Below are positions 1-64,000 of a stretch of DNA of 64,000 nucleotides, one piece after another. Position numbers and translations under genes: made by a program. The notes beneath the pieces are model-generated. The model was not told the origin of the DNA. It saw only the letters and a list, made by a program, of their open reading frames with translations, and did not search any database. This DNA comes from Escherichia coli. Lineage in GTDB: Bacteria > Pseudomonadota > Gammaproteobacteria > Enterobacterales > Enterobacteriaceae. Positions within the stretch are counted from its first letter, which is position 1. The number at the start of each line of letters is the position of its first letter. The DNA is taken from the NCBI GenBank assembly GCA_902500055.1, contig GCA_902500055.1_4131.1; one strand, given 5' to 3'.

Positions 1-248
1 TCATGACAGTAAGAAATAGAAGAATCGCTATACATTACTACATCACGAATTGCAACTTCTTTTGTAAAACCTTTTTTGACGGAAATTTGAAAGTCATTGT
101 ATGGGAAGATTGTATATCCATCGTATGCATTTGATGTACTGATACCAAATGGTGTAGTAGAATTCAGAAATTCGTTGATATGTTCAAGTACTGAATACTT
201 TTTAAAATTAAGAAAATCTGAAATGTCTAACATATATACAATCCTCAT
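1..248 (-). CDS. hypothetical protein, 3' end beyond window edge; possible famA member
   Basis: Open minus-strand frame from ATG at 248 (MRIVYMLDIS...) runs off the window; YNDFQISV resembles the famA core. Confidence 0.35.
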   Translation of the reverse strand, partial: MRIVYMLDISDFLNFKKYSVLEHINEFLNSTTPFGISTSNAYDGYTIFPYNDFQISVKKGFTKEVAIRDVVMYSDSSISYCH

Positions 249-264
249 AAATTTAGACAAAAAA

Positions 265-396
265 TTAGTCGAGAATAAATCTCGACTTGTGTTTTACTTT
301 ACCATTTTTCATTTCTTTTTTACGATCCACATGTGTCTGAGGCTTGTTAAACTCATTCATGTGTTTCTGTACGAAATTGTTTACTTTCTTAGCCAT
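265..396 (-). CDS. small Lys-rich basic protein (43 aa)
   Basis: Hand-translated; ATG at 396 with GGAG 6 nt upstream; MAKKVNNFVQKHMNEF... Confidence 0.35.
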   Translation of the reverse strand: MAKKVNNFVQKHMNEFNKPQTHVDRKKEMKNGKVKHKSRFILD

Positions 397-398
397 AC

Positions 399-872
399 TT
401 ACTCCAAACTGGGATCTTTAACTGTTAGACTTTCTATGTCACTCGCATAAAGAACTACATTGGATTGATTTTCAGACACTTTAAAGTCGTGATAACTGTC
501 TTTGACGATAAAATTATCTAATATAAACCCTTTACTACAGCACATCATAATTTTATCATCTTTGATTGTGTAGGTGTTTTTCTTTTTACGTACTTCAGAT
601 TGTGGTGTAATACTATCGTTATTACGAATAACACAATCAATATATTGTTCATTTGTACTCATAGGCATACCCATGATAAACGAGTTTTCAGTACTGATTG
701 TTAGTATAAAAACGTTAGTATTTGGGTTGTGAAAAAAATCATGCATTGTCTTGCTACACAAAAATAGACATTGAATAATGTCCTTCACATTAAACATTAT
801 ATCATGAACTTTGAATGCGTCCAACTCTAAAATGTCATCAATTTTCCCATTTTCAACAGTTTTAATCTCCAT
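399..872 (-). CDS. hypothetical protein (degenerate famA-like)
   Basis: 157 aa ORF in minus-strand operon chain; no clear FQxS core. Confidence 0.5.
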   Translation of the reverse strand: MEIKTVENGKIDDILELDAFKVHDIMFNVKDIIQCLFLCSKTMHDFFHNPNTNVFILTISTENSFIMGMPMSTNEQYIDCVIRNNDSITPQSEVRKKKNTYTIKDDKIMMCCSKGFILDNFIVKDSYHDFKVSENQSNVVLYASDIESLTVKDPSLE

Positions 873-914
873 GATCTATCCTTGATCTTCTAATGCACTC
901 CATGTGCGTTTTTA

Positions 915-1412
915 TTAAGTCACTGCATTATATTTCTCTATAGCATTAGTAATATTTAATATAGCTTCAGGAACCATTTCTTTATTGTATTCACGTTTTA
1001 AATTTTCCATTTTCTTAATAATTTCCAAGAAAAATGGCAAAATACATGAAGTATCTGTAAAATTACATGAGTACAAAGTACTCATTTGAAATAATTCACC
1101 TGAATCAATATTAAGAGTATTGTATTCCTTAACAATGTTTTCGTTTGAATTGAAAATGTGAAATACTGTTCCCATGTGATGAAGATATACACCATTCTCA
1201 TTTTGAATATTGCATGGTGTGATTACAATAGCAGTGTTGTCAATATTATTTACTATTGATAAACGCAGACTATGTAAACCAAAAATAACAGTGCAATCAC
1301 TTGAACTGCTTTGAATTTGGTCAGCGGTTTGTGTAACACTTGTAATATTATCTCCATCAAGACAACTCTTGATTTTATCAAATGAATTTTTCATTGATTT
1401 AGTTAGATACAT
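915..1412 (-). CDS. famA paralog (FQxS-core), hypothetical protein
   Basis: 165 aa; core GELFQMSTLY. Confidence 0.6.
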   Translation of the reverse strand: MYLTKSMKNSFDKIKSCLDGDNITSVTQTADQIQSSSSDCTVIFGLHSLRLSIVNNIDNTAIVITPCNIQNENGVYLHHMGTVFHIFNSNENIVKEYNTLNIDSGELFQMSTLYSCNFTDTSCILPFFLEIIKKMENLKREYNKEMVPEAILNITNAIEKYNAVT

Positions 1413-1816
1413 TTATGAACACCTTCGAAATATTTGATTAATGATTTTATCATATCGCTACTAATGCCATGTAAGTCAACACCTAAACACTCGTATTGAA
1501 AAAAATCAATATCCTCCAGCGTGTTTAGATCAATTTCCACCTTATCATGACCCAACGAATTCATAATAACACTGTTATCATTAATTGTCAAGAAAGTTTT
1601 ATTACTTGAACCTAAAAAGATTTTAACATGTTTATTTGGCATTGCATCATAAGACAACGATTGTGAACCATAAATGTATGTACCTTCCATCGAACCAGTA
1701 TCTATAAAGTATAGACGAATACCTTTATGGTATTTTGAATCCTTAGTGATCGCCTCTATTAGTTCATCTGTGGTTGTTAACCTTATTTCTTTCTTCTCTG
1801 AATTGCTCAAATGCAT
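1403..1816 (-). CDS. famA-like paralog, hypothetical protein
   Basis: 137 aa; core DIDFFQYECL; 53-nt overlap with neighbour, start uncertain. Confidence 0.5.
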   Translation of the reverse strand: MHLSNSEKKEIRLTTTDELIEAITKDSKYHKGIRLYFIDTGSMEGTYIYGSQSLSYDAMPNKHVKIFLGSSNKTFLTINDNSVIMNSLGHDKVEIDLNTLEDIDFFQYECLGVDLHGISSDMIKSLIKYFEGVHKCI

Positions 1817-2237
1817 AAAATAATACCTTGATCATTTGTAATGTTTCAGACATAACGTCTGATGAAAATTGAACATCAGTGTATTTTACCATAGTACTTT
1901 GAGTAAAGAAAGTAGCTTCAATATCTTCAAGGTCAAATGGCTCATCAAATAAATTAGTACTGAACATATCAGTTTTTTTCTTATAAGTCAACATAAACTT
2001 AGCACTGTATCTCAATACAATTTCATCTTTACTTACTAAAATTCGTGCAATGTTCTGTCTACCCAGTGTTGTAATGTTAACATTAAACGTATTCTTTCGT
2101 GCCTCAACAATATCAACGAAATAACCATCACCTTGGTAAACGTTATGACGAACTTCTAATCCTTGTTGAACTGTATTGAACAGTGCATCCTGGATAAAAT
2201 AATTTGCAGTATCGATGTTTCCTAAAATATCTAACAT
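1764..2237 (-). CDS. famA-like paralog, hypothetical protein
   Basis: 157 aa; variant core IEATFFTQSTMV. Confidence 0.5.
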   Translation of the reverse strand: MLDILGNIDTANYFIQDALFNTVQQGLEVRHNVYQGDGYFVDIVEARKNTFNVNITTLGRQNIARILVSKDEIVLRYSAKFMLTYKKKTDMFSTNLFDEPFDLEDIEATFFTQSTMVKYTDVQFSSDVMSETLQMIKVLFYAFEQFREERNKVNNHR

Positions 2238-2767
2238 AACTTCTCCTTTATAGCTGTCATATTTAGAAGAAATTCAGTAAGCAATTCCTCCGTAACATGC
2301 TCTGTATACCAGAATATCACAATATCTTTTGAAAGTCGTGTATTCATAAAAATATCTACTAACTCTTTGTAGTACTCTAGCGTTTCGAGATTTGTGAGAA
2401 TTAACGAGTACTGAAAGAGTAATTCTTCTGTTAGATTAAATTCTGGATAAAGTAAATCATTGAACTCATGTGATGCAGTTTGAACTTTAATTTCTTTGAA
2501 GTTATTGGTTATACAACCGGAATAAATATTTCGGTGCAACTCTCTGTACAACGCAGCATAATCTATGAATTTTGCTTTAGGGTTAAAATCAAGAACACTT
2601 TCACCTTTATATGACAATCGGTGGAACGCCGAGAACATAGTCACTTCCCACGGTTGCTTAATATCTAGCTCAGTAATATCAATATTATTGGACAGAAGAA
2701 CCGTAAAAATCTCACCAATCTTTAATAGTAACTTAGTACGTGCCAGTGCTACCATCGGGTCAGTCAT
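2231..2767 (-). CDS. famA paralog, hypothetical protein
   Basis: 178 aa; core EELLFQYSLIL. Confidence 0.6.
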   Translation of the reverse strand: MTDPMVALARTKLLLKIGEIFTVLLSNNIDITELDIKQPWEVTMFSAFHRLSYKGESVLDFNPKAKFIDYAALYRELHRNIYSGCITNNFKEIKVQTASHEFNDLLYPEFNLTEELLFQYSLILTNLETLEYYKELVDIFMNTRLSKDIVIFWYTEHVTEELLTEFLLNMTAIKEKLC

Positions 2768-3180
2768 TATACACCTTCATATTCATCAAGAAAATCTTCG
2801 ATAATCATTTCAGCTTCATCCATATGCATAGCATCAACTTCAATGATGCGAACTTTAGATGCATCCCAAATCATAAAGCTAGGAACATTGTCTGGCTCGT
2901 AATCATTTTTGTACTGAACAGCATCATAACCTTGAGCAGTGCAATTCTCAATAAGTGAACGCCACTCATCATCACTGCCTAAATCTTCACACAGAAGCAC
3001 GTTATCAACATCAACTTCTAAGGTATGCAAGTATACTGTACATGCGTCTACTACGTTCAGTGGGCTTCTCAGCTTGCGTAATGCAGCTTCCAAAGCACTG
3101 TGTTTACCTCCCATATGAAGACCACCATACGGGATATAAAAGTTATCAATTTTTACAGTACTCGCATGATACAGTTTCAT
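2767..3180 (-). CDS. hypothetical protein (no famA core)
   Basis: 137 aa; MKLYHASTVKID...; acidic C-terminus. Confidence 0.5.
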   Translation of the reverse strand: MKLYHASTVKIDNFYIPYGGLHMGGKHSALEAALRKLRSPLNVVDACTVYLHTLEVDVDNVLLCEDLGSDDEWRSLIENCTAQGYDAVQYKNDYEPDNVPSFMIWDASKVRIIEVDAMHMDEAEMIIEDFLDEYEGV

Positions 3181-3189
3181 ATTTCATTC

Positions 3190-3774
3190 CTATTTCAGTA
3201 CTTTAGTCAATGCTTTCACTACAGTTTCAAGTTGAGCATAGTCGTTGATTGTAAGATAATGAATACCATGTGCATTCATTTCAGCATCTATTTTACTATA
3301 TAAATCAAACATGTCAAGGATATGATTGTATGCATATGAAGTATTTGAAACACACAATTCTTGGAACAAGCGTTCTTCCAAGTCATTCACAACTTCACCA
3401 TTAATGTCAAGTACTACACCATCTTTGTAAGTGTAGTATTCTTCACTCCAATCTTCAGAAAGTCGGAACAGTAACGGATTCCCGCCGAACACTTCCATGT
3501 CATAGGAATTTATCTCACTAAGTAGTGTTTCACCTGGTTCTGGTGTGAAGTCAAAATATGCGAGTGTTGAACCATCATAGTCCTTGAGTGATATACCAGT
3601 ATGATTTAAGGTTACTTCACCATAATTATTATTCTTGAACTTGATTTTGATATTAATCTCAATTGTTTTTACAGTGTCATCATCACTGAAATTGTAATCA
3701 ACTTTATACTTTTCCCAAAGAAGTTTGATATCTTTGAAGTACTTTAATTTACTTTCAATTTCTTTAAAGTCCAT
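3190..3774 (-). CDS. famA-like paralog, hypothetical protein
   Basis: 194 aa; variant core ERLFQELCVS. Confidence 0.55.
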   Translation of the reverse strand: MDFKEIESKLKYFKDIKLLWEKYKVDYNFSDDDTVKTIEINIKIKFKNNNYGEVTLNHTGISLKDYDGSTLAYFDFTPEPGETLLSEINSYDMEVFGGNPLLFRLSEDWSEEYYTYKDGVVLDINGEVVNDLEERLFQELCVSNTSYAYNHILDMFDLYSKIDAEMNAHGIHYLTINDYAQLETVVKALTKVLK

Positions 3775-4366
3775 CTGGAACCACCATTTCTTGAATGTGC
3801 TTACATTTTATATTTTCCATATTGGTATGTAATATAATGCTGTGTTTACGCAATGATTTTACTTTATAGCACTCATTGAGTACTGAAATAATTCCCCATA
3901 ACTCTTCTACACTAATAGTGATAGGTTCACTTGTACTCAGTTGCATCAGTGCTGCTTGAACATCATCTTTGTTATTAATAGTGAACTGGATTCCTCTTTT
4001 GAGAATTTTAGTTTTTGGATTGTACTCAGCTAATACATCACCTTCTGGATAACCCTCATGAAGTAATAATGTTGTTTCAAAATCACCGCAGTTGAAGTTA
4101 ATTTCATCATAATCAGGTACACAAATGTTCCCTTCCCCGTACTCATTAGGTTCAGATTCTAGTGTTAAAATACGCTGATTCTCATTGCTCAGGATGATAG
4201 AATCATTCCAGTACTGTGTAGTATATGCACTACGTTTCTTTTGAAAGCACATACTCGACATTGGACCATACTTCTTGTATATGGACTTCTTGAACTCAAT
4301 AGCAGCAGGAGCCACCTTGATAACTTCACGAATTAAGTCAATAGCTTCTTGATAACTTTTTCTCAT
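3764..4366 (-). CDS. hypothetical protein (degenerate famA-like)
   Basis: 200 aa; in operon chain. Confidence 0.5.
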   Translation of the reverse strand: MRKSYQEAIDLIREVIKVAPAAIEFKKSIYKKYGPMSSMCFQKKRSAYTTQYWNDSIILSNENQRILTLESEPNEYGEGNICVPDYDEINFNCGDFETTLLLHEGYPEGDVLAEYNPKTKILKRGIQFTINNKDDVQAALMQLSTSEPITISVEELWGIISVLNECYKVKSLRKHSIILHTNMENIKCKHIQEMVVPDGL

Positions 4367-4914
4367 TTATCGTATCCATATAAAATATGATCTAGTGTAC
4401 TTTGTACTTCTTCATGAAAGAATGAAGGGTAAACTTGTATCAATTTATCTTTAAGTTCAAGGGAATGGCATAGTTCTAAAGTTTTGTAACAATCCTCGTA
4501 CTGTGCCAGATCATGTAATGTACTTAACTGAAAATGTTGTTCTTCGGAGTACAATAAATCATAAACCATATTATCGGATAAAAGATTAGATTTGATTGAA
4601 GGATCAAGTACTGTCTGGTGGTGACCAACCCAAAAGATAGCTTTTGAGTTAATGTTATTACAACCCCATCCTTTCCCCATCTTTTGGTGAATAGCAAATA
4701 CACAGGAATCATACAAATTAATGCTCAGACGTTCTTCGTCTGCATGGATAGTTACACCATCAATAGATAGTGTATATTTGAAATCCATAGCCCCCTCACT
4801 TCGTACACGAGAACTAAAGACCAGATATCGATGAATTATGGTATTGATTTTATCTGTCCATCCATCAACACATTTGGATGCACATAATGTAAAAAGATCA
4901 TGATTGTAGTTCAT
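4363..4914 (-). CDS. famA paralog, hypothetical protein
   Basis: 183 aa; core EEQHFQLSTLH; ATGA overlap with downstream gene. Confidence 0.6.
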   Translation of the reverse strand: MNYNHDLFTLCASKCVDGWTDKINTIIHRYLVFSSRVRSEGAMDFKYTLSIDGVTIHADEERLSINLYDSCVFAIHQKMGKGWGCNNINSKAIFWVGHHQTVLDPSIKSNLLSDNMVYDLLYSEEQHFQLSTLHDLAQYEDCYKTLELCHSLELKDKLIQVYPSFFHEEVQSTLDHILYGYDK

Positions 4915-4932
4915 AAAATTCTCCTTTAGGAC

Positions 4933-4961
4933 AATGTATCATACAAAAATACCAGAGTCAA
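4933..4961 (-). promoter_or_regulatory. sigma70-like promoter inside famA array
   Basis: Minus sense TTGACT-17 nt-TACATT, then AAAGGAG and the ATG of 4976..5557. Confidence 0.4.
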
Positions 4962-4975
4962 CCCCTGGTACAAAT

Positions 4976-5557
4976 TTAATCCATCATAAGTGGGATAATT
5001 GCCCATATCTTTTTCATAATCATATCTTCAGTAAAAACAAATGTTTTAGGAGCAGTATATGATATTGATACACCAAATGGAAGATGGATTGCATCATCAA
5101 TTATATTATGAATATCAAACCATGTTTTAACATAATCATACGGTGGAAGTTCATGAATTGTACTTAACTGAAAGTAATTCTCTTCACCAAAATCATTATA
5201 TTCAATTTCACAAATTTTAGTGAATTGATGATTCCATTTAGATATAATACTATTTTTATTATTGTACATAGTAGTTCTATGCATAAAACCATTTTTGCTA
5301 GTATGATTTGATATTACGTTTTCTTCAATGTCAGTATCTATTTTAAAATTCATATCAAAGTTGTAGTACGGACTTGACGATTCTTTGAATTTTAAATGTA
5401 AATTACGATTGTTATTAATTTCAATTTCAATACAAAACACATCTGAATCAAAACGATTAAACTTGTAATCGTTATCTTCCGGTAGATTCTGTATTTTTTT
5501 CATAATACTAAGCATAGGGTGTACTACACTTTTAATAAAATCATTTGTTATTTTCAT
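4976..5557 (-). CDS. famA paralog, hypothetical protein
   Basis: 193 aa; core EENYFQLSTIH. Confidence 0.6.
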   Translation of the reverse strand: MKITNDFIKSVVHPMLSIMKKIQNLPEDNDYKFNRFDSDVFCIEIEINNNRNLHLKFKESSSPYYNFDMNFKIDTDIEENVISNHTSKNGFMHRTTMYNNKNSIISKWNHQFTKICEIEYNDFGEENYFQLSTIHELPPYDYVKTWFDIHNIIDDAIHLPFGVSISYTAPKTFVFTEDMIMKKIWAIIPLMMD

Positions 5558-6050
5558 AGTATTCCTTTAGAACTTTATATGATTCAACAATACTATTTTG
5601 TGTATAATTTGAACTATATACAACAGCACTTGTTTTAGTTGACCATAGATATGACATAAAGGTTATAACACTACTACATGGACTTAATGTATTGTTTTGA
5701 AATTCAATTTCTTCAATGTTATCAGTACTGGTATATATGAATTGGAAAGTATCCATTGATTTATTGGACAGCGATACTATAGTAGAATCCGTACCGGGAC
5801 TATACATGAATGTCTCATTACTAATTGAACTATCATTAGTATATGATGGTTTGGGAATATAAATCAAACGCATGATATCGCGTTCAAGACCTGACTTATT
5901 ACTTTCCACCAAAGAAATCATATCTATATTTGATATATTTTCAACACTGACATGGAACTTTTTGTCGAGAATCACATCTCCATGAGAATTTTTATATGAA
6001 GACAAAATCTCATACATCTCAACCAATTCGCGTGCATTTAATAAACTCAT
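5541..6050 (-). CDS. famA-like paralog, hypothetical protein
   Basis: 169 aa; variant core EIEFQNNTLS. Confidence 0.5.
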   Translation of the reverse strand: MSLLNARELVEMYEILSSYKNSHGDVILDKKFHVSVENISNIDMISLVESNKSGLERDIMRLIYIPKPSYTNDSSISNETFMYSPGTDSTIVSLSNKSMDTFQFIYTSTDNIEEIEFQNNTLSPCSSVITFMSYLWSTKTSAVVYSSNYTQNSIVESYKVLKEYYENNK

Positions 6051-6475
6051 GTTTTGTCTCTTAATGAAAGAATATCCTTAGTATAAACTGAAACAGAAAT
6101 ATGATTATATTTCATCATTAATTTATACACATAAGAAGCTAGTACTAAATCGTAAATTAATTTAGTATTATACAGTACTTGGTATTGTAACGCAAGTGAA
6201 TCAATATCATCTTTACTTTCAATATCCAGAAATGTACCAAAAATTGTAGTACCGTGGAGATGAAAAGTGGAATTAATGCAATCAATGCATTCATTGTCCA
6301 ACAGAGTAGATGCTGATGTCCTCGGTGAATCCCAAATAGTCACTGCGTGTATGTCCTCAACGAACAAATCTATCCATGTTTTGTGTCGTTGTCTTTTTTG
6401 TGTTTTATAATTTTCTGGATTTGAAAGTGTAGTTTCAATTATATCCCATATGTACAAACAATCATCTCTTGTCAT
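6047..6475 (-). CDS. hypothetical protein
   Basis: 142 aa; ATGA-coupled in chain. Confidence 0.5.
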   Translation of the reverse strand: MTRDDCLYIWDIIETTLSNPENYKTQKRQRHKTWIDLFVEDIHAVTIWDSPRTSASTLLDNECIDCINSTFHLHGTTIFGTFLDIESKDDIDSLALQYQVLYNTKLIYDLVLASYVYKLMMKYNHISVSVYTKDILSLRDKT

Positions 6476-7053
6476 TATAGCACCTTATCCATTGCTGAAT
6501 TTAATGCTTTTAAACGATCTACATTCAAATTATTGAAGATGTACGTTCCTAACATGTGGAAATCGAACTGGTTCTTTTTGTATTCATGATAAATTAAACT
6601 ACAAAAAATAACAGTACTAAGAACCTCTTCAGGTATAACAGTGCTCATCTGGAACAGTTCTTCTTCAACTGTACTTGAATCTGGATTGATAGCTTTTAAC
6701 ACATACTCTTCATCACCGAATAGAACTTTAATATTATATAAAACACCAACAGTACTAATATGGAATGGGTGATGTGAAAAACTTCCATCATCCTTAATTT
6801 GTATATCGGTTCTAATCTCACACTCTTCATTACTTTTACTTTTATTTTTTACAATACAAATATTTCTGGCCCCAGAAATAGTAAGAATACCGTGGTCGTA
6901 ATATTCATTTGACCAACATTTAGATGAAATTGCTACATCACGGATGAGATATTGTTTTTCAATTTCTTTCGCACTACCAACAATTGATAGCATTTTTTTA
7001 CTGATATCATATAATAACTGATGGCGTTCTGTCATATAACTATAAGCGTTCAT
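6475..7053 (-). CDS. famA paralog, hypothetical protein
   Basis: 192 aa; core EEELFQMSTVI. Confidence 0.6.
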   Translation of the reverse strand: MNAYSYMTERHQLLYDISKKMLSIVGSAKEIEKQYLIRDVAISSKCWSNEYYDHGILTISGARNICIVKNKSKSNEECEIRTDIQIKDDGSFSHHPFHISTVGVLYNIKVLFGDEEYVLKAINPDSSTVEEELFQMSTVIPEEVLSTVIFCSLIYHEYKKNQFDFHMLGTYIFNNLNVDRLKALNSAMDKVL

Positions 7054-7624
7054 ATTTTTCCTTAACAGATTCTATATTTTGAAGTAGTGTATTCAGAACA
7101 TCAGTCTTGCAATTGATAAAATCATTGTACATAACTAGTTCACCACAATCAAGAACTTTTGCAGTATCGTAACAAAGCATTAAGTACTCGAATTCTTTGT
7201 AATTGTCCAACAATGATTTCTGGAAAATGAATGCATCTCGAATATCTTCACTTTGGTCTAATTCTGGTGGAACTTCCAAACCAATAAAACCATCATCTTC
7301 ACTGAAATTAGATTCTACAATTTTATTCATTTTTTCATGTAATGCATTCGCAAATACCATATTATAAGAAATAGAACCAATACGTTCACGATTTCTGGAT
7401 GTGCGAATGTACATAGTAATCGTATCCCATGAACTTTTAATTTTTTTAGAAAATTCATAAGTTTTATATACATCCAACTGAACTGAACCAAAACGATGTT
7501 TGGATTTGTTTTCAATTTTCAGTCGATAATTATCAAATTCAACAATTTCTGTAATGTCATGAATCTCTGAAAGTTCTGCAATGTCATGCATGAGTCTCAA
7601 AATTTTAGTTCTGATATGGTTCAT
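7040..7624 (-). CDS. famA-like paralog, hypothetical protein
   Basis: 194 aa; variant core DAFIFQKSLL. Confidence 0.55.
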   Translation of the reverse strand: MNHIRTKILRLMHDIAELSEIHDITEIVEFDNYRLKIENKSKHRFGSVQLDVYKTYEFSKKIKSSWDTITMYIRTSRNRERIGSISYNMVFANALHEKMNKIVESNFSEDDGFIGLEVPPELDQSEDIRDAFIFQKSLLDNYKEFEYLMLCYDTAKVLDCGELVMYNDFINCKTDVLNTLLQNIESVKEKYERL

Positions 7625-8199
7625 TGTGCATCCTCGAATTTAACAGGTACATGTTCATTAATGAAATTCTTAAGAGCCTGTACTAAATCCTCTAATTCTT
7701 TTGTACTGTATTTTAAAATTGTTTTAAAGTGAATCAAATCTTTTCTTTCCATGATCTTTGGAATTTTATATGCTAACTCTAAACAGCGTACAGTACTGGC
7801 ATCATACAAAAGGTTTGCGTTGAACATTAGAACATTGTATTCATCAGATGAAATTTTATAATTATATGTATCAATCACTTCATGTGTGTATAAATTCTTA
7901 TACACAATTTTATTCTCACTGAAGTTTGAGCAAACACACAGATGATCGTTGTAAAATGAAGAACGATAATCTTGTTTACGTTGTACATCTGCTATGATTT
8001 GTAATACTGTATATTTTTCTTCAGAATCCAACTCAATGTTAGCATAACTGCTCGCAGTTTCAGATACAAGGATATTGATGTTATATTTCTCATTAACTTT
8101 AATGTACTGGCGGGAACCAGTATCAGGAATGAACTTAAAACAATGCTTCAGAAGTAATGTGACTTCTTTAATTAATTCAGTACTCATAGATTCCTCCAA
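7621..8199 (-). CDS. hypothetical protein (degenerate famA-like)
   Basis: 192 aa. Confidence 0.5.
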   Translation of the reverse strand: MEESMSTELIKEVTLLLKHCFKFIPDTGSRQYIKVNEKYNINILVSETASSYANIELDSEEKYTVLQIIADVQRKQDYRSSFYNDHLCVCSNFSENKIVYKNLYTHEVIDTYNYKISSDEYNVLMFNANLLYDASTVRCLELAYKIPKIMERKDLIHFKTILKYSTKELEDLVQALKNFINEHVPVKFEDAQ

Positions 8200-8214
8200 C
8201 TCTATTTAAAATCA

Positions 8215-8243
8215 AGTATAACACACCTGAATGCTCTTGTAAA
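8215..8243 (-). promoter_or_regulatory. sigma70-like promoter
   Basis: Minus sense TTTACA-17 nt-TATACT, then GGAGGAA and the ATG of 7621..8199. Confidence 0.4.
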
Positions 8244-8253
8244 GCCATAAACA

Positions 8254-8274
8254 CAAAAAGACCCATACGGGTCT
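8254..8274 (-). terminator. intrinsic terminator after 8275..8841
   Basis: Hairpin AGACCCGTATGGGTCT followed by a T-run on the minus sense strand. Confidence 0.5.
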
Positions 8275-8841
8275 TTATTTGGGTAAAACACTGTCAATGT
8301 ACGCTAGAACCTCATCTCGAAGGTACGTTCCATCTATAGTTAGGTAATAGTTCATGGGAATATCACTCCCAACCTTCTCATAAATTTTCATACATGATAT
8401 CACATCTTCATCACAAATGGTACTCAATTGAAAAAGAACTTCATCGGTTAACGGTACGATATCATGTTTAGATAGGGGATTTGTATTTTCATTCAACACA
8501 ATATTAATCAAGTTAGGAGTATTCTTTGACGAAATATAACGATGCTTACTACGAATTACCATTCTCGATAGTGAAATACTGGAACTCCATCTTGGATCAA
8601 CATCTTCATATGATAACGATATTAACATCTCGTGAAAATCTTGAAATTTCATTGACGCATAATATGTTTTATCCTCACCGTACATACCAAATGATTTAAA
8701 TTCAATATCCCCTACTTTGTATGTATCGACATCATTATTTGAGAACTTTATTAAACTATTAATTAGTCTAATTAGAATATCATCTTTATCCATTCTTAAA
8801 TAACTCCAAGTGCATGTCGTATAAATCTCTGAAGTCTTCAT
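8275..8841 (-). CDS. famA paralog, hypothetical protein
   Basis: 188 aa (start may be internal Met at 8793); core DEVLFQLSTIC. Confidence 0.6.
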   Translation of the reverse strand: MKTSEIYTTCTWSYLRMDKDDILIRLINSLIKFSNNDVDTYKVGDIEFKSFGMYGEDKTYYASMKFQDFHEMLISLSYEDVDPRWSSSISLSRMVIRSKHRYISSKNTPNLINIVLNENTNPLSKHDIVPLTDEVLFQLSTICDEDVISCMKIYEKVGSDIPMNYYLTIDGTYLRDEVLAYIDSVLPK

Positions 8842-9349
8842 AGAAATCTTTTTCTTCCAGAATATCCTTTAAACTAGGAAACACTGCCATAATTTCTTCT
8901 ATATCCGATTCCATGAAAAACCCTGATGGATTATCGTAGTTTTGTAACAGATAACTGAAAGTAATAATGTAAAGAAGTTCATTAGGATTATGAATTAAAC
9001 TTAGCTGGAACATAGCTGATTCTAAATCTGATTCAGTACTAAGATCAACCCAACGTGAATTTCTATAATCAATTCGCACTTGACTTGTATTTGGATTCCA
9101 TGTGAAGCAATGTGTACCAATATGACCTATACAACCAACCCTTGTACTGTCTCCGGTATCAACACTGATATCAACAAATAGTTCAATACCGATATCGGTT
9201 GATGTTACACGACCTTTTTTCAGAAATAAATCATTATCCTTACGAAATTGTTTGGATGAAAGAGTGTCAATGATGCACATCAATGTTTTTGCAAATGCAA
9301 CACAATGACGAAATTCAAGCCTATGAAATTGGTAATCATTGATATTCAT
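8786..9349 (-). CDS. famA paralog, hypothetical protein
   Basis: 187 aa; core ESAMFQLSLIH. Confidence 0.6.
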   Translation of the reverse strand: MNINDYQFHRLEFRHCVAFAKTLMCIIDTLSSKQFRKDNDLFLKKGRVTSTDIGIELFVDISVDTGDSTRVGCIGHIGTHCFTWNPNTSQVRIDYRNSRWVDLSTESDLESAMFQLSLIHNPNELLYIITFSYLLQNYDNPSGFFMESDIEEIMAVFPSLKDILEEKDFYEDFRDLYDMHLELFKNG

Positions 9350-9888
9350 AATTCAACCCTCAATATTTTATCAGCAATTGATATAACCTTATCATTGAAT
9401 ACATTACCAATCTCAATCCTTATATACATAGCAGGTGGAATCTTTCCTTGTAGTGAATAATATGTTTGTATACCTAAGTACTCATTATCTGATAATGAAA
9501 ATTTGATTCTCTCCATATCAATGTCTGTTACTGGTAAATCTATCATTTCATAATGGTAGTCAACGTTTTCAGTGTATATTTTATCGAAGTAATTTGAATA
9601 ATCACTACTAATGTAGATGCTATCATCACGAATAATTACTTTATAATCAGAAGGTTCAAATTTATCTTTACAGGAAAAGAATGCATCATCTATTTTCTCT
9701 TCTCTTATACCGAATAACATTTTACCATCATATTTTACATCAAGAATACTACCTAGTATATTAATGGTACAATGCTCATCAATATTATGATGTAATGAAC
9801 GTTTTTTGTATTTTGGATTAATGAAAATTTTCATTAATTTTATACAAATGTCAGTAATGCATTTTACATTCTCATTTTCTATGTACAT
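9346..9888 (-). CDS. hypothetical protein
   Basis: 180 aa; no clear core. Confidence 0.5.
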   Translation of the reverse strand: MYIENENVKCITDICIKLMKIFINPKYKKRSLHHNIDEHCTINILGSILDVKYDGKMLFGIREEKIDDAFFSCKDKFEPSDYKVIIRDDSIYISSDYSNYFDKIYTENVDYHYEMIDLPVTDIDMERIKFSLSDNEYLGIQTYYSLQGKIPPAMYIRIEIGNVFNDKVISIADKILRVEL

Positions 9889-10375
9889 TAAAAGCCCTCT
9901 TTAATTCTTTTACATTTTTAATGAATACTTTCATTGCAGAAATCTCAAAAGATAATGTATTAAATTTGCAGTACTTTTTAAAGTACGACATAATATATAA
10001 CATTTTGAGTTCTTTTTCTGTATAAATTAAACTGTTTTGAAAGTAACTTTCTTCGGAAATGTCCGTAAGAAAAGAATAAAATGTATTTTGCTTGTGCACA
10101 ATTTTAATACTATCAGACCAAGATTTGTATGAAACGTAATCAGTACGTGCAAAATCATATAGTGAATTAGATGTATCTGTGTATGTTTCCGAGAACACAA
10201 TCTTATATATCTTATCTTGAATTCGAGAACATATGTACCTATGGTCATCTGTCTCACTGATTGCAATGTATCTATGGAGTAAATCTTTATGAGCATTGAT
10301 GAACTCAAACACTTCTAAACACTCCCTAGCGAACTTCATAGTTTCTCTGTACTTTCGGTTCATTAGTCTCTCCAA
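9872..10375 (-). CDS. famA paralog, hypothetical protein
   Basis: 167 aa; core EESYFQNSLIY. Confidence 0.6.
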   Translation of the reverse strand: MERLMNRKYRETMKFARECLEVFEFINAHKDLLHRYIAISETDDHRYICSRIQDKIYKIVFSETYTDTSNSLYDFARTDYVSYKSWSDSIKIVHKQNTFYSFLTDISEESYFQNSLIYTEKELKMLYIMSYFKKYCKFNTLSFEISAMKVFIKNVKELKRAFNVHRK

Positions 10376-10776
10376 ACTTTACCAGGGAAGTGTTTCTCGT
10401 AGTACTCATCATCACTTAACATATAATCAGGAGTTTCTACTTCTATGGTTTTGAAGATTGTTTCTGGAATGTGTGTGACTTTATTGGGTTGTACTTTATG
10501 TTCGCGTAAAACCTTCTGTATCGCTCCTAGACGTTGTAAATCGATACATGTAGGAAAGACTAAGCTGTACTGAAATAACTCATCAGGGGTCATTATAGAC
10601 ACATCTTTAGCTTGTTTGATTTGATAATTAGTACTAATGAATATATCAAATCCTTGTACAGCATTATAGCTTACATAGGTTGTTTTATTTTTGTCAATAG
10701 GAGCACTTAAACGATATCCATATATCCCGTGTTGGTCAACAACACAACGTTGCATAATTTTAATCATTTCTAACAT
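10363..10776 (-). CDS. famA paralog, hypothetical protein
   Basis: 137 aa; core PDELFQYSLVF. Confidence 0.6.
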   Translation of the reverse strand: MLEMIKIMQRCVVDQHGIYGYRLSAPIDKNKTTYVSYNAVQGFDIFISTNYQIKQAKDVSIMTPDELFQYSLVFPTCIDLQRLGAIQKVLREHKVQPNKVTHIPETIFKTIEVETPDYMLSDDEYYEKHFPGKVWRD

Positions 10777-11122
10777 AATTTACCTCATATGTATTGTAAC
10801 ACCACGGTTTAACAATATCGATTTGTATATCATTTGCTTCATGAAAATGTTTAAGTACCTTCTGGTATTCCATTATTTCGTACACATCTTCAGTACTTAT
10901 AGTGCTCTCCTGAAATAATTCCTCTTCTGATAAAGTACTATAATCAGGGATTTTTATTTCTGAATATATATCATTTATCTTTCCATTATATTGATAAATC
11001 TGGATATAAAATTGATTGTATTCTGGAATATAGGTTACATAATGGTTGTGGTTGATTACATATCTTGAAACAAAGTATTCAGTACCATCAGTCATGTACT
11101 GAATTGTTGTCGTATTTTGCAT
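10760..11122 (-). CDS. famA paralog, hypothetical protein
   Basis: 120 aa; core EEELFQESTIS. Confidence 0.6.
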   Translation of the reverse strand: MQNTTTIQYMTDGTEYFVSRYVINHNHYVTYIPEYNQFYIQIYQYNGKINDIYSEIKIPDYSTLSEEELFQESTISTEDVYEIMEYQKVLKHFHEANDIQIDIVKPWCYNTYEVNYVRND

Positions 11123-11582
11123 TCAAATAATCCACGCATTTATAGTATACTGCTAAATCTAAAAAGAATCGTTGTTTGTATTTGTAATGATGAAGTAGTG
11201 CACCATAAAATAACATAGCATTAAGTACTTTTACATCATGAATACAAGAACCCTGAAAGTACATTTCCTCTGACATGAATACTAAATCATTATACGGAAC
11301 AAATACTGCTTCTCTAAATGTATCAATATTAATCTTCAAATCAGACCCAGGGCAATATGAAATGTATTCTGCTTTGTAATGAAAGTCATTATCATCAAAG
11401 TACTCCGCGTAGATTTGATTACCTCTACCATTAGTAAATGCTAGTCTTCCTTTAGATGAACTGAACTCATCGTATTGAAACATACCACCAAAAGGTTTAG
11501 GACTTCTGAACTCCTTTGCAATGCGATAGATATTTTCTGCAAATTCTAAAACACCATCGTAATCATATTCTGTAGTAATCAT
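11088..11582 (-). CDS. famA paralog, hypothetical protein
   Basis: 164 aa; core EEMYFQGSCIH. Confidence 0.6.
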   Translation of the reverse strand: MITTEYDYDGVLEFAENIYRIAKEFRSPKPFGGMFQYDEFSSSKGRLAFTNGRGNQIYAEYFDDNDFHYKAEYISYCPGSDLKINIDTFREAVFVPYNDLVFMSEEMYFQGSCIHDVKVLNAMLFYGALLHHYKYKQRFFLDLAVYYKCVDYLNAKYDNNSVHD

Positions 11583-12055
11583 AAACCATTTTTCTCCAGG
11601 TACTCAATAATACAATCGACATTGTTCAGGTCCAAGTAGAAATGATCACTATCGGAATTTAGTTCATTTTTAAGGGCTGTTAAAATCACTGAACTGAAAA
11701 CAATCCTCTCTGGATACACAGTATTGTACTGGAAGAACTCTTCTTCAGTGTTAATTACAATCGTATCAAATGCTTCATTTATAAGAAGATGATTGTAGTA
11801 TTTGAAATTATCTGAACTTGGGAAATGGTATGAAATAAAATCACCACTTGGTACTTCATCAAGCACTCTAATACTACAAGTTGATTCATCTGAACTATAG
11901 AGTAACCCATCCATAAAGGAAAGGTATCCATTTCGTTTTTTGACTGTATGTTTGCCCACTGAAAAATCTTCAGTAACATTCGAAAGGAATTTATAAACCC
12001 TGATAATGTCTTTTGCTATTTTTTGTGCATTGCTAAATGATAGGTCTTTGGACAT
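11579..12055 (-). CDS. famA paralog, hypothetical protein
   Basis: 158 aa; core EEEFFQYNTVY. Confidence 0.6.
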   Translation of the reverse strand: MSKDLSFSNAQKIAKDIIRVYKFLSNVTEDFSVGKHTVKKRNGYLSFMDGLLYSSDESTCSIRVLDEVPSGDFISYHFPSSDNFKYYNHLLINEAFDTIVINTEEEFFQYNTVYPERIVFSSVILTALKNELNSDSDHFYLDLNNVDCIIEYLEKNGL

Positions 12056-12065
12056 TGTGTTATAA

Positions 12066-12118
12066 CCCTTTACAATTAATATAAAGGGATTATATCACAA
12101 AAAATCGGTGGGTGTCAA
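12066..12118 (-). promoter_or_regulatory. sigma70-like promoter plus 5' leader hairpin
   Basis: Minus sense TTGACA-18 nt-TATAAT followed by palindrome CCCTTTA..TAAAGGG before the ATG of 11579..12055. Confidence 0.4.
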
Positions 12119-12699
12119 GAGTGGTTGCGAAGTTCTACCATTTCTTCCCAAACTAATTGGTAATCTTCTAAGTCCAGATAGAAGTCTTCATTCCAGTGCT
12201 CATGAAAGTACTTATACATGAATAGAACTCCTAAATCGTATGCAGGAAACAATAATGATAGTTGAAAGTAGTATTCCTGATTTAAAACTATATCAATAAA
12301 CTCTAATGTACGTATGCCACCTTTCGATGAACGTATCTCAATGTGTGAGGTATCCTTCATACTGTAACACATGAAACCACCTCTAAATTCTGGATCATAT
12401 TCACATTCGAACTGCTCACTGTTGTTATAGAAATCTCTCCCACTTTCTTGATCTTTCGGTCTACGTACTGATACATGAATATTTTTATCACGGTACATTG
12501 AACGATTTAGTATTTTCAAACATTTGAACTTATCTTCTTTAATGAACTTGATAATATCAATTATATCTTGTGCTGTACTGATAGCTGATTCGAATGTATC
12601 CAACTTAAGATGATTATATTGGGTTCCAGAGTTCATTTTTTTATCTAACATATAAACCTCATAATTCATACATTTTTGATTTGAACTGCATATGACCAC
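12115..12699 (-). CDS. famA paralog, hypothetical protein
   Basis: 194 aa; core QEYYFQLSLLF. Confidence 0.6.
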   Translation of the reverse strand: MVICSSNQKCMNYEVYMLDKKMNSGTQYNHLKLDTFESAISTAQDIIDIIKFIKEDKFKCLKILNRSMYRDKNIHVSVRRPKDQESGRDFYNNSEQFECEYDPEFRGGFMCYSMKDTSHIEIRSSKGGIRTLEFIDIVLNQEYYFQLSLLFPAYDLGVLFMYKYFHEHWNEDFYLDLEDYQLVWEEMVELRNHS

Positions 12700-13000
12700 C
12701 TATTTCACATGGATAACAATTCATAATTTTGTTCAATAGAATCTGGTATTTTTTAATAACTTCTATATCAATTTTTATATTACTATTAAAAACTAATGAT
12801 TCTTGAAATAATTCCCCCTCGTCAAGTGAAGTAAAATCATTTATCTTCAAGGGTATATTGTTGCATCGCAAGGAGAATGTATTTTCATCACGAATTAAAG
12901 TATAGAAATCATTATGTTTTTTATTATAATCAAATTTAACAAGTAGTAGTTTAATATGAGTAGCGTACATTACTTTAACTAATTCAGATTCACGTCGCAT
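12659..13000 (-). CDS. famA paralog, hypothetical protein
   Basis: 113 aa; core EGELFQESLVF. Confidence 0.6.
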   Translation of the reverse strand: MRRESELVKVMYATHIKLLLVKFDYNKKHNDFYTLIRDENTFSLRCNNIPLKINDFTSLDEGELFQESLVFNSNIKIDIEVIKKYQILLNKIMNCYPCEIGGHMQFKSKMYEL

Positions 13001-13422
13001 ACAATACCTCTCTTATGATGCAAACATTCTTGCATAATGTGTTGTATTTTTCGTAACAGAAACACATCCAGTTCATTAAAAACAGTACTGTACTGGAACA
13101 TCTCTTCTTCCCCGTACTCAGTTAAATCGTCAATTTCATCTCTAGAAACAGCTACAATATTAAAACCACGTGTACTACAATAACCCTTAGTAAGATAATA
13201 TATGTACTTGTACTCTCCGTTGATATCTAAGAGATCTTGTGTGATACAGAAGCTTTTGGGTGACAGTTTATCATCAGGAACCATATGCCTTGCTTGTACA
13301 TAGCAACGGATACCATCACCTATACTATATGTAATAACTTCAAATTCAATCTTCATAGGTGAATATAATCCTTTTATATTGCTCAGGTGCAGTACTGAAA
13401 CGTTTGATTGGATAATTATCAA
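12979..13422 (-). CDS. famA paralog, hypothetical protein
   Basis: 147 aa; core EEEMFQYSTVF. Confidence 0.6.
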   Translation of the reverse strand: MIIIQSNVSVLHLSNIKGLYSPMKIEFEVITYSIGDGIRCYVQARHMVPDDKLSPKSFCITQDLLDINGEYKYIYYLTKGYCSTRGFNIVAVSRDEIDDLTEYGEEEMFQYSTVFNELDVFLLRKIQHIMQECLHHKRGIVCDVNLN

Positions 13423-13708
13423 AGATTCTTTTCATTTCTTTCTGGATTAAACATAAGAAATCAAAGTTACAATCGTACTTATTATCCCATACTAAACTTT
13501 CTTGGAATAACTCATCCTCTTGCATTAGTGTAGTGTCAATTACATCTTCACGGACATAGCTATATACTTCATAGCTCTTGAAGCCATCTTCTGATAATTC
13601 TAATTCATATGCAGCCATATCAAACATATCATCATGGTTTGTCTTCAAAGATATTAAACAAGTAACTAATTTTTTAGTTGTATAGTATGTAATACTTAAT
13701 GTGTTCAT
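13346..13708 (-). CDS. famA paralog, hypothetical protein
   Basis: 120 aa; core EDELFQESLVW. Confidence 0.6.
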   Translation of the reverse strand: MNTLSITYYTTKKLVTCLISLKTNHDDMFDMAAYELELSEDGFKSYEVYSYVREDVIDTTLMQEDELFQESLVWDNKYDCNFDFLCLIQKEMKRIFDNYPIKRFSTAPEQYKRIIFTYED

Positions 13709-13713
13709 TTGTT

Positions 13714-14316
13714 TTATACCTCAGTGTATAGCTTACAATAACTTTCATCGAAGTCACAAACACTTCTCAAGTACTGACACAGGTCATTGAAAATATTTAC
13801 ATTTGATATATATACATTATCAAATTCTGTTCGTTGAAAGAATGTATGCATAGAATTTGTAATATATCGCATTGCATCTTCACGTCCCATAGTTATATCA
13901 TTTGTGAACATTGCATCTTCATCAGTACTGATGTGTTCTATTTTAAATGATTTCATAAATGGAATACTCTTTCCTAGGGCATAACCATCACCATATGATG
14001 CTTCTACTGCACCTTTGGAATAAAGGAATTGATATAAGTCCGAATCACGATTATAAAAAGTACGACATACGGAGGAACATAATTTATTATCTATATGAAA
14101 TAAAAATCTTTTAGCATTTTTGTCTAATACTATTCGCAATGCATCACTCTCTAGAAATATATCACCATCAAGCATAAATGAGAACTGTACTAATGCTTTT
14201 TCTAAATCCGCTCGTTTGTGATAAATCATTTCCTGCATATATATAATATCATTTGCTAATTTCTTAAAAAACAAATGCACATCTGCACTACAACATTTAT
14301 TTGCATTTATTGACAT
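13714..14316 (-). CDS. hypothetical protein (degenerate famA-like)
   Basis: 200 aa. Confidence 0.5.
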   Translation of the reverse strand: MSINANKCCSADVHLFFKKLANDIIYMQEMIYHKRADLEKALVQFSFMLDGDIFLESDALRIVLDKNAKRFLFHIDNKLCSSVCRTFYNRDSDLYQFLYSKGAVEASYGDGYALGKSIPFMKSFKIEHISTDEDAMFTNDITMGREDAMRYITNSMHTFFQRTEFDNVYISNVNIFNDLCQYLRSVCDFDESYCKLYTEV

Positions 14317-14867
14317 AATAGTTCCTTATACATATGATGTACTTTACAAATCTCATTATAGTATTTCATATCAATGTCATTTGTAATAAAAACGGAAACA
14401 GACAATACTGCTAACTTATCAATTAAGTAATTATTATCGGCGTACTGTTTTAACTTATTGAACATATAGATGCATTTTATACTTAATTCATCATGCAACA
14501 CACTGTTCTGAAAAATATTCTCTTCAGTATTAGGAGATAAGTAATCTTCAATTATATACGATAAACTACTATCGCAATCTTTATAGATTGAAATTGATGG
14601 ATGTAATGTGTCATACATTACACTAAACAGATCACCGTCATATGTGGATATTAAACTATTATTGGAAACAGTAGGATGATAATATTTCAGTACTGAAAAC
14701 TTTGAACAATCAGTGCAGTAAAAATGATCCATCCCTCGACGACTTTCGTATGAGAATAGTTTACTTGTATATTCAATCCCTTTGGTGCGACGGATTGTTT
14801 CATGCATTTCTGCACATTGCATTAAAATTACCATACGTTCAAACGCAAGATCTAAATCATCGTACAT
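14307..14867 (-). CDS. famA paralog, hypothetical protein
   Basis: 186 aa; core EENIFQNSVLH. Confidence 0.6.
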   Translation of the reverse strand: MYDDLDLAFERMVILMQCAEMHETIRRTKGIEYTSKLFSYESRRGMDHFYCTDCSKFSVLKYYHPTVSNNSLISTYDGDLFSVMYDTLHPSISIYKDCDSSLSYIIEDYLSPNTEENIFQNSVLHDELSIKCIYMFNKLKQYADNNYLIDKLAVLSVSVFITNDIDMKYYNEICKVHHMYKELLCQ

Positions 14868-15048
14868 AACGGATATCCTTCTTCAACGAATTAATATATT
14901 CCAAAATAACTTGTTCCTGATATTGGGTTCCCAAGTACATCAGTACTTTCAACTCTTTGAATTCAGTACTATATGAGTCTGTTTGCATCATTCTAGTAGA
15001 ATATATATTGAATAGTTTAGCAATATCATCTTGGTCTATTATTTTCAT
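14857..15048 (-). CDS. famB paralog (LGTNYQE-core small protein)
   Basis: 63 aa; core YLGTQYQEQVILEYI; isolated copy inside famA array. Confidence 0.55.
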   Translation of the reverse strand: MKIIDQDDIAKLFNIYSTRMMQTDSYSTEFKELKVLMYLGTQYQEQVILEYINSLKKDIRYVR

Positions 15049-15244
15049 TAACCCTCTTCTGTATTAGTTCCTGTAAGTGCTGAATATAACCCTTCATTGC
15101 AACATCCTGTTTGTTAGAGCCAACGAAGAACAAGAGCTTAAAGTCATGGTAATCCATTTTTGGTTTAGTAGTGAACCATATGTCCCACACTGCACTCACA
15201 GTTCTCATGTATTCAATTCGATTAAATGTTTTTGAATACTTCAT
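15026..15244 (-). CDS. famB-like small protein
   Basis: 72 aa; degenerate core FVGSNKQDVAMKGYI. Confidence 0.45.
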   Translation of the reverse strand: MKYSKTFNRIEYMRTVSAVWDIWFTTKPKMDYHDFKLLFFVGSNKQDVAMKGYIQHLQELIQKRVNENNRPR

Positions 15245-15758
15245 CGATGTTCATTGCCAATAAGTTAATATACAAATTACTGTTAAATGCTATCTGCAAT
15301 TCCATATAGAACTGAATGATTGCATAGTCAGGGTCAGTACACGATAGTTGAAAACACTGTTCGTCGAATGCATTGTAATTGTACTTAGGGATGTGAATTT
15401 CACGCTTCAAATCAGGTTGCCCCCACTTCATCGCGTACACACCAATGTTATTGTTCTTTTTCCTTTTCTTAAATGTTAATTGTTGAATATTTCCTGCGTT
15501 ATCCAGGAAAATAGAATTATTCGACACAGGTGCACCAATAGAAAACAATGATGTATCAATTACGTGTTTCTCACGTACATCACACTTCTGAAATGCACCT
15601 GTACCCTGTAATACACGATGAAAATTGTACTTCTCATTAACAACAGTACTAGGATCAATTAAACCAGTACTGCATTTTTTGAGTACTGGTACAATGGTGC
15701 GAATCTTTTTTGATAAATCTTGTAATGCATCAAAGTCATTGATGTTAACTTTCATCAC
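15222..15758 (-). CDS. famA paralog, hypothetical protein
   Basis: 178 aa; core DEQCFQLSCTD. Confidence 0.6.
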   Translation of the reverse strand: MMKVNINDFDALQDLSKKIRTIVPVLKKCSTGLIDPSTVVNEKYNFHRVLQGTGAFQKCDVREKHVIDTSLFSIGAPVSNNSIFLDNAGNIQQLTFKKRKKNNNIGVYAMKWGQPDLKREIHIPKYNYNAFDEQCFQLSCTDPDYAIIQFYMELQIAFNSNLYINLLAMNIDEVFKNI

Positions 15759-16204
15759 TCGAATGTAGCCTCTTCAGTAGTAACAAAATTGGTTAGTGTA
15801 TCCAGTTCAGCAGTGTCAAGATAAAATACATCTAGTACAGATTTCTGATATATTACACTGAATGTGCATAGATTGTCAAGTGTCCCTTGTTCATAAACAG
15901 TACTACCCTGGAAGTACCCTTCTTCAGTACTCAGGGATAAAATATCTGAAATTTTAAAAGATTCTTCAGTTGCATGTCTTTCTATATTAACTATATTGCC
16001 GTTTCGGTTCAATGAAATATAATCGTATGCTAACTCAATTAGACTATAATTATCCGCATTAGTGTCAAATAAAGCGACAATTTTTCGTCTCAATCTCTCA
16101 TCGTGATCATGGTTTTCATCAGCTAAGTATTCAGGATTTTCTTTGAAGAATTTAACGACGCGTAGAATATCATTTGCTTTCTTGATTGCACTTTCGTAAC
16201 TCAT
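15755..16204 (-). CDS. famA paralog, hypothetical protein
   Basis: 149 aa; core EEGYFQGSTVY. Confidence 0.6.
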   Translation of the reverse strand: MSYESAIKKANDILRVVKFFKENPEYLADENHDHDERLRRKIVALFDTNADNYSLIELAYDYISLNRNGNIVNIERHATEESFKISDILSLSTEEGYFQGSTVYEQGTLDNLCTFSVIYQKSVLDVFYLDTAELDTLTNFVTTEEATFE

Positions 16205-16509
16205 AATAATTCAACCACTCCATCTCTAAAGTACATATAACTACCACCATTGGATACTGTGAATTCTATTGTCCCCAATAATATATTATATTTTTTTATT
16301 TCACATGTAGTACTTGTAGTGTAAGGCTCACCATCTCCTAAGTACATTGACATATGACATAGAACTTTTCTACCAGCATATTTCTCTTCAAACGATTGTT
16401 CAAAACTATGCATAATTTGATTTAAAGCTGAAATGTAATTAATAAAGTCAGGTATTTCTGTCAATGAATTATAAACCGTACAAAGTGAATCAAATTCATT
16501 TTTAGTCAT
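16201..16509 (-). CDS. hypothetical protein
   Basis: 102 aa; no famA core. Confidence 0.5.
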   Translation of the reverse strand: MTKNEFDSLCTVYNSLTEIPDFINYISALNQIMHSFEQSFEEKYAGRKVLCHMSMYLGDGEPYTTSTTCEIKKYNILLGTIEFTVSNGGSYMYFRDGVVELL

Positions 16510-16823
16510 TATATTTCTATCTCAATGTAATCCTGTGTGATTAAGTAATTCCAATGATACTTCACCTGCTTTTGTAATTCAATTAACGTAAAGAAGTTGA
16601 TCGATTTATCCCACACGAGCGATTCCTGGAAAATAAATGATTCATGTTCATCGTAATAATCACACTCTAAAAAATCAGGTATATATTCACTATCGTGAAT
16701 GTATTCAACAAATGAACTAGCTTGGCATTTCTTTACTACTAGTAATAATGAATTATCATGATCAAACAGATACAATAAACTAATTTCACCAGGGACGTAC
16801 TGAACACTGAATAAGTTTTTCAT
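16509..16823 (-). CDS. famA paralog, hypothetical protein
   Basis: 104 aa; core ESFIFQESLVW. Confidence 0.6.
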   Translation of the reverse strand: MKNLFSVQYVPGEISLLYLFDHDNSLLLVVKKCQASSFVEYIHDSEYIPDFLECDYYDEHESFIFQESLVWDKSINFFTLIELQKQVKYHWNYLITQDYIEIEI

Positions 16824-17272
16824 TCTATACCTTCTGGATCTTTACGAAGTTCTTCGAAATCCAAATAAAATCGAGGACAGTTAACACTCTTTAAGTACCA
16901 CATAATAACTAATGCTTCAAGTACTTCATCATCGTAAACAGTACTGTTTTGGAAGTAATACTCTTCACTATCCCACGGACCTTCCAGTACTTCATAATTC
17001 AAAATTAATGGTTTTTTGCGATTAATAAAACGAATGCTACCATTTTCAACATAACTAATAAATTCTGCATCTCTATTGTATTCAGAAAACGATATAGGAC
17101 TATTGGAATTCAACCCAAGAATAACCCTTACACCAACGGAGTTATTATACATTTCATCCTTGTAGTAGTTGCCGTTCTCGGCTTTGTACACTTCTTTGAA
17201 CTTTCCTGCCTTTATATCGTCAAAGTATCCATGTAGTTCTTTTGCTTTTTCAAGAGCACTTTGTAATGACAT
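16820..17272 (-). CDS. famA subfamily A1 paralog
   Basis: 150 aa; N-term MSLQSALEKAK; core SEEYYFQNSTVY; tail VIMWYLK. Confidence 0.65.
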   Translation of the reverse strand: MSLQSALEKAKELHGYFDDIKAGKFKEVYKAENGNYYKDEMYNNSVGVRVILGLNSNSPISFSEYNRDAEFISYVENGSIRFINRKKPLILNYEVLEGPWDSEEYYFQNSTVYDDEVLEALVIMWYLKSVNCPRFYLDFEELRKDPEGIE

Positions 17273-17738
17273 TACCTTCTCCTACAGTATTCTCTACATA
17301 TTCATAATCAAAATAGAAACTACTGGAGTCAATACTTTTGAAATACCACATAATTACAATAACATCCAGTTCTTCTTCATTGTACAACGTACTATTCTGG
17401 AAGTAATACTCTTCACTATCCCACGGACCTTCTAGTACTGAATAAGGAATGATAGTGTCATCAGCATCACTATCTGTGTTGTAGATGGTAATATCTTCAT
17501 TACGGCAATAACTAATGTACTGATTGTACATATGATATTCACAGTTATCACTGTCACCAGTATCAGTGTGCAGTACTAATGTTTCTGCACATACCTCTGA
17601 TTCGTCATAATCATCTCTATCCTTAACGAAGAATTCCGTATCTGATGTTTTGTATACACCTGGTACTGAACCTTCCTGTACCATAATCATGTACTCATGA
17701 ATTTTCTTTGCTTCTTTCAATGCACTTTGTAATGACAT
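17250..17738 (-). CDS. famA subfamily A1 paralog
   Basis: 162 aa; MSLQSALKEAK; core SEEYYFQNSTLY. Confidence 0.65.
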   Translation of the reverse strand: MSLQSALKEAKKIHEYMIMVQEGSVPGVYKTSDTEFFVKDRDDYDESEVCAETLVLHTDTGDSDNCEYHMYNQYISYCRNEDITIYNTDSDADDTIIPYSVLEGPWDSEEYYFQNSTLYNEEELDVIVIMWYFKSIDSSSFYFDYEYVENTVGEGNVITKCS

Positions 17739-17740
17739 TA

Positions 17741-18181
17741 TTATTCCCCTGAAATTAAATACTCACATGATCCCCAGTCAAGAAAGAATGGTTCAAAATT
17801 CAATTCCTTAAAGTACCACAACACAACCAAGGAATCAAGCATTTCTTGGTTAAAAATGAGACTCTGTTGGAAGTAATACTCTTCAGTACCCCACGGGCCA
17901 TCAAGTACTCCGAAGTCAACAGGTGTATTTGATGTGTCAAAAGTAATCTTAGTACCAGGAATATATACCATAAAACTAGTATATTGACTACATGAAGAGT
18001 ACTGTATATTATTGTCTTTATCATGACCCATAAGTAAAATATCATTAGAGTATCTCTTTACTCCAGTGAGGTAATATTCATTCCCATATGCATGTACTTT
18101 ATCAGCATAGAACCCACTTTTTATTTTATCATGGTACTGATGTATTTTGTTGGCTAGTTCTAGTGCTTTTTCTAAACTCAT
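17741..18181 (-). CDS. famA subfamily A1 paralog
   Basis: 146 aa; MSLEKALELANK; core TEEYYFQQSLIF. Confidence 0.65.
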   Translation of the reverse strand: MSLEKALELANKIHQYHDKIKSGFYADKVHAYGNEYYLTGVKRYSNDILLMGHDKDNNIQYSSCSQYTSFMVYIPGTKITFDTSNTPVDFGVLDGPWGTEEYYFQQSLIFNQEMLDSLVVLWYFKELNFEPFFLDWGSCEYLISGE

Positions 18182-18648
18182 ATATCCTCTTTAAGTACTC
18201 TTAGTAGATCCAAGTCTATGTAGAAGCTACTATAATCCGTGTTATGAAAGTACCACGAAATAACAAGTTTGTCAAGTATATCTTCATTATATATAGTACT
18301 CTGCTGGAAATAGTAATCTTCACTACCCCAGTTATTATCCAGTACTGAATACGGAAGATATACCTCTGGTGCACCTGTTTGAATTAATGAATCTTGGATT
18401 AAAATATCAGCATCACGGCAGAAGTACATGTAATTATCTTCCAAATTAACATCACATCCTGTGAGTACTATGTCAGAATCATCTAAGTTTTCTTCATACA
18501 TATGGATATATTCACTACTGTCATCGTATATCATTCGACAATATGATTTACCTTCCTTGAATAGATATCCATTGAGACAATTTGATACAATTTCTTTGCT
18601 GCATAAATCAATTAACTTCGCAATCTCTAATGCTCTTTCTAAACTCAT
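18178..18648 (-). CDS. famA subfamily A1 paralog
   Basis: 156 aa; MSLERALEIAK; core SEDYYFQQSTIY. Confidence 0.65.
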   Translation of the reverse strand: MSLERALEIAKLIDLCSKEIVSNCLNGYLFKEGKSYCRMIYDDSSEYIHMYEENLDDSDIVLTGCDVNLEDNYMYFCRDADILIQDSLIQTGAPEVYLPYSVLDNNWGSEDYYFQQSTIYNEDILDKLVISWYFHNTDYSSFYIDLDLLRVLKEDI

Positions 18649-18649
18649 T

Positions 18650-19144
18650 TCAACCCCTGTTAATACCGTTATCTACAGTTTTCGTTACGTATCTGTAATC
18701 GAAATAGAAGTTCCCAGAACCAATACTTTTAAAGTACCACATAATAACTAATACTTCAAGTACTTCATCATCGTAAACAGTACTTTGTTGGAAGTAATAC
18801 TCTTCACTATCCCACTGACCTTCTAGTACTTCACTCGGAATTATAATGTCATCGGAATCGCAGTCAGTACTGTATATGGTAATATCTGCATCATTAATAT
18901 AGACCATGTACTCATTATGCATATCAATGAAACATTCATAATCATTAGGGTCGGTATCTAGTATGCACGTTTCTGTATCCAGTACGCACGTTTCTGTATC
19001 TGAGCAGTCATTATAAAGGAGGTTATCTGGCACATAATATTGAGTACTTGTGTCTTTGAAAACACCGTAAACTGAACCTTCTTTTGCCATATTCATGTAC
19101 TCATGAATCTTCTTTGCTTTTTCCAATGAACTCTGTAATGTCAT
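18650..19144 (-). CDS. famA subfamily A1 paralog
   Basis: 164 aa; MTLQSSLEKAK; core SEEYYFQQSTVY; internal tandem duplication TETCVLDTETCILDT. Confidence 0.65.
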   Translation of the reverse strand: MTLQSSLEKAKKIHEYMNMAKEGSVYGVFKDTSTQYYVPDNLLYNDCSDTETCVLDTETCILDTDPNDYECFIDMHNEYMVYINDADITIYSTDCDSDDIIIPSEVLEGQWDSEEYYFQQSTVYDDEVLEVLVIMWYFKSIGSGNFYFDYRYVTKTVDNGINRG

Positions 19145-19153
19145 TTTATAATC

Positions 19154-19513
19154 TCATATATTGAAATAATAATTATTCGTTCTTGATGGGGATGGATTAA
19201 ATACGTTTTCTTTTTCAAATCTCTTCATTTCATTTTGCAAAGAAACCATTTCTTCAAATGTACAGGAGTACTTATTCTTATCAAACACTAATGCTTCCTG
19301 AAATAGTTCACCATCGTCCAGTACTGTATAATCTATAAGACTCTCAGATTCATAGTCATAGCCATCATGTAATACATGAATAAATTTAAAACAAGAATCT
19401 TTGTAGTGCATATATAAACTCAACTCATGTTCCGAGTCTCCCTTAATAAGATTACAGCACAAGTCCCATCCTTTAGGTAACTTATAATAGTACATAGAAT
19501 AATCATATGTCAT
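19154..19513 (-). CDS. famA subfamily A2 paralog
   Basis: 119 aa; core DGELFQEALVFDK. Confidence 0.6.
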   Translation of the reverse strand: MTYDYSMYYYKLPKGWDLCCNLIKGDSEHELSLYMHYKDSCFKFIHVLHDGYDYESESLIDYTVLDDGELFQEALVFDKNKYSCTFEEMVSLQNEMKRFEKENVFNPSPSRTNNYYFNI

Positions 19514-19869
19514 TTTGGAATTCCTATATTGAATTTGTATTCTTGATTAATACATTCATTAGGTTTATTCAACGATGCATACACCTTCATTTCATTTTGT
19601 ATAGTAATTACTTCTTCAAGTGTACAGATGTACTTCTTGTCAAATACTAATGCAGCTTGAAATAGTTCACCAGCATCCATCAATGTATAGTCCGGCATAT
19701 CAGTGTATGGAAAATCTAATGAACTGTAATCAATAAATGAGAATTTACCATCAGTAAAATGAATATACTCATTCGCACTGTGCATTAAATCACCTTTGTT
19801 TAAATTACAAAAGTACTGATAACTGTGCTTAAAAGAATGTACTGATATTAAAAAATCAAATTCCATCAC
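19510..19869 (-). CDS. famA subfamily A2 paralog
   Basis: 119 aa; core AGELFQAALVFDKKYICTLEE. Confidence 0.6.
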   Translation of the reverse strand: MMEFDFLISVHSFKHSYQYFCNLNKGDLMHSANEYIHFTDGKFSFIDYSSLDFPYTDMPDYTLMDAGELFQAALVFDKKYICTLEEVITIQNEMKVYASLNKPNECINQEYKFNIGIPK

Positions 19870-20243
19870 ACTTCCCCTAGATTGAAATGATTACAAAAAT
19901 CAACTTCACCAGTACTGCACCAGATATCTATACATTCCCTGTGAATACATTTAATTCTACGCTGTAATTCAATCATCTCTTCTAATGTACAGATGTACTT
20001 CTTATCAAATACTAATGCCTCCTGAAACAGTGCAGCATCATCAAGTACTGTATAGTCCAACATCTCGGTTGCTTTACCCCTAAACCCAGTACTAAAATCC
20101 ATCAAATAAAAGTCAGCATTCCAGTACTTTAAAATCTTGTCCCTAGCGTAGTTTAAATCACCCTTGTATAAGTTAGAGTGCGTAACTAACTCACCAGTGT
20201 ACATCCATGTCCTTGCACAAAATTCATTATATTTTATTTCCAT
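19866..20243 (-). CDS. famA subfamily A2 paralog
   Basis: Track ORF 19866..20384 trimmed to Met48 (MEIKYNEF...); core AALFQEALVFDKKYICTLEE. Confidence 0.5.
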   Translation of the reverse strand: MEIKYNEFCARTWMYTGELVTHSNLYKGDLNYARDKILKYWNADFYLMDFSTGFRGKATEMLDYTVLDDAALFQEALVFDKKYICTLEEMIELQRRIKCIHRECIDIWCSTGEVDFCNHFNLGEV

Positions 20244-20439
20244 CTTAATCTCTACTATAATTAATAAGGTAAACTCCAATATAAGGAGCACGTTCGGCGG
20301 CGGGGTATTTTTTGTTTCAGGAAACATGAACTGTACTCTGAAAAACACAATATAAAACTTTATATTAAACATATACCTTAGCATGTTTTTCAGCGGAAAT
20401 TTTTTTGACCCCCCTGCGGCCTGTCAAAATGAAACGTCT

Positions 20440-29969: not shown

Positions 29970-30181
29970 TTTAGTTCAATCGCTCGTTTAAGTGTATTAA
30001 TATAATCTTTAATGTCGTGTTCTTGATAGTTCGTTCCAAGGGTAGCTAGAACATAGACTTCATTTCTCTTAATAATTTTATCCATATCTGGTATATCTGA
30101 TGTGTTAATGACGAAGAGCTTCAAAAACAGTCCATTTATGATTGTTAGGTATTCTGCATCGGTAATGATTTTCATTTGCAT
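29954..30181 (-). CDS. famB paralog
   Basis: 75 aa; core TLGTNYQEHDIKDYI. Confidence 0.6.
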   Translation of the reverse strand: MQMKIITDAEYLTIINGLFLKLFVINTSDIPDMDKIIKRNEVYVLATLGTNYQEHDIKDYINTLKRAIELKCQNH

Positions 30182-30387
30182 TTTCTCAGTACTAATTCTT
30201 TAAGTTCATTGATGTAGCACTCTACATATTCTTCTTGTAGGTTTGTTCCGATATGTAACAGTACTCTTAAATCTGCTCTCAGTACTTCTTTGTCATCTTC
30301 ATCTATATCAGACAGTGTTATGTTTAAGAATTTACTTGAACTCTCTATAAGTAATATTACTGAATCACCTTTGCTTAAAATTTTCAT
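30172..30387 (-). CDS. famB paralog
   Basis: 71 aa; core HIGTNLQEEYVECYI. Confidence 0.6.
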   Translation of the reverse strand: MKILSKGDSVILLIESSSKFLNITLSDIDEDDKEVLRADLRVLLHIGTNLQEEYVECYINELKELVLRKCK

Positions 30388-30595
30388 AATCTCTTTTTGC
30401 TTTCCTCGCCAAAAGGTACATATACGATTCTTCGTATTGTGCTTGGAAGTTTGTGTTTAAGAGTCGAAACAACTTCTGTTCTGCTAGAACGAGTTGCTTA
30501 TCTTCATAACAACGGTAGCGTATCAACTTTTTGTATTCGATGTTGATTACATCCATTACTATAAGCCCATGTTCATCATCTGTCAAGTGCTTCAT
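30365..30595 (-). CDS. famB paralog
   Basis: 76 aa; core LLNTNFQAQYEESYM. Confidence 0.55.
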   Translation of the reverse strand: MKHLTDDEHGLIVMDVINIEYKKLIRYRCYEDKQLVLAEQKLFRLLNTNFQAQYEESYMYLLARKAKRDYENFKQR

Positions 30596-30833
30596 GCTTT
30601 TTTCTTTTCCTGATGTGTTTAGTTAAAAGGTATATTAGTTTTCTGATGTATTCTTCCTGATAGTTTGTTCCTAGGAGTGCAAGAAGTTTTGCTTCAACTA
30701 GAGCTAATTGGCGTTCTTCGAATGTGTGTTCCAGTATGTACTTTGGGTTTGATTTTTTAGAAATTTCACTATTAGTTTTCATTACAATCTTATGATATTC
30801 ATTAACTGTTAGGATTTTTAAATTCTTGAGCAT
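30576..30833 (-). CDS. famB paralog
   Basis: 85 aa; core LLGTNYQEEYIRKLI. Confidence 0.6.
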   Translation of the reverse strand: MLKNLKILTVNEYHKIVMKTNSEISKKSNPKYILEHTFEERQLALVEAKLLALLGTNYQEEYIRKLIYLLTKHIRKRKKHEALDR

Positions 30834-31053
30834 GTATCTTTTCCTTTATAGAGAATTTAAGATATCGAAGCATACTTTCAATGTAATACTCTTGTCTGTC
30901 AGTTCCAAGAAAGTACATGAGTTGAATGTATAAAACTTCTGCACTCCTTTCGGCATGTGACTTGTTTGTGTCGTTTGGAAGTTGATTTGTAAGTTTTCTG
31001 GATTTAATTAGTCGTTCTTTTAACTCATCGTCTGTTAAGTATTTCATTTGCAT
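30802..31053 (-). CDS. famB paralog
   Basis: 83 aa; core FLGTDRQEYYIESML. Confidence 0.6.
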   Translation of the reverse strand: MQMKYLTDDELKERLIKSRKLTNQLPNDTNKSHAERSAEVLYIQLMYFLGTDRQEYYIESMLRYLKFSIKEKIHAQEFKNPNS

Positions 31054-31279
31054 TTACTTTTTCCTTAATAGTGATTTTAAGATATCTAATCATACGTGCA
31101 ACATATTCCTCTTGTCTATCAGTTCCCAGAAGATATGGTAGTGATTGGAATAATACTTCTGCACTCCTTTCTGCTGGGGTTTGGTTTAGGTCAATTGGAC
31201 GTTTATTGGTATATCTCTTGGCACGAACTAATCTCTCGACGTATTCATTATAGGTTAAGTATATCATTTCATTTTGCAT
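31025..31279 (-). CDS. famB paralog
   Basis: 84 aa; core LLGTDRQEEYVARMI. Confidence 0.6.
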   Translation of the reverse strand: MQNEMIYLTYNEYVERLVRAKRYTNKRPIDLNQTPAERSAEVLFQSLPYLLGTDRQEEYVARMIRYLKITIKEKVNANEILNRR

Positions 31280-31515
31280 TTAATGTTTCTTACGTAAATT
31301 GTCTGGATTAAACAATCAATCCAAGTTTGAATATATTGGTTTTGATACTGTGTGCCTAAGAGACTCTGCATTTTAAACTCTGCTTCAAGTTCATATCTCT
31401 TTTCTATAGAAAAGCTCAAATGACCATATTCTTTATCGTATCTTCTCAGTGCTTCCCCAATTCTATCAAATCTTTCTGCTAATCTGATGTTATTCACAAT
31501 ATTCATCGCATTCAT
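31264..31515 (-). CDS. famB paralog
   Basis: 83 aa; core LLGTQYQNQYIQTWI. Confidence 0.6.
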   Translation of the reverse strand: MNAMNIVNNIRLAERFDRIGEALRRYDKEYGHLSFSIEKRYELEAEFKMQSLLGTQYQNQYIQTWIDCLIQTIYVRNIKCKMK

Positions 31516-31790
31516 CGATCAGTACACCTCAGTGGCTGGGTCATTTGATGAAAGTACAGCTTACCTTTGATTTCCAATAGTAACTCAGCAATTAATCGAT
31601 TTACTTCTGGCTCTTGATAGTTTGTTCCCAAGAATACACCCATCTTTAACTCACGCATCATAATCATTTTCTTACTGTGTTGAATTTCTGGGTTGTGATA
31701 GATTGTATTACGTTTGTGCGTAATTTTTGTCATACGCTCGGTATATTCATCTTTACTTAAATTGATCATTTGCATGTTCATCAACCTCAC
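31512..31790 (-). CDS. famB paralog
   Basis: 92 aa; core FLGTNYQEPEVNRLI. Confidence 0.6.
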   Translation of the reverse strand: MRLMNMQMINLSKDEYTERMTKITHKRNTIYHNPEIQHSKKMIMMRELKMGVFLGTNYQEPEVNRLIAELLLEIKGKLYFHQMTQPLRCTDR

Positions 31791-32001
31791 ATTTATTTTC
31801 GATACAAATCATTAGTTCTCTAAGATAGTTTTTTACCTTACCTGCCTGATAGTTCGTCCCCAGGAAGTTGCATAACTCTGCTTCTATCATTTTGATTCTT
31901 CTGGTGTCAGGTTTCAATTTTTTGTTATTGAAGATTTGAATCCTTATATCCCTTGATGCATTTAAACGTTTTTGATAATCATGGTAAGATAAATGAATCA
32001 T
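31753..32001 (-). CDS. famB paralog
   Basis: 82 aa; core FLGTNYQAGKVKNYL. Confidence 0.6.
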   Translation of the reverse strand: MIHLSYHDYQKRLNASRDIRIQIFNNKKLKPDTRRIKMIEAELCNFLGTNYQAGKVKNYLRELMICIENKCEVDEHANDQFK

Positions 32002-32216
32002 TTACTTTGTATCTCTCTCTGGAGGGCATCAATTAACAACAGTACAGCATTCTCTTGATAGTTTGTTCCTAAGACTGAAAGCATCTTAATCTCATTTACT
32101 ACGATCAACTTCTTTGAGCGTTCAATAATGTTACTATTATAAACGGCGTTACGTGCTGGATAAGTTTTTGCAAGACGAACATAATATTCATCTTTACTTA
32201 AATTAATCATTTGCAT
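31998..32216 (-). CDS. famB paralog
   Basis: 72 aa; core VLGTNYQENAVLLLI. Confidence 0.6.
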   Translation of the reverse strand: MQMINLSKDEYYVRLAKTYPARNAVYNSNIIERSKKLIVVNEIKMLSVLGTNYQENAVLLLIDALQREIQSK

Positions 32217-32425
32217 TTACTTTTAACCTCTTTCTGTAGAGCGTCAATCCATAGATCCACATACATTTGTTGATAGTTTGTGCCTAAGAGTGCACCTACA
32301 TAGAGTTCAGTTACTAGTGCGTGCTTAAGGTTAGCTTGGATGCTCTTATCGCTTGATAAGATTTTCCTTCTGCTGGTGCATGTTTTCAGGAGTCTGATGT
32401 ATTCAAAGCCTTGTAAATTTCTCAT
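32207..32425 (-). CDS. famB paralog
   Basis: 72 aa; core LLGTNYQQMYVDLWI. Confidence 0.6.
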   Translation of the reverse strand: MRNLQGFEYIRLLKTCTSRRKILSSDKSIQANLKHALVTELYVGALLGTNYQQMYVDLWIDALQKEVKSKCK

Positions 32426-32649
32426 ATTTTGGATACCACCTTGTTACGTAAGGCACTTAACAATACGTCAGTGTAGATGTTTTGATAGTTTGTCCCTACG
32501 AAAGCACCCAACTTCATTTCAGCTATTATAACACATTTGTCCTCTTGTGCAATAGATTTGTTTAACACAATACTATACACTTTTGATTTGATAGTTTGTA
32601 ACCTCCAATGATACTGAAACTCATTTAGTGTTATCATTCTCGTCTCCAT
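32422..32649 (-). CDS. famB paralog
   Basis: 75 aa; core FVGTNYQNIYTDVLL. Confidence 0.6.
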   Translation of the reverse strand: METRMITLNEFQYHWRLQTIKSKVYSIVLNKSIAQEDKCVIIAEMKLGAFVGTNYQNIYTDVLLSALRNKVVSKI

Positions 32650-32870
32650 ATCTCGGTTCTAATGTGTTGACATTGTGCTTCGATGAACATATCTATTGAT
32701 TTGGCAATTGCTTTTTTATCAGTGCCTGTCATCAGTACAAGCATCTCTGCCTCACTATGAATTAAACGCATGATATCATAGGGTAATATTTCAGATACAG
32801 TGTCATAGTGTTTCTGTGCCAGTGTCTGCAATAGTTTACAATACATTTTGTGATTTAGTCTTTGTCGCAT
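32634..32870 (-). CDS. famB-like paralog
   Basis: 78 aa; divergent core LMTGTDKKAIAKSIDMFI. Confidence 0.5.
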   Translation of the reverse strand: MRQRLNHKMYCKLLQTLAQKHYDTVSEILPYDIMRLIHSEAEMLVLMTGTDKKAIAKSIDMFIEAQCQHIRTEIWRRE

Positions 32871-33127
32871 TGTTTATTCCATTCTTTTTTGGCTCTATGG
32901 GTTTTATATTGGATTTGGTTTCTCAATGCTGCCAGGTATCGTAGAATGAACAGTTCTTGATAGTTTGTTCCAATGAATTTCATAAGATAAACATCACCGT
33001 TGATAACATCCAATTCAGGTGCACCATGTAATGCATAGTTTTTTCTAAGGGTGTTAAGAATAGAGAAGAGGGCGGCTTGATACTCAGAGCTTGATAAAGT
33101 TTTCATATTTTTCCACAATTCGTTCAT
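32855..33127 (-). CDS. famB paralog
   Basis: 90 aa; core FIGTNYQELFILRYL. Confidence 0.6.
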   Translation of the reverse strand: MNELWKNMKTLSSSEYQAALFSILNTLRKNYALHGAPELDVINGDVYLMKFIGTNYQELFILRYLAALRNQIQYKTHRAKKEWNKQCDKD

Positions 33128-33341
33128 TTAGTTTTATCTGTATAAGATCCATTAGTTGTTCAAGATAATCGGTACAATATTTCTCTTGATATTGGGTTCC
33201 CACAAAGTACAGCAACCATAGCTCATGAACTTTAACTTTCATCTCGTTCCATGAAAGTGCATCGTCATCGTAGATTACTCTTGCTTCTGGGGTGAGCTTT
33301 CGAATTCTAAGTGAATATTCATCGTTCGTCAAGTGTTTCAT
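33084..33341 (-). CDS. famB paralog
   Basis: 85 aa; core FVGTQYQEKYCTDYL. Confidence 0.6.
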   Translation of the reverse strand: MKHLTNDEYSLRIRKLTPEARVIYDDDALSWNEMKVKVHELWLLYFVGTQYQEKYCTDYLEQLMDLIQIKLNERIVEKYENFIKL

Positions 33342-33496
33342 TTACATTTATCCCTTATTAGATTTGTGAGTGCAACTATGTGTTCATGGATATAAAAATT
33401 CTGATGAGAAGTTCCAAGAAAGTACAACATCCATCCCTCACTCTGCTCGACTTCTAGTTTAGTATCGAGTTGGTCAGATATGTTAATGAAAACCAT
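33338..33496 (-). CDS. famB paralog (52 aa, below track cutoff)
   Basis: Hand-translated MVFINISDQ...; core FLGTSHQNFYIHEHI; ATGA and TAATG junctions with neighbours. Confidence 0.5.
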   Translation of the reverse strand: MVFINISDQLDTKLEVEQSEGWMLYFLGTSHQNFYIHEHIVALTNLIRDKCK

Positions 33497-33753
33497 TAGT
33501 TCTTTTCCTTTCTTTCTATTTGTTTCATAAGAACATTGATATACTCACCCGCAAACCTATTCTGATACTGCGTCCCCATGAATTCCAACATCCATACTTC
33601 AGCAACCTTTTCTTCAATTTCAGTCCATTGTAAGTACATCATAGTGAAGTAAATGGTGTTCTCTTTTTTTCTGGCACTCTTAGCACGGGCCTCGTATTCA
33701 AAGTTATTAATGATGTTCATTACATTTGTCCATAATGTAATTCTTGAGTGCAA
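33496..33753 (-). CDS. famB paralog
   Basis: 85 aa (start probably internal Met); core FMGTQYQNRFAGEYI. Confidence 0.55.
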   Translation of the reverse strand: MHSRITLWTNVMNIINNFEYEARAKSARKKENTIYFTMMYLQWTEIEEKVAEVWMLEFMGTQYQNRFAGEYINVLMKQIERKEKN

Positions 33754-33934
33754 CTATGTGTGCAATAACATACTCTTCCTGGAAGTTCGTCCCCAGTACA
33801 GCCATCATGCGTATATCGGTGGTGTTTATCCTGTGTTCTCTTATACATAAACCTTCTTTGTGAGGAAGTGTAAAATATTTGTTTATTGCAGCAATGATAA
33901 TTTTATTCTTCTCGGAATTACTTAAATGTTTCAT
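33707..33934 (-). CDS. famB paralog
   Basis: 75 aa; core VLGTNFQEEYVIAHI. Confidence 0.6.
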   Translation of the reverse strand: MKHLSNSEKNKIIIAAINKYFTLPHKEGLCIREHRINTTDIRMMAVLGTNFQEEYVIAHIVALKNYIMDKCNEHH

Positions 33935-34143
33935 AGTTTACTCCTGATATAATTCTGAAGTGCAATTAAGTATTCCCCTACATAATACACCTGAAAGTCT
34001 GTATCAAGGAATGCACCCATAAGTAAATCTTTTTCTAATACCCTTGATAAGTTAAGGTCTGCATTTGAAAGGTATATAAGTAAGATTTCACCCTGTGCGG
34101 AATTGAAACGTTTCTTATATTCTTCTGGTGTTAAAAAAATCAT
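33931..34143 (-). CDS. famB paralog
   Basis: 70 aa; core FLDTDFQVYYVGEYL. Confidence 0.6.
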   Translation of the reverse strand: MIFLTPEEYKKRFNSAQGEILLIYLSNADLNLSRVLEKDLLMGAFLDTDFQVYYVGEYLIALQNYIRSKL

Positions 34144-34355
34144 AATTTGCTCCTGATATATTTCTCAAGAGATGACAAATACTTTTCCTCATAATACTTC
34201 TGATAGTCTGTTCCTAAGAATGCACCCAATAGTATATCATTTTCCAATACCTCGGCTAAGTTTAAATCAGAAGTCTCTTCGTATATTATGAGGATTTCAA
34301 GTTGTCTGGCAGCGATGCGTTCAGTATATTGATATGAGTTTTCTATAATAATCAT
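34140..34355 (-). CDS. famB paralog
   Basis: 71 aa; core FLGTDYQKYYEEKYL. Confidence 0.6.
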   Translation of the reverse strand: MIIIENSYQYTERIAARQLEILIIYEETSDLNLAEVLENDILLGAFLGTDYQKYYEEKYLSSLEKYIRSKL

Positions 34356-34561
34356 AATTTACTCTTTATATCTTCTATTAAAAATCGAATCCATTCTTCA
34401 ACATAATCTTCCTGATGGTTTGTGTTCAGTACAGCTAACATGCGGATCTCTGCTCTTGCAACTTGGATTTCAGTTTTAGGAAGGTCTTTGCTGATATCCA
34501 ACATTAAGTCCATGTATTTCAAGATAAGACCTAATGATTGGGTTCGTGTTATAGTTTTCAT
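34352..34561 (-). CDS. famB paralog
   Basis: 69 aa; core VLNTNHQEDYVEEWI. Confidence 0.6.
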   Translation of the reverse strand: MKTITRTQSLGLILKYMDLMLDISKDLPKTEIQVARAEIRMLAVLNTNHQEDYVEEWIRFLIEDIKSKL

Positions 34562-34764
34562 TGTTTACTCTTTATATCTTTTATTAAATGTAAAATCCAA
34601 TCATTAACAAAACTTTCTTGGAAGTTGGTTCCCAGTCCAGCCATCATCCACCACTCCGATAGAATAAACTTTTTTTCATCCCTAGATAACTCATCTGGTA
34701 TATATATATTCTTTCTATATTCGATCATAAGATTATATAGTTGAAATTGTGTGATAATTTTCAT
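34558..34764 (-). CDS. famB paralog
   Basis: 68 aa; core GLGTNFQESFVNDWI. Confidence 0.6.
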   Translation of the reverse strand: MKIITQFQLYNLMIEYRKNIYIPDELSRDEKKFILSEWWMMAGLGTNFQESFVNDWILHLIKDIKSKQ

Positions 34765-34958
34765 AGTTTACCCGTTATATCTTCAATTAAATATGAAATC
34801 CAATCCTTGACATACCTTTCCTGAAAGTTAGTTCCAATGAATAGTGCCATAACCAATTCACGCTTATATGCAATACCACGGATATGTGACATATGTAGGA
34901 TATATGCCATGTTATTGATAAGTCTTTCGTGATGTTCTGCTTGAGTTAAAATACGCAT
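34761..34958 (-). CDS. famB paralog (first gene of array)
   Basis: 65 aa; core FIGTNFQERYVKDWI. Confidence 0.6.
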   Translation of the reverse strand: MRILTQAEHHERLINNMAYILHMSHIRGIAYKRELVMALFIGTNFQERYVKDWISYLIEDITGKL

Positions 34959-34988
34959 AGGGACTCCATTAAAAATAATATCAATCCT

Positions 34989-35016
34989 ATAATATACGAT
35001 TCGTATAAAAAGTCAA
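34989..35016 (-). promoter_or_regulatory. sigma70-like promoter heading the famB array
   Basis: Minus sense TTGACT-16 nt-TATTAT about 30 nt upstream of the ATG at 34958. Confidence 0.4.
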
Positions 35017-35207
35017 TAACATTTTATTAGTAATACCCCTTTATCGAAGTCGCTAAGGTTACCCGCAGTTAAGCCCCCTACGCATTTTGCCATAGTCCAA
35101 TCCCTTTTTATTCATAAAAGTCAAGGGATTACCTATGCATTTTTTTAACGCTGAAATTTAAAAATGCCTTGACTTTTTTATGATTCAGTACTAAATCCTT
35201 TTACGCA

Positions 35208-35417
35208 TTAATCCTTCGTTACGCTTACGATTATCTGTGTATCCCCATAGTCCTGCCATACTTCCACGCCAGCCGTCGCCCTGGTTAGTCGTGCTGTCAT
35301 CTGCTTAATGGTCTTAGGCTTTAGTGGAACCTGTTGCAGTACTGTACGCATAGCACTATCGACGTTATCATGTACGCCTGCAATAGTGCCTAGAACGCTG
35401 TATACTGTATAGAACAT
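35208..35417 (-). CDS. hypothetical protein
   Basis: 69 aa; AGGAGG upstream of ATG. Confidence 0.5.
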   Translation of the reverse strand: MFYTVYSVLGTIAGVHDNVDSAMRTVLQQVPLKPKTIKQMTARLTRATAGVEVWQDYGDTQIIVSVTKD

Positions 35418-35443
35418 ATGTATGCCCTCCTGATATAGTTAAG

Positions 35444-35461
35444 GCCGCTAGAGAGCGGCCT
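35444..35461 (-). terminator. hairpin, probable terminator
   Basis: Perfect palindrome GGCCGCT-AGAG-AGCGGCC just downstream of 35486..35887. Confidence 0.4.
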
Positions 35462-35485
35462 ATGATGTTTGGTGATGTGTATTGC

Positions 35486-35887
35486 TTACAGCCCTAAGAT
35501 AGTACGTGCTTCGTTACGTTCCTTAGTTTGCTGCATGATGTAAGCTAACTGGTCCTTGCTAATGTATCCCTTGTCCATAGCTTCACGGATAGATACATCA
35601 TAAGCACCGAACCCCGTGCGAACGATACGCACATCATTCAGGTTAGTGTTATAGATACCGCCGAGATCAACGGATTCGAATACTGCATCAACTGTATATT
35701 CGTTGTTACCGTCATTGAAGTTTTCAATCTCAATGTTACGGGACACGGCCCAACGTTTACAGCTTCCAATGATGCGGCAATATTCAGGGTGCATATGACC
35801 ATTACTTACAGCGTGTTCAAGGCCAGCTTTACCAAAAGTCCGGGCCAGTACTAAAACGTCAGCGAAGGAATTGATTGAGAAGGTCAT
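35486..35887 (-). CDS. hypothetical protein
   Basis: Track ORF trimmed to Met12 (MTFSINSF...), which follows AAGGAG; the longer ORF reads through the leader hairpin. Confidence 0.55.
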   Translation of the reverse strand: MTFSINSFADVLVLARTFGKAGLEHAVSNGHMHPEYCRIIGSCKRWAVSRNIEIENFNDGNNEYTVDAVFESVDLGGIYNTNLNDVRIVRTGFGAYDVSIREAMDKGYISKDQLAYIMQQTKERNEARTILGL

Positions 35888-35941
35888 GATAAAACTCCTT
35901 AATTTAGGAGGGAGAACCATTTCCCCCTCTCTATGTAAAAC

Positions 35942-35970
35942 ATTATACTTGATTCTAAGTACTATGCAAG
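35942..35970 (-). promoter_or_regulatory. conserved early-type promoter
   Basis: Minus sense CTTGCA-17 nt-TATAAT, then leader hairpin and the ATG at 35887. Confidence 0.5.
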
Positions 35971-35976
35971 TACTTT

Positions 35977-36309
35977 TTACATTTTAATACCTGGATTCAG
36001 GTAGCGGTGAGATCCATATTCTGGATCGGTTTCGGTCCAGTACTGTAAATCGATAGTACCTTTCGCGTTAATCTTGTCTACCAGCTTATTCATCTTAGCG
36101 TATACTACATCAGCATCGATGCGTTTAAAGCCAGTGGCTTTAGTGAAGTAGTAGTGATTTGCTTCACTATCATTCAGGATGTACCGAGAACCGTTTGCCG
36201 TTTGTGCGATAATGATTGAGTATTCTACGTTACGGTCGAGGCCGTCGATGAATACAGAGGAAACATTAGTACGGATGAAAGCTTTAACGATAGCGATTGA
36301 AGTAGTCAT
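35977..36309 (-). CDS. hypothetical protein
   Basis: 110 aa; AGGAG upstream. Confidence 0.55.
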   Translation of the reverse strand: MTTSIAIVKAFIRTNVSSVFIDGLDRNVEYSIIIAQTANGSRYILNDSEANHYYFTKATGFKRIDADVVYAKMNKLVDKINAKGTIDLQYWTETDPEYGSHRYLNPGIKM

Positions 36310-36363
36310 TTTGAATCTCCTAACTTTGTGGGCCGTCGCACCATTGCCGCCCTACGAGATACA

Positions 36364-36391
36364 TTATTGCAGTACTGATATACTTTGTCAA
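36364..36391 (-). promoter_or_regulatory. conserved early-type promoter
   Basis: Minus sense TTGACA-17 nt (contains CAGTACTG)-AATAAT. Confidence 0.45.
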
Positions 36392-36461
36392 TACTTTTTT
36401 TATTAATAGTTTTCACTCCACCAGCAGATAGTTACTCACCGTTATTAACTATATATTTTGG

Positions 36462-36540
36462 ATACACTTATGCACCCTGTGGGCTAGTTTTTGTCTATGC
36501 GTATATAATAGCAAAGGGACTGACCGGAGTCAATCCCTTT
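36462..36540 (+). repeat. conserved intergenic unit, copy 1
   Basis: ATACACTTATGCACCCTGTGGGCTAG ... hairpin AAAGGGACTGACCGGAGTCAATCCCTTT plus T-run; also at 39212, 42222, 45607. Confidence 0.6.
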
Positions 36541-36555
36541 TTTTATTCTTTTTTG

Positions 36556-36756
36556 TTAGATGATTCTCCAATCATCAACGATCATGGTAAGATACCGAAC
36601 CAGTGATTCGAGTGATTCGTGTTCTCGATAGTCTGCCGCACCGCCAGCGGTACAAGTACAGCCGATTAAGCCGTTTTGCAATTCCTTAATCTGTACATCG
36701 ATAAGGTTGGCTTTAGCTTCTTTCAGTACTTCAACCAGGGCGATAGCGATAGACAT
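36556..36756 (-). CDS. hypothetical protein
   Basis: 66 aa. Confidence 0.5.
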   Translation of the reverse strand: MSIAIALVEVLKEAKANLIDVQIKELQNGLIGCTCTAGGAADYREHESLESLVRYLTMIVDDWRII

Positions 36757-36778
36757 AATGTTTTACTCCAAACTATTG

Positions 36779-36839
36779 GCGGGAGAACTATTCCCCCGCT
36801 CTATGTAAAACATTATACATTACTGGTTAGTACTGTCAA
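36779..36839 (-). promoter_or_regulatory. conserved promoter plus 5' leader hairpin
   Basis: Minus sense TTGACA-N-TATAAT followed by GCGGGGGAA..TTCTCCCGC palindrome. Confidence 0.5.
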
Positions 36840-36846
36840 ATAGTTT

Positions 36847-37104
36847 TTATGAAATATCTTCGATGTAGTCGGCCCATTTCATTTTTTCAGTACTGTCAAG
36901 TGCAATCGGATTGCTAGGATCAAACCATTCACCATTCCCGCAATACATCCCCACGGCGACGGTTTTATATCCATCCTGGGCCGCACTCCACGACATTGCA
37001 CGATAGATATGGCCTTTAACTGGTTGCAGTACTGGTAACGTTTTATGGTCTTCTACGTAGGCCATAGCTTGAGGATTTACCCGATATTGTGTGAATTGAT
37101 CCAT
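36847..37104 (-). CDS. hypothetical protein
   Basis: 85 aa. Confidence 0.5.
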   Translation of the reverse strand: MDQFTQYRVNPQAMAYVEDHKTLPVLQPVKGHIYRAMSWSAAQDGYKTVAVGMYCGNGEWFDPSNPIALDSTEKMKWADYIEDIS

Positions 37105-37180
37105 TATGTTTCCCCTTGTAGTTAGTAAAGTTATTACATCAGTACTATCAAGCTATGTCAATAGTACTGAAATAAAACTT

Positions 37181-37405
37181 TTAGATTAGATTATTGAGGC
37201 CGTTGATGGTAGACTCGCTTTCTTCTTTCTCCCATTGGCGGTAGTACTTCCATGCTTCATGATATGTGGCGATTAGTTCATCTTTTTGATCCTGGTTACA
37301 TGCCAGTACTGAATCACGGTGAGCGGTGTTATAGATAGAATCGAATGATTTCTTCTCTTCTGCCAGGTTAGCTACTTCCCGCATCAGTTCATCAAAGTTA
37401 GCCAT
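37181..37405 (-). CDS. hypothetical protein
   Basis: 74 aa; AAAGGAG upstream. Confidence 0.55.
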   Translation of the reverse strand: MANFDELMREVANLAEEKKSFDSIYNTAHRDSVLACNQDQKDELIATYHEAWKYYRQWEKEESESTINGLNNLI

Positions 37406-37423
37406 TTTATTACTCCTTTTAGT

Positions 37424-37480
37424 GGGGGAGGATATCTCCCCCTATGCAAAACATTATACTTTGTTTTAGTTATTATGCAA
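37424..37480 (-). promoter_or_regulatory. conserved promoter plus 5' leader hairpin
   Basis: Minus sense TTGCAT-16 nt-TATAAT, then GGGGGAGATATCCTCCCCC palindrome. Confidence 0.5.
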
Positions 37481-37736
37481 GTACTTTTTTCATATAAACA
37501 TTAAATTCTACACCGCCGTAACCTTCCACGATGATATGTTTTGCGTTATCACGCTTGCACATAGTGAAACCGTTGTTGATATGTTCTGCATTTTCCAGGG
37601 ATACATCACCGATTGCAGCACATACGGCACTAATAACAGTATTCCGCAAAGTACTGGTATCATTAGCGGTCATAGTAGTTTGCAGTACTACGTTGTCGTA
37701 TACGTGTGCATTGATAGTGATTTCGATAGTGTTCAT
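37473..37736 (-). CDS. hypothetical protein
   Basis: Track ORF trimmed to Met19 (MNTIEITIN...); upstream part is leader hairpin read-through. Confidence 0.5.
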   Translation of the reverse strand: MNTIEITINAHVYDNVVLQTTMTANDTSTLRNTVISAVCAAIGDVSLENAEHINNGFTMCKRDNAKHIIVEGYGGVEFNVYMKKVLA

Positions 37737-37823
37737 GGTGTATCTCCTGGACTTGAGGGGAAACCATTTCCCCCTCTCGATATAAAACATTATACGTTAA
37801 TCTAACTACAATGCAAGTACTTT

Positions 37824-38015
37824 TTAAATTTTATTTCCGATATAGTCCGGCATGTTCTTTTCAGTCATACGCTTTGCTAATGTCTGCATATGGCTTATAG
37901 CGTTCAAGGTGTCTTCCTCCAGGGATGAATCAAGATAATCAGGATCATTCTTCACCTTGCAATGATTATGATAGCGTAGTACAGCCAGTACTTTTTTAAC
38001 TTCTTCAACTGTCAT
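37824..38015 (-). CDS. hypothetical protein
   Basis: 63 aa. Confidence 0.5.
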   Translation of the reverse strand: MTVEEVKKVLAVLRYHNHCKVKNDPDYLDSSLEEDTLNAISHMQTLAKRMTEKNMPDYIGNKI

Positions 38016-38284
38016 AATAAGTACCCCACTTCGTTAGCTTTCAGGTTAGTATCAATCATCAGTGGATTTTTGTAGTTCACAAAACGATTAGTTTTCTCGA
38101 TAGCGAATCCCATATAATCCAGCTTGCTTACAGTACATTCATTCTTAAAAACTTCTTTCGCTGTATCGATGGCTGATTGCATGGATAACCGCCCATCTAA
38201 ATTAATGTTTCCAAATGATCCACCAGCAGAAGTAGGATTACCGTTCATATCTTTAATGATCATAGTAGCGGAGTAGCTGGACAT
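38012..38284 (-). CDS. hypothetical protein
   Basis: 90 aa; ATGA-coupled to downstream gene. Confidence 0.5.
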   Translation of the reverse strand: MSSYSATMIIKDMNGNPTSAGGSFGNINLDGRLSMQSAIDTAKEVFKNECTVSKLDYMGFAIEKTNRFVNYKNPLMIDTNLKANEVGYLL

Positions 38285-38372
38285 AATTTTGTTTCCTTTT
38301 ATTGGTGGGGGAGAACTATTCTCCCCTTGATGTAAACTATTATACAGTACTGATATACTTTGTCAAATACTT

Positions 38373-38777
38373 TTATTCGCCCATATAGATTAAGTTATCA
38401 TCGCCTACATAGGGATCGCAAACGTTGATTTCTTCGCAGTACTTCGTGAATACATCGCCATAGTGACCTAAACCACGATCCCAAAAACCAGTTCCGTGAC
38501 CTTCGCGGGTAAGGAACAGATCATGACCAGCTTGCTCATAACCGTAATCAATAAACATACCGCGAACTACTTCCAGATCATTACCGTGTTTCTCAATGAA
38601 GCGAGAACATGCAATCACCGCCGCTTGACGTGCTTCATCAGATAACTCATAATCTTCCAGGTAATCGCCGTTATCATTATGTACAGTACTGAATTGCATA
38701 GCTTCAATGTAACCAGCGACCATTGCAGCATGATTTTTATCGTTGGCGATATTCCGAGCAAGATTAGTAGTAGTCAT
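38373..38777 (-). CDS. hypothetical protein
   Basis: 134 aa; motif REGHGTGFWDRG. Confidence 0.55.
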   Translation of the reverse strand: MTTTNLARNIANDKNHAAMVAGYIEAMQFSTVHNDNGDYLEDYELSDEARQAAVIACSRFIEKHGNDLEVVRGMFIDYGYEQAGHDLFLTREGHGTGFWDRGLGHYGDVFTKYCEEINVCDPYVGDDNLIYMGE

Positions 38778-38798
38778 GATTTTATTCCTTTTAGTATC

Positions 38799-38857
38799 GG
38801 GGAGAACTATTCTCCCCTTGATGTAAACTATTATACAGTACTAAGATACTTTGTCAA
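38799..38857 (-). promoter_or_regulatory. conserved promoter plus 5' leader hairpin (archetype)
   Basis: Minus sense TTGACA-16 nt (AGTACTG)-TATAAT, GTTTACATCAA, then GGGGAGAATAGTTCTCCCC, then AAAGGAA and ATG. Confidence 0.55.
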
Positions 38858-38861
38858 ATAC

Positions 38862-39083
38862 TTAATTACGTTTAAAATGATATGTACCTTTATCATCCTG
38901 TACGCCCCATACTGATTTACCATCAACACCAGTGAAGCCGGATTGTAATTCAATATGGAAACCATTATTATCAACTACAAAAACTTTTTTATTTTCATCC
39001 CGATAACATTGATATTCTGAATCAACATTAAAGGCCGCATCATTCAGACGATTGGAAGCGTAAATGCAAGTCATTGTAGTCAT
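38862..39083 (-). CDS. hypothetical protein
   Basis: Track ORF trimmed to Met12 (MTTMTCIY...). Confidence 0.5.
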   Translation of the reverse strand: MTTMTCIYASNRLNDAAFNVDSEYQCYRDENKKVFVVDNNGFHIELQSGFTGVDGKSVWGVQDDKGTYHFKRN

Positions 39084-39211
39084 GATTTTATTCCTTAATA
39101 TACCAGGGAGAACCATTTCCCCCTCTCGATATAAAACATTATACTTGATTCTAAGTACAATGCAAGTACTTTTTAAAAAATAGTTTTCAGTACTGAATAC
39201 TTATATAATAG

Positions 39212-39295
39212 ATACACTTCCGCACCCTATGGGTCAGTGAGTTATCTCTCAATGGATATATAATAGCAAAGGGACTGACCGGAGTCAATCCCTTT
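39212..39295 (+). repeat. conserved intergenic unit, copy 2
   Basis: GATACACTTCCGCACCCTATGGGTCAG ... AAAGGGACTGACCGGAGTCAATCCCTTTTTT. Confidence 0.6.
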
Positions 39296-39306
39296 TTTAA
39301 TCTTTT

Positions 39307-39891
39307 TTATCGTGTTACCTTACTTGCTGCCACATCACGCTTTTTATAGTACTGATTCCAGATATTGCAGGTTAAACCGTAATCAAGTACTTTAATAAGG
39401 CCATTACGATCCTGGCCGATATTCTGTTTTCTGATATCTCTTATCGTTAGTGTTGATAATGTATCATCGACGTGTTGTAGTGCATCAGCAAAGCGGTGCT
39501 GGCGTTCGATTGCATTACGTTTAATATTGTACTTTAATTCATTGCACGCGTTTACGTGCTTCACACTACCTTTGCTTGCAGTACTCAACCGATCCATAAC
39601 GATAAACATATTATCAGGATCGCATAAATGCATATGCACCTTTGCAAAGTACTGTTTCAACTGAGGGCGGTCATAGTCTAAAAAATTCCATACCTTACAT
39701 TCAGTTTCATTTTGTTCTACACCCGCATCACAATTCGCGACCTTAATCACTAACCGATCATTTAAAGCGAAAACTATACGGGAAGAACCAGCACCGATGA
39801 TCTCCAGGCCAGCTAACCGACAAGCTGAAAGGATCTCTTTGTTGGTTTCCATTTCTGACAGTGTACGGATGAATTTAGTATAATTACGCAT
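39307..39891 (-). CDS. Hanks-type (eukaryotic-like) Ser/Thr protein kinase-like protein
   Basis: Trimmed to Met20 after AAGGAG; Gly loop IGAGSSRIVF, Lys in VIKV, catalytic-loop-like RDIRKQN, DYG in place of DFG. Confidence 0.55.
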   Translation of the reverse strand: MRNYTKFIRTLSEMETNKEILSACRLAGLEIIGAGSSRIVFALNDRLVIKVANCDAGVEQNETECKVWNFLDYDRPQLKQYFAKVHMHLCDPDNMFIVMDRLSTASKGSVKHVNACNELKYNIKRNAIERQHRFADALQHVDDTLSTLTIRDIRKQNIGQDRNGLIKVLDYGLTCNIWNQYYKKRDVAASKVTR

Positions 39892-39922
39892 TGCATGTTC
39901 TCCTTGAGTTAATGAAACTATA

Positions 39923-40165
39923 TTACAGTACTTTACTATCAATGGCAACTACTTTTTTAACATTAACGGCGTGGATCACTTCCTTCGTGTTTTTAGTACT
40001 GAATACTTTCGCCGCTCCTTGTTCGACCGTGATACGATAGCGACCATTAACATCAACCATATTAATAAAGTCCGGCGTGCTGAATGGTGTTGTTTTACAT
40101 TTGAGTACTGTTAACAGTTCCACCAGCGATGTAGTTTCTTTGATACGTTTTTCTAAAGTAATCAT
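39923..40165 (-). CDS. hypothetical protein
   Basis: Track ORF trimmed to Met20 (MITLEKRIK...). Confidence 0.5.
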   Translation of the reverse strand: MITLEKRIKETTSLVELLTVLKCKTTPFSTPDFINMVDVNGRYRITVEQGAAKVFSTKNTKEVIHAVNVKKVVAIDSKVL

Positions 40166-40222
40166 TTTGTTTCCCCCGTGTTGGTATGTACATATAGTAC
40201 TAAAACATTTGAGTACTGTCAA

Positions 40223-40441
40223 TTAGATAATATTATATTTCTTTAAAGATAATGCGTCTTGGGTTGGCTGATACTCGATACCGTTCCCATTATTGACTTC
40301 AACTAATAAACCTTTGTCAATTAGTTTTTTAATAGTACGATACCCCTGTTGAAAATTGGTAAAATGTGAATCATTACGAAAGGTATAACCGTGCTTAACT
40401 GCTTCATCAATAGTTTTCTTTTCGATTTTAGATAATTTCAT
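40223..40441 (-). CDS. hypothetical small protein, possible DNA-binding
   Basis: Trimmed to Met20 (MKLSKIEKK...); shares leader sequence with the upstream gene. Confidence 0.45.
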   Translation of the reverse strand: MKLSKIEKKTIDEAVKHGYTFRNDSHFTNFQQGYRTIKKLIDKGLLVEVNNGNGIEYQPTQDALSLKKYNII

Positions 40442-40494
40442 TTTGTTTCTCCCGTGTTGGTATGTGTACATAATACTAAAACAATTGAGTACTG

Positions 40495-40749
40495 TCAACG
40501 TGATATTAGTTTTATTTTCTTATTATATTGTTGGTGTTCATATAGGTTTATTTTTCCTGTGTTCTCTATTACTATTCTGTTGTTAGTGTCCACATCGATT
40601 ACACGCAGTTTCCCGTTGCTTAACTTCCTTGGTAATAGGTTACCATTAATAAACTCATTAGCAAGCTGTACGGCCTTTGTGATGATTCTCTTCGGTGCTT
40701 TATAGTGTACCCGTAAGATGTTATCTTTATATAGTTGAACCTTAATCAT
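40495..40749 (-). CDS. hypothetical protein
   Basis: 84 aa. Confidence 0.5.
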   Translation of the reverse strand: MIKVQLYKDNILRVHYKAPKRIITKAVQLANEFINGNLLPRKLSNGKLRVIDVDTNNRIVIENTGKINLYEHQQYNKKIKLISR

Positions 40750-40810
40750 TTTGTTTGTCCTATAAAAAAGGCGGGATCAGTTCCCGCCGTGTTGTTAGTA
40801 CTGCAAGTTA

Positions 40811-41206
40811 TTAGATAACCTGGCGGCGTTTACTGTATACTGTTACACGATTACCCTTACGATCATGTCGGATCTCTTTCTGGTTGCGAATCAGTTCACT
40901 TGGACGCTTAAGGTTTGCCAGGTGATCCGCGTGAGTCCATGCGGTGTGGTTTACCTGTACTTTGATATCAGAATCAGCGATAAACTCATCTTGTGCGTCA
41001 AGTATTGCCGCCAGCATATCCGCTCGTTTTAGTTCTGCTGCTGTTAGTACTGGCTCAGGTGAATTCACAATATCAGAGATTTCTTTGAACTGTACGGCCC
41101 AGCGTTGACCTTTCGGTGCTGTCGTTCCCATGTCTTTAAATGCTGCTCCTTCCTCGCGTGCAACAATACGGGCAGCTTCACGGGTAGCGTAGAATTTAGT
41201 AATCAT
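40811..41206 (-). CDS. hypothetical protein, paralog of 52866..53132
   Basis: Start set to Met4 (MITKFYATREAARIV...) by alignment with MNIKYFATREQARIA; shared ...RKGNRVTVY tail. Confidence 0.55.
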   Translation of the reverse strand: MITKFYATREAARIVAREEGAAFKDMGTTAPKGQRWAVQFKEISDIVNSPEPVLTAAELKRADMLAAILDAQDEFIADSDIKVQVNHTAWTHADHLANLKRPSELIRNQKEIRHDRKGNRVTVYSKRRQVI

Positions 41207-41301
41207 GGTATACATCCTATTAGTTGAGTTAGTACTACAAGTTAGAGTCTATTATAAAGTACTATCTGGGCAATGTCAAATAGTACTTTAAATGGATTCT
41301 A

Positions 41302-41625
41302 TTACATGTCTTTCTTACGTTTTACATCGTAGTAGCGAACTGTTATTTCTTTGTTAATCTCTTTTTCGATGCGGTGAATAACTTTTTCTTTCGGGTTGAA
41401 ACCTATAACGGTTTCTTTAATGATCTCCAAACCAGTGTATTCGCCTTGCGTACCGTAACCGTATGTAAAGGTTTCGTGTCCCAGGTCTTCCCAGCGGTCG
41501 CCAATTAACGCAGACACGTAGCAAGAGTGGTAAGTATTGCCGTTCCGATCAGTCCAGCGATTAACTTTAATGTCAAAGGAGGTTACAATTTTCAATTCCA
41601 CTTTCTGGGTAAGGATCATAGCCAT
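41302..41625 (-). CDS. hypothetical protein, paralog of 47258..47602
   Basis: 107 aa; shared YGYG and C-terminal VKRKKD. Confidence 0.55.
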   Translation of the reverse strand: MAMILTQKVELKIVTSFDIKVNRWTDRNGNTYHSCYVSALIGDRWEDLGHETFTYGYGTQGEYTGLEIIKETVIGFNPKEKVIHRIEKEINKEITVRYYDVKRKKDM

Positions 41626-41712
41626 TTTTATTTCTCTCTCTTTGTTAGGAGGGGAACCATTTCCCCGCCTTGATGTAAACTATTATACAGTACTAAGATA
41701 CTTTGTCAATAC

Positions 41713-41988
41713 TTAAGTATTGTAAATGTCGTGAATAGTGATAAAGTTTTTACGCCCGTAAACCTGTAAATCGGTATTAATGTAATGCTTATCAAGTACA
41801 TCCTCGACGCTTAAAGCCGTGTCGTGAATATCTTCGTAGAATTGAGGATCTACAATCTTGCTTAAGTCATCCGGCGTTAACTTATCGTTAAGCCATTGAA
41901 CCGCCTGGATATCTGCATCACGTTTCCATTGTTCCAGGTTAGTAGTCAGTACTTGTTCGATTTCGTTAGCTGTCAGTAGAATCCGCAT
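41713..41988 (-). CDS. hypothetical protein
   Basis: 91 aa. Confidence 0.5.
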   Translation of the reverse strand: MRILLTANEIEQVLTTNLEQWKRDADIQAVQWLNDKLTPDDLSKIVDPQFYEDIHDTALSVEDVLDKHYINTDLQVYGRKNFITIHDIYNT

Positions 41989-42008
41989 TTTAATGTTTCC
42001 TTATCAGT

Positions 42009-42150
42009 GGTTGATGTAAGTATTATACTCGTTTACTTTCTATTGTCAAACTATTTTATCAGGGGAGTTTTTCGTATGTCTTACTCCTGGACTACTTAAC
42101 GGGGTTACTTGTTTCGTTCCCCGTCCTGATGTAAAACATTATACTTGATT
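42009..42150 (-). repeat. duplicated ~140-bp leader cassette, copy 1
   Basis: Near-identical to 52141..52282; contains two tandem promoters and hairpins CGGGGAACG..CCCCG and GGAGTAAG..CTCC. Confidence 0.55.
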
Positions 42151-42221
42151 CTAAGTACAATGCAAGTACTTTTTAAAAATAGTTTTCAGTACTTGATAGT
42201 ACTAGCCACCAGCAAACAATA

Positions 42222-42301
42222 GATACATTTATGCACCCGGTGGGCTAATTTGTTTCTATGCGTATATAATAGCAAAGGGACTGACCGGAGTCAATCCCTT
42301 T
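42222..42301 (+). repeat. conserved intergenic unit, copy 3
   Basis: GATACATTTATGCACCCGGTGGGCTAA ... AAAGGGACTGACCGGAGTCAATCCCTTTTT. Confidence 0.6.
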
Positions 42302-42312
42302 TTCAATTATTT

Positions 42313-42462
42313 TTAAACTTCTTTCGGGTTGCGATAGGTGATAGCGTTCGGGTACATTTGTTTAATGTTATTCCATGCCTGGTTAACATTATAACCACTT
42401 GAGCGAATCAGTTGGTTACTACCGACACCTTGAAACACTACTTCAAATAAGAATTCTTTCAT
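42313..42462 (-). CDS. small hypothetical protein (49 aa)
   Basis: Hand-translated MKEFLFEVVFQGVGSNQ...; ATGA-coupled to upstream gene. Confidence 0.35.
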   Translation of the reverse strand: MKEFLFEVVFQGVGSNQLIRSSGYNVNQAWNNIKQMYPNAITYRNPKEV

Positions 42463-42632
42463 GCTTTCACCTCGCTATCTGCTTTGCCTTTACGCCAGGC
42501 CGTTGCTAATTGTTCGCGTTGCCATAAGTCGAGTGATACGTAAAGTTTTGCATTATCACCCTTCGGATATTCGCCAGTAGTACCAATCCGATAAAACAGA
42601 TCTTTCAGTACTGTTAATTCTACCTGGACCAT
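42459..42632 (-). CDS. small hypothetical protein
   Basis: Track ORF trimmed to Met35 (MVQVELTVLKDLF...) downstream of the leader hairpin. Confidence 0.45.
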   Translation of the reverse strand: MVQVELTVLKDLFYRIGTTGEYPKGDNAKLYVSLDLWQREQLATAWRKGKADSEVKA

Positions 42633-42718
42633 TATACTTTCCTCTTTGTTAGGAGGGGAACTATTCCCCTTCCGATATAAAACATTATACACTTTATTCA
42701 GTACAGTGCAAGTACTTT

Positions 42719-42931
42719 TTAATCTTTCAGCCAATGATCCTGAATGAATTTTTCACCGAAACCTTGCTGCATTGATTGTAACAGACGTTCGCGATGAGCG
42801 GCGGCGAATTGCTCAGTACTATGCGTTACACCTGGTTGATATCTGGATTCACCATTGGGGGCGATGTATTGTACATCCCACGGTTTTTCGTTAGTATCAG
42901 ACCATTTACGAACGATTAGTTGACCTTGCAT
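42719..42931 (-). CDS. hypothetical protein
   Basis: 70 aa. Confidence 0.5.
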   Translation of the reverse strand: MQGQLIVRKWSDTNEKPWDVQYIAPNGESRYQPGVTHSTEQFAAAHRERLLQSMQQGFGEKFIQDHWLKD

Positions 42932-43017
42932 TTTTCTTTCCTCTTAGTGGGGAGAATCATTTTCTCCCCTTCATGTAACTTATTATACAGTACTATAATC
43001 TATTGTCCAGTACTTTT

Positions 43018-43206
43018 TTACAGTTTATGAATTAATTCTTTATCTAAGCGATAGCGTACATTATTAATGGTAACAGCATTATTTTTAATGCTACGCTGTA
43101 CGGGTCCACCAGCAATAACAAACGTTGCTTTATTGCCCCGAACAATGATAGCACTTCCAGGATTACCGAAATCATCTTGTACTAAAATACTTGATAAGTT
43201 TTCCAT
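43018..43206 (-). CDS. hypothetical protein
   Basis: 62 aa. Confidence 0.5.
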   Translation of the reverse strand: MENLSSILVQDDFGNPGSAIIVRGNKATFVIAGGPVQRSIKNNAVTINNVRYRLDKELIHKL

Positions 43207-43284
43207 TTTTATTTCCTCTTAGTAGGGGAAGATGTTTCCCCTTGATGCAAGTACTATAACAGTACTGAAAACTAAATGCAAGTA

Positions 43285-43641
43285 CTATGATAAAATCATG
43301 ATAGGATATTCACTATCTATCAATACCTCGAATCCGAAACCTTCGTACCATTCTTTAAGATTAAAGGCGTTATCTTCTCCCGTATCGCATTCTAAGATGA
43401 TACAATCTGAATCATCGGCGGCATCGATAAAGGCATTCATTAATTCGTTACCTTCACCATTGCCCCGACTATCAGGATCAACATAAAGAGAATCAATAAA
43501 CGCTACACGGTCATAATCAAGATCCGGTGCAATGATTCCACGTTTAACAAACCAGTACTGCAATTGTGCTACTTTGCCCTGTACCTGATAACCAGTGATC
43601 TCTCCATTGTCAGTAGTACGCGTGATATGTTGTATTCCCAT
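43285..43641 (-). CDS. GNAT-family N-acetyltransferase-like protein
   Basis: 118 aa; acetyl-CoA motif-A-like IDSLYVDPDSRGNGEGNELMNAFIDAA. Confidence 0.5.
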   Translation of the reverse strand: MGIQHITRTTDNGEITGYQVQGKVAQLQYWFVKRGIIAPDLDYDRVAFIDSLYVDPDSRGNGEGNELMNAFIDAADDSDCIILECDTGEDNAFNLKEWYEGFGFEVLIDSEYPIMILS

Positions 43642-43705
43642 GATTACTATCCTCAGTTAAGATATAAAACATTATACACTATCTTTCAGTACTGTCAATT
43701 ACTTT

Positions 43706-43963
43706 TTATCTCATAGATCTATGCCAACAATTACGCGGTTGACGTTTAAAAATACTATCATGATCCTCCTGGCAAGTTATGCAGTACTTACACCCCTTAA
43801 CGACCTGGCGGCGATTCTCAGGGATTTTATCGCCGCAGTCGAGGCAATGTATCAGTGATTCTATTTGTGCGTTAATTTGCGTTCTAGCGTGGTTAACAGC
43901 AGCCTGAATCACTGCGTTAATCTCGTCTTGTTCGGCCCCATCTTTCGCGAATCCTACAGCCAT
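43706..43963 (-). CDS. TraR/DksA-type C4 zinc-finger protein
   Basis: 85 aa; CLDCGDKIPENRRQVVKGCKYCITC (CxxC...CxxC). Confidence 0.5.
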   Translation of the reverse strand: MAVGFAKDGAEQDEINAVIQAAVNHARTQINAQIESLIHCLDCGDKIPENRRQVVKGCKYCITCQEDHDSIFKRQPRNCWHRSMR

Positions 43964-44164
43964 TATTTTAACCTCATTATAAAAATACTATAGTACTGTA
44001 ATGCGACAATAATATTACTTGTTCTTACTTTTTCCAATCCACATGATACCACATATTCATTACCATATGTGCGGAACGATACACCATGAAAATTTTTATA
44101 CACTTGCACTACTAATCATAACCTTTCGTCTAACCAACTGCATAGAATTATACTACTTTACGCA

Positions 44165-44205
44165 AATTGATCAAGTATTGATCAGATCATTTTTGATCAA
44201 TATTA
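44165..44205 (-). promoter_or_regulatory. cluster of TTGATCA palindromes (4 GATC sites in ~40 bp) in a leader
   Basis: AAATTGATCAAGTATTGATCAGATCATTTTTGATCAATATT. Confidence 0.4.
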
Positions 44206-44293
44206 TACAGTTACATTTGTGCACCCTATGGGTTAGTGACGTTCTCGTCTTGATGTAAGTATTATGCCAGTACTGGATGATATTGTCAATAGA

Positions 44294-44491
44294 TTATTTT
44301 AATTTTTTTCTGTCATTGATTAATGCTTTCAGTACTATACTAATGATTTGCAATGATTCATCAATGACTATAAAATTATTTTCTTTCATTAGATGATAGT
44401 TACCATTGATTGTATATTCTAAGGAGTACTGTTTACGTTTAATTTTTGATAATGTTTCTATTTGTTTTTGTACTGATTTCATGCTAATCAT
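44294..44491 (-). CDS. hypothetical protein
   Basis: 65 aa. Confidence 0.45.
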   Translation of the reverse strand: MISMKSVQKQIETLSKIKRKQYSLEYTINGNYHLMKENNFIVIDESLQIISIVLKALINDRKKLK

Positions 44492-44596
44492 TGGTAAACG
44501 TCCTGTAACGCATTCTAACGAGATAAACGGTTGAGTACTGGCATTGTATAGGGTAATGAATTAAAGCCCACCAGCGTTAACCAGTGGGCTATAATC

Positions 44597-44740
44597 TTAC
44601 ATCTTGCGGATAATCTTAACAGTATCTTTCACCGATTTACCGTTTTGCTGACATTGCTCGATCATCGCGTATTGTTCTGCGGTCAGATCCTCGCCAGTTT
44701 TTGCCAGTACTGCGTCGATGAATGAATCCAGTGCGATCAT
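44597..44740 (-). CDS. small hypothetical protein (47 aa)
   Basis: Hand-translated MIALDSFIDAVLAKTGEDLTAEQ...; promoter and leader upstream. Confidence 0.35.
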   Translation of the reverse strand: MIALDSFIDAVLAKTGEDLTAEQYAMIEQCQQNGKSVKDTVKIIRKM

Positions 44741-44832
44741 TTTGTTTCTCTCTCTTAGGTTAAGTTAACTACTGTTTATAAAACTTATTATACAGTACTA
44801 TCAAACGTTGTCAATAGTACTGGTAATATATT

Positions 44833-45045
44833 TTAATTGATGATGGTTAATGTAAAGTTATAATCCCCTGCCTGGTATAGTACTTTATCGCCGAACGTGC
44901 CGACACGTTTCATATTGCAATAGATACCCATAACACTTTTTACATCTTTGATATTCCGAACGCCCGTAATATCCTTGTTTAAATGATCGTGATCAGAAAA
45001 TAAAACTTGTTTTGCATTTTTCAGTACAGTGCAGATATTAGCCAT
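44833..45045 (-). CDS. hypothetical protein
   Basis: 70 aa. Confidence 0.5.
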   Translation of the reverse strand: MANICTVLKNAKQVLFSDHDHLNKDITGVRNIKDVKSVMGIYCNMKRVGTFGDKVLYQAGDYNFTLTIIN

Positions 45046-45141
45046 TTTGTTTTCTCTCTCTGTTAGTGGGGAGAAGTTTTTCTCCCCTTGATGTAAACTA
45101 TTATACAGTACTATAATCTATTGTCAAACTATTTTTTTATA

Positions 45142-45483
45142 TTATTCGAAATCTTCTGGACCGGACTGATAATCATCTTCACCGTATGCACTTTCTAACT
45201 TCTCGCCAGTGTGATCATCAGTTAGTGAATCATCCTCATAATTCACGTCTACGCCTACAATGTAAAACTGGCTATCGTCTGGATCATTGAAATTAATTTT
45301 CTGAATGTTTACAATAACTGTATTGATGCCCAGGACACAGCCATCAGCCGTTACAAAGTACTGATATTTTTCACAACCGCCTGAATTGAAACCGTAATTA
45401 ATTTCGGCCCGACCATCATTTAAACGCAGTGCCTGGGCGATGATTTCATTTTCAAAGTTAGATTGAGCAATTGAGATAGTCAT
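45142..45483 (-). CDS. hypothetical protein with acidic C-terminus
   Basis: 113 aa; C-terminal ...ESAYGEDDYQSGPEDFE. Confidence 0.5.
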   Translation of the reverse strand: MTISIAQSNFENEIIAQALRLNDGRAEINYGFNSGGCEKYQYFVTADGCVLGINTVIVNIQKINFNDPDDSQFYIVGVDVNYEDDSLTDDHTGEKLESAYGEDDYQSGPEDFE

Positions 45484-45606
45484 GATTTGTTTCCTTATTA
45501 CCAGGGGAAACCGTTTCCCCTTTCGATGTAAAACATTATACGCTTATTGAGATAGTTTGCAAGTACTTTTTAAAAATAGTTTTCAGTACTCAATACTTAT
45601 ATAATA

Positions 45607-45692
45607 GATACACTTATGCACCCGGTGGGCTAGTGAGCTATCTCTCAATGAATATATAATAGCAAAATGGCTGACCGAAGTCAACCACTTTT
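45607..45692 (+). repeat. conserved intergenic unit, copy 4 (degenerate hairpin)
   Basis: GATACACTTATGCACCCGGTGGGCTAGTGAG ... AAAATGGCTGACCGAAGTCAACCACTTTTTT. Confidence 0.55.
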
Positions 45693-45697
45693 TTCAT

Positions 45698-45832
45698 TTA
45701 TTTTTTAGCTTTCAGTACTGCCGCCTTTCGCGTCATGCCTTGCTTAATGTACTCCTTTACTTTCGCTTTACGTGCTTTCGCTTTATCTGCTTTCGTTTTA
45801 GGAGTACTGTAAATTAAACCGTTAGGATTCAT
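45698..45832 (-). CDS. small basic protein (44 aa)
   Basis: Hand-translated MNPNGLIYSTPKTKADKAKARKAK...; TAAATG junction with upstream peptide. Confidence 0.35.
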   Translation of the reverse strand: MNPNGLIYSTPKTKADKAKARKAKVKEYIKQGMTRKAAVLKAKK

Positions 45833-45922
45833 TTAAATCACCATAAAGAATAGATAGGTTACTAACAATGCCGCGATCAATGCACCGATCACCGCTGAAC
45901 TGTAATAAGCTAATGATTTCAT
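45833..45922 (-). CDS. small hydrophobic peptide (29 aa), probable single TM helix
   Basis: Hand-translated MKSLAYYSSAVIGALIAALLVTYLFFMVI; ATGA-coupled to upstream gene. Confidence 0.35.
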   Translation of the reverse strand: MKSLAYYSSAVIGALIAALLVTYLFFMVI

Positions 45923-46071
45923 TTTTTAGCCTGAAAATAATGTTTAATTTGAGCGGCGGTCAGTGCACAATTACGCAGGAAGTTTTCTGTATAACTTTTG
46001 CGAGTACTGAAAGAGAATTGACCTTTGCCGTTACCGATAGTAACATCAAACCGAGCGTTGTATTGTTTCAT
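45919..46071 (-). CDS. small hypothetical protein (50 aa)
   Basis: Track ORF trimmed to Met11 (MKQYNARFDVTIGNGKGQ...). Confidence 0.4.
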   Translation of the reverse strand: MKQYNARFDVTIGNGKGQFSFSTRKSYTENFLRNCALTAAQIKHYFQAKK

Positions 46072-46152
46072 TTTGTTTCTCCTGTTATTGGGGAGAATCA
46101 TTTCTCCCCTTCATGTAAACTATTATACAGTACTAAAAACTAATTGCAAGTA

Positions 46153-46299
46153 CTATTTTTTAGATTTACGCAAACTTTCTACCATCTCAGGAGTAAGGCC
46201 CGGCGGGTAGGAAACTACTTCATCAACGAAACGTAAAGGGAATACCCCAGCGAAAGGTGAACGTGCTTTCTTAGTATTACTCTTTTTTGATGCTTTCAT
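46153..46299 (-). CDS. small basic protein (48 aa)
   Basis: Hand-translated MKASKKSNTKKARSPFAGVF...; leader hairpin GGGGAGAATCATTTCTCCCC upstream. Confidence 0.4.
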   Translation of the reverse strand: MKASKKSNTKKARSPFAGVFPLRFVDEVVSYPPGLTPEMVESLRKSKK

Positions 46300-46368
46300 T
46301 TCATATTCCTTAATTAGTGGGGAGAATCATTTCTCCCCTTCATGTAAAACATTATACGCGTTTAAAAA

Positions 46369-46578
46369 CTAATTGCAAGTACTATTTGAAAGTAAATGCT
46401 CATACGCTGCATTAACTACGTTTTCAATAACCGACTGTACAGAAAGATCCCCCACGTCCTGGCTATAGTAGAAATCGCTTACAGTGGTGTCATCGTATGC
46501 AAATACTTTACCAGGTACGGCATCAATCACATACATATTAACCTTTAAGATGTCGATCTTATCCTGTACAGTAAGCAT
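46369..46578 (-). CDS. hypothetical protein
   Basis: 69 aa. Confidence 0.5.
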   Translation of the reverse strand: MLTVQDKIDILKVNMYVIDAVPGKVFAYDDTTVSDFYYSQDVGDLSVQSVIENVVNAAYEHLLSNSTCN

Positions 46579-46583
46579 ATTAA

Positions 46584-46856
46584 TTAACCTTTTAAGTACT
46601 GGCTTAAGTAGTCTTGTTGATCTTCGGTGATTGCAGCCATCTTCCCTAGTACTGGATTGATGATATAATCCCCTGTAACGTCCTGTAACGCATTCTCAGG
46701 CGGTTTAACGGCTGGGGTAGCCATAGCCATTGCCTGGACTTGTTCGACGCTGTAACGCTCATATAGGCGGCATTCTTCCGGTGTTAACATAGCATCAGTA
46801 CGCTTCATCGGTTTAATGATGCTTTCGATCTCATTCAGTACTTGATTAACGTTCAT
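46584..46856 (-). CDS. hypothetical protein
   Basis: 90 aa. Confidence 0.5.
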   Translation of the reverse strand: MNVNQVLNEIESIIKPMKRTDAMLTPEECRLYERYSVEQVQAMAMATPAVKPPENALQDVTGDYIINPVLGKMAAITEDQQDYLSQYLKG

Positions 46857-46907
46857 GGTATAATCCCCAATATAAGCGGCCTGAATCGACCGCTAACGAT
46901 GTTTTGA

Positions 46908-47177
46908 TTAATAGGTGTATGGTTGACGCTCAAACAATGATTGCACGTTGTACGCCCCGCTTATGGGCTTCGCTGGTAAATCAATTTTATATTGTTCACG
47001 CTTAAAGATAATAAAACGGCAATTGTTTTTAACATCAAAATTGATTGAACGTTCCAGGAGTTTACCATCGTGCACAAATACAAGATAACCGCTTGGTACT
47101 TGTTTTGTAGTACTGGTTGCAACCATAGACCGCCGAACATGTGTACCTGCATCGATTAAAGTACTGATATTTTTCAT
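46908..47177 (-). CDS. hypothetical protein
   Basis: 89 aa. Confidence 0.5.
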   Translation of the reverse strand: MKNISTLIDAGTHVRRSMVATSTTKQVPSGYLVFVHDGKLLERSINFDVKNNCRFIIFKREQYKIDLPAKPISGAYNVQSLFERQPYTY

Positions 47178-47257
47178 TATACGATCCTCTTAAGTTAATT
47201 TAATTTCTTTCCCCTATGCAGACACTATATCAAAGTATCTGCATAAAGTAAAGCTAA

Positions 47258-47602
47258 TTAAAGATCTTTTTTGCGTTTAACATCAGTTACCGAACTGTAA
47301 ACAGTGATATTATTGTCACGGCAAAAACGGGAAAGATAAGAACCGCGTAAAAACTCTTTATCTTCCATATTAATAACCTTGCTAAATTCTTCCATTGCTA
47401 CAGTGTCAAAGTGATCCCCGTATCCATATTGGAACGGCACGTTTACTACTTCAATAAAATTACCATCAATTTCTACGTCTACACTTAAAGAGAAATAAGT
47501 GTTACCATATGAAGCCTGGAACCAACGCCGAGCGGCAATATGTACAACTTCAACAGAAGACAGGTTGATATTTTGTTTTGCGATAGTGTTGATATTAGCC
47601 AT
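47258..47602 (-). CDS. hypothetical protein, paralog of 41302..41625
   Basis: 114 aa; shared YGYG and VKRKKD tail. Confidence 0.55.
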   Translation of the reverse strand: MANINTIAKQNINLSSVEVVHIAARRWFQASYGNTYFSLSVDVEIDGNFIEVVNVPFQYGYGDHFDTVAMEEFSKVINMEDKEFLRGSYLSRFCRDNNITVYSSVTDVKRKKDL

Positions 47603-47683
47603 TTTAATTTCCTCTTAGTTGTCTTGATAAAATCTATTATGCCAGTACTATCAAACTATGTCAATAGTACTGTGATAATATTT

Positions 47684-47896
47684 TTACTTACTTTCTTTCG
47701 CTGCTTTGTGCGTTGCCACTGCCATAACCACATCAGCACGAACAAAGTTTTTTACCGTGTCAGTGTAGTAATTGATTGCATCGTCAACATCTGTAAAAAT
47801 CCGATACATGCCGCACCACGATACTTTATAACCTTCTTTCACTTCTTCCAGCTTAACCAGTGATTTGTTTACTTTGATTTTTGTGATGATAGCCAT
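47684..47896 (-). CDS. hypothetical protein
   Basis: 70 aa; promoter TTGACA-17-CATAAT upstream, duplicated at 47620 and 47920. Confidence 0.5.
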   Translation of the reverse strand: MAIITKIKVNKSLVKLEEVKEGYKVSWCGMYRIFTDVDDAINYYTDTVKNFVRADVVMAVATHKAAKESK

Positions 47897-47980
47897 TATT
47901 GTTTCCTCTTAGTTGTCTTGATAAAATCTATTATGCCAGTACTATCAAACTATGTCAATAGTACTGTGATAATATTTTTA

Positions 47981-48121
47981 CTTACTTTTTGCTTTCTTTG
48001 CTGCTTCCACCTGGTCGGCCCACTCTTTACCCCATACCTGAGCGTTATAGTGATACTGACAAAGAGCAACGCCCCGCTTTAAACCAGTAATAGATTTCTG
48101 ACCACATTGACAAGTTTTCAT
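47981..48121 (-). CDS. small Cys-containing protein (46 aa), possible zinc ribbon
   Basis: Hand-translated MKTCQCGQKSITGLKRGVALCQYHY...; leader hairpin upstream. Confidence 0.35.
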
Positions 48122-48207
48122 TTTAGTTTCCTTGTAGTGGGGAGAACCATTTTCTCCCCTTGATGTAATGTATTATACTTTATTCGATTTACTTTGCAAG
48201 TACTTTT

Positions 48208-48435
48208 TTAATTTAATTCATCAAGGCAAAGGATACGCTCAACGCCCAAATCAGTTAAACTAATCGACGGCACTTGATAGGTTTCAATGTATGCTACACT
48301 TGCCCACTGACCGAACTCATTAACGGCCCAGGTATTCATTGCATTTTGCAATTCCGCACCTTCCTTGTTGGTAATGACTGCAACTACTTGTTCGTTGCCA
48401 GTAGTACCAGATACGCGAGTAATGATAATAGCCAT
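48208..48435 (-). CDS. hypothetical protein
   Basis: Track ORF trimmed to Met20 (MAIIITRVSG...). Confidence 0.5.
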   Translation of the reverse strand: MAIIITRVSGTTGNEQVVAVITNKEGAELQNAMNTWAVNEFGQWASVAYIETYQVPSISLTDLGVERILCLDELN

Positions 48436-48549
48436 TGTTTTGATTCCTTTGATTTGGAAGGAGAACCGTTTCCCCCTCTCGATGTAAAACATTATACGCT
48501 AATCTCTTAATCGTGCAAGTACTTTTTATTACTTTTTGCAAAATACTTT

Positions 48550-48650
48550 AAACGCACTCAATCGCATTCTAACGACTTTAACGCCACCAGCTAGGGCAAT
48601 GCATCAGATAAACAGTTTAATACGTTAGAATCGTTTCTAGGCGGTGCTGG
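48550..48650 (-). other. interleaved inverted repeats (A-B-A'-B')
   Basis: CGCATTCTAACG ... GCCACCAGC ... CGTTAGAATCG ... GCTGGTGGC. Confidence 0.4.
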
Positions 48651-48672
48651 TGGCCTGGTAAACGATAAACAC

Positions 48673-48698
48673 AAAAAAGCCCACTGTATAAGTGGGCT
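48673..48698 (-). terminator. intrinsic terminator after 48720..49202
   Basis: Hairpin AGCCCACTTATACAGTGGGCT followed by T-run on minus sense. Confidence 0.55.
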
Positions 48699-48719
48699 AA
48701 TGATTCAGTACTTTAATTG

Positions 48720-49202
48720 TTATGCTTCAACTTTGCGATGAGCTTCGATCCATTCCTCGCGAGTCATACCACTGGAGTTAATCGCATCCAGTACTACCGC
48801 AATGCAGTTACCACGCACCGGAATCAGATATTCTTCCCCGTTATCAAGTACTACCGCTACACGTTCTTGAATCCATTTTTTAGCTTTTACTTCTGGCTTA
48901 TCTTCACCGTACTTTTTCGCCAGGGCTTTTTGTGCCATCTCTGTAACTACTTCCAGATCCAATCCAACTACTGCCGCCTGAATACTTTCAATTGTTGCTT
49001 GTAGTTCTGCTTCACGGGCCGCCTTTGCCGCTTCAATTTCTGCCGCTTTATTTGCTTGTAGTTCTTTCGCAGTACTGTAAGCGATGTTAAAATTATTGCG
49101 TACCGCTTTCATGGTATCGTTATCCAGTTCAGCCAGGATCTCAGCCGCGACGTTAGTTTCATTTGCTACCAGTGCTTTGATGAATGATTTTACATTAGCC
49201 AT
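48720..49202 (-). CDS. Ala/Glu-rich coiled-coil protein, hypothetical
   Basis: Trimmed to Met6 (MANVKSF...) after GAGGA; central KAAEIEAAKAAREAELQATIESIQAA. Confidence 0.5.
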   Translation of the reverse strand: MANVKSFIKALVANETNVAAEILAELDNDTMKAVRNNFNIAYSTAKELQANKAAEIEAAKAAREAELQATIESIQAAVVGLDLEVVTEMAQKALAKKYGEDKPEVKAKKWIQERVAVVLDNGEEYLIPVRGNCIAVVLDAINSSGMTREEWIEAHRKVEA

Positions 49203-49408
49203 TTTATAAATCCTCAATTAAAGTTTAGTTTACGTTTATTAGTGTATCAAAGTTTTCTCGACGTGTCCAGTTTTTCGTTCGACTTACTGGCGGTCTACTT
49301 AGTGCTCCCCGTCTTGATGTAATACATTCTACGCTTTTCTGCGGTAATGTCAACTACTTTCTTAAAACTATTTTCAAAGTATCTCAGTACTACGATACTA
49401 CAAAAACA

Positions 49409-49430
49409 AAAAAAGCCCACCAGGTGGGCT
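49409..49430 (-). terminator. intrinsic terminator after 49437..49667
   Basis: Hairpin AGCCCACCTGGTGGGCT followed by T-run on minus sense. Confidence 0.5.
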
Positions 49431-49436
49431 ATGTAC

Positions 49437-49667
49437 TTAATCAGTGAGTAAAATATTAAACACTTTACCATTTAACGTTATTGGTGCACTGCTACCAGGC
49501 TCAAGATCCGTTAATATACCTGCAATCGCTTTATCATTGGCGACCTTTCCAGTGTCCAACAGTACTACAGTACTGATAAGATTAACGCTCGTTTCAATAT
49601 CATAATGCACGGCGTTAAGTAGTTGTGTAGTACTGCTTTCGTTAAGTAAAACAATTCGCTTAGTCAT
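49437..49667 (-). CDS. hypothetical protein
   Basis: 76 aa. Confidence 0.5.
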   Translation of the reverse strand: MTKRIVLLNESSTTQLLNAVHYDIETSVNLISTVVLLDTGKVANDKAIAGILTDLEPGSSAPITLNGKVFNILLTD

Positions 49668-49688
49668 GATGTTACCCCGTAGTATCTA

Positions 49689-49988
49689 TCAACGGCAATT
49701 AATAACGCCGGTATGCGTTACTTTCTCAGTATCCATTACAGTGACCGAACCGCGTTTAGTACTGGCATCATAATAAATTGTCGTGCTACCGTTTTCGTCT
49801 TCTTCATGGAACGGGCCGTTTTTAAATGCTTCCGGCTGAATCTCCAGATCCTTTAATACAATCTCGCCAGTACTTTCATCGGTCATTGCAACAGTGCACT
49901 GAATGAATTTTTCACTACTTACATCTAATGACGCATTAACAGCGAAAGAGGAAACAGATAAAGCCAGGGCGATGATTGTAATTTTCAT
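49689..49988 (-). CDS. secreted or periplasmic small protein
   Basis: 99 aa; N-terminal signal peptide MKITIIALALSVSSFAVNA with AxA-type cleavage site. Confidence 0.5.
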   Translation of the reverse strand: MKITIIALALSVSSFAVNASLDVSSEKFIQCTVAMTDESTGEIVLKDLEIQPEAFKNGPFHEEDENGSTTIYYDASTKRGSVTVMDTEKVTHTGVINCR

Positions 49989-50072
49989 TTGATTATCCTT
50001 AGTTACCAGGGGGAACCGCTCCCCCTTGCGATGTAAAATATTATACAGTACTAAAAACTATTATCAAGTACT

Positions 50073-50309
50073 TTATGATTTTTTATAAAACATTTCAGCA
50101 GTGATATTTTTACCCGTTGGCTGTACTTTATCCAGAATTTTTTGATGCCCTGGTCGTCCAAAGGAATATGATCCGTAAACAGTAAACCAGTAGTTGCCAT
50201 CAGTGTTTACATGTACAGCACAATAGGGTACGCCCCGCGATTCATCACTAGTAAAGTGTGCTACCGTTCCCGTTACATTCGAAGTCGTTGATTTGATTTG
50301 TTCAAGCAT
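50073..50309 (-). CDS. hypothetical protein
   Basis: 78 aa. Confidence 0.5.
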   Translation of the reverse strand: MLEQIKSTTSNVTGTVAHFTSDESRGVPYCAVHVNTDGNYWFTVYGSYSFGRPGHQKILDKVQPTGKNITAEMFYKKS

Positions 50310-50418
50310 TTTATTATTCCTTAGTTACCAGGGGGAACCGCTCCCCCTATGCAAAACATTATACGCGTTTAAAAACTAATTGCAAGTATTTTAATAAAAA
50401 GTATTTGAAAAATAGTTG

Positions 50419-50447
50419 TTGACAAGTGCATCCAGTACTGGCATAAT
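50419..50447 (+). promoter_or_regulatory. plus-strand sigma70-like promoter, divergent from early genes
   Basis: TTGACA-17 nt (CCAGTACTG)-CATAAT on the plus strand. Confidence 0.45.
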
Positions 50448-50448
50448 T

Positions 50449-50562
50449 ACTACATCAAGACGAAACAGTCACTAACCCACCGGGTGCCGAGATCCGTCTA
50501 TTAAATGATTCAGTACTGAAAAAGTAACGGGGAGTTATTATCTCCCCGCGTTGTTATTTTGT
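50449..50562 (+). ncRNA. candidate short plus-strand transcript
   Basis: Runs from the promoter at 50419 to hairpin CGGGGAGTTATTATCTCCCCG plus T-rich tract; contains CCCACCGGGTGC box; no ORF. Confidence 0.25.
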
Positions 50563-50775
50563 AAGGTATAAACAGAAGTCGCCTTTATTTGCTACGCCGC
50601 CAGTGTAACGCGATGAATAGTTAGAAACGTCCTGGACTTCTGCTATTACCAGGGTATCATCATTCAATTCGTCGCAGAAGCAAACGGCTGGATCTTGTAC
50701 GCCGATTTTGTCGGCATGTTCCCGCATAGATTTCACCAGTGCTTCCAGTTGGGAAAGAGTAGTGATATTAGCCAT
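50554..50775 (-). CDS. hypothetical protein
   Basis: Track ORF trimmed to Met11 (MANITTLSQ...). Confidence 0.5.
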   Translation of the reverse strand: MANITTLSQLEALVKSMREHADKIGVQDPAVCFCDELNDDTLVIAEVQDVSNYSSRYTGGVANKGDFCLYLTK

Positions 50776-50863
50776 TTTATTTTCCTCATTACCAGGGAGA
50801 ACCATTTCTCCCTTTGATGTAAACCATTATACAGTACTGAAAACTAATTGCAAGTACTTTTTT

Positions 50864-51124
50864 TCAGTATTGTTTATCGTCGTCTTCCTCGATGAATTGA
50901 CCGACGAAATGATCTACTTTCGCTTTGAGGCTTTTATAATCTTCTTCTACTTCCGTTAAACGTTCCTGGTAGTATTCCAGTGCCTCAAGATACGCCGCCT
51001 CAGCAGTTTTTGCACGCATAGCTAAATTCATTCCACGCGTTTCATCATAAAGCCAATAACCATCGGTGCACTGGCTAATAGATAATGACTTGCTTAGTGC
51101 TGTATAGCTAATTACTTTACTCAT
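50864..51124 (-). CDS. hypothetical protein
   Basis: 86 aa. Confidence 0.5.
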   Translation of the reverse strand: MSKVISYTALSKSLSISQCTDGYWLYDETRGMNLAMRAKTAEAAYLEALEYYQERLTEVEEDYKSLKAKVDHFVGQFIEEDDDKQY

Positions 51125-51181
51125 TAGATAACCCTCAGTAAAGGCGGGAACTATTACCCGCCATTATCTCAGTACTGAATA

Positions 51182-51421
51182 TTACATTCCAACCATTGCA
51201 GCACGGATCGCCGTAGTGCTATACTTGAATCCGTCCGGCGTTGTAGTAGTACCGTTGGCTTTTAATCTGCGGTACATACATTCCGCAGCAATATCTTTCG
51301 TTTTACTTTGTGCGATGCAATTTTGAGCAATCCGGTATAATGATTCATCGTTATTGATCCAAAGGCTTACATTCCAATGAGTTTTGTTTTTGTGCCCGTT
51401 GTAAGTTTTAGTACTAGCCAT
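51182..51421 (-). CDS. hypothetical protein, paralog of 53221..53460
   Basis: Trimmed to Met11 (MASTKTYNGHKNKTHWNVSLWINNDE...); shared C-terminal PDGFKYSTTAIRAAMVGM. Confidence 0.55.
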   Translation of the reverse strand: MASTKTYNGHKNKTHWNVSLWINNDESLYRIAQNCIAQSKTKDIAAECMYRRLKANGTTTTPDGFKYSTTAIRAAMVGM

Positions 51422-51511
51422 TTTTAAATCCTCGTTTGAGCGGGGAACCACTCCCCGCCTTGATGTAAAGTATTATACGCTTTTAAACTTAGTTTACAAG
51501 TACTTTTTAAA

Positions 51512-52120
51512 TTAATATTCGATTGATTCCACTACGCCATCAATAACATTGAATTGATATTCGTTACCCTCAATCAGTGCAGTAATGTTTTCAGTAGTGA
51601 ATTGATCCTCATATGCATTCTCTAAATCACGGTACAACTTACGAGATAATTCACGGATCGCATCAGTCAGTAAGTTTTCCAGATCCTCAGCCAATGCCGC
51701 CTGTTTTACAGTTAAATCAGTGTAGCGAGTATCAACGCAACCGCCTACCGTGTTTTCGTGTGCGTAGCGTGATTGGAAACGTTCTACACTCATTTCTAAA
51801 TCATCCTCGTTCAACAGGTGACGGATTGAACGATATTTCGTTAACGCCTTAACCTTGCGTAAAAACTTCTCAGCGTCAACGTGGTTAGTACTGATTGATG
51901 CACCGTCACCTTGCGACCAAAAACCACTGTATTGCAATTCAGCTTCATCTATGCCGTATTCTGGTAGTACTGTTTCTTTATAGTACTCGATAACGCCCTC
52001 AGCAAAGAAATTATCCTCACATGAACGCTCACGATCCCGAACCAGTTCAATAGCCGCCGTTTTTTGTTCTGCGTTCAGTTCAGAAAAAGCCATAACAAAA
52101 GTAGTAGTGATAGTTTTCAT
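51512..52120 (-). CDS. hypothetical protein
   Basis: 202 aa; motif SGFWSQGDGAS; preceded by duplicated leader cassette. Confidence 0.55.
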   Translation of the reverse strand: MKTITTTFVMAFSELNAEQKTAAIELVRDRERSCEDNFFAEGVIEYYKETVLPEYGIDEAELQYSGFWSQGDGASISTNHVDAEKFLRKVKALTKYRSIRHLLNEDDLEMSVERFQSRYAHENTVGGCVDTRYTDLTVKQAALAEDLENLLTDAIRELSRKLYRDLENAYEDQFTTENITALIEGNEYQFNVIDGVVESIEY

Positions 52121-52140
52121 TTTGTAACCCTCATTCAGTA

Positions 52141-52282
52141 GTTGATGTAAGTATTATACGCTTTTACTTTCTATTGTCAAACTATTTTATCAGGGGAGTT
52201 TTTCGTGTGCCTTACTCCTGGGCTACTTAACGGGAAGTTACTTATTTCGTTCCCCGTCCTGATGTAAAACATTATACGCCTT
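52141..52282 (-). repeat. duplicated ~140-bp leader cassette, copy 2
   Basis: Near-identical to 42009..42150. Confidence 0.55.
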
Positions 52283-52344
52283 TAAACATAGTTTACAAGT
52301 ACTTTTTAAAAATAGTTTTCAGTACTGAATATTAAAAAAAAGTA

Positions 52345-52373
52345 TTGACAGCATTATCAAGTACTGGCATAAT
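52345..52373 (+). promoter_or_regulatory. plus-strand sigma70-like promoter
   Basis: TTGACA-17 nt-CATAAT, followed by CCCACCGGGTGC box. Confidence 0.4.
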
Positions 52374-52547
52374 ATACCCCATGACAACAGCTAACCCACC
52401 GGGTGCACAATTGTAACTATACTAAACTAATTTTTCTATAGATACACTCCCGCACCCTATGGGCTACGGCTTATCTGCCAATGAATACATTATGCCAGTA
52501 CTGACAAAATAAGTCAATACCGGCAATTGTAAAGATTTGTAAACTGC

Positions 52548-52784
52548 TTATACTGCAATCGCGTCCAGGCTGTAATAATAATAAGTGCCGTATTGGTGTA
52601 CTTTATTACCTTTTATTTCAGTACTGAATGAATCCGAACGGTTTGCATATGATGTTAATTTAAAGTACTTTGATTTGCTGATACGTTGCCATACACCACA
52701 GATCCGCTGTAAGTAAGTAGTTTTATTCGTGGTAGTATCTTTTACGGTTTTAACTTCAGTCATATACATATTAGTCATTTTCAT
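52548..52784 (-). CDS. hypothetical protein
   Basis: 78 aa. Confidence 0.45.
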   Translation of the reverse strand: MKMTNMYMTEVKTVKDTTTNKTTYLQRICGVWQRISKSKYFKLTSYANRSDSFSTEIKGNKVHQYGTYYYYSLDAIAV

Positions 52785-52865
52785 TACTCCAGGTTATAGG
52801 CGGGAAGAGTTCCCGCTCTCGATGTAAAACATTATACGCTTTTATCAGTACGGTGCAAGTACTTT

Positions 52866-53132
52866 TTATTCAAGTACTGCAATCTTTTTAGTACGGTACA
52901 CGGTCACGCGGTTGCCCTTTCGGTCGAGCTTTATTTCTACCACTCGACGCGATACACTATCGGGACTTTTTAAGGCCGCTAACCAGTACTGTAATGATCT
53001 GGCCGTACTACGCTTTACAATGGCCCAACGTTCACCACTTGCCGATCCCGCTCCCATATCTTTAAACGTTGCCCCGTCCTGGCGTGCGGCGATCCGAGCT
53101 TGTTCACGCGTCGCAAAATACTTAATATTCAT
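52866..53132 (-). CDS. hypothetical protein, paralog of 40811..41206
   Basis: Trimmed to MNIKYFATREQARIA... Confidence 0.55.
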   Translation of the reverse strand: MNIKYFATREQARIAARQDGATFKDMGAGSASGERWAIVKRSTARSLQYWLAALKSPDSVSRRVVEIKLDRKGNRVTVYRTKKIAVLE

Positions 53133-53220
53133 GTTGTTGCCCTTATCGTTGGTGTATGAATAAAACACTATTATAAAGTACTATCCCCGTGCAATAGTAC
53201 TTTAAATAAATTCTATTCTA

Positions 53221-53460
53221 TTACATTCCAACCATAGCCGCACGGATCGCAGTAGTGCTATATTTGAATCCGTCCGGTGTTTTATCTTGTCCAGTCTGTT
53301 CTAAAAATAACATCATATGACGGGCCGCATCATTGCGATTAGTATTGGCGGCAATAAAGTCCAGGGCCAACCGATACAATCCCTCATCGTTATTAATCCA
53401 CAGGCTTACATTCCAATGAGTTTTGTTTTTGTGACCTAAGAACATTTTTGATTTAGCCAT
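53221..53460 (-). CDS. hypothetical protein, paralog of 51182..51421
   Basis: Trimmed to Met14 (MAKSKMFLGHKNKTHWNVSLWINNDE...). Confidence 0.55.
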   Translation of the reverse strand: MAKSKMFLGHKNKTHWNVSLWINNDEGLYRLALDFIAANTNRNDAARHMMLFLEQTGQDKTPDGFKYSTTAIRAAMVGM

Positions 53461-53552
53461 TTTTTTAATCCTCTTATATAGTGGGGAACTATTCCCCACC
53501 TGATGTAAAACATTATACGCTTTTATTCAGTACTGTCAAACTAATTTTTAAC

Positions 53553-53915
53553 TTATTCGTAAATTTTGCCACTGTCAGCCCATACCAGGAAACGAGGCAT
53601 ATTATCCCATGCATCTTGTTTTAAATTTAAACCGTGTAATACTTCTGTACTTTCCATTCCTGGTACTGGTTTACTATACACCGCGAAATTTTCGCCCATA
53701 TACTGATAAACCATCGTCAAATCACTGGCGATCATCTTATGGATCATCGCATCAAGCATCACGGTGGCGGCGTATTGTTCACGCTTAAGCGGCAGCATTT
53801 TAATCAGTTCGCGGTATGCGTCAATGTGAGTTTTAACCGTTGCCGCCGGAAGATCTTTCATATCGTCGCGGAAGTTAACCAGGTTAGCAATGATTTTAGT
53901 GATTTGAGTCGCCAT
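53553..53915 (-). CDS. hypothetical protein
   Basis: 120 aa; first gene of the early-like cluster. Confidence 0.55.
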   Translation of the reverse strand: MATQITKIIANLVNFRDDMKDLPAATVKTHIDAYRELIKMLPLKREQYAATVMLDAMIHKMIASDLTMVYQYMGENFAVYSKPVPGMESTEVLHGLNLKQDAWDNMPRFLVWADSGKIYE

Positions 53916-54028
53916 CGTTTTAATCTCTTAAAAGTGAGTAGGGAAGTGTTCCCGCTCTCGATGTAAAACATTATACGCTTTTTTCAGTACTGTGCAAGTA
54001 CTTTCTACAAATACTTTTAAAATAGTTT

Positions 54029-54125
54029 TCTTTCTATATAGGGGAACTATTATTCAGTACTGAATCAATCCAGGGGAACTATCTTTCTATATAGGAGTAC
54101 TATTATTCAGTACTGAATCAATCCA
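54029..54125 (+). repeat. two ~43-bp direct repeats
   Basis: TCTTTCTATATAGGGGAACTATTATTCAGTACTGAATCAATCCA repeated with 2 mismatches. Confidence 0.6.
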
Positions 54126-54277
54126 CTAAATCATCCCTATACCCCGTAAAACGGCCTCAGACGCATTCTAACGCATTAATACACCTAAGCTATACATTTG
54201 CACCATTCTAATCATTCCAGGGCTTTACGGGCCGTTTAAACGCGTTAAATTATTTTCAATTATTTTGTTTTTAGGTA

Positions 54278-54305
54278 TTGACTTGATCCTGAAAAAGCGT
54301 ATAAT
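54278..54305 (+). promoter_or_regulatory. plus-strand sigma70-like promoter
   Basis: TTGACT-16 nt-TATAAT. Confidence 0.4.
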
Positions 54306-54493
54306 TACTACATAGACGCGAGAAAGCGGAAACCCCAGGGGGTGCGGAATTACGCCCAAAATTCAAGATATAAAAAAAGGATACACTCCCGCACCCTAGC
54401 AGGCAAACGCACTTTCTCAGTACTGAAATATAGTACCATAGTCCGGCCCAGGATAGCAAGCAAATTAATTAAAATTTTTTTGCTTCCAGGGTA

Positions 54494-54521
54494 TTGCTTT
54501 ATTTTTTCAGTACTGTATAAT
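54494..54521 (+). promoter_or_regulatory. plus-strand sigma70-like promoter
   Basis: TTGCTT-16 nt (CAGTACTG)-TATAAT; downstream sequence paralogous to that after 54305. Confidence 0.4.
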
Positions 54522-54743
54522 AGTTCCATCAAGTCGAGAAAGACTCAAGCCCACCGGGTGCATAGTTACGCCCAAAATTCAGTACTGAAAAAATTTTTAA
54601 AAATATCCGTCCAGGCCGTTGACATTGCCCCCAGTTTATAAGATAATGATTCCAGATTCAGAAAAATCTAACTCCAGATACTGCGGGGAAACTATCCCCA
54701 CGCGGTAGGGGAACTATTGGAAAAAACAAAATAAAATTTTGAT

Positions 54744-54870
54744 TTAGCCGTCTATACTTCCAGACGTGTAACCATCTAGCCGTTTAGCCGTCCAAACGTC
54801 TAGCCATCCAGCCATCCAGAAATCTAGCCGTTTAGCCGTCTAGATGGATAGCCATCTTTACTTCCAGACT
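54744..54870 (+). repeat. iteron-like short direct repeats
   Basis: At least 8 copies of TAGCC(G/A)T within ~110 bp, flanked by CTTCCAGAC x2. Confidence 0.5.
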
Positions 54871-55925
54871 TCTGGAGGGCTAGACATATCTACGTCCAAA
54901 ATCCACCCAGGGTAACTACACCCAAAATCCGTCAGTACTATACCATAGATCTATCTTTTGAAAGGGAGTATTCAGTACTGCCATCATAGCCCTCACTATG
55001 TTACCCTAGGAGGATGAAGACCATCATGTAGTACTGAATACTGTTAGAGGGAATCCACCAGCTTGTGCTGGTGGCATAATGCATTAAATTAAAATCAGTA
55101 CTGACACCATTCTGTTAATATCAGTACTGTTTATATTACGAAAAAAGAGGTTATAAAAAGATGTACCACCCATAGGAGGAACTATCCTTTCAGTACTGTC
55201 TCACGACAGGAGGTAGAGTGAATGAATTGTTTGCGGCAACTCATCTCTCTATGTAGAACATTATACAGTACTGAATCATAATGTCAATAGCTTTCTTTCA
55301 TTATTCAGTACTGATATTCTTGAGAACTACCCGACTACAAACATCATTATATCCCACAAATCATAAACGTCCCAACGTAAATTTCAACTTTCGAAGATCC
55401 AACTTTTATTTCATAGGTACTCCAAAATTTTTAGGATCGAGATTTAGGATGGAGTACTAACCAACTTTTTGCTGGAGCCTCAAGGGGTAATGGAATTTTA
55501 CCCCGAAGGGTAAAAGGGTAATTGTAATTAAGGTGAAAGTAATAATTCAGTACTAATCATTGTGTGATTACTTTTGATTACATTTGATGTAATTTGCAAA
55601 ATGGAAAAGGAGCTTGGAAACTACAAAGTACGGCAGACTTCCTCTGCCTACTTAGTGGGATATCAGTACTGAATCATTCACACACATTTCCGTGCATTCT
55701 TGAGCAATCTTGTCTATACTAATCAGTACTGAATCATATATAATCATTCTGTGATTCTACGGTGCTCATATAAATGTTTATATATGATTACTTATGACTA
55801 CCTATGATTACGGGGTTTAGCCTGGGGAGAATCCTAGTGATCGCATTTGTCCAGGCTGAATTTTAACAATTCGCCTGTACATAAAGGTTGTTCACTAGGA
55901 GCTTCCCCTGTCTCTATGTGTTTAA

Positions 55926-56117
55926 TTACTTTCTATATATAAGCATTAAGATATAGTAGTACTGATTATACTGTACATTCTCTTTAATATTATAAGGGTC
56001 TATAGCAATCTCGGTACATCTGTTAAATGCATATCTATTAAATGCCAGTGGAATTATAGATCTAATCCATACTTGTTCATTTTCTTTTAGTTTACTTATA
56101 TAGAAGTTTTTATACAT
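55926..56117 (-). CDS. famC paralog (KEYY...LIFRY small protein)
   Basis: 63 aa; MYKNFYISKL...ILMLIYRK. Confidence 0.5.
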   Translation of the reverse strand: MYKNFYISKLKENEQVWIRSIIPLAFNRYAFNRCTEIAIDPYNIKENVQYNQYYYILMLIYRK

Positions 56118-56132
56118 AGTATTCTCTATTAA

Positions 56133-56315
56133 TTAATATGATAGTACTAGTGTTAGTACTGAGCACAATTGTTCTTTATAGTTCTTATGGTATATAGAAT
56201 CTTTTATGCACTCATTGAAGTGCCATAGGTATAATCTTGGGTCGCATTCTTTATATATTCTTACGGGGACGAATGTTAGTTTTCGTATATAGAATTCTTT
56301 ATGTTCTTTATTCAT
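56133..56315 (-). CDS. famC paralog
   Basis: 60 aa; MNKEHKEFYIRKL... Confidence 0.5.
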   Translation of the reverse strand: MNKEHKEFYIRKLTFVPVRIYKECDPRLYLWHFNECIKDSIYHKNYKEQLCSVLTLVLSY

Positions 56316-56316
56316 A

Positions 56317-56505
56317 TTAGTACCTGAATATAAGTAGGATTATGTTATAGTACTGGTTAGTACTGCAATGATTCTCTATACATCGATTAACAGTTATGGA
56401 ATAGCTATATCTGGCGTAAGCATTATCCAGCGGGATTTTACATTGAGCACTTAGAGAAAGTACAGTAGGTAGTGTATTCAAATAGAAGTCTTTGTAATTA
56501 TTCAT
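56317..56505 (-). CDS. famC paralog
   Basis: 62 aa; MNNYKDFYLNTL...IILLIFRY. Confidence 0.55.
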   Translation of the reverse strand: MNNYKDFYLNTLPTVLSLSAQCKIPLDNAYARYSYSITVNRCIENHCSTNQYYNIILLIFRY

Positions 56506-56707
56506 ACAGGAATAGTATACCTATGATACCTGAGTACAGGTTAGTACTGTTACCATCTTCGTTTGCGTTTAAAGTCATTTGAATACAATTATTGTAGCAT
56601 ACTCTGCCGAAAAATGTATTAGTACTTAAAGGTGGAGTAGTCCTTAGAAACATTTGTTCTGAGGGGCTGAGGTGTTTGGAGTAGTATTCTTTATGTTCTT
56701 TATTCAT
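56498..56707 (-). CDS. famC paralog
   Basis: 69 aa; MNKEHKEYYSKHL... Confidence 0.5.
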   Translation of the reverse strand: MNKEHKEYYSKHLSPSEQMFLRTTPPLSTNTFFGRVCYNNCIQMTLNANEDGNSTNLYSGIIGILFLYE

Positions 56708-56712
56708 ATTAG

Positions 56713-56898
56713 TTAGTGTCTGTATATAAGTAATAGTAAGAATACGTACTGCACTTGTTCATCTTTAGTATTGAGTACTGTACGTATTGCGTCATTAAAC
56801 AAGAATATAGTACTTGGGTCATGAGAATTTAAAGGGGTTCTGGGTACGGCATGTTTGTAGTTCCCTTTAACAAATTGTGTGTAGTATTCTCTATGCAT
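56713..56898 (-). CDS. famC paralog
   Basis: 61 aa; MHREYYTQFV...LLLLIYRH. Confidence 0.55.
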   Translation of the reverse strand: MHREYYTQFVKGNYKHAVPRTPLNSHDPSTIFLFNDAIRTVLNTKDEQVQYVFLLLLIYRH

Positions 56899-56899
56899 A

Positions 56900-57085
56900 T
56901 TAGTACCTATATATTAGGGCGATAATGTAGTACAATTCATATGGAATGTAATTTGGGGTGATCGCACACTGTGTATGGTAAATGAATTGTTCGGTATTTT
57001 TCTTATCCTTGATATCTATTGGGATTAGTGGTATAAGCATTTGGGAGTTTAGATCGAGATGGCTTAAGTAGAATTCTTTATGCAT
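56900..57085 (-). CDS. famC paralog
   Basis: 61 aa; MHKEFYLSHL...IIALIYRY. Confidence 0.55.
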   Translation of the reverse strand: MHKEFYLSHLDLNSQMLIPLIPIDIKDKKNTEQFIYHTQCAITPNYIPYELYYIIALIYRY

Positions 57086-57094
57086 ATTGTTCTT

Positions 57095-57283
57095 TTAGAA
57101 TACGAAAGCTAGGTACAGGGTATGATACAGTACTCGATGATAGCTATCAAAATCTAGTATACATGCTTTAGTGCACATAGTAAAGTACACTTTATCGTTT
57201 TGTGCAATGATACCGCGAGGTTTATCTAATAGATTAGTACTGAGGTACATTGGGAAATATTTTGTGTAGTATTCTTTATGCAT
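57095..57283 (-). CDS. famC paralog
   Basis: Track ORF trimmed to Met16 (MHKEYYTKYF...). Confidence 0.5.
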   Translation of the reverse strand: MHKEYYTKYFPMYLSTNLLDKPRGIIAQNDKVYFTMCTKACILDFDSYHRVLYHTLYLAFVF

Positions 57284-57284
57284 A

Positions 57285-57467
57285 TTAGTACCTGAATATA
57301 AGTAGGATAGTGTTATATAGCTGGTCATAACTACTACTATTTTCTATACTTCGTTCTATGCAGTTATTGAATCCCAGTACTGCCAAATCGTTATCCATAG
57401 GGACTTTGTATCTGGCGTAGTGTTCAAAAATGCTGGGGAGAAATTGTGTGTAGTATTCTTTGTGCAT
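57285..57467 (-). CDS. famC paralog
   Basis: 60 aa; MHKEYYTQFL...ILLIFRY. Confidence 0.55.
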   Translation of the reverse strand: MHKEYYTQFLPSIFEHYARYKVPMDNDLAVLGFNNCIERSIENSSSYDQLYNTILLIFRY

Positions 57468-57468
57468 A

Positions 57469-57660
57469 TTAGTACCTATATATTAGTAAAAGGATGTGAT
57501 ACAGTACTCGATTATAGTCTTCAATATATATCGAGGATTTAGTGCACTTAATGAAATAGTCTTTTTCGTAGTCTTTTTCTATACTCAATTGTTTTGTTGG
57601 TACAAGGTGTTGGAGATACATTGGGAGTTTCTCTATGTAGTATTCTTTGTGGTTATTCAT
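57469..57660 (-). CDS. famC paralog
   Basis: 63 aa; MNNHKEYYIEKL...ILLLIYRY. Confidence 0.55.
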   Translation of the reverse strand: MNNHKEYYIEKLPMYLQHLVPTKQLSIEKDYEKDYFIKCTKSSIYIEDYNRVLYHILLLIYRY

Positions 57661-57668
57661 ATTATGTG

Positions 57669-57848
57669 TTATTTCGTGAAAACAAGGGTTAGTACTGCAT
57701 AGTACAAGTCATACGTATCTTTAGGGTTAATAGCACCTTTAATACATTCTTTCATTACTTCATTATAGATAATTTTAGTACTGAATGTATTGGATGTTAC
57801 TATATCGGAATTAAGGTACGAGAGGTAGAATTCTTTATAAGTATTCAT
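57669..57848 (-). CDS. famC paralog (59 aa, below track cutoff)
   Basis: Hand-translated MNTYKEFYLSYL...AVLTLVFTK; coordinates approximate. Confidence 0.4.
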   Translation of the reverse strand: MNTYKEFYLSYLNSDIVTSNTFSTKIIYNEVMKECIKGAINPKDTYDLYYAVLTLVFTK

Positions 57849-57849
57849 A

Positions 57850-58032
57850 TTAGTACCTGAATGTTAGCATTACTACGTAGTACAGCATATATGGATTATC
57901 ATCGTATATGAGCGTGTACTTAGTACATTGTTGGAACATTATCTTTGCGTGATCTTTGATACCCAATGCAACGTTTGGTATATGGTGTTGTAGATGCATT
58001 GGGATTTTATCTTTGTAGTATTCTTTATACAT
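57850..58032 (-). CDS. famC paralog
   Basis: Track ORF trimmed to Met22 (MYKEYYKDKIP...VVMLTFRY). Confidence 0.5.
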   Translation of the reverse strand: MYKEYYKDKIPMHLQHHIPNVALGIKDHAKIMFQQCTKYTLIYDDNPYMLYYVVMLTFRY

Positions 58033-58684
58033 AGTTTGAAATATACGTAATGAGGTGATGAAATTTCTTATCAGTACTGATAAGTTCCTGTACATGTTTT
58101 GTTAGTTTGTACGCGTTTTTATAGAGTTCTGGATTATCGATTACAGTACTGTACATGAATTCTTCTTCTGGTGTTAATTCTTTGTTTTGTAGTTCTTTGA
58201 GGAATTGCAGTACTGTATCAGTTTCGTTAGTACGTTGCTTTTGGAAGAAGTGCATGTTATCGTGTATTTTTTCTGAACCCATGCAGTACATATCGCCGAT
58301 TTGGAATTGTGCAGTACTGATATCATGGGTGCTATTACAATTCCCGAAGAAGTATACATTCCCGAAAGATAGAATTATAGTGCACGGGATATTATCCATG
58401 TGTATATAGATAGATGCATTCTTTAGTGCTTTTGTGCTGGTATTAGTACTCAATACTTTTAAATCAGTATGATAGATATTAATAAAAGCAAGAGCTATAT
58501 TATTTTTCTTCAAGTACGATTTGAGGTTCTTAGATACGAGAACATTTCTGGATTTTTTCTTTTTATTTCGTTTCTTTAGTACATTAGGGTGATACGTATA
58601 TGCAGATGTAATAGATTCTGCTTGAATACTGTTGAGGTACTTAAAGTGCTTAAGGTATTGTTTGCTGTGTGCATTAAGTTTCAT
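58025..58684 (-). CDS. hypothetical protein with famA-like core, embedded in famC array
   Basis: 219 aa; EEEFMYSTVIDNPELY resembles the famA core. Confidence 0.5.
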   Translation of the reverse strand: MKLNAHSKQYLKHFKYLNSIQAESITSAYTYHPNVLKKRNKKKKSRNVLVSKNLKSYLKKNNIALAFINIYHTDLKVLSTNTSTKALKNASIYIHMDNIPCTIILSFGNVYFFGNCNSTHDISTAQFQIGDMYCMGSEKIHDNMHFFQKQRTNETDTVLQFLKELQNKELTPEEEFMYSTVIDNPELYKNAYKLTKHVQELISTDKKFHHLITYISNYV

Positions 58685-58694
58685 TTGGTTTCCT

Positions 58695-58874
58695 TTATAC
58701 AGATGCTAGTGCGAGGATTTCCCTGAAGGGATTATCTTTTGTTAGTGCGTGATGAATGCAGCTATTGAGATTAATATTTTTAGTACTGTTAGTTGCCAGG
58801 TTGTAGTACTTCACGAAGGTGTCGTACATGAAACGGTCTTTAATGCTTATGTGTTCTATATAGTATTCTTGCAT
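58695..58874 (-). CDS. famC paralog
   Basis: Track ORF trimmed to Met26 (MQEYYIEHIS...). Confidence 0.5.
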   Translation of the reverse strand: MQEYYIEHISIKDRFMYDTFVKYYNLATNSTKNINLNSCIHHALTKDNPFREILALASV

Positions 58875-58882
58875 ATTATTCC

Positions 58883-59062
58883 TTACATAGAGATGAGTTT
58901 CAGTACTTCTCTGTACGTGTACTTTTCGTTTTGTGCTTCTACTGTACATGATAGAAAGTATCGTTTTTTATCTCTTTTGTTCCCGACTGTGTAGTACCTT
59001 TGGAATTTATTATAGTTGTATCTATCTTTGTGCTGAAGTTTATAGATATAGAATTCTTGCAT
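58883..59062 (-). CDS. famC paralog (59 aa, below track cutoff)
   Basis: Hand-translated MQEFYIYKLQ...REVLKLISM; coordinates approximate. Confidence 0.4.
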   Translation of the reverse strand: MQEFYIYKLQHKDRYNYNKFQRYYTVGNKRDKKRYFLSCTVEAQNEKYTYREVLKLISM

Positions 59063-59070
59063 AGAGTACC

Positions 59071-59256
59071 TTAGATAGAGATTAGTTTCAGTACTTCAAT
59101 ATATGTGCGGTACTCTGCTTTAATTAAATTTGTACACACTGTAAGGGAATTTCTTTGTATAAGTTTATTGCCGCTTTTATACGCATTTCTCCACACATAG
59201 AGATGAGATCTTTCTGGCATAGATAGTTTATTTGTATAGTACTCAAATGTATTCAT
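59071..59256 (-). CDS. famC paralog
   Basis: Track ORF trimmed to Met8 (MNTFEYYTNKL...IEVLKLISI). Confidence 0.5.
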   Translation of the reverse strand: MNTFEYYTNKLSMPERSHLYVWRNAYKSGNKLIQRNSLTVCTNLIKAEYRTYIEVLKLISI

Positions 59257-59266
59257 AGTATTCTCT

Positions 59267-59452
59267 TTACATATCAATAAGTTTCAGTACTGCTCTGTAC
59301 GTGTACTTAGTTGTTAGTGTTTCTTTTATAGCAGTACTGAAGTAATGTTGTTTGTCCCTTATACTACCGCGTTTGTAGTACCATACATGGGAGTTGTGGG
59401 TGTACTTGTCCCTGTCGGATAGATTTTGGTAATAGTATAATATATGATTCAT
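59267..59452 (-). CDS. famC paralog
   Basis: 61 aa; MNHILYYYQNL...RAVLKLIDM. Confidence 0.5.
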   Translation of the reverse strand: MNHILYYYQNLSDRDKYTHNSHVWYYKRGSIRDKQHYFSTAIKETLTTKYTYRAVLKLIDM

Positions 59453-59652
59453 GGTAATGTAATTAGCCTTATTATGTTAAAGTACTCGGTTCCTGGTACA
59501 CCTTGTAGAATATTATCAACTACATTTTCTTGGTGCAGGATTAATACATTCGGTGCGGTTCTTTTAAGGTTTTTTAAAGTACTGTATTCTTGTTTAAGGA
59601 TGAACTGTACATCTTTAGGGAGAATATCTAAGTAGTACTGGTGTATGTTCAT
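59449..59652 (-). CDS. famC paralog
   Basis: Track ORF trimmed to Met4 (MNIHQYYLDILP...). Confidence 0.5.
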   Translation of the reverse strand: MNIHQYYLDILPKDVQFILKQEYSTLKNLKRTAPNVLILHQENVVDNILQGVPGTEYFNIIRLITLP

Positions 59653-59672
59653 AGTTTTCATATAGTACTCTT

Positions 59673-59858
59673 TTAGAACTTAAAGATGAGGTTCATGATA
59701 GATAAGTACTTAGTTTCAGGAAATTGATGTTCTATTGCATAACGTGTCTCCAGTCTGAAGTCAAATTTATAAAAGGGACTATTCATATCCATAGGTTCAT
59801 TGGGAAATGAATCTCTGTATTGTTTGTGCAGCTTACTACAGTAGAATTCTTTATACAT
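59673..59858 (-). CDS. famC paralog
   Basis: 61 aa; MYKEFYCSKL...IMNLIFKF. Confidence 0.5.
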   Translation of the reverse strand: MYKEFYCSKLHKQYRDSFPNEPMDMNSPFYKFDFRLETRYAIEHQFPETKYLSIMNLIFKF

Positions 59859-59859
59859 A

Positions 59860-60063
59860 TTAGTGCTCGATTAAAAGGGTTAGGATGTAATAGTATTGCA
59901 TACTTTCTACCCCTTGTACAGCATTTCTTATTTTATTATTCCTGTACGAGTTCAAGAGTTTAGGACAATGTTTGAAGTTTATATAATTATTTTGTGTATA
60001 CAGTAGGCTTTCTCGTAGACCTTTTGTTGGTAGTGCATCGATGTAGTACTGTTCAATGTTCAT
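59860..60063 (-). CDS. famC paralog
   Basis: Track ORF trimmed to Met4 (MNIEQYYIDALP...ILTLLIEH). Confidence 0.5.
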   Translation of the reverse strand: MNIEQYYIDALPTKGLRESLLYTQNNYINFKHCPKLLNSYRNNKIRNAVQGVESMQYYYILTLLIEH

Positions 60064-60068
60064 AGTGT

Positions 60069-60296
60069 TCATAGAGCTACCAGTACTAAGATTTTTGATA
60101 ATTGTTTATTGCTATCCCCGCAGATGGTGCTGTGTAAAATACTCACTACAAGGGTATCAAGTGCATTGTTCAGCATAAGGTTACATCCAGTACTGTTATG
60201 TGTTTTTAGCTCTATTAGCCACGAACAATCCGCGAGAAACTTACCGTACTCTAGTTCATTTAGAGTATTAATGTAGTACTTAAGTGTAGCTGTCAT
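60069..60296 (-). CDS. famC-like protein (first gene of array)
   Basis: Track ORF trimmed to Met19 (MTATLKYYINTLNE...). Confidence 0.45.
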   Translation of the reverse strand: MTATLKYYINTLNELEYGKFLADCSWLIELKTHNSTGCNLMLNNALDTLVVSILHSTICGDSNKQLSKILVLVAL

Positions 60297-60398
60297 GTGT
60301 AGTTCTCCTTGTATTCCTTCTATAGTACACCAGTACTGAAAGGATGTCAAGGGTTTTGTTTATGGGGTAAATATGATATAATGAATAAAGGAGGAAAT

Positions 60399-61304
60399 AT
60401 GTTACCTTTTGTTAGAATGTTTGATTATGGGAATGAAGCTCCATTACCAGCCCCAAATGGTGGTATACGAACTCAATTTACCACATCACCAGTACCTTCA
60501 GCACGAAATAACTTTGGTTATACGTATGATGCATCAAGAAATACTGCTTATATATTTGGTGGTATAATGAATACTTCGAACCAGGATAATCAGTTATGGA
60601 GTTTTAATTTAAATTCTAGAATATGGGTACAATTATCATCACCACCAGTATCCACCTATGGAAGTGCATTGTGTGCCTATCAAGGAAAAATATATTTGTT
60701 CGGTGGTTTAGGTGCAGCGAATGTTGCTAATAATAATTTTTATGTATATGACATAAGCTCTGATACATGGACACTGAATAATACAAGTGTTGGCAAACCT
60801 AACCAGGCAGTATATAGTAAGATGATTACTACAGGGGATAAGATATATTTGTGGGGTTCACCGTCTAATACTGCATTATATAGTTATACGCCGAGTACTA
60901 ATACATGGGCATCGTTAGGTACTACTGGGAATACAACAAACAATGGTGGTGGTGATATGTGCACTGATGGTACTTACATATATTTTACAGGACAAGGATC
61001 TACTCCTGCACAAAAATATCACATAGAGAGTGCGGTTTGGTCAAGAATGGCAGCAGTTGGTGGAGCTAACCCTAGTAAGATAATTTACAATAGATATGAC
61101 AAAGGTATATATGCAGTATCTTATGGTGCATTAAATTTATTAAAATATGATGCCGAGCAAAACAAATGGATACCATTAGCTATCAATACAACGTTGAGTA
61201 ATAGTACTGGTGCATTATTTGGCTCTAATAATAGTGCTGAAATATTTTACGTACTTGGTTACGACAACGGGACACGTGTTAATACGCAGTATGTTTTTAA
61301 ATAA
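60399..61304 (+). CDS. famD: Kelch-like beta-propeller protein with conserved MLPFVRMFDYGNEAP N-terminus
   Basis: Start set at ATG after AAAGGAGG; Kelch-like periodicity AYIFGG...LWSF, KIYLFGGLG...DTWT, KIYLWG...NTWA. Confidence 0.6.
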   Translation: MLPFVRMFDYGNEAPLPAPNGGIRTQFTTSPVPSARNNFGYTYDASRNTAYIFGGIMNTSNQDNQLWSFNLNSRIWVQLSSPPVSTYGSALCAYQGKIYLFGGLGAANVANNNFYVYDISSDTWTLNNTSVGKPNQAVYSKMITTGDKIYLWGSPSNTALYSYTPSTNTWASLGTTGNTTNNGGGDMCTDGTYIYFTGQGSTPAQKYHIESAVWSRMAAVGGANPSKIIYNRYDKGIYAVSYGALNLLKYDAEQNKWIPLAINTTLSNSTGALFGSNNSAEIFYVLGYDNGTRVNTQYVFK

Positions 61305-61316
61305 TTTGGAGGAAAT

Positions 61317-62466
61317 ATGTTACCTTTTGTAAGAATGTTTGATTATGGGAATGAAGCACCTACCAACTCTGGGCGTTTTAAAATATATTCCAGTGATTCT
61401 ATGTATCTTCATGATACTTATACTGATAAGTTGTATGCATCTTCTGCGACGAATTGGGGTACTGGTACAGGTGTAGCATCGAGTAAATTTATTCTTTGTG
61501 CGGAGAATGTTAAACGAGTTCTATTGGAAGATAACAGTAGTGATTGTCAATTGTATGAAGAGAAAGGTACTGGAAAAGTTTTTATCACTGGTAACACGAA
61601 GGCATTCACTGGTGTAACTGATAGAAAAACTTTGTGGACGGACTGTACTACGTGGATAACATCAAGTGGTATTAATGTTTCTGATATAAAATACATGAGT
61701 AGTTTTTATGATATGAAGGTGAATTTGATAACAAACGATGGTACATTGTATTGTTGTGGAACTAACAATATATCGAACATATCATCATTTGGTGATGGCA
61801 CAAACATTAATTCTTTTAACACATTCAAAAGAGTAGATACTATAACTTCGGTTAAAAAGGCAGTTGGTAACATTTATTTGCGAGAAGATAATACTTTATG
61901 GGGTTGTGGTTTTAACTATTACTACCAGTTGGGTACTGGTAATCAAACTTCGATTACTGGGGTGACGATGATTTCTTCGGATGTTATAGATTTTGATGTA
62001 AGTTATCAGAGTACATTTTTTTATCAAATCGGATAATAATTTGTACGCATGTGGGAAGCAGTACGGAGCACAATATGGTAATGAATTTGGCACAGGTGGA
62101 ACATCTACTAGTACTGATATTCAATACAAGACTCCTACATTATTGAGTACAGGGGTATATGGTGTATATGCATGTGTTGCTAACATGGCATCACATATTG
62201 TCAAAGCAGATGAAGTTCTATATGCTTCTGGATCGAATGGGTTTGGGCAATTAGGTGTTGGTAATAATAATAATCAGTACTCCTATACTCCTTCATATAC
62301 TTCGTTTAATACTTCGTGTAATTTGGTACGCACTCCATCTGGTTCACTTATACTTACTGACACTTCGAAGTTATATTATTCGGGTGCTTCATTTGTAGTA
62401 ATGGGTGGTAGTGCTGGACAGAACGTTCTTAATTATACCGAAGTCGATATGTCATTTGTGCAGTAA
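61317..62466 (+). pseudogene. famD: RCC1-like repeat protein split by a frameshift in a T7 run
   Basis: ORFs 61317..62036 and 62041..62466 both carry RCC1-like repeats (LYCCGTNN, LWGCGFNYYYQLGTGN; LYACGKQYG, LYASGSNGFGQLGVGN); a 1-nt shift in TTTTTTT at 62016-62022 joins them. Confidence 0.5.
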
Positions 62467-62475
62467 ATTAATATA

Positions 62476-62500
62476 CCAGTACTTGATACTGGCTTTTTTT
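62476..62500 (+). terminator. intrinsic terminator
   Basis: Hairpin CCAGTA-CTTGA-TACTGG followed by TTTTTTT. Confidence 0.6.
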
Positions 62501-62534
62501 GATTAAATATAGTATAATGAATAAAGGAGGAAAT

Positions 62535-63644
62535 ATGTTACCTTTTGTAAGAATGGTTAAGTACGGGAATATTGCACCAGTACCGAAAAAAATAAAGAAA
62601 GTTATAGCAGGATATGATAATTTATATGTACTATATGGTGATGGTTCGCTATATGGTTGTGGAATCAATAACTATCAACAGTTAAATATTGATGGAACTG
62701 CTACACAAAATAATTGGGTACTAATTACCAATGGTGTTAGTAATGCATGGGCTGGTGGATACAATATTTTATATTTGAAAGAAGATAAATTTATAATGCA
62801 CGGAACTAATGTCTCATTAGGTTTAGGAAATACTACAATTCCATTAGGTGGAGTAGATGTAACTTCTTCATTCCCAGATATCTCTAATATTAAAATGATA
62901 TCCATTGGTTTTGATTCAATGCACTATGTTAGTGCTGATGGTACAACTGTATATGGAAGAGGTATGAACACAAATGGTTCTGTTGGTTCAGGTAGTACTT
63001 ACTCACAGAGTACTTTCACTTCAGTACTGAATAATGGAACTAATCAGGTTATTGATATATTTGGTAACGTTAATAATACAGTGCTTCTAACATCGAATGG
63101 TGAGCTTCGAGCATGTGGGACAAGTGCTTATGGTTCTATAGGAAATGAAACTGGTAAGTGGACATCGTTTGGTTTAAAATTATCTGGCACTAAAATAATG
63201 GGTGGTAATGGGTATAGTACGCTTGCATATACAAATTCGGGAATGTACCACTCAGGGTGGCAGTTAAATGGGGAACTAGGAAATGGTTTAGATACTAACG
63301 TACAGGTATATCCATTTCAATTTAACTCTAAAACGATAGATAGCAAGATAGATAAAATTGCCAAATCATCATCTGGGTCATATGTTAACATGTACTCAAC
63401 AACAGAAGGAAAGATATATACGACAGGTTCGTTTGGTAAAAACGGGTCAACTACTGCATTGAATTTGTTCACCAATACATTAACACTTATAAATTACAAT
63501 CCAGATACCGCCTCGTTGTATACGTGCACAAACTTCAGTGTTGTGTATGATGGTAATGAAACTATTGCTGTAAGTGGTAGTCCTACATATGTACCAGGGG
63601 GCGTTGCCGCTAATAGATGGACTACAATTCCATTACCCAAGTAA
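62535..63644 (+). CDS. famD: RCC1-like repeat beta-propeller protein with MLPFVRMVKYGN N-terminus
   Basis: Start at ATG after AAAGGAGG; repeats LYGCGINNYQQLNIDG, VYGRGMNTNGSVGSG, LRACGTSAYGSIGNE, MYHSGWQLNGELGNG. Confidence 0.6.
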   Translation: MLPFVRMVKYGNIAPVPKKIKKVIAGYDNLYVLYGDGSLYGCGINNYQQLNIDGTATQNNWVLITNGVSNAWAGGYNILYLKEDKFIMHGTNVSLGLGNTTIPLGGVDVTSSFPDISNIKMISIGFDSMHYVSADGTTVYGRGMNTNGSVGSGSTYSQSTFTSVLNNGTNQVIDIFGNVNNTVLLTSNGELRACGTSAYGSIGNETGKWTSFGLKLSGTKIMGGNGYSTLAYTNSGMYHSGWQLNGELGNGLDTNVQVYPFQFNSKTIDSKIDKIAKSSSGSYVNMYSTTEGKIYTTGSFGKNGSTTALNLFTNTLTLINYNPDTASLYTCTNFSVVYDGNETIAVSGSPTYVPGGVAANRWTTIPLPK

Positions 63645-63651
63645 TACTATG

Positions 63652-63676
63652 CCAGTACTTGATACTGGCTTTTTTT
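63652..63676 (+). terminator. intrinsic terminator
   Basis: Same hairpin CCAGTACTTGATACTGG plus T-run as at 62476. Confidence 0.6.
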
Positions 63677-63711
63677 GATTAAATATAGTATAATGAATAA
63701 AGGAGGGAATT

Positions 63712-64000
63712 ATGTTACCTTTTGTTAGAATGTTTGATTATGGGAATATAATCGAAGTTAATAATATAAAGAAAAGTGTTGTTAGTTACACTCTTGAAAT
63801 GTTTCTAATGCAAGATGGCACTGTATATGCACACGGTGAAGATTCAAACTATAATGCGGGTTTAAGTACAAAGTTTGTATCGTTAGGAGCAGTTCAACAA
63901 ATCACAACTGAAGTTGATGACTTATGGTTAGGATCGTTTTCCGTTGTTATTAAAGGTGATAAAATATATGGTTCAGGTTCAACATATGCATTCACGAATT
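63712..64000 (+). CDS. famD: RCC1-like repeat protein, 3' end beyond window
   Basis: Starts MLPFVRMFDYGNIIEV after the conserved cassette (here AAGGAGGG); VYAHGEDSNYNAGL, IYGSGS; open to window end. Confidence 0.5.
   Translation, partial: MLPFVRMFDYGNIIEVNNIKKSVVSYTLEMFLMQDGTVYAHGEDSNYNAGLSTKFVSLGAVQQITTEVDDLWLGSFSVVIKGDKIYGSGSTYAFTN

Follow-up and report, generated by a model that had tools for sequence, protein, structure and literature searches.

The DNA analysed here, a stretch of 64,000 nt that we call the window, contains the palindrome AGTACT at such a high frequency that two questions arise: what keeps this word in the DNA, and what might read it? The window comes from a 121Q/PBECO4-like jumbo coliphage (Asteriusvirus, Rak2-like) and covers its early-gene region, including one copy of the terminal repeat. 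It contains 272 copies of AGTACT, against 19.3 ± 4.6 (maximum 34) in dinucleotide-preserving shuffles, and the form CAGTACTG accounts for 65 copies, against 0.75 ± 0.77 expected. Markov models of orders 1 to 4 trained outside the sites predict 15-34 copies, far below the observed count, which is not within expectation. Models trained on the whole window predict 19-230, because the higher orders absorb the AGTACT signal itself. AGTACT is the top palindromic hexamer of the window, 3.4-fold ahead of the others. A sequence-only reading had claimed an over-representation, with many dozens of copies seen and about 20 expected; this is borne out, and the excess is stronger than it estimated. Its remark that the word also appears inside coding regions agrees with the 194 of the 272 copies lying wholly in coding DNA by a crude ORF call.

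The complete genome of E9.1, which is 97% identical to the window, carries 897 copies against about 100 expected (approximately 9-fold), and 747 of them are in coding DNA. Late structural genes are still enriched 4-6-fold, and the density between genes is about twice that within coding DNA. Both the window and the complete genome thus hold a short palindrome far above the expectation from composition, as defines a highly iterated palindrome (HIP). Enrichment is found in five genera of relatives infecting Enterobacterales, and is 6-8-fold in the Yersinia, Klebsiella, Cronobacter and Salmonella relatives. The Pseudomonas relative PAC2 has no copy against 14.3 expected, and the unrelated coliphage alia none against 11.6. 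AGTACT iteration is a clade-wide trait, of which we found no prior description in the literature.

Selection acts on the DNA itself, and coding sites have changed protein sequences. The called coding sequences contain 197 copies, versus 56 ± 5.7 after synonymous-codon shuffling and 23 after codon-order shuffling. Coding sites occupy all three reading frames in the window and in E9.1, and in E9.1 they are placed uniformly along genes. As with HIPs, AGTACT occurs both inside ORFs and between them, unrelated to the peptide or to the position in the gene, and its excess in coding DNA survives synonymous shuffling. The dipeptide Ser-Thr is encoded as AGT-ACT in 376 of 705 cases (106 expected); Ser-Thr and Val-Leu are themselves in excess, 1.42-fold and 1.35-fold, respectively, while the reversed Thr-Ser and Leu-Val are not over-represented. 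The sites are spaced more regularly than chance predicts (CV 0.80-0.81): outside the two site-free blocks, the largest gap is 2103 bp, versus 3574 bp in simulations (P<0.0002). Among 74 genes of at least 900 bp, 2 lack a site, one of them a mobile-type HNH endonuclease gene. Comparison of positions 1..20129 with phage EC.P1 (83% identical) revealed 48 of 63 aligned sites conserved (76%) versus 43% of all hexamers, a conservation above background of the kind seen for HIPs. Turnover is also considerable, with 15 window-only and 33 EC.P1-only sites, and these gains and losses leave the density unchanged. Among the single-step site differences between the two, C-to-T is not the commonest class, which gives no support for 5mC at AGTACT. 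Some sites, in the portal and gp46 genes, are orthologous across genera. The flanks of the 272 sites are weakly symmetric, extending the word to (T)TC-AGTACT-GA(A): C precedes it (-1) and G follows it (+1) at about 45-50% of sites each; the two bases are preferred independently of each other, and equally in coding and non-coding DNA.

The distribution along the window (Table 1) is not uniform, a feature missed by the sequence-only reading: no site is found at 20130-27847 nor at 30290-35186. The cluster that it had noticed at 53.9-55.9 kb is present, with its 20 copies within 2 kb, and includes 4 copies of TCAGTACTGAAT. That region had been called ORF-free; a few short, doubtful ORFs are present. 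The terminal repeat was delimited by aligning the window with the repeat of E9.1 (record positions 1-20107 = 347745-367851).

Table 1. Features of the window and their AGTACT content.
Feature	Position	Strand	Content
AGTACT set	1..64000	.	272 copies, 65 as CAGTACTG
Densely packed early genes (~120-200 aa)	1..20129	-	68 AGTACT, nearly all in coding DNA
Block gapA (7.7 kb)	20130..27847	-	AGTACT 0; 39 sense-strand (C)AGTACA
Block gapB, bordering the terminal repeat (tandem array of paralogues, ~70-90 aa)	30290..35055	-	AGTACT 0
One copy of the direct terminal repeat (~20.6 kb)	35056..55652	-	139 AGTACT, 6.7 per kb
Promoter AGTACT-A-TTGACA-N9-AGTACT-GG-CATAAT	47636..47671	-	AGTACT at 47666 and 47644 (registers -42, -20)
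Promoter AGTACT-TGCAA...AGTACT-G-TATAAT	50826..50863	-	AGTACT at 50853 and 50833 (registers -39, -19)
ORF-poor region across the physical left end of the terminal repeat (~55652)	53916..55925	.	20 AGTACT, 14 as CAGTACTG, often TGATTCAGTACTGAAT
Unique DNA next to the right-hand repeat copy (tiny genes, then + strand RCC1-like genes)	55653..64000	.	48 AGTACT

Early promoters of the sigma70 type are numerous in the terminal repeat, and downstream of each lies a 5'-leader hairpin (GGGGAGAA...TTCTCCCC). AGTACT stands in the core of 25 of the 37 sigma70-like promoters of the repeat. Within promoters it occurs only at fixed registers abutting the -35 and -10 hexamers, namely -19/-20 (16 promoters), -29/-30 (4), -39 (9) and -41 to -43 (4), and these discrete registers recur in at least eight different spacer sequences. 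Extra copies are located upstream at -59 to -62. In the promoter at 47636..47671, the last T of AGTACT and the next G form the extended -10 'TG'. The sequence-only reading had placed the word just upstream of the -10 in most promoters; the association is real, but 'most' is overstated at 16 of 37. AGTACT has a fixed position relative to the -10 and -35, as a sigma70 promoter element should, but it is not confined to promoters. Since approximately 80% of the copies are in coding DNA, the word is not simply a promoter element.

The two site-free blocks differ from each other. Block gapB shows no GTAC enrichment, whereas in gapA GTAC is 3.5-fold enriched and AGTACA occurs 39 times on the sense strand and never on the opposite one. 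The AGTAC unit is distributed 40 versus 0 by strand, 9-fold enriched on the sense strand, with the left flank TTCAGTAC kept, and the AGTACA copies fall in the reading frames as 13/11/10. The genes of this block are genus-specific and fast-evolving. Its counterpart in Ecwhy_1 contains no AGTACT and 39 TGTACT on the + strand, that in ph0011 contains 5 AGTACT and 27 TGTACT, and the variant sites turn over among the window and these two phages. Positions 1..20129 also have 37 sense AGTACA versus 10 on the opposite strand, and E9.1 has 25, 37, 17 and 12 AGTACA per successive 10 kb from 20 to 60 kb versus about 4 expected. Outside that interval of E9.1, non-palindromic AGTAC units are at about 1-2 times expectation on both strands, indicating that the palindromic form is what is selected nearly everywhere.

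The phage has purged almost every other restriction-type palindrome yet strongly enriches AGTACT. In E9.1, 22 other palindromic hexamers and GCGC are at 0 copies. Restriction avoidance, one option raised by the sequence-only reading, should leave a palindrome under-represented, and the opposite is seen here, with AGTACT enriched 9-fold while the others were removed. With those palindromes at zero, an enriched restriction-type AGTACT needs specific protection. A general GTAC methylase is excluded, as GGTACC and CGTACG are purged to zero. The phage encodes two orphan methyltransferases, a C5 enzyme (PF00145) and a Dam-like one (PF05869), and the former is conserved in Asteriusvirus, Erwinia, GAP32 and K64-1 phages. 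The recently mobile HNH endonuclease genes are without AGTACT.

Based on these results, we propose that AGTACT is a selected genome-wide recognition word of a phage-encoded protein, with the clade-conserved orphan C5 methyltransferase as the leading candidate, a reading to which we assign a probability of about 40%. On this reading, selection on the DNA maintains the word at high and even density along the entire phage chromosome. The reader would be a putative two-fold-symmetric, sequence-specific protein encoded by the phage clade; the C5 cytosine methyltransferase may act alone or with a reader protein. Phage DNA would then be marked in every stretch of up to about 2 kb and host DNA mostly not, and the mark might also shield from restriction the approximately 900 copies of AGTACT, which other coliphages purge as a target. 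In the sigma70-type early promoters, AGTACT fills the only free registers (-19/-20, -29/-30 and -39 to -43), where its occupancy or methylation would modulate early transcription from the terminal repeat. We infer the protein that reads AGTACT, the methyltransferase as that protein and any promoter effect alike. The sequence-only reading had suggested a binding site of a host or phage regulator or a modification target; a site for a sequence-specific protein stays the best reading, while the promoter link covers a minority of sites. Several observations count against our proposal. The 39:0 strand ratio in gapA is not predicted by a purely symmetric double-strand reader, and alia encodes a 52%-identical homologue of the C5 methyltransferase but has no AGTACT. 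The reader or writer protein was not found: no DNA-binding domain was recognizable in 43 terminal-repeat proteins, and no E9.1 orthologue was found of the HTH protein adjoining the GAP32 sigma factor. A bolder and rather unlikely extension is that AGTACT tags the entire chromosome of this non-nucleus-forming jumbo phage as 'self'. The tag, present at intervals of no more than 2 kb, would be recognized by a phage protein, perhaps a multivalent binder or a methylase paired with a reader, and this protein would coat, condense or compartmentalize phage DNA selectively. The tags in the early promoters of the terminal repeat, which enters first, might serve as a clock that distinguishes virion from newly replicated DNA and switches early transcription off, and the strand-specific AGTACA block might be a deliberately half-tagged region.

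The gapA block also suggests a different functional unit, strand-specific and approximately 5'-(TT)CAGTAC-3', that would be read on single-stranded DNA or by a one-direction machine, such as a Chi-like signal for a phage end-processing nuclease or helicase, or a site favoured for lagging-strand priming. AGTACT would then consist of two such units, one on each strand, that overlap and together act in both directions. The one-sided 40 versus 0 excess with its kept left flank and the enrichment of sense AGTACA beside the block (E9.1 20-60 kb) are consistent with such a unit; overlap would give the symmetric flanks, and the even spacing, with gaps to about 2 kb, matches Okazaki fragments or nuclease processing in scale. 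E9.1 also carries the host Chi sequence at approximately 13 times its expected frequency, suggesting that oriented DNA signals are under selection here. However, non-palindromic AGTAC stays at about 1-2 times expectation outside that interval, the primases known so far recognize trinucleotides and need no enrichment, and we know of no phage Chi-like system in this clade. We regard this unit as doubtful. It is unlikely that AGTACT is primarily an early-promoter part, contacted by RNA polymerase or bound as an operator by an early-shutoff repressor, with the coding copies incidental. The 25 of 37 promoters with the word at four discrete registers, the copies at -59 to -62 and the doubled intergenic density argue for this role, whereas the 747 of 897 coding sites evenly placed along genes, the enriched late structural genes, the selection on coding sites with its changes to protein sequences and the 12 of 37 promoters that lack the word argue against it.

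The enrichment might also be functionless, made and kept by a neutral biased repair similar to methyl-directed very-short-patch repair, as already proposed for cyanobacterial HIP1 (PMC4390886). The orphan methyltransferases, the high turnover at maintained density and the HNH endonuclease genes that lack sites, as if unconverted yet, fit this model. It nevertheless seems quite unlikely, because none of the one-mismatch neighbours that such a drive should deplete is depleted (AGTATT/AATACT 1.23), and a Vsr domain was matched in 0 of 6 proteins, comprising the flanks of both methyltransferase genes and two annotated endonucleases. The even spacing and the altered amino-acid sequences point to selection instead, although a drive could also alter proteins. 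Finally, AGTACT might bind the host nucleoid-occlusion factor SlmA, phage DNA thereby activating SlmA and blocking host cell division. The 12-bp E. coli SlmA palindrome GTGAGTACTCAC is indeed centred on AGTACT, and the enrichment occurs in phages of Enterobacterales and not of Pseudomonas or Agrobacterium. Binding by SlmA depends strongly on G1, T2 and a purine at position 3 next to AGY/RCT (PMC3020112), but these outer bases (GTR/YAC) are absent around the phage sites: the preceding base is C in 49% and G in 7%, and GTRAGYRCTYAC occurs 0 times in the window and the 348-kb genome, with 10-13 half-matches. This flank test effectively refutes the SlmA site, which we consider very improbable.

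Among known systems, HIP1 (GCGATCGC) and the alternate palindromes of cyanobacteria (Elhai 2015, PMC4390886; Xu, Lawrence and Durand 2018, PMC5861425), which are under selection and accompanied in their genomes by cognate orphan methyltransferases, are the closest analogue. Both words are short, hyper-abundant palindromes, with one copy every 0.4-1 kb or so, that occur in coding and non-coding DNA alike with no gene-level role, are conserved above neutral expectation and are non-randomly spaced, in genomes with orphan DNA methyltransferases. The phage word differs in being AT-rich, 6 bp with a weak 8-12 bp extension, and carried by a virus and not a cell. Its excess is 9-fold compared with 15-300-fold, and it stands beside an extreme purging of other palindromes, at fixed sigma70 promoter registers, with a terminal cluster and a local strand-specific variant block. 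The cognate methylase is known in cyanobacteria, whereas the phage has a candidate. As the word is not GCGATCGC and the genome is that of a phage, AGTACT is an analogue of HIP1 and not a member of it. The small early genes of the terminal repeat, each after a sigma70 promoter and a conserved stem-loop, resemble the promoter-early stem-loop (PeSL) cassettes of T4-type phages, reportedly described by Arbiol et al. in 2010. However, PeSLs are intergenic, which leaves the hexamer throughout coding DNA unexplained, and to our knowledge they do not carry AGTACT. Chi, DNA uptake sequences and KOPS are bacterial genome-wide selected words, each read by a DNA-processing machine; like AGTACT they are over-represented, independent of reading frame and selected for density, but they are asymmetric and oriented, whereas AGTACT is a palindrome and only the gapA variant is oriented. 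AGTACT is also the target of ScaI/Eco255I-type restriction-modification. The other phages examined purge this identical hexamer fully, as expected for a restriction target, whereas this phage enriches it, and no cognate endonuclease or methylase was found in the phage. An AGTACT-linked viral methylation context has been mentioned for mollivirus (PMC7253447).

HIPs have been known in cyanobacteria for three decades with no agreed function, and the phage version is a tractable model, since the phage, with its 350-kb genome, can be propagated on E. coli and its DNA digested, sequenced for methylation and recoded. It shows a phage genome sculpted both ways, with most restriction palindromes purged totally and one enriched strongly enough to alter hundreds of amino-acid pairs in the proteome. 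AGTACT is a compact signature for this phage clade and for foreign inserts in it, and should be allowed for when these jumbo phages, which are candidates for therapy, are engineered or recoded.

The palindrome AGTACT occurs 272 times in the window against 19.3 ± 4.6 in dinucleotide shuffles, and CAGTACTG is found 65 times against 0.75 expected. Markov models of orders 1-4, trained outside the sites, give 15-34 expected copies; these expectations are analytic, and when all of the sequence is used for training, high-order models take up the AGTACT signal itself. The excess claimed by the sequence-only reading is thus borne out by both kinds of background. AGTACT is the top palindromic hexamer of the window, 3.4-fold ahead, with a weak symmetric extension of its flanks, (T)TC-AGTACT-GA(A). 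The C at -1 and the G at +1 are each present in about 45-50% of the sites, with G depleted at -1.

Megablast of the 52-58 kb part of the window revealed the phage vB_EcoM_E9.1 (PP886230.1; E9.1) as the best match with 97% identity, and by its sequence the window is assigned to a 121Q/PBECO4/phAPEC6-like jumbo coliphage (Asteriusvirus, Rak2-like). The E9.1 record holds a direct terminal repeat, which maps to the opposite strand of the window. For relatives, terminal repeats of ~20.7-21 kb have been published, along with normal digestion of the DNA by ten restriction enzymes in common use (PMC13070987, PMC11895373). Therefore, the window falls into three parts: unique early genes, one repeat copy and the DNA next to the other copy. 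The minus strand holds nearly all genes as far as 60.3 kb. Around 56 kb the GC skew turns from -0.1 to +0.2, despite which the tiny genes there (about 60-70 aa) are still minus-strand; the minimum of the cumulative skew falls together with the end of the repeat and the ORF-poor region.

Selection acts on AGTACT as a DNA-level signal, and coding does not explain it. In a crude ORF call, 194 of the 272 sites are wholly coding (3.6 per kb) and 78 lie at least partly outside (7.9 per kb), in agreement with the earlier remark that the word also appears inside genes. The coding sites occupy all three frames, and almost all genes contribute to them, with no concentration in paralogue families. Shuffling of synonymous codons within genes left 56 ± 5.7 coding copies and shuffling of codon order left 23, compared with 197 observed. 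The dinucleotide, Markov and codon shuffles, together with the spread over genes, rule out an artefact of composition, codon usage or paralogy. Genome-wide, AGT-ACT encodes 376 of the 705 Ser-Thr dipeptides (106 expected), and Ser-Thr and Val-Leu are over-represented 1.42-fold and 1.35-fold, whereas Thr-Ser and Leu-Val are not. Therefore, the proteome has been reshaped by the DNA word.

Comparison with the relative EC.P1 (83% identity, 1-20 kb) revealed that AGTACT was kept at 48 of 63 aligned sites, against 43% for all hexamers, with 15 sites found only in the window and 33 only in EC.P1. This aligned-sequence comparison points to purifying selection together with turnover, the density being maintained. 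Between genera, a few orthologous sites were found, at portal alignment column 987 and at gp46 columns 1741 and 2109; most sites are lineage-specific. In the early region (window about 1-35 kb, E9.1 20-60 kb), orthologous AGTACT sites that differ by a single step do so more by A/T transversions, at positions 1/6 and 3/4, than by transitions.

E9.1 carries 897 copies, counting the terminal repeat once, against about 100 expected (9-fold). The sites are densest in the repeat (6-7 per kb), less dense where small early genes lie at either end (2.5-4 per kb) and sparsest among the structural and replication genes of the centre (1.2-2 per kb). Position along genes is uniform. Outside the repeat the spacing is more even than random (CV 0.80-0.81, P about 0.001), and the longest gap at 130-260 kb is 2103 bp versus 3574 bp in simulations (P<0.0002). 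In the structural-gene region, the word was observed 82 times in Yersinia fHe-Yen9-04 (11 expected), 79 in a Klebsiella Rak2-like phage (10), 84 in Cronobacter GAP32 (12) and 65 in Salmonella Munch (11). The AGTACT excess is a genuine and strong feature, under selection and found throughout the clade. Agrobacterium Atu_ph07 has a normal count (3 vs 3.8), and the word is absent from the PA5oct-like Pseudomonas relative PAC2 (14.3 expected) and the unrelated coliphage alia (11.6 expected); among the hexamer palindromes expected four times or more in PAC2, no other is absent. Thus, the same word is under opposite selection in related phages.

Purging of other palindromes is extreme. Twenty-seven palindromic hexamers are at zero in the window, and 22 are at zero in the 348-kb E9.1 genome, with expectations up to 39, including GCATGC, CTGCAG, GGTACC, TGCGCA and GGATCC. 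GCGC is likewise absent from E9.1 (181 expected) and from all five enterobacterial genera sampled, the Yersinia, Klebsiella, Cronobacter and Salmonella regions included, whereas the relatives infecting Pseudomonas and Agrobacterium have it at normal frequency. Therefore, no phage purges restriction-type palindromes more strongly than this clade does, and AGTACT is the sole striking exception. A further word enriched in E9.1 is the Chi octamer of E. coli, GCTGGTGG (17 + 13 on the two strands vs about 1.1 each); 9 of the 17 copies share one orientation inside the terminal repeat, and some lie in terminator-like hairpins.

Of 37 sigma70-like promoters on the repeat's gene strand, 25 carry AGTACT, in four registers only: -19/-20 (16 promoters; AGTACT-G-TATAAT or AGTACT-GG-CATAAT), -29/-30 (4; TTGAC-AGTACT), -39 (9; AGTAC-TTGCAA) and -41 to -43 (4; AGTACT-A-TTGACA), with further copies near -60. 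The placement just upstream of the -10 described in the sequence-only reading is thus seen, and its "most promoters" is overstated at 16 of 37. The -19/-20 register recurs with at least eight unrelated spacers and hence is not accounted for by gene duplication alone. Each of the registers falls within the RNA polymerase footprint, which suits an operator or a methylation-sensitive contact. A small excess of helical phasing was found only at 20, 40 and 60 bp and is promoter-derived. Twenty sites lie in the ORF-poor region, which straddles the physical repeat end; 14 of them read CAGTACTG, and the form TGATTCAGTACTGAAT is frequent, so the cluster noticed there is confirmed.

Several other elements were observed in and around the repeat (table). 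Most early promoters are followed by a conserved hairpin-forming 5'-leader before the ribosome-binding site, TATAAT-(A/G)(G/T)TTTACATC-AAGGGGAGAA...TTCTCCCC, resembling the promoter-early stem-loop cassettes of T4-type phages. A four-copy module places its -35 TTGACT within a 12-bp-stem hairpin, AAAGGGATTGACTCCGGTCAGTCCCTTT, then TATTAT, a conserved non-coding stretch of ~100 nt and a TTCAGTACTGAAAACTATTTTTAAAAAGTACTTGCA promoter; the module is a possible small-RNA gene, and an Rfam scan of the window, module included, gave no match at the gathering threshold. The ~19 tandem 8-bp units (GCTAGACG/GCTAAACG/GCTGGATG) at the ORF-poor end of the repeat may serve in protein binding, in packaging or as an origin. 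TGATTAC repeats with 10-bp spacing flank the inferred repeat boundary and are candidate terminase recognition or cutting signals.

Coordinates of the features described (window positions unless E9.1 is named)
Feature	Coordinates	Strand
Early genes in unique DNA	1-35 kb	
Repeat copy packed with small early genes	35.06-55.65 kb	
DNA next to the other repeat copy	55.65-64 kb	
Direct terminal repeat, E9.1	1-20107 = 347745-367851	
Terminal repeat of E9.1 in the window	55652-35056	opposite
AGTACT-free block (gapA)	20130-27847	
Paralogue array	29080-34958	
Array members with AGTACT	29.1-30.4 kb	
Block without AGTACT or GTAC excess (gapB)	30290-35055	
Early promoters with 5'-leader	35.9-53.6 kb	minus
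-10 hexamers of example early promoters	50831, 47641, 45105	
Four-copy module	36513-36540, 39268-39295, 42274-42301, 45664-45691	minus
Chi octamers, examples	near 44.56 kb, 48.68-48.70 kb	
ORF-poor AGTACT cluster	53.9-55.9 kb	
8-bp tandem array	54749-54900	minus
TGATTAC repeats	55565-55598, 55775-55808	
Inferred repeat boundary	about 55652	
Tiny genes at the GC skew flip	about 55.9-60.3 kb	minus
HNH endonuclease genes in long AGTACT-free stretches, E9.1	140570-141994, 322471-324434	

Two blocks are exceptional. The block gapA, the genes of which are fast-evolving and found only in Asteriusvirus, has no AGTACT, yet GTAC is 3.5-fold enriched. Its 39 TGTACT on the plus strand are all sense-strand (C)AGTACA, with none in the opposite orientation, and are spread over all three frames. 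The orthologous blocks hold 0 AGTACT and 39 TGTACT in the relative Ecwhy_1 and 5 and 27 in ph0011, about half of the positions being common. Sense AGTTCA is also enriched in the block (18 vs 4 expected; other strand 0). The other block, gapB, belongs to an array of ~25 tandem paralogues (65-92 aa) just outside the repeat and shows neither AGTACT nor GTAC excess; AGTACT is limited to the distal members of the array.

AGTACT is a type II restriction target (ScaI/Eco255I), and ~900 copies of a target that PAC2 and alia have purged imply a specific protection. The obvious, though still putative, protector would be the orphan C5 methyltransferase conserved across the clade, an orthologue of XDC03709.1; however, alia carries a homologue and has no AGTACT, and the sites lost relative to EC.P1 show no C-to-T excess. 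A general GTAC methylase is rejected by GGTACC and CGTACG, both purged to zero in E9.1. Biased repair of the VSP type is likewise rejected, as no expected one-mismatch substrate word of AGTACT is depleted; a Vsr domain was found in none of six proteins scanned, including those flanking both methyltransferase genes, the C5 gene and that of a Dam-like enzyme, XDC03394.1.

Among DNA-binding proteins, SlmA is excluded because the sites fail its flank rule, and the operators of LexA, TrpR, ArgR, Cra and similar host regulators presumably misfit AGTACT in half-site layout. The 43 terminal-repeat proteins gave no DNA-binding candidate with Pfam and PHROGs, the only matches being a DksA-like zinc finger, GNAT, ParE-like and a weak kinase, and the HTH protein next to the sigma factor of GAP32 has no orthologue in E9.1. 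The block gapA is the main fact left over by a simple symmetric double-strand reader, and its strand bias motivates a strand-specific rival.

Highly iterated palindromes (HIPs) of cyanobacteria are hyper-abundant, frame-independent, conserved and non-randomly spaced, and are accompanied by orphan methyltransferases, their function being still unexplained (PMC4390886, PMC5861425). When examined for the same properties, AGTACT proved hyper-abundant, frame-independent and conserved in relatives and, like the HIPs, it is non-randomly spaced. From this likeness we take AGTACT to be a recognition word under selection along the whole chromosome, most likely for a clade-specific protein, and class it as a phage HIP. 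Full-text searches, including the CBB, fEgEco12 and Sharanji papers, found no description of AGTACT enrichment; the CBB paper covers the promoters of a related phage and does not mention the motif.

Only two of 74 E9.1 genes of at least 900 bp lack AGTACT. One encodes an HNH endonuclease, and another of the longest gaps also spans an HNH endonuclease gene, which fits recent acquisition of these genes. AGTACT density may therefore mark foreign inserts in these genomes.

Follow-up and report, generated by a model that had tools for sequence, protein, structure and literature searches.

Promoters that lie inside a hairpin masking a ribosome-binding site have precedents in bacteriophage T4, where they have been described for gene e (lysozyme), soc, 49 and I-TevI/II/III (McPheeters et al. 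1986; PMC3014915, PMC2988022). For the RaK2-like jumbo phages, RNA-seq of the distant relative PA5oct found transcripts to start at TTGAC/TATAATA promoters and to stop at stem-loop terminators (PMC7318152), and the promoters published for phage CBB form a UP-element early class (PMC5259590). In the searchable literature we found no mapping of transcript ends, 5′ or 3′, for any Asteriusvirus.

The stretch of DNA analyzed here (64,000 nucleotides, hereafter the window) comes from an Asteriusvirus, a jumbo coliphage of the 121Q/PBECO4 type. It shares 98.8% identity with ECO103 4-12-1 and about 98.3-98.7% with phAPEC6, G17, and 121Q. The famA array extends over 29 kb and comprises about 40 small genes related to one another, whose coding strand is the minus strand. 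Directly upstream of it, at 35-54 kb, lies a same-strand block with about 27 strong early promoters. Between 4363 and 13422 neighbouring genes of the array overlap or abut save at three non-coding gaps longer than 40 nt (the true start of gene 7621-8187 was taken from the G17 annotation). The initial annotation proposed sigma70-like promoters at about 4933-4961, 8215-8274, and 12066-12118; all three are present there on the minus strand, and the three sites fill exactly these three gaps. The features are as follows.

4915-4975, minus-strand array: gap 1, module 1 (T1 and P1)
4939-4971, minus strand: T1, candidate intrinsic terminator GTACCAGGG-GTTGA-CTCTGGTAT plus TTTTGTATG, 4 nt past the stop of gene 4976-5557
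4933-4961, minus strand: P1, candidate promoter TTGACT-17-TGaTACATT, 9/12 match plus TG
8188/8200-8274, minus-strand array: gap 2 (T2 and P2)
8246-8276, minus strand: T2, candidate intrinsic terminator AAAGACCC-GTAT-GGGTCTTT plus TTGTGTTT, beginning at the stop codon of gene 8275-8793
8215-8243, minus strand: P2, candidate promoter TTTACA-17-TGtTATACT, 10/12 match plus TG
12056-12114, minus-strand array: gap 3, module 3
12089-12118, minus strand: P3, candidate promoter TTGACA (12118-12113), 18-bp spacer, TGa, TATAAT (12094-12089), 12/12 match plus TG
12055-12100, minus strand: imperfect palindrome or RNA hairpin of 46 nt, from the -10 element to the AUG (5′ arm 12100-12080, loop 12079-12075, 3′ arm 12074-12055)
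28346-28374, minus strand: further candidate gap promoter TTGACA-17-TGaTATAGT, immediately past a stop codon and without a terminator
24364-24430, minus strand: further candidate terminator and promoter module, GCCTGTATCGTAAGATATGGGC TTTTTT, then TTGACA-17-TGtTATCAT
267-287, minus strand: terminator-like hairpin at the distal array end, which overlaps the end of gene 266-397 (44 codons)

Weighted-matrix scoring of 33,968 minus-strand positions (1-34 kb) ranked P3 third, P1 seventh, and P2 thirteenth, while ranks 1 and 2 fell to the additional gap promoters, at 28374 and 24392 respectively. The five promoters all lie inside gaps, which cover about 5% of the sequence. They share a TTGACA-like -35, a spacer of 17-18 bp, and a TGn extended -10 at -15/-14, and they differ from the stereotyped early promoters of this phage by the lack of the A-tract/GTACT upstream element and by the longer spacer (17-18 versus 16 bp). 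Neither late-type motifs (TATAAATA or ATAAATA) nor TGAAACG-type motifs were found in any of these gaps. Taken alone, generic matches to the sigma70-like consensus show no enrichment over shuffles of this AT-rich DNA, at 120 observed and 129 expected. By their motifs the five gap promoters form one class, which points to transcription being re-initiated or boosted within a single temporal class; the proposal that subsets of paralogs are regulated separately thus finds no support.

The T2 stem (8276-8257) folds at -11.0 kcal/mol (z -3.5 versus shuffles) and is followed by UUUUUGUGUUU (5 U). In relatives the stem is invariant, substitutions and one insertion being confined to the loop, and the terminator was independently called by ARNOLD in the G17 GenBank record MK327931. 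The predicted start site of P2 lies at about 8207, from which it would serve gene 7621-8187 (SD GGAGG); the -10 element of P2 reads TATAAT in PBECO4, CMSTMSU, fEgEco12, and TH47. The T1 stem (4971-4949) folds at -12.8 kcal/mol (z -4.3 versus shuffles), is followed by UUUUUG (5 U), and likewise was called by ARNOLD in G17. It occurs once per genome in 20 records, with partial matches in two more Salmonella-phage records; among near-identical genomes of one clade the stem varies by a single change from G.U to A-U and by one loss at its end, without double covariation. The initial annotation allowed only one promoter a clear preceding terminator. T2 does precede P2, but the count was too low, as T1 is also present and the -35 element of P1 falls in its loop and 3′ arm.

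The comparison clade (the ph0011 clade) is 82% identical to the window overall. Against this background the identity is 93% for P2, 91-94% for T2, and 87-89% for the whole 63-bp module 3, so that all three (87-94%) are better conserved than the flanking genes; the gene downstream of module 3 (11579-12055) reaches 62-65%, and the leader after P2 only 44%. The hexamers of P2 and P3 bear the mark of purifying selection. Some look-alikes embedded in coding DNA (10739, 10697, and 7035) are equally conserved. P1 does not show this mark, being absent from the ph0011 clade. Module 1 as a whole is an indel of about 50 bp, missing from ph0011, CMSTMSU, fEgEco12, and TH47, and since a whole sister clade lacks both T1 and P1, the module is dispensable. 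The start site of P1 is predicted at about 4926, at the edge of the SD AAGGAG (4926-4921) of gene 4363-4914, which would leave a leader of only about 12 nt. With its 9/12 match, lineage-specific occurrence, and very short leader, P1 is the weakest case of the three promoters, and we regard its function as somewhat doubtful.

The -10 element and TG of P3 are invariant in relatives, and so is the -35 element but for TTGACC in ph0011. This -35 element overlaps the TGA stop (12117-12115) of the preceding gene 12115-12651, and no terminator was found between that gene and the module 3 hairpin; the transcription units would therefore be expected to overlap through read-through. The division of the array into several units is supported in silico by strong, positionally non-random promoters and two canonical terminators, but these units would not be discrete. 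Because such promoters are several, all conserved save that of module 1, and are joined by the two terminators, one start site for the whole array is unlikely.

The 5′ arm of the module 3 hairpin (12100-12080) includes TGTGATATAAT and the -10 element of P3. The 3′ arm pairs the SD AAAGGG (12071-12066) and the A of the ATG (12055) of gene 11579-12055. At the core of the hairpin is the CCCTTTA/TAAAGGG pair (12088-12082 / 12072-12066), which is unique in the window; the core alone (12088-12066) folds at -10.3 kcal/mol (z -3.1), and the full hairpin at -19.1 kcal/mol (z -4.86), compared with only -0.4 kcal/mol for RNA beginning at 12082. It is the most stable structure among 89 regions upstream of gene starts (mean -8.0, sd 3.4), and no other such hairpin was found between array genes. 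Variants in eight relatives fold at -16.8 to -23.3 kcal/mol, and the contrast between the full-length and P3-start RNA is kept in all of them. In the alignment of relatives 95.8% of cells are paired, and variable positions either leave the stem paired (G.U arises from C to U and from A to G, and A to U closes an A.A mismatch) or sit at the loop or stem end. No double compensatory change was seen in the hairpin, the available divergence amounting to two clades; constraint on the promoter, on the SD, or at the DNA level could therefore account for its conservation.

The start site of P3 is predicted at about 12082 from the position of its -10 element. Since the CCCTTTA..TAAAGGG hairpin begins directly after the -10 hexamer, this predicted start falls inside the 5′ arm, and the structure would therefore belong to read-through RNA. 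The initial annotation had recognized this hairpin correctly at 12088-12066; with this predicted start, its description as a leader hairpin is not supported.

What promoter and terminator use, holoenzyme, start sites, and translational effect do we infer from these motifs, ranks, positions, conservation, and fold energies? The famA array would be transcribed as overlapping units set by sigma70-type extended -10 promoters in the few gaps together with intrinsic terminators. P3 would re-initiate without an upstream terminator and drive eight genes down to T2; P2 would restart transcription 13 bp past T2 and drive six genes down to T1. Only in the 121Q/PBECO4 clade could the weak P1, overlapping T1, restart the last ten genes, which without P1 would depend on T1 read-through. 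At module 3, the extended -10 region would form the 5′ arm of a hairpin of about 21 imperfect bp, with the SD and AUG of gene 11579-12055 in the 3′ arm. Read-through RNA would form this hairpin, and the gene would be translated poorly from it, while RNA started at P3 would lack the 5′ arm and leave the ribosome-binding site open. Judging from the sequence features, it is quite likely that several of these promoters and terminators are in use, and the whole picture, overlapping units with module 3 as a mask of the ribosome-binding site, is probably the best explanation overall.

Taken separately, the mask on read-through RNA, similar to that of T4 gene e, can be proposed only tentatively. If the upstream promoters and P3 are all of sigma70 type, the benefit of such masking is not obvious. 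In its strongest form, module 3 might act as a transcript-origin switch on a host-type promoter, the first gene of the unit being translated only from P3-born RNA and not from read-through RNA, some of which could originate at the one conserved motif of late type, AATAAATA, that lies upstream at 20441-20448. This would be the logic of T4 gene e with opposite polarity in a hyper-expanded paralog array, and we consider it rather unlikely.

One could suppose that, in DNA so rich in AT, the sites are look-alikes without function, that one long transcript runs from the dense early promoters at 35-54 kb, and that the gaps are mere spacers. The array does lie directly downstream of these promoters and co-oriented with them, promoter-like matches are no commoner than in shuffles, and the sister clade manages without module 1. 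It would then be hard to explain why ranks 1, 2, 3, 7, and 13 of about 34,000 are all TGn promoters in the 5% of non-coding DNA, why the promoter hexamers and the stems of the terminators surpass the neighbouring genes in conservation when the leader next to them has diverged, and why the terminators fold at z -3.5 to -4.3; we consider this explanation very improbable. The use of the gap promoters by a phage sigma70-family factor, as a middle class switching on the array as a block after the early genes, fares a little better but is still improbable. The phage encodes its own factor of this family (PMC7247149), with a sigma70-like factor present in phAPEC6 and CBB, and all five gap promoters have TGn and a 17-18-bp spacer in common and are without the traits of the early promoters, namely an A-tract/GTACT element upstream, a spacer of 16 bp, and a leader with the ACAT hairpin. 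Yet the hexamers of the gap promoters equal the E. coli consensus or come close to it, for which reason the host holoenzyme should use them, and the gaps contain no instance of the divergent class, with TGAAACG at -35, that was predicted for CBB and GAP32.

Two other readings concern the palindrome of module 3. As at T7 intercistronic sites, it might be an RNase III-type processing or mRNA-stabilising hairpin on read-through polycistronic RNA. RNase III requires about two helical turns of duplex, and an imperfect duplex of about 21 bp with a bulge or internal loop is present here between two cistrons, with no U-tract after it and no terminator upstream. The stem nevertheless encloses the SD and AUG, its 5′ arm falls precisely on the -10 element as in the geometry of T4 e and I-TevI, and the array genes have no second such hairpin, which makes processing an unlikely main role, though it is compatible with masking of the ribosome-binding site. 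The palindrome could also be an operator acting at the DNA level, bound by a dimeric regulator of phage or host origin, spanning -15 to +27 of P3 and making P3 repressible. An inverted repeat over the -10 and start site agrees with this, as does the conservation of the entire module. However, the CCCTTTA..TAAAGGG half-site occurs nowhere else in the 64 kb and therefore defines no regulon, the tolerated G.U-compatible transitions are meaningful in an RNA but not in the recognition of DNA, and no candidate regulator was identified; an operator is accordingly most unlikely.

For annotation, the gain is five concrete promoter calls and the confirmation of two terminators in a phage genus with genomes of 350 kb, by which an otherwise featureless block of about 40 hypothetical genes is divided into testable units. 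The array is punctuated by promoters and terminators of the ordinary bacterial type; its only unusual part is the promoter inside a hairpin, and the model proposed for that hairpin is the sole testable addition. If that model is true, promoter-in-hairpin translational gating extends beyond T4 late promoters; if it fails, this is ordinary phage operon architecture and conceptually nothing is changed.

In its elements the array resembles the RaK2-like jumbo phages (CBB, PMC5259590; PA5oct, PMC7318152; G17, MK327931), which belong to the same group and have the same kinds of element; T1 and T2 are annotated in G17, whereas P1-P3 and the module 3 hairpin are annotated in none of the records inspected. 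Unlike the gap promoters, the published CBB promoters are of the UP-element early class. Overlapping early and delayed-early units of T-even/T5 type, which have multiple sigma70 promoters, leaky intrinsic terminators, and terminator-promoter pairs, offer a similar arrangement, with packed, translationally coupled small genes, promoters only in rare gaps, and a terminator followed immediately by a promoter (T2/P2, T1/P1, and 24430/24392, here predicted sites only), but the gap promoters lack the MotA-type middle motif of T-even phages. With the E. coli extended -10 promoters (TGnTATAAT) they share the TG at -15/-14, a recognisable -10, and a 17-18-bp spacer; classic promoters of this kind need no -35, whereas the gap promoters have near-consensus -35 hexamers.

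The closest likeness of module 3 is to the T4 gene e class. A stable hairpin encloses the SD and AUG with a -10-type element in its 5′ arm, the predicted P3 RNA lacks that arm, upstream read-through is possible, and the structure is conserved among related phages. In contrast to that class, the promoter is a consensus sigma70 extended -10 and not a gp55-type late promoter (TATAAATA); neither this motif nor ATAAATA was found in the module 3 gap, so there is no early-off/late-on late promoter. Gene 11579-12055, moreover, is one of the paralogs of an array and not a late gene left isolated among early ones. By its predicted structure, module 3 would thus work like the T4 gene e / I-TevI class, of which it is strictly not a member.

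The window is part of an Asteriusvirus jumbo coliphage; its region 4000-13000 is matched by 33 phage records, with 98.8% identity to ECO103 4-12-1 and 98.3-98.7% to phAPEC6, G17, and 121Q. A run of minus-strand genes extends from ~54 kb down to ~270 and includes the array of small famA genes. Within 4363-13422 only three gaps (4915-4975, 8188-8274, and 12056-12114) interrupt genes that otherwise abut or overlap, and on the gene map these are exactly the three sites for which the initial annotation proposed internal promoters and hairpins. Other apparent gaps, at 21672-21950, 22467-22670, and 24498-24902, are coding and were produced by the ORF filter. In the ph0011 record, the non-famA gene within the array at 2767-3180 (minus strand) is a 'putative ADP-ribosyl transferase', and the gene at 12115-12651 carries the note 'Phi92_gp213'. 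Rfam gave no relevant family for the whole window at the gathering threshold or for 4800-12300 by E-value; its sole match, K10_TLS (E 0.43), was judged to be due to chance. The tRNA/tmRNA scan found none, and no Asteriusvirus transcriptome was found in the searchable literature.

The famA family is real, as had been supposed: jackhmmer from one member detected 34 paralogs between 915 and 29090, and several further ORFs bear the famA motif (at least 34 members, minus strand). Phe-Gln is invariant in the alignment within EExxFQxS(T/L), also given as EExx(F/Y)Q x S(T/L). In certain copies the sequence is EEMYFQGS or EEGYFQGS, to the eye similar to a TEV/3C protease site. The motif is probably structural, since the AF2 model (pLDDT 78) places it in a confident helix. 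The family had no match in Pfam, matched only function-unknown groups in PHROGs, and gave no match to PDB folds at Z >= 5 (Z below 4); its structural neighbours in BFVD are only uncharacterised RaK2, GAP32, and SP27 proteins. No description of it was found in the searchable literature.

The features of the three gaps, and the hairpin that ends the array, are as follows.

12118-12089, minus strand: predicted promoter P3, TTGACA-18-TATAAT after TG, 12/12 match
12100-12055, minus strand: palindrome of module 3 (the P3 gap), TTGTG-a-TATAA-t-CCCTTTATA / ttaat / TGTAAAGGG-TTATA-a-CACAA
8276-8257, minus strand: predicted terminator T2, -11.0 kcal/mol, z -3.5, followed by a U-tract; precedes P2
8243-8215, minus strand: predicted promoter P2, TTTACA-17-TGtTATACT
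4971-4949, minus strand: predicted terminator T1, -12.8 kcal/mol, z -4.3; overlaps the P1 -35
4961-4933, minus strand: predicted promoter P1, TTGACT-17-TGaTACATT
287-267, minus strand: hairpin at the end of the array, to which the last ten genes extend

Plain consensus counts are uninformative here: 1-20 kb gives 120 matches where 129 are expected, and 20-35.5 kb gives 74 where 87 are expected. All minus-strand positions of 1-34 kb (n=33,968) were scored with a matrix of approximate textbook E. coli hexamer frequencies, to which a penalty for the spacer and a bonus for TG were added. The highest scores fell at 28374, 24392, and 12118 (P3), and P1 and P2 ranked 7th and 13th, which bears out the sigma70-like promoters of the initial annotation. 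These five sites all lie within the ~5% of non-coding sequence and all have TGn (5/5), so the array appears to have at least five putative gap promoters of one type. Three terminator-promoter pairs were found in the array (24430/24392, T2/P2, and T1/P1). T2 is the clear terminator claimed before one promoter and is of canonical intrinsic form; T1 had gone unmentioned. No terminator precedes P3, whose -35 overlaps the TGA stop of the upstream gene. Two sites in coding sequence, 1591-1563 (minus strand; TTGACA-17-TGtTATTAT, rank 4) and 10739-10711 (minus strand; TTGACC-17-TATCGT, rank 8, nearer consensus in the ~82% clade of relatives), may be internal promoters or coincidence. An antisense promoter-like site at 12049-12076 (plus strand) was judged to be a by-product of the palindrome and start codon, and TTTAAATA 3' of P2 was dropped as a motif, as it lacks conservation.

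The CCCTTTA..TAAAGGG repeat was confirmed at 12088-12066, its sole occurrence in the window. It is merely the core of the longer imperfect palindrome of module 3, whose 5' arm holds the extended -10 element and whose 3' arm holds the Shine-Dalgarno AAAGGG and terminates at the A of ATG. The RNA fold of this palindrome reaches -19.1 kcal/mol (z -4.86), equalled by 0/200 shuffles, and is the most stable upstream structure among 89 gene starts (1-34.5 kb; mean -8.0, sd 3.4). With transcription starts inferred from -10 positions, RNA from the predicted P3 start at 12082 (a purine 7 nt past the -10 hexamer) folds at only -0.4 kcal/mol; across all relatives, the full hairpin gives -16.8 to -23.3 versus 0 to -0.7 for P3-started RNA. 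The name "leader hairpin" is thus a mislabel, because the predicted start falls inside the 5' arm.

The relatives form two groups, a 94-99% clade and a ~82% clade. Identity to the latter is 93% for P2, 91-94% for T2, and 87-89% for module 3, compared with 62-65% for the gene downstream of P3 and down to 44% (fEgEco12, TH47) for the leader after P2. All T2 changes, a 1-nt insertion included, are in the loop, and the P2 -10 is consensus TATAAT in PBECO4, CMSTMSU, fEgEco12, and TH47. In module 3, most relatives have an A to T change that closes an A.A mismatch; G.U pairs result from changes of C to T and of A to G, and other changes affect the loop-proximal pair or outermost pairs. Module 1, the gap holding T1 and P1, is a ~50-bp indel: in ph0011, CMSTMSU, fEgEco12, and TH47 only 11-12 nt separate the upstream stop from the next start, with neither terminator nor promoter. 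A search with the module found it once per genome in 20 records from the 121Q/PBECO4 clade, in truncated form in two Salmonella-phage records, and nowhere else. The modules were rejected as repeated or mobile cassettes, each being unique in the window and module 1 single-copy in that clade alone. Protein search and one metagenome contig gave the same two clades and no more divergent orthologous loci. Salmonella phage SD-2_S15 (L009) has deletions equivalent to 4915-4950 that take the T1 3' half, the P1 -10, and the SD, and one of ~110 bp equivalent to ~8150-8250 that keeps T2 and takes P2 together with the SD and initial codons of gene 7621-8187. Genomes of the SD series measure 310-326 kb and are patchily covered, and the deletions may be real variants or assembly artefacts.

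Other readings of these sites have to be weighed. The promoter sites could be non-functional look-alikes: certain look-alikes in coding sequence are likewise conserved, so conservation alone is no proof of promoter use, and the confinement of the five sites to gaps is the evidence set beside it. The palindrome of module 3 might instead act as an RNase III or stabiliser hairpin, or as a DNA operator; neither clade has a double compensatory change, so covariation is neutral on its fold. Its arms enclose the -10 element and ribosome-binding site. Recognition of the gap promoters by a phage sigma factor is a further alternative. None of the gaps examined contains a late-type (TATAAATA, ATAAATA) or CBB-type (TGAAACG) motif, and the promoters are all of one class, so that the proposal of separate regulation for subsets of paralogs is not supported.

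On both strands of the whole window TATAAATA does not occur, and ATAAATA, which forms the core both of T4 TATAAATA and of the late-promoter motif predicted in CBB and GAP32, occurs 2 times vs 50 ± 6 in dinucleotide-preserving shuffles. Its sole sense-strand copy, AATAAATA at 20441-20448 (minus strand), lies at the stop codon before the gap 20385-20439 and is invariant in G17, PBECO4, and fEgEco12, beside a G-run of variable length (6 vs 8); it is a possible late-type promoter for the part of the array upstream of P3.

Upstream on the same strand lies a different region (35-54 kb), in which nearly every small gene is preceded by a strong promoter of stereotyped form, with a design unlike that of the famA-array promoters. 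Some 27 such early modules lie in 35900-55300 (minus strand), each with an A-tract, GTACTTGACA, a 16-bp spacer often with AGTACTG, TATAAT, and then (A/G)TTTTACAT. A 5' leader hairpin follows ~15-18 copies (e.g., GGGGAGAA..TTCTCCCC and GCGGGAAC..GTTCCCGC), with stems that vary and pairing that is preserved. Repeated ~93-138-nt units occur at 36461-36553, 39216-39308, 42222-42314, and ~45567-45704, with related units at 44289, 47664, 47958, and 52517 (minus strand) and 50419 and 52345 (plus strand). They have a promoter TTGACTCCGGTCAGTCCCTTTGCTATTAT or TTGACA..TGGCATAAT and, ~30 nt on, a conserved (A/G)CCCAC(C/A)GGGTGC; having no obvious ORF and no Rfam or tRNA match, they may be small RNA genes. 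The 8-bp-periodic degenerate repeats at 54749-54900 (CGTCTAGC / CATCCAGC ...) look iteron-like and lie in a large non-coding region that separates the divergently oriented gene blocks and in which the sign of the GC skew switches (~55-56 kb).

How would transcription then proceed along the array? Transcription from upstream would be joined by that from P3, giving overlapping units, and both would halt, at least partly, at T2; P2 would re-initiate and transcription continue to T1, and the last ten genes, as far as the hairpin at 287-267, would be served by P1 or by T1 read-through. With no terminator before P3 and its -35 over the stop codon, read-through RNA must cross module 3, whose hairpin would sequester the ribosome-binding site of gene 11579-12055; in P3-initiated RNA this site would be open. 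Several units rather than one operon is the best reading of the sequence, with the amendment that the units overlap and the module 1 boundary is clade-specific.

That promoters and terminators punctuate phage gene arrays is textbook knowledge. Two elements of it here, T1 and T2, were already known from GenBank, both being annotated by ARNOLD in the G17 record. Comparable predictions or RNA-seq have been published for relatives (PMC5259590, PMC7318152). T4 offers a documented precedent (PMC3014915, PMC2988022): genes e, soc, 49, and I-TevI have an inhibitory hairpin whose 5' arm contains the promoter. Module 3 would share this logic, but its embedded promoter is of sigma70 consensus, whereas the T4 counterparts are late promoters. 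Judged from sequence, the promoter-in-hairpin module, which is open to direct testing, would be a new instance of the known T4 device with a variant promoter type.

Follow-up and report, generated by a model that had tools for sequence, protein, structure and literature searches.

Lineage-specific multigene families are found in large DNA viruses, as in the MGF families of ASFV and the gene "accordions" of poxviruses. In T4-like phages, the internal protein (IP) loci and other hyperplastic regions consist of highly variable sets of small genes with only a short conserved element in common, and are thought to provide host-specific counter-defense; the IP element is an N-terminal capsid-targeting peptide that is cut by the prohead protease, and the IPs are packaged and injected. 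Bacillus phage G contains a zinc-ribbon expansion of ~35 copies (Iyer et al. 2021, PMC7824862), and Hua et al. devote one sentence to a tandem array in phage 121Q, without a gene list, motif, structure or evolutionary analysis. The DNA examined here, a stretch of 64,000 nt that we call the window, belongs to an Asteriusvirus, a 121Q-like jumbo coliphage that is 97% identical to phage 121Q, and carries a ~28-kb array of ~40 genes encoding what we term the FQ family. Like the families of phage G, ASFV and the poxviruses, this array is composed of tandem, co-directional small paralogs in a non-structural region, has a copy content that varies among strains, and evolves by duplication, loss and recombination, although it is unrelated to them in sequence or fold. 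The remark by Hua et al. concerns the same type of genome and the expansion of jumbo genomes by tandem duplication, and the ~40 FQ genes fit its count. Their genes are called "very similar", however, whereas most pairs in the FQ array are only 10-25% identical. A second tandem family, of ~25 small proteins, occupies positions 29,080-34,958 of the window, and the remark might concern these genes instead.

Eight genes in a clade-wide array

A sequence-only reading of the window had singled out eight genes of this array, five of type A1 (16820-19144) and three of type A2 (19154-20243), as adjacent blocks, and the ORF coordinates agree (Table 1). All eight genes are arranged head-to-tail, with neighbors overlapping by 4-23 nt or lying 1-9 nt apart. 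The longest ORF for A2c extends to 20384, the homologous start being at 20243. Homology among the copies goes well past what chance would give: the A1 proteins score 92-109 bits against the family profile (E 1e-28 to 1e-33) and match phrog_9317 at E values of 1e-55 to 1e-66 over profile positions 1 to ~158 of 160, and the A2 proteins match phrog_15629 at 2e-58 to 2e-60 over positions ~1-120 of 121. Ortholog dN/dS values, mostly 0.02-0.5, indicate purifying selection, and A1b orthologs show 99.4% identity in 16 genomes. We conclude that all eight genes are genuine and are kept by selection as members of a tandem family. Of the shared sequence features ascribed to them, the A1 N-terminus MSL(Q/E)xALExAK, which takes the variant form MTLQSSLEKAK in A1e, and the A1 core (S/T)E(E/D)YYFQ(N/Q)S are present. 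The WYFK tail holds for three A1 copies but is replaced by WYLK in A1a and WYFH in A1d, and the A2 string GELFQEALVFDKKYICTLEE is approximate only, reading GELFQEALVFDKNKYSCTFEE in A2a, GELFQAALVFDKKYICTLEE in A2b and AALFQEALVFDKKYICTLEE in A2c.

Table 1. Coordinates of the FQ array, the eight genes and associated features in the window.
Feature	Position	Strand	Basis
Whole FQ-family array	915..29090	-	Motif scan and iterative HMM search; ~40 members
A1a, 150 aa, long-form FQ member	16820..17272	-	ORF; family HMM 103 bits; PHROG 9317 E 8e-60; ortholog dN/dS 0.12-0.38
A1a partner stretch of homogenized core	16893..16994	-	Matches A1e at five sites where A1a of 121Q and UE-S1 differ
A1b, 162 aa	17250..17738	-	ORF, family HMM, PHROG; stop 23 nt inside A1a start; ortholog dN/dS 0.02-0.27
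A1c, 146 aa	17741..18181	-	ORF, family HMM, PHROG; dN/dS 0.18-0.49
A1d, 156 aa	18178..18648	-	ORF, family HMM, PHROG; dN/dS 0.21-0.49
A1e, 164 aa	18650..19144	-	ORF, family HMM, PHROG; bears 21-bp micro-duplication and conversion tract
A1e core stretch	18732..18833	-	95% identical to A1a 16893-16994
21-bp tandem duplication	18954..19000	-	Tandem Repeats Finder: period 21, 2.2 copies, 92% matches, score 80
A2a, 119 aa, short-form	19154..19513	-	ORF; PHROG 15629 E 2e-60; family HMM 56 bits
A2b, 119 aa, GTG start	19510..19869	-	ORF, family HMM, PHROG; AF2 pLDDT 87
Recombination junction, A2b 5' end	19784..19868	-	BLAST pieces overlap by 85 nt
A2c, 125 aa	19866..20243	-	ORF; start MEIKYNEF set by alignment with A2 orthologs
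Candidate sigma-70-type promoter, TTGATA-16-TATTAT	21718..21746	-	Intergenic gap upstream of unit leading into A2/A1 block; inferred

The full array, which ends within the window and corresponds to positions 160,771-189,186 of 121Q, makes up ~8% of the 350-kb phage genome; an iterative HMM search identifies 38 members, and two motif-only members bring the count to ~40. It is flanked by blocks of tiny genes and by nucleotide-metabolism and repair genes in a single co-directional region of 86 kb. The FQ family is limited to RaK2-like jumbo phages and the array is conserved across those of Escherichia, Klebsiella, Cronobacter, Serratia and Yersinia; only 154 clusters are found among 1.84 billion representatives, and a distant metagenomic contig has at least 32 members packed into 20.5 kb. 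Arrays of this kind typify the RaK2-like jumbo myoviruses, and the five A1 and three A2 genes form two sub-expansions within the one described here. Searches of Pfam assign no family, the single match (RINGv) lying below threshold at 12.6 bits compared to a cut-off of 21.6 bits, and those of NCBIfam and PADLOC give only isolated, single-member chance matches. PHROGs scatter the array over many families, including 9317 (A1), 15629 (A2), and 12674, 13866, 28549 and 19795 (other members), all annotated as "unknown function"; they record neither the FQ module that unites the members nor their organization as an array.

Age of the copies and recombination between them

The eight genes had been described as recently duplicated, and this part of the sequence-only reading does not survive comparison of the copies. 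Recent tandem duplication by unequal crossing-over, with divergence barely begun, would fit the head-to-tail layout, the tandem micro-duplication in A1e, local nucleotide identity of up to 82% over 145 nt, and a repeat-flanked indel showing that unequal recombination occurs at the locus. Protein identity, however, is only 32-57% among A1 copies (50-69% codon-aligned nucleotide identity) and 38-42% among A2 copies. Neighboring copies do resemble each other at the nucleotide level, as that reading expected, though mostly within the conserved core, where a 145-nt stretch recurs five times at 64-82% identity and a 99-nt stretch three times at 61-79%. Codon-aligned identity outside the core is 0.40-0.46, the exception being A1b-A1e (0.65), and these two most similar genes are not adjacent. 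Moreover, dS between paralogs ranges from 0.85 to saturation, against 0.01-1.0 when a given copy is compared with its orthologs in other Asteriusviruses, and each copy has a positional ortholog, under purifying selection, in most relatives. The comparison of copy number across related phages that had been proposed as a check shows that seven of eight genomes carry these five A1 genes in an unchanged order, which places the duplications before most of the Asteriusvirus radiation. The high local identity is accounted for by the conserved module together with gene conversion. As a result, the recent-duplication reading is largely refuted, and we consider it very unlikely: the A1 and A2 genes are old paralogs that are still recombining, with each copy under purifying selection, rather than fresh duplicates. 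A "gene accordion" in the sense of a recent expansion is rejected on the basis of the same dS values and the fixed set of A1 genes; the FQ array differs from a transient accordion in the age of its duplications and the conservation of every copy.

The further claim, that unequal crossing-over and diversification are ongoing, is in contrast supported by a conversion tract, a 590-bp indel flanked by repeats, the replacement of A1e, and a polymorphic 21-bp duplication. Only 5 of 102 sites differ between the core stretches of A1a and A1e in this phage, compared to 16 of 102 in 121Q, and identical codons occupy 30 of 34 positions when 16.1 are expected (P=7e-7). Six derived substitutions in A1e, at ~18746-18755, match A1a and differ from all six other A1e orthologs; this derived state is common only to CRJP21 among 36 genomes, and one site in the tract, the middle base of a Val/Ala codon, is unconverted. 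These data support a lineage-specific gene-conversion tract that joins A1a and A1e, although an allele outside the sample, and not the resident A1a, may have served as donor. The indel is located between A2c and A2b. The 5' end of A2b is present twice in 121Q, G17 and Turkey3, as direct repeats of ~84 nt that bracket an extra 590 bp consisting of a chimeric fragment and a 122-aa family gene, and the junction in this phage combines the upstream flank of copy 1 with the internal variants of copy 2. Turkey3 and ph0011 lack A1e and carry an A2-like gene in its slot, and A4 and Turkey5 have different copy contents. Copy content varies among Turkey3, ph0011, A4, Turkey5, 121Q, G17 and UE-S1, but differs only between the more divergent strains. 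The micro-duplication lies within A1e, where it had been reported, and encodes TETCVLD-TETCILD-T, an acidic loop of the protein; the unit has two copies in 121Q, PBECO4, G17, EC.P1 and SP27, and one in UE-S1 and in A4, which has the most divergent A1e. Replication slippage produced this duplication, and homologous recombination between paralogous stretches continues to generate gene-conversion tracts, deletions or insertions. The block evolves by birth and death: strains have acquired, lost and fused copies and have exchanged them with one another.

The FQ module and the relationship of A1 to A2

Every FQ member contains a module of ~24 residues, roughly x-[ST]-E-E-x-[YF]-F-Q-x-S-[TL]-[VI]-[YFWH]-[DN], and this is all that the members share. 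Phe-Gln is invariant across 40 aligned paralogs, the module (F-Q, then x-[SA]-[TL]-[VI]) is found in all eight genes, and FQx[STACNG] is retained in 105 of 111 distant homologs. Long forms (A1 type, ~150-190 aa) and short forms (A2 type, ~105-125 aa) are confidently predicted to surround the module with distinct alpha/beta scaffolds (AF2 models: A1b, pLDDT 89; A2b, pLDDT 87), and the module itself is internal, predicted within a folded helix and turn with pLDDT above 90. Structural neighbors in BFVD are all uncharacterized proteins of 121Q, PBECO4, slurp01, RaK2, GAP32, Yersinia fHe-Yen9 and Serratia BF, and sequence and fold searches of the PDB with the FQ family give no match.

The sequence-only reading had placed A1 and A2 in one family, "famA", a grouping for which the justification is weak. 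When the two subfamilies are compared directly, hhalign gives no significant match (probability 1.2%), each subfamily's HMM scores 0 on the other, Foldseek neighbor lists are disjoint, and the N- and C-terminal helices of A1 are missing from A2. Given that the A1-A2 link covers 24 columns, that the direct comparison fails and that the structural neighbors are disjoint, a shared motif in two unrelated scaffolds is possible, in which case convergence or recombination would have given both the same short module and "famA" would not be one homologous family. Nevertheless, profiles built from the broader long and short forms match with 90% probability (E 1.5e-6), over 24 columns only, and intermediate paralogs connect the two classes in iterative searches. 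Moreover, the order of elements around the module is alike (sheet, FQ helix, long helix, strand), and both classes occur in one array in every clade member examined. On balance, separate origins for A1 and A2 seem unlikely to us.

Expression and possible functions

Like the T4 IP loci, the FQ array is a highly variable set of small genes with one short conserved element. Such a hypervariable tandem array, with little shared beyond a short motif, might encode packaged internal or ejected proteins in which the module acts as a targeting or processing signal; this phage group encodes a prohead protease and, in the report on phAPEC6 (PMC7247149), the capsids are described as containing an inner body. 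None of the 62 virion proteins of this close relative, however, comes from the array according to literature evidence. Its virion proteome includes no protein between gp348 and gp548, A1e being gp442c in that phage, an absence that is compatible with low-copy or processed proteins. In addition, the FQ module differs from the T4 element in being internal and folded rather than a terminal peptide, and no N-terminal signal is common to the family, MSLQSALE occurring in A1 only. Identity with T4-like internal proteins is rejected on these grounds, and we regard packaging of the FQ proteins as quite unlikely.

It is exceedingly improbable that E-E-x-Y-F-Q-x-S is a TEV/3C-type protease site (E-x-x-Y-x-Q followed by S or G), with the proteins serving as substrates or decoys of a Gln-specific protease. 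Some members resemble by eye what we take to be the TEV consensus, such as EEGYFQG in the gene at 15755-16204, and 121Q encodes ClpP-like and ClpYQ-like proteases downstream, though these are not Gln-specific. The residue after Gln, however, varies widely (N, Q, E, Y, L, M, K, G, A), with bulky side chains common, the motif is predicted with confidence to lie in a folded helix rather than an exposed linker, and the annotated neighborhood contains no 3C-like protease.

Most FQ members have a pI of 4.0-5.6. A1b, A1d and A1e (pI 4.05, net charge -21 to -26) reach the acidity expected of DNA mimics of the Ocr/ArdA type, whereas the other members are for the most part only moderately acidic, with a few neutral or basic proteins among them; no structural resemblance to a known DNA mimic was found. 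Sigma-70-like sites occur on the coding strand in intergenic gaps, the candidate upstream of the unit leading into the A2/A1 block being accompanied by similar sites in gaps at 28374, 12118 (a perfect TTGACA-18-TATAAT) and 8243, although promoter-like sites overall are not enriched (93 found compared to 114 expected from shuffles). Host-type promoters of this kind would lead to production of the FQ proteins early in infection. The proteins would be non-virion, cytoplasmic and mostly acidic, with the conserved module as a common core or as the contact for a common partner, and with the variable sheet and loops perhaps recognizing different targets. That they are early, non-virion binders of host components, acting in takeover or anti-defense, is a plausible inference that falls somewhat short of being probable. 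A more specific proposal, and an unlikely one in our estimate, is that all members dock through the module onto a single partner, which could be a host hub protein or a phage machine such as the ClpP/ClpYQ-like proteases; the ~40 paralogs would then serve as a set of adaptors, decoys or inhibitors that differ in the surface they present.

Overall, the locus is probably best described as a set of old paralog sub-expansions in a ~40-gene array that is still recombining and has a proposed role in host interaction. If the docking proposal were true, the array would be a previously undescribed, clade-wide arsenal for host takeover or anti-defense built on new folds, in which gene conversion and cassette exchange keep reshuffling specificities. 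Orphan families like FQ are prime candidates for determinants of host range and counter-defense in therapy phages, and the array provides a clean natural case in which a viral gene family evolves by birth and death along with gene conversion.

A large array of FQ genes

The DNA is a piece of an Asteriusvirus, a jumbo coliphage of the 121Q/PBECO4 type with a genome of about 350 kb, and the 4-kb region around the A1 and A2 genes (the long and short forms of the family named famA in a sequence-only reading) shares 97.1% identity with phage 121Q and has matches in 36 deposited genomes. The eight A1 and A2 open reading frames (ORFs) lie exactly where that reading placed them, separated by gaps of 1-9 nt or overlapping by 4-23 nt, and the N-terminal, core and tail motifs that it described are found with minor variation, as is the tandem repeat within A1e. 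They belong to a larger array, hereafter the FQ array. Seeded with the A1 genes, all five of them, an iterative HMM search levelled off at 38 members, and adding two further motif-bearing genes gave a 40-member alignment in which Phe and Gln are the sole invariant residues. In 121Q a scan places the array at 160,771-189,186 and finds none beyond, and so the whole array is contained in the window. Blocks of tiny genes (60-90 aa) come before the array in transcription order, and genes for DNA methyltransferase, ribonucleotide reductase, RNA ligase, polynucleotide kinase, DNA ligase and Clp-like proteases come after it, all within a single co-directional stretch of some 86 kb.

Other repeats and gaps in the window are collected in the table. 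A second tandem family has about 25 members, which are small (52-92 aa) and 26-53% identical in pairwise comparison. RNA folding of the gap upstream of A2c is not significant (z = -0.62), and Rfam has no matches between positions 13 and 23 kb. The hairpin and promoter-like site at 24364-24430 suggest a putative transcription-unit boundary inside the array.

Features of the FQ array and other repeats in the window
Feature	Coordinates	Strand	Observations
FQ array	915-29,090	minus	E-E-x-[YF]-F-Q-x-S core in about 35 genes (motif scan)
Second tandem family, embedded copies	14857-15048, 15026-15244	minus	two copies inside FQ array
Interspersed gene	15222-15758	minus	missed by family HMM yet has 'EQCFQLSCTD'; may be a divergent family member
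Array gene	16201-16509	minus	missed by family HMM; in SP27, EC.P1 and Turkey3 its slot is taken by a family member of 147 aa, another cassette swap
A1a to A1e (long form)	16820-17272, 17250-17738, 17741-18181, 18178-18648, 18650-19144	minus	
Tandem repeat in A1e	18954-19000		21-bp unit, 2.2 copies, 92% matches, score 80 (Tandem Repeats Finder)
A2a to A2c (short form)	19154-19513, 19510-19869, 19866-20243	minus	
Gap upstream of A2c	20244-20440		197 nt, non-coding, largest near A1/A2; GC-rich patches GGCCGCAGGGGGG and CCCCGCCGCCG in AT-rich surroundings; TTGACA-17-AAAAAT site; longest-ORF call spuriously stretches A2c across it
ORF	23814-24497		start probably further downstream than longest-ORF call
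Terminator-like hairpin	24430-24409	minus	followed by T-run
Promoter-like site	24392-24364		TTGACA-17-TATCAT with upstream TG, near-consensus; directly after hairpin
Second tandem family, main run	29080-34958	minus	23 copies, immediately upstream (transcription order) of FQ array
Repeated ORF pairs	~37500-41700 with ~46000-51000	plus	64-88% identical, e.g. 37536-37805 with 48274-48510; higher-GC (0.38-0.40) block of tiny, well-spaced genes; 121Q counterparts on other strand; suggests repetition at the DNA level, perhaps of intergenic or regulatory units
Three more small families	55926-59452	minus	59-81 aa, 3-4 members each, 31-45% identity; close to GC-skew sign change (~56 kb)
Three ORFs	60309-63644	plus	239-381 aa, 81-100% mutual identity; correspond to RCC1-like 'DNA condensation protein' paralogs of 121Q (genes 242-248), virion-associated in phAPEC6; much more recent duplicates than A1 or A2

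Relationship and age of the long and short forms

A1 and A2 correspond to separate PHROGs families (phrog_9317 and phrog_15629), both annotated as of unknown function. The A1 HMM scores zero on A2 and vice versa, and comparison of the two subfamily profiles is not significant (probability 1.2%). Broader profiles built from 25 long and 12 short members do match in hhalign (90% probability, E 1.5e-6), the match covering only 24 columns centred on the FQ segment. AlphaFold2 models of A1b (pLDDT 89, pTM 0.84) and A2b (pLDDT 87, pTM 0.82) have the same order of elements: a beta-sheet is followed by a short helix that bears F-Q, then by a long helix and a last strand, with extra N- and C-terminal helices in A1. 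Foldseek neighbours of the two forms in a viral structure library are disjoint, all being uncharacterized proteins of the same phages. Given the weak profile match, the disjoint neighbours and the similar element order, we treat famA as a superfamily united by a shared motif, whose long and short forms probably have a common ancestor; convergent acquisition of the motif is judged less likely than the host-target binding considered below.

When 1.84 billion representative proteins were searched exhaustively by profile, only 154 clusters came up at E<=1e-3. Setting aside close orthologs of window genes leaves 111 of these, and 105 of the 111 keep the FQ motif. Where a source is named, it is an Asteriusvirus or a JNE01-type phage, the remainder being metagenome assemblies; a word-indexed homolog search found Asteriusvirus proteins only, and structural neighbours extend the range to RaK2, GAP32, Serratia BF and Yersinia fHe-Yen9-03/04. 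On a metagenomic contig of 101 kb, whose nucleotide sequence shows no appreciable similarity to that of the window, at least 32 members are packed into 20.5 kb in the same overlapping, co-directional layout. Only one clear A1-type gene is found among the members on the contig. On this distribution the big array is ancient in the clade, and the five A1 copies represent an Asteriusvirus-specific sub-expansion.

The sequence-only reading had described A1 and A2 as recently duplicated, and this is wrong. Protein identity is 32-57% among A1 paralogs and 38-42% among A2 paralogs, and codon-aligned nucleotide identity outside the conserved core is 0.40-0.46 (0.65 for the exceptional pair A1b-A1e). 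Paralog dS (Nei-Gojobori) runs from 0.85 to saturated, against 0.01-1.0 between orthologs of one copy in other Asteriusviruses. Moreover, the five A1 genes keep the same order in seven of the eight genomes first compared. Taken together, paralog identity, dS and gene order show that the duplications predate most of the Asteriusvirus radiation. A1b is 99.4% identical across 16 genomes, and ortholog dN/dS values are mostly 0.02-0.5, which implies that each copy is a maintained gene rather than decaying redundancy. Neighbouring copies do retain nucleotide similarity, since a 145-nt stretch recurs in five copies (64-82% identity) and a 99-nt stretch in three (61-79%); the sequence-only reading is thus not refuted on this point.

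Continuing remodelling of the array

The further suggestion of ongoing unequal crossing-over and diversification is supported by four independent lines of evidence: gene conversion, a repeat-flanked indel, cassette turnover and a micro-duplication polymorphism. In the C-terminal part of A1a and A1e, the same codon is used at 30 of 34 identical degenerate positions, compared with 16.1 expected from family codon usage (P=7e-7), and the N-terminal part has no such excess (14 of 26, 12.5 expected). Within a core stretch of 102 nt, five sites distinguish the two genes in the window and 16 do so in 121Q. At six sites lying within 10 nt of one another, the window A1e departs from each of the six other A1e orthologs examined and in every case matches A1a, 1.8 kb away; this derived state is shared with only one of the 36 deposited genomes (CRJP21). 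Conversely, at five sites the window A1a equals A1e while A1a of 121Q and UE-S1 differs. This pattern points to gene conversion between A1a and A1e.

In 121Q, G17 and Turkey3, 590 bp absent from the window lie between A2c and A2b, comprising a chimeric fragment and a 122-aa family gene; the opening ~84 nt of A2b occur on both sides of this segment as direct repeats. At the window junction (19784-19868) the upstream flank is that of repeat copy 1 and the internal variants are those of copy 2, the outcome expected if one crossover took place within the first ~32 identical bases; the difference is either a deletion in the window or an insertion in the other phages. At 121Q locus 5232-5456, gene 366 is a chimeric 74-aa ORF whose first 27 residues are the A2b N-terminus, followed by unrelated sequence still with an 'EFQNS' motif, and it is possibly left over from the recombination by which the 590-bp segment arose or was lost.

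Copy content also differs between strains, as a comparison across related phages shows. An A2-like gene replaces A1e in Turkey3 and ph0011, giving four A1 and four A2 genes; A4 has four A1 and one A2; and Turkey5 has divergent A1- and A2-type genes, interleaved. The 21-bp unit is single-copy in UE-S1 and in A4, which has the most divergent A1e, so that its duplication is a derived, polymorphic slippage product; the site corresponds to a low-confidence acidic loop in the A1b model. In addition, identity to PBECO4 is 99% for A1a and 84% for A1c, whereas identity to 121Q is 92% for A1a and 99% for A1c, and such gene-by-gene swings in divergence indicate allelic exchange between co-infecting phages. 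In UE-S1 (locus 5489-6217), A2c and A2b run together as one ORF of 242 aa across the GTGA stop/start overlap; because this may be a one-base change or sequencing error rather than a real fusion, we give it no evidential weight.

Possible roles and precedent

Searches of Pfam, NCBIfam, PADLOC and PDB sequence profiles gave no usable matches for FQ-family proteins. Most members are acidic, without obvious membrane segments (A1b, A1d and A1e have pI 4.05 and net charges of -21 to -26), and the 62 virion proteins of phAPEC6, a phage in which A1e is gp442c, include none of them. Several strong sigma-70-type sites lie on the coding strand in the array's few intergenic gaps, including a perfect TTGACA-18-TATAAT at 12118; consensus sites have no overall enrichment, and it is their intergenic placement alone that is suggestive. 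The sheet and loops carry most of the variation, whereas the FQ module and the helix next to it are conserved. From the virion absence, acidity, sigma-70-type sites and variation pattern, we infer that FQ proteins are non-structural and made early in infection; packaging as internal proteins is less likely than binding of host targets. Expression timing is not transferable from the RNA-seq of phage PA5oct, because an HMM search (E<=10) found no FQ-family genes in its early region (first 50 kb).

The leading reading, which we place somewhat below an even chance, is that FQ proteins are a diversified set of host-target binders that share a scaffold or module and act in takeover or counter-defence. 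A role of the motif as a protease site is less likely than such binding, and a TEV-like cleavage site in particular was rejected because the residue after Q varies and the motif is folded. The segment Q-x-S-L-[VI]-[YF] may resemble bacterial sliding-clamp-binding pentapeptides (QL[SD]LF), a likeness given no weight here.

A one-sentence remark by Hua et al. concerns a tandem array in 121Q, and the idea recurs in the phAPEC6 paper (PMC7247149); the remark could fit the second tandem family equally well. The RaK2 paper puts paralogues without database matches at nearly 10% of that phage's gene products (PMC3622015). The three papers do not describe the FQ family, its motif, structure or evolution. 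The FQ family, itself uncharacterized, is an instance of a phenomenon already known, in which a lineage-specific multigene family of a large virus evolves through birth and death of copies together with gene conversion.

Follow-up and report, generated by a model that had tools for sequence, protein, structure and literature searches.

Probable modular cassettes for early gene expression in the direct terminal repeat of an Asteriusvirus jumbo phage

Why should one stretch of phage DNA carry a host-type promoter for each of a long series of small genes, and what purpose is served by the hairpin that follows many of these promoters? The window considered here (the whole stretch of 64,000 nucleotides that was analyzed) is DNA of an Asteriusvirus jumbo coliphage. 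The promoters lie in a segment collinear with positions 1-21525 of the vB_Ec-M-J record, annotated there as 'Direct Terminal Repeats'; the terminal repeats of relatives measure 20-21.5 kb (PMC11895373, PMC13070987). Genes in the repeat point from 55.6 kb towards 35 kb, and consensus sigma-70 promoters are confined to it, one per small gene. The explanation to which we incline, with slightly better than even confidence, is that these units are modular early-gene expression cassettes of the Asteriusvirus direct terminal repeat, elements of the same kind as the PeSLs (promoter-early stem-loops), mobile regulatory cassettes of the T4-type phages RB49/phi1, PST/T4, and nt-1/KVP40 (Arbiol et al. 2010, PMC2839356; Comeau et al. 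2014, PMC4122927).

A cassette occupies about 85 bp of the minus strand and consists, in order, of an A-rich tract, TTGACA or TTGCAA, a spacer of 16-17 bp, TATAAT, the start region GTTTTACATC, a hairpin, a Shine-Dalgarno sequence (SD), and ATG. The sequence GATGTAAAACATTATAC, with up to 3 mismatches allowed, is matched 29 times (0.84 expected), with 27 of the matches on one strand, spanning 35932-55266. A preliminary description had reported roughly 35-40 near-identical cassettes within 35208-53915. The motif is real, but the count does not hold for cassettes with a hairpin: there are 40 consensus sigma-70 promoters on the minus strand (38 within those limits), and only 24 of their leaders (23 within the limits) contain a G-then-C hairpin. 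"Near-identical" was an overstatement, as mean column identity across 96 nt of the cassettes is 66% and all 24 hairpin sequences differ from one another. The limits were also too narrow; the cluster reaches 55287 and matches the direct terminal repeat in extent (Table 1). The other leaders comprise 11 of 28-53 nt with no GC hairpin and four that are long and structured (one of the four reaches its ORF), and one promoter has no ORF. Five further promoters, beyond the 40, form a separate TTGACT/TATTAT class. The reading of the promoters as host-type stands and is well supported by their sequences, 11 of which match the consensus at 12 of 12 positions, every one on the minus strand. Their layout agrees with the early regions predicted in related jumbo phages (PMC5259590). 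Spurious N-terminal ORF extensions, also part of the preliminary description, are found at 10 of the 24 hairpin cassettes and not at the rest; in those 10, the ORF gains 2-34 codons from an earlier in-frame start, which is either an ATG or GTG within the loop of the hairpin or the ATG of TATAATG.

Table 1. Features of the terminal repeat, all on the minus strand. Rows with hairpin coordinates are cassettes; the others below the first are promoters.
Position	Promoter	Hairpin	Remarks
35056-55652 (approximate)			direct terminal repeat equivalent, ~20.6 kb, holds entire promoter cluster
35885-35969	TTGCAT-16-TATAAT	35908-35929	SD, ATG 35887
36307-36391	TTGACA-17-AATAAT		leader structure different and weaker, ATG 36309
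36754-36839	TTGACA-16-TATAAT	36779-36799	ATG 36756
37102-37161	TTGACA-17-TGTAAT		28-nt short leader, no hairpin
37403-37480	TTGCAT-16-TATAAT	37424-37442	
37734-37816	TTGCAT-16-TATAAT	37755-37776	
38282-38366	TTGACA-16-TATAAT	38308-38326	
38775-38857	TTGACA-16-TATAAT	38799-38817	
39081-39165	TTGCAT-16-TATAAT	39105-39124	
40439-40498	TTGACA-17-TATTAT		short leader, no hairpin
41204-41279	TTGACA-17-TATAAT		44-nt leader, no GC hairpin
41623-41709	TTGACA-16-TATAAT	41651-41666	indel junction; relatives have two cassettes around an extra gene
41986-42049	TTGACA-16-TATAAT		33-nt short leader
42058-42165	TTGCAT-16-TATAAT		~72-nt structured leader running into next promoter
42630-42711	TTGCAC-16-TATAAT	42655-42669	
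42929-43009	TGGACA-16-TATAAT	42949-42969	
43204-43281	TTGCAT-17-TATAGT	43224-43242	
43639-43698	TTGACA-16-TATAAT		short leader, gene for GNAT acetyltransferase
43961-44037	TTGGAA-17-TATTAT		no GC hairpin
44181-44289	TTGACA-17-CATAAT		followed by CCCATAGGGTGC element copy, no ORF
44738-44814	TTGACA-16-TATAAT		46-nt leader, no hairpin; indel junction
45043-45127	TTGACA-16-TATAAT	45068-45087	
45481-45562	TTGCAA-16-TATAAT	45503-45521	
46069-46149	TTGCAA-16-TATAAT	46090-46109	
46297-46378	TTGCAA-16-TATAAT	46319-46338	
47600-47664	TTGACA-17-CATAAT		short leader
47894-47958	TTGACA-17-CATAAT		short leader
48119-48199	TTGCAA-16-TATAAT	48139-48159	cassette and gene common to Vequintavirinae phage A73
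48433-48518	TTGCAC-16-TATAAT	48457-48478	common to A73
49246-49353	TTGACA-16-TAGAAT		long structured leader
49986-50067	TTGATA-16-TATAAT	50008-50026	
50307-50385	TTGCAA-16-TATAAT	50329-50349	
50773-50853	TTGCAA-16-TATAAT	50794-50813	
51419-51499	TTGTAA-16-TATAAT	51439-51459	
52118-52180	TTGACA-16-TATAAT		short leader, 202-aa gene
52191-52298	TTGTAA-16-TATAAT		~72-nt structured leader
52776-52858	TTGCAC-16-TATAAT	52800-52816	
53458-53539	TTGACA-16-TATAAT	53480-53500	indel junction
53913-53997	TTGCAC-16-TATAAT	53941-53953	weaker hairpin; promoter just beyond 35208-53915
55180-55287	TTGACA-16-TATAAT		outermost promoter, long structured leader, ~390 bp from repeat's outer end

The hairpin lies between CATCAA and ACTAAnAAGGA. 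Its stem has 5-9 contiguous bp, mostly 7-9 (a few of the 24 have 5-6 bp plus outer pairs), and its loop of 3-5 nt varies freely in both length and sequence. When 20 leaders were folded, the single hairpin was in all 20 the structure of minimum energy as well as the centroid, with SD and AUG left unpaired and folding z-scores negative throughout (-0.8 to -3.7). Comparison of sequences indicates that the palindromic stem-loop recognized at the outset is a real structure, kept by selection in the sense RNA. The stems give -12.8 kcal/mol with their own arms against -10.2 with swapped arms (reached in 0 of 2000 permutations), and compensatory cells number 50 among 42 distinct arm pairs against 14 +/- 3.8 in shuffles, tests that are inflated because duplicates are numerous among the cassettes. 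In the same 42 pairs, from five phage genomes, 7 of 8 stem pairs show two-sided changes and 96.4% of cells are paired (at most 71% in controls where the arm alignment was slid), counts that lean towards pairing because the structural alignment took the hairpin predicted for each sequence as its anchor and put GAAA in place of the loops. The inner seven pairs include 17 G.U or U.G and no A.C or C.A. Compensatory changes, with G.U tolerated and A.C not, argue for a structure in sense RNA and not a site in DNA. The same two leader forms are present in Klebsiella phage fENko-Kae01, which belongs to a different genus-level cluster.

These results bear directly on the idea that the element acts as DNA: a dimeric DNA-binding protein might use the palindrome as its operator, the arms might form a cruciform, or a virion RNA polymerase might use the hairpin as a promoter in the manner of N4. 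Any of these would suit an inverted repeat whose place beside a promoter is fixed, but the arms covary with no single sequence kept, and 17 G.T against 0 A.C means that only one strand is able to fold. Furthermore, jumbo phages with no RNA polymerase of their own depend on the host enzyme, often together with a phage sigma factor (general review, PMC13282480), and one Asteriusvirus, phage Sharanji, has a gene for an RpoD-like sigma factor (PMC11895373). We disfavor a DNA-level function as extremely improbable.

What, then, might the hairpin do in RNA? The stem begins 8-17 nt past the -10 element in the 24 hairpins, mostly 12 (12-13 nt in 67 of 104 cassettes), and in 23 of 24 leaders its end lies 16-23 nt from the AUG. 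Were transcription to begin at the A of cATC, as it does at the T7 A1 promoter, the predicted 5' tail before the hairpin would be 0-6 nt; with the first A of ACATC as +1 it would be 2-8 nt. Classical 5' protection needs a tail of about 4 nt or fewer. The geometry given by the cATC start fits such protection, the alternative start speaks against it, and a putative role in protecting the 5' end of the mRNA is plausible; the literature searched yielded no Asteriusvirus transcription start sites, timing, or half-lives. According to the model, host sigma-70 RNA polymerase would fire the promoters upon DNA entry, and the hairpin, occupying roughly positions +5 to +28 of each mRNA, would be a 5'-proximal barrier against RppH/RNase E entry and scanning while shielding the ribosome site from gene-specific pairing. 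In read-through transcripts of the upstream gene, it might also be a 3' barrier against exonucleases.

The ompA 5' UTR and the leader of T7 gene 10 (phi10) are 5'-terminal stabilizer hairpins of E. coli and phage mRNAs. The phi10 leader, which starts GGGAGACCACAACGGTTTCCC, resembles the cassettes in having a G-rich 5' arm and a C/U-rich 3' arm at the start of the message, then an unstructured A/U-rich stretch and a strong SD (compare GGGAGACCACAACGGUUUCCC of phi10 with GGGGAGAAAUGAUUCUCCCC of a cassette). It differs in that its stem runs from +1, behind a promoter for T7 RNA polymerase, whereas the cassettes have the predicted tail. The 16 promoters of the repeat with no GC hairpin, and Pectobacterium phage CBB, where a hairpin accompanies 1 of 52 promoter-like sites, indicate that the hairpin is dispensable for early expression as such. 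CBB and GAP32, Rak2-like phages, have phage clade, promoter consensus, short hypothetical genes, and a terminal repeat in common with the window; 18 RpoD-like early promoters have been predicted in them, with no mention of a leader hairpin (PMC5259590). Nearly all of the 52 sites, found by scanning the CBB repeat with up to 2 mismatches, have short leaders without one.

Perhaps the hairpin acts on transcription instead, the G-rich initial region and early nascent hairpin aiding escape from over-tight promoters or setting a promoter-proximal pause. Perfect-consensus promoters are prone to slow escape, and those of the repeat are perfect or nearly so; the distance of the hairpin from the -10 element is fixed; and in three cassettes the first 10 bases of the predicted transcript are identical to the T7 A1 start, ATCGAGAGGG. 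Against this, equally strong promoters do without the hairpin, both in the repeat and in CBB, and we hold such a role to be very improbable.

Among known elements, the PeSL cassettes of T4-type phages are the closest in kind. Both are repeated intergenic units of about 100 bp with an A/T-rich tract, a sigma-70 promoter, a polyG-then-polyC stem-loop, an SD, and a start codon (a phi1 example reads TTGACA-GGGGAGgataaCTCCCC-CTACAAT), both stand ahead of small, functionally unassigned genes in variable regions, and in both, where close relatives differ by a gene indel, the junctions lie within cassettes. No sequence homology to Krischvirus was detected. The stem-loop also lies elsewhere, in the predicted transcript 8-17 nt (mostly 12) past the -10 element as opposed to mostly the -35/-10 spacer in phi1, and has no U tract; the array occupies a 21 kb direct terminal repeat of a jumbo phage, where PeSLs occupy internal hyperplastic regions; and AGTACT sites are built into the promoters.

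What was measured for the PeSL stem-loop is termination, not stabilization (PMC2839356). Perhaps the present hairpin likewise terminates or attenuates transcripts that read through from the preceding gene, keeping transcription from accumulating along the array. It may also fix where the upstream mRNA ends and protect that 3' end. On this view its location in a gene's own leader would be incidental. The RB49/phi1 stem-loop, of the same polyG-polyC type, cut lacZ expression no less strongly than rrnB T1 (PMC2839356), phi1 stems such as GGGGAG...CTCCCC look like those found here, and most genes of the repeat have no canonical terminator between them (there are only about 8 terminator-like sites on the minus strand). 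However, none of the 24 hairpins checked is followed by a U tract or scored as terminator-like on the minus strand, their position relative to the promoter is fixed where that of PeSLs is variable, and, as the hairpin follows the predicted start, a true terminator there would cut short the transcripts of the gene itself as well. We consider termination unlikely, though worth keeping in mind.

The modularity of the proposed expression cassettes is evident in the comparison of related phages, whose synteny is broken at cassettes. Breakpoints fall inside cassettes at 5 of 5 junctions with vB_Ec-M-J and about 9 of 12 junction ends with G17; by a hand count, about 14 of 17 ends overall (binomial P ~2e-7, cassettes making up 22% of the repeat). 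Certain indels amount to exactly one gene plus one cassette, one cassette of the window corresponds to two around a 183-nt gene in vB_Ec-M-J, and a block of three cassettes is common to the window and the unrelated phage A73. Repeated promoter units mark sites of gene swapping between related phages; as substrates for homologous recombination, they could allow small genes to be inserted, deleted, and exchanged.

A further feature counts against the explanation we prefer. The stem core, GGGG(A)...(U)CCCC, is near-invariant among 56 distinct hairpins from two genus-level clusters, and polarity is strict, the 5' arm being about 96% purine (G-rich) and the 3' arm about 94% pyrimidine, which a purely structural role would leave unexplained. 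Such constancy might be expected if an RNA-binding protein or endoribonuclease, of phage or host origin, recognized the hairpin to switch off or time early messages (candidates being a repressor of translation, or a RegB-like nuclease that targets the GGAG within many 5' arms), and a common tag would suit co-regulation. But the loops vary freely, unlike those of most protein-bound hairpins, no candidate protein was identified, an Rfam search with the hairpin gave no match, and the stem is presumably too short for RNase III. We judge recognition of this kind improbable.

What the genes do is less accessible, the ten largest proteins of the repeat being of unknown function with the sole exception of the GNAT acetyltransferase. 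Their position and promoter type, and these only, suggest that they may serve host takeover. Host-takeover or pre-early arrays in terminal redundancies are exemplified by the SPO1 host-takeover module and the T5 pre-early region, in which, as here by prediction, a long terminal repeat carries numerous small genes with no known function, every one behind a very strong host-sigma promoter and a strong ribosome site. The repeat differs in that only one of its genes (GNAT) has a recognizable domain. We know of no first-step transfer in phages of the Asteriusvirus type.

The repeat also contains a second conserved promoter-driven element, in 6-7 copies. Lastly, AGTACT is a genome-wide motif, enriched 13-19 fold across the phage clade and present at two fixed positions within the promoters; its genome-wide occurrence, like the match to the PeSL class and the synteny breaks at cassettes, goes beyond the preliminary description.

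The region 35208-53915 matched 222 phage records by megablast, the best of them from the Asteriusvirus jumbo coliphages BAU.Micro_ELP-22, G17, vB_Ec-M-J, and fEgEco12 (92-96% identity, spanning only 35-64% of the query and split into many pieces). Also among the matches are 13 records from Campylobacter phages and one each from Acinetobacter and Pseudomonas. The first 31 kb of vB_Ec-M-J is collinear with the window, and positions 1-21525 of that genome are annotated as direct terminal repeats; by this collinearity, the inner boundary of the repeat falls at about 35056 in the window and its physical end at about 55652. In related phages, PhageTerm, restriction digests, or the two combined gave terminal repeats of 19.7-21.5 kb (PMC11895373, PMC13070987, PMC11218385). 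Genes are spaced by about 85 bp within the repeat, and those directly outside it abut or overlap. Past the outer end of the repeat (55652-64000), the sequence runs into large opposite-strand genes, called 'regulator of chromosome condensation' in PBECO4. Since the sequence continues beyond that end, the source record is an assembly of circular style that contains a single copy of the repeat.

Within this repeat, as is the case for early or host-takeover arrays of the SPO1/T5 type, lies an array of cassettes, minus-strand units that precede small genes. The 17-mer singled out in the preliminary description has 29 matches at no more than three mismatches (0.84 expected), 27 of which share a strand and lie within 35932-55266. 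That description proposed some 35-40 promoters, each with a 5' hairpin. The number holds for promoters, of which the minus strand has 40 (TTGACA or TTGCAA, a spacer of 16-17 bp, and TATAAT), but it was too high for hairpins, which number 24, and the array does not end at 53915, as had been thought, since promoters run on to 55287. Eleven of the promoters, all on the minus strand, match the consensus at 12 of 12 positions. As in PeSL (the promoter-early stem-loop cassettes of T4-type phages), an A/T-rich tract precedes the -35 sequence (alignment consensus AAAAGTAC ahead of TTGCAA), and a Shine-Dalgarno (SD) sequence and start codon close the 3' end of the cassette. Transcription of the cassettes would be early and dependent on sigma-70, judging from these promoters.

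The leaders take several forms. Measured from the end of the -10 sequence, 24 are 46-56 nt long and carry a single hairpin, its stem 5-9 uninterrupted pairs long (7-9 in most, with more pairs past a mismatch in some) and its loop 3-5 nt, and 11 are 28-53 nt long and have no GC hairpin. Four promoters have long structured leaders, just one of which (49331) extends to its own ORF, and the remaining promoter has no ORF. The hairpin is the sole difference between the two common forms: CATCAA-CCACTGATAAGGAAAC versus CATCAA-(GGGGAGAA..TTCTCCCC)-CACCAATAAAAGGAAAC. Such natural pairs offer a ready experiment on the effect of a 5'-proximal hairpin on expression, and the compact units of consensus promoter, hairpin, and SD sequence may serve as strong expression parts. 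The suspicion that ORFs in this region carry spurious N-terminal extensions was borne out for 10 of the 24 hairpin cassettes, where an in-frame ATG or GTG, lying in the loop or in TATAATG, adds 2-34 codons to the mechanically called ORF; the start codons of up to ten small genes are thereby corrected. An AUG does occur in about 9 of the 24 loops, but only 2-3 nt past the purine arm and with an in-frame rate no higher than chance, and it was set aside as a genuine upstream start.

The hairpin is a stable stem-loop of polyG followed by polyC, as in PeSL, found 24 times in the window and as 56 distinct sequences over five genomes (G17, vB_Ec-M-J, PBECO4, fENko-Kae01, and A73, pooled with the window). 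Among the 56, the sequence of the loop is free to vary. In all 20 leaders that were folded, the hairpin is both the minimum-energy and the centroid structure, the SD sequence and AUG are unpaired, and the z-score is negative (-0.8 to -3.7). Because MAFFT misplaced gaps in whole cassettes, in hairpins, and in a second repeated element considered below, pairs were counted after anchoring the arms on the predicted loop of each sequence and replacing loops with GAAA. For 42 distinct arm pairs, many of them from cassettes related by duplication, 96.4% of cells are paired (falling to about 71% when the partner is slid one column), two-sided changes occur at 7 of 8 pairs, and 50 cells are compensatory, compared with 14 +/- 3.8 in shuffles. 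Anchoring and GAAA loops bias the counts towards pairing, so swapping arms between hairpins serves as an independent check: arms fold with their own partners at -12.8 kcal/mol and with swapped partners at -10.2 kcal/mol, and none of 2000 permutations attained the observed value.

One might imagine that the inverted repeat acts instead as duplex DNA, either as an operator or as a cruciform. The inner seven pairs, however, include 17 G.T or T.G pairs and no A.C or C.A pairs, hence the only strand able to fold is the mRNA sense strand, which favours RNA over a site in duplex DNA. On this asymmetry and the covariation, the DNA reading was rejected. The hairpin is maintained in the sense RNA, as a stabiliser would require. 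Purines make up 96% of the 5' arm and pyrimidines 94% of the 3' arm, a polarity beyond what structure alone accounts for, and it is possible that the hairpin is recognised by a protein or nuclease. A scan of 34-57 kb with Rfam 15 at E up to 1 returned two chance-level matches only and no curated covariance model, and a scan for tRNA and tmRNA found none.

What might the RNA hairpin do? Hairpins at the 5' end of a message hinder access by RppH and RNase E, and structured obstacles hinder scanning by RNase E. The stem begins 8-17 nt past the -10 sequence (12-13 nt in 67 of 104 cassettes), beyond the point, at 7-8 nt, where transcription usually starts. In the T7 A1 promoter the distance from -10 to +1 is 7 nt and the transcript begins ATCGAGAGGG; three cassettes share its first 10 bases at equal distance. 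If, by this analogy, +1 is the A of cATC, 0-6 unpaired nt (most often 5) are predicted ahead of the stem, and 2-8 nt if +1 is the earlier A. From the end of the hairpin to the AUG is 16-23 nt in 23 of 24 leaders. This geometry is compatible with protection of the 5' end, the role originally proposed, but is no proof of it; the hairpin would have a protective or insulating function. An action in promoter escape is also possible. The main rival, a terminator or attenuator, is the role that the authors of PeSL proposed for their stem-loops. It is weakened here by the position of the hairpin within the predicted transcript of the gene itself and by the missing U tract: no run of T follows any of the 24 hairpins (tails are, for example, CACCAAUA and ACUAAGAG), and none of the roughly eight terminator-like sites on the minus strand coincides with them. 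Its intrinsic (rho-independent) form was rejected for want of that tract.

The closest described element to the cassettes is the PeSL of T4-type phages, a unit that recurs ahead of ORFans and through which modular shuffling takes place (PMC2839356, PMC4122927). Both have a sigma-70 consensus promoter in a repeated intergenic unit (here 40 on one strand). They would differ in the position of the stem-loop, which in PeSL lies inside or beside the promoter and ahead of the start (five subclasses), as in phi1 examples, TTGACA-GGGGAGgataaCTCCCC-CTACAAT, where it occupies the promoter spacer, and which here lies past the predicted start. In this respect the closest analogue, of like composition, is the T7 phi10 leader, GGGAGACCACAACGGTTTCCC at +1, whose stem-loop has a stabilising role. 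The related phages CBB and GAP32 have predicted RpoD-like early promoters ahead of short genes, without any hairpin (PMC5259590). At the first threshold, a scan of the CBB repeat gave about 30 consensus promoters, nearly all with short leaders lacking a hairpin, and fENko-Kae01 has 34 promoters, about 10 with the same hairpin at the same position. The literature searched gave no description of promoters, transcription, or AGTACT specific to Asteriusvirus or jumbo phages.

The cassettes also resemble PeSL in where genomes diverge, for junctions of indels and replacements between close relatives lie in them. Alignment blocks break at cassettes in 5 of 5 junctions with vB_Ec-M-J and in about 9 of 12 junction ends with G17. 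By hand count (PBECO4 breakpoints left out), about 14 of 17 junction ends fall in cassettes, which make up 22% of the repeat (binomial P about 2e-7). At three sites (listed in the table), the window has one cassette and a relative has two, flanking an extra gene of 180-234 nt. The unrelated Vequintavirinae phage A73 shares a block of three cassettes and their genes. Gain and loss of genes bounded by cassettes, and the block common to A73, are the signature of PeSL; recombination between cassettes is the presumed process. The array is real and ordered, and is best placed with cassettes of the PeSL type, located in the terminal repeat of a jumbo phage. The idea that regulatory units can also serve as recombination sites for gene shuffling is in this way widened from T4-type phages to jumbo-phage terminal repeats, and to exchange across unrelated phages.

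The promoters are also associated with AGTACT, the commonest hexamer in the window (272 copies, 21.5 expected; 65 copies of CAGTACTG, 0.6 expected), with an extended consensus of approximately TTTCAGTACTGAAA. Many GC-rich 6-bp palindromes, such as CAGCTG, AGGCCT, and GGGCCC, are absent from the window. The hexamer is enriched 15-19 fold in G17, vB_Ec-M-J, PBECO4, fENko-Kae01, and CBB, and genome-wide 13-19 fold in three or more genus-level groups of Rak2-like phages. No enrichment is seen in E. coli K-12 (0.87 fold) or phi1 (0 copies), and A73 has nearly none (2 fold). All three coding frames contain AGTACT (75/62/43), so selection operates on the DNA. Of the 40 promoters (35947-55287), 35 have it at either of two constant positions, where it overlaps the first T of -35 (AGTACTTGCAA; 18 promoters) or abuts -10 (AGTACTG-TATAAT; 17 promoters), and some have it at both. 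These two positions give rise to a sharp peak in AGTACT-to-AGTACT spacing at 20-23 bp, and together they resemble a pair of operators spanning the promoter. Elsewhere in the window, 14 small minus-strand genes form an island where AGTACT occurs only once in 6 kb, compared with about three per kb on its flanks; the island is nonetheless 94-97% conserved in other Asteriusvirus genomes.

It is conceivable, if rather unlikely, that Rak2-like jumbo phages possess a two-layer control code of their own, with AGTACT as the DNA site and the G-then-C leader hairpin as an RNA tag. AGTACT would then be the site for a phage-encoded factor that binds or modifies DNA, marking phage DNA and turning early promoters off or on, and the hairpin would be the matching tag that decides the fate of early messages. 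Neither layer was found described in the literature searched.

Two further repeated elements accompany the cassettes (see table). In the second repeated element, a GC hairpin, AAAGGGATTGACTCCGGTCAGTCCCTTT, includes the -35 sequence TTGACT and is also terminator-like by score. Downstream of it are TATTAT, a small hairpin with arms that vary from copy to copy in compensatory fashion (GGC/GCC, TGAG/CTCA, GCCG/CGGC, AGCA/TGCT), and the invariant CCCAYAGGGTGC and AGTGTATC. Terminal repeats of Asteriusvirus, fENko-Kae01, and CBB have 6-7 copies each (35 seen). The element had no match in Rfam and is a candidate for a multi-copy small RNA or a protein site. The other is a conserved leader of about 72 nt, AUCAGGACGGGGAAC..CCCCGUUAAGUAG..GGAGUAAG..CUCCCCUGAU, with two predicted hairpins closed by AUCAGG/CCUGAU, a consensus promoter upstream, and a second promoter directly downstream. 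G17, vB_Ec-M-J, PBECO4, and the Vequintavirinae phage A73 share this leader.

Positions in the window of repeated elements and other features
Feature	Position	Strand
Second repeated element (-10 sequence)	36510, 39265, 42271, 45661, 52494	minus
Second repeated element, related copies	near 44232, 54383	minus
Conserved leader of about 72 nt	42058-42143, 52191-52276	
Conserved leader, variant	49246-49331	
One cassette here, two in a relative	41687, 44792, 53517	
Paralogous genes (ATG)	41625, 47602	minus
AGTACT-poor island	22000-28000 (also 32000-34000)	minus (genes)

The predicted early transcription units are now mapped for these little-studied coliphages of about 350 kb, in which about 80% of the genes have no known function. 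Of the ten largest proteins encoded in the repeat, Pfam and PHROGs gave a functional assignment to one (GNAT) and none to the other nine. The repeat also contains two paralogous genes, with products of 107 and 114 aa that both match phrog_6246.
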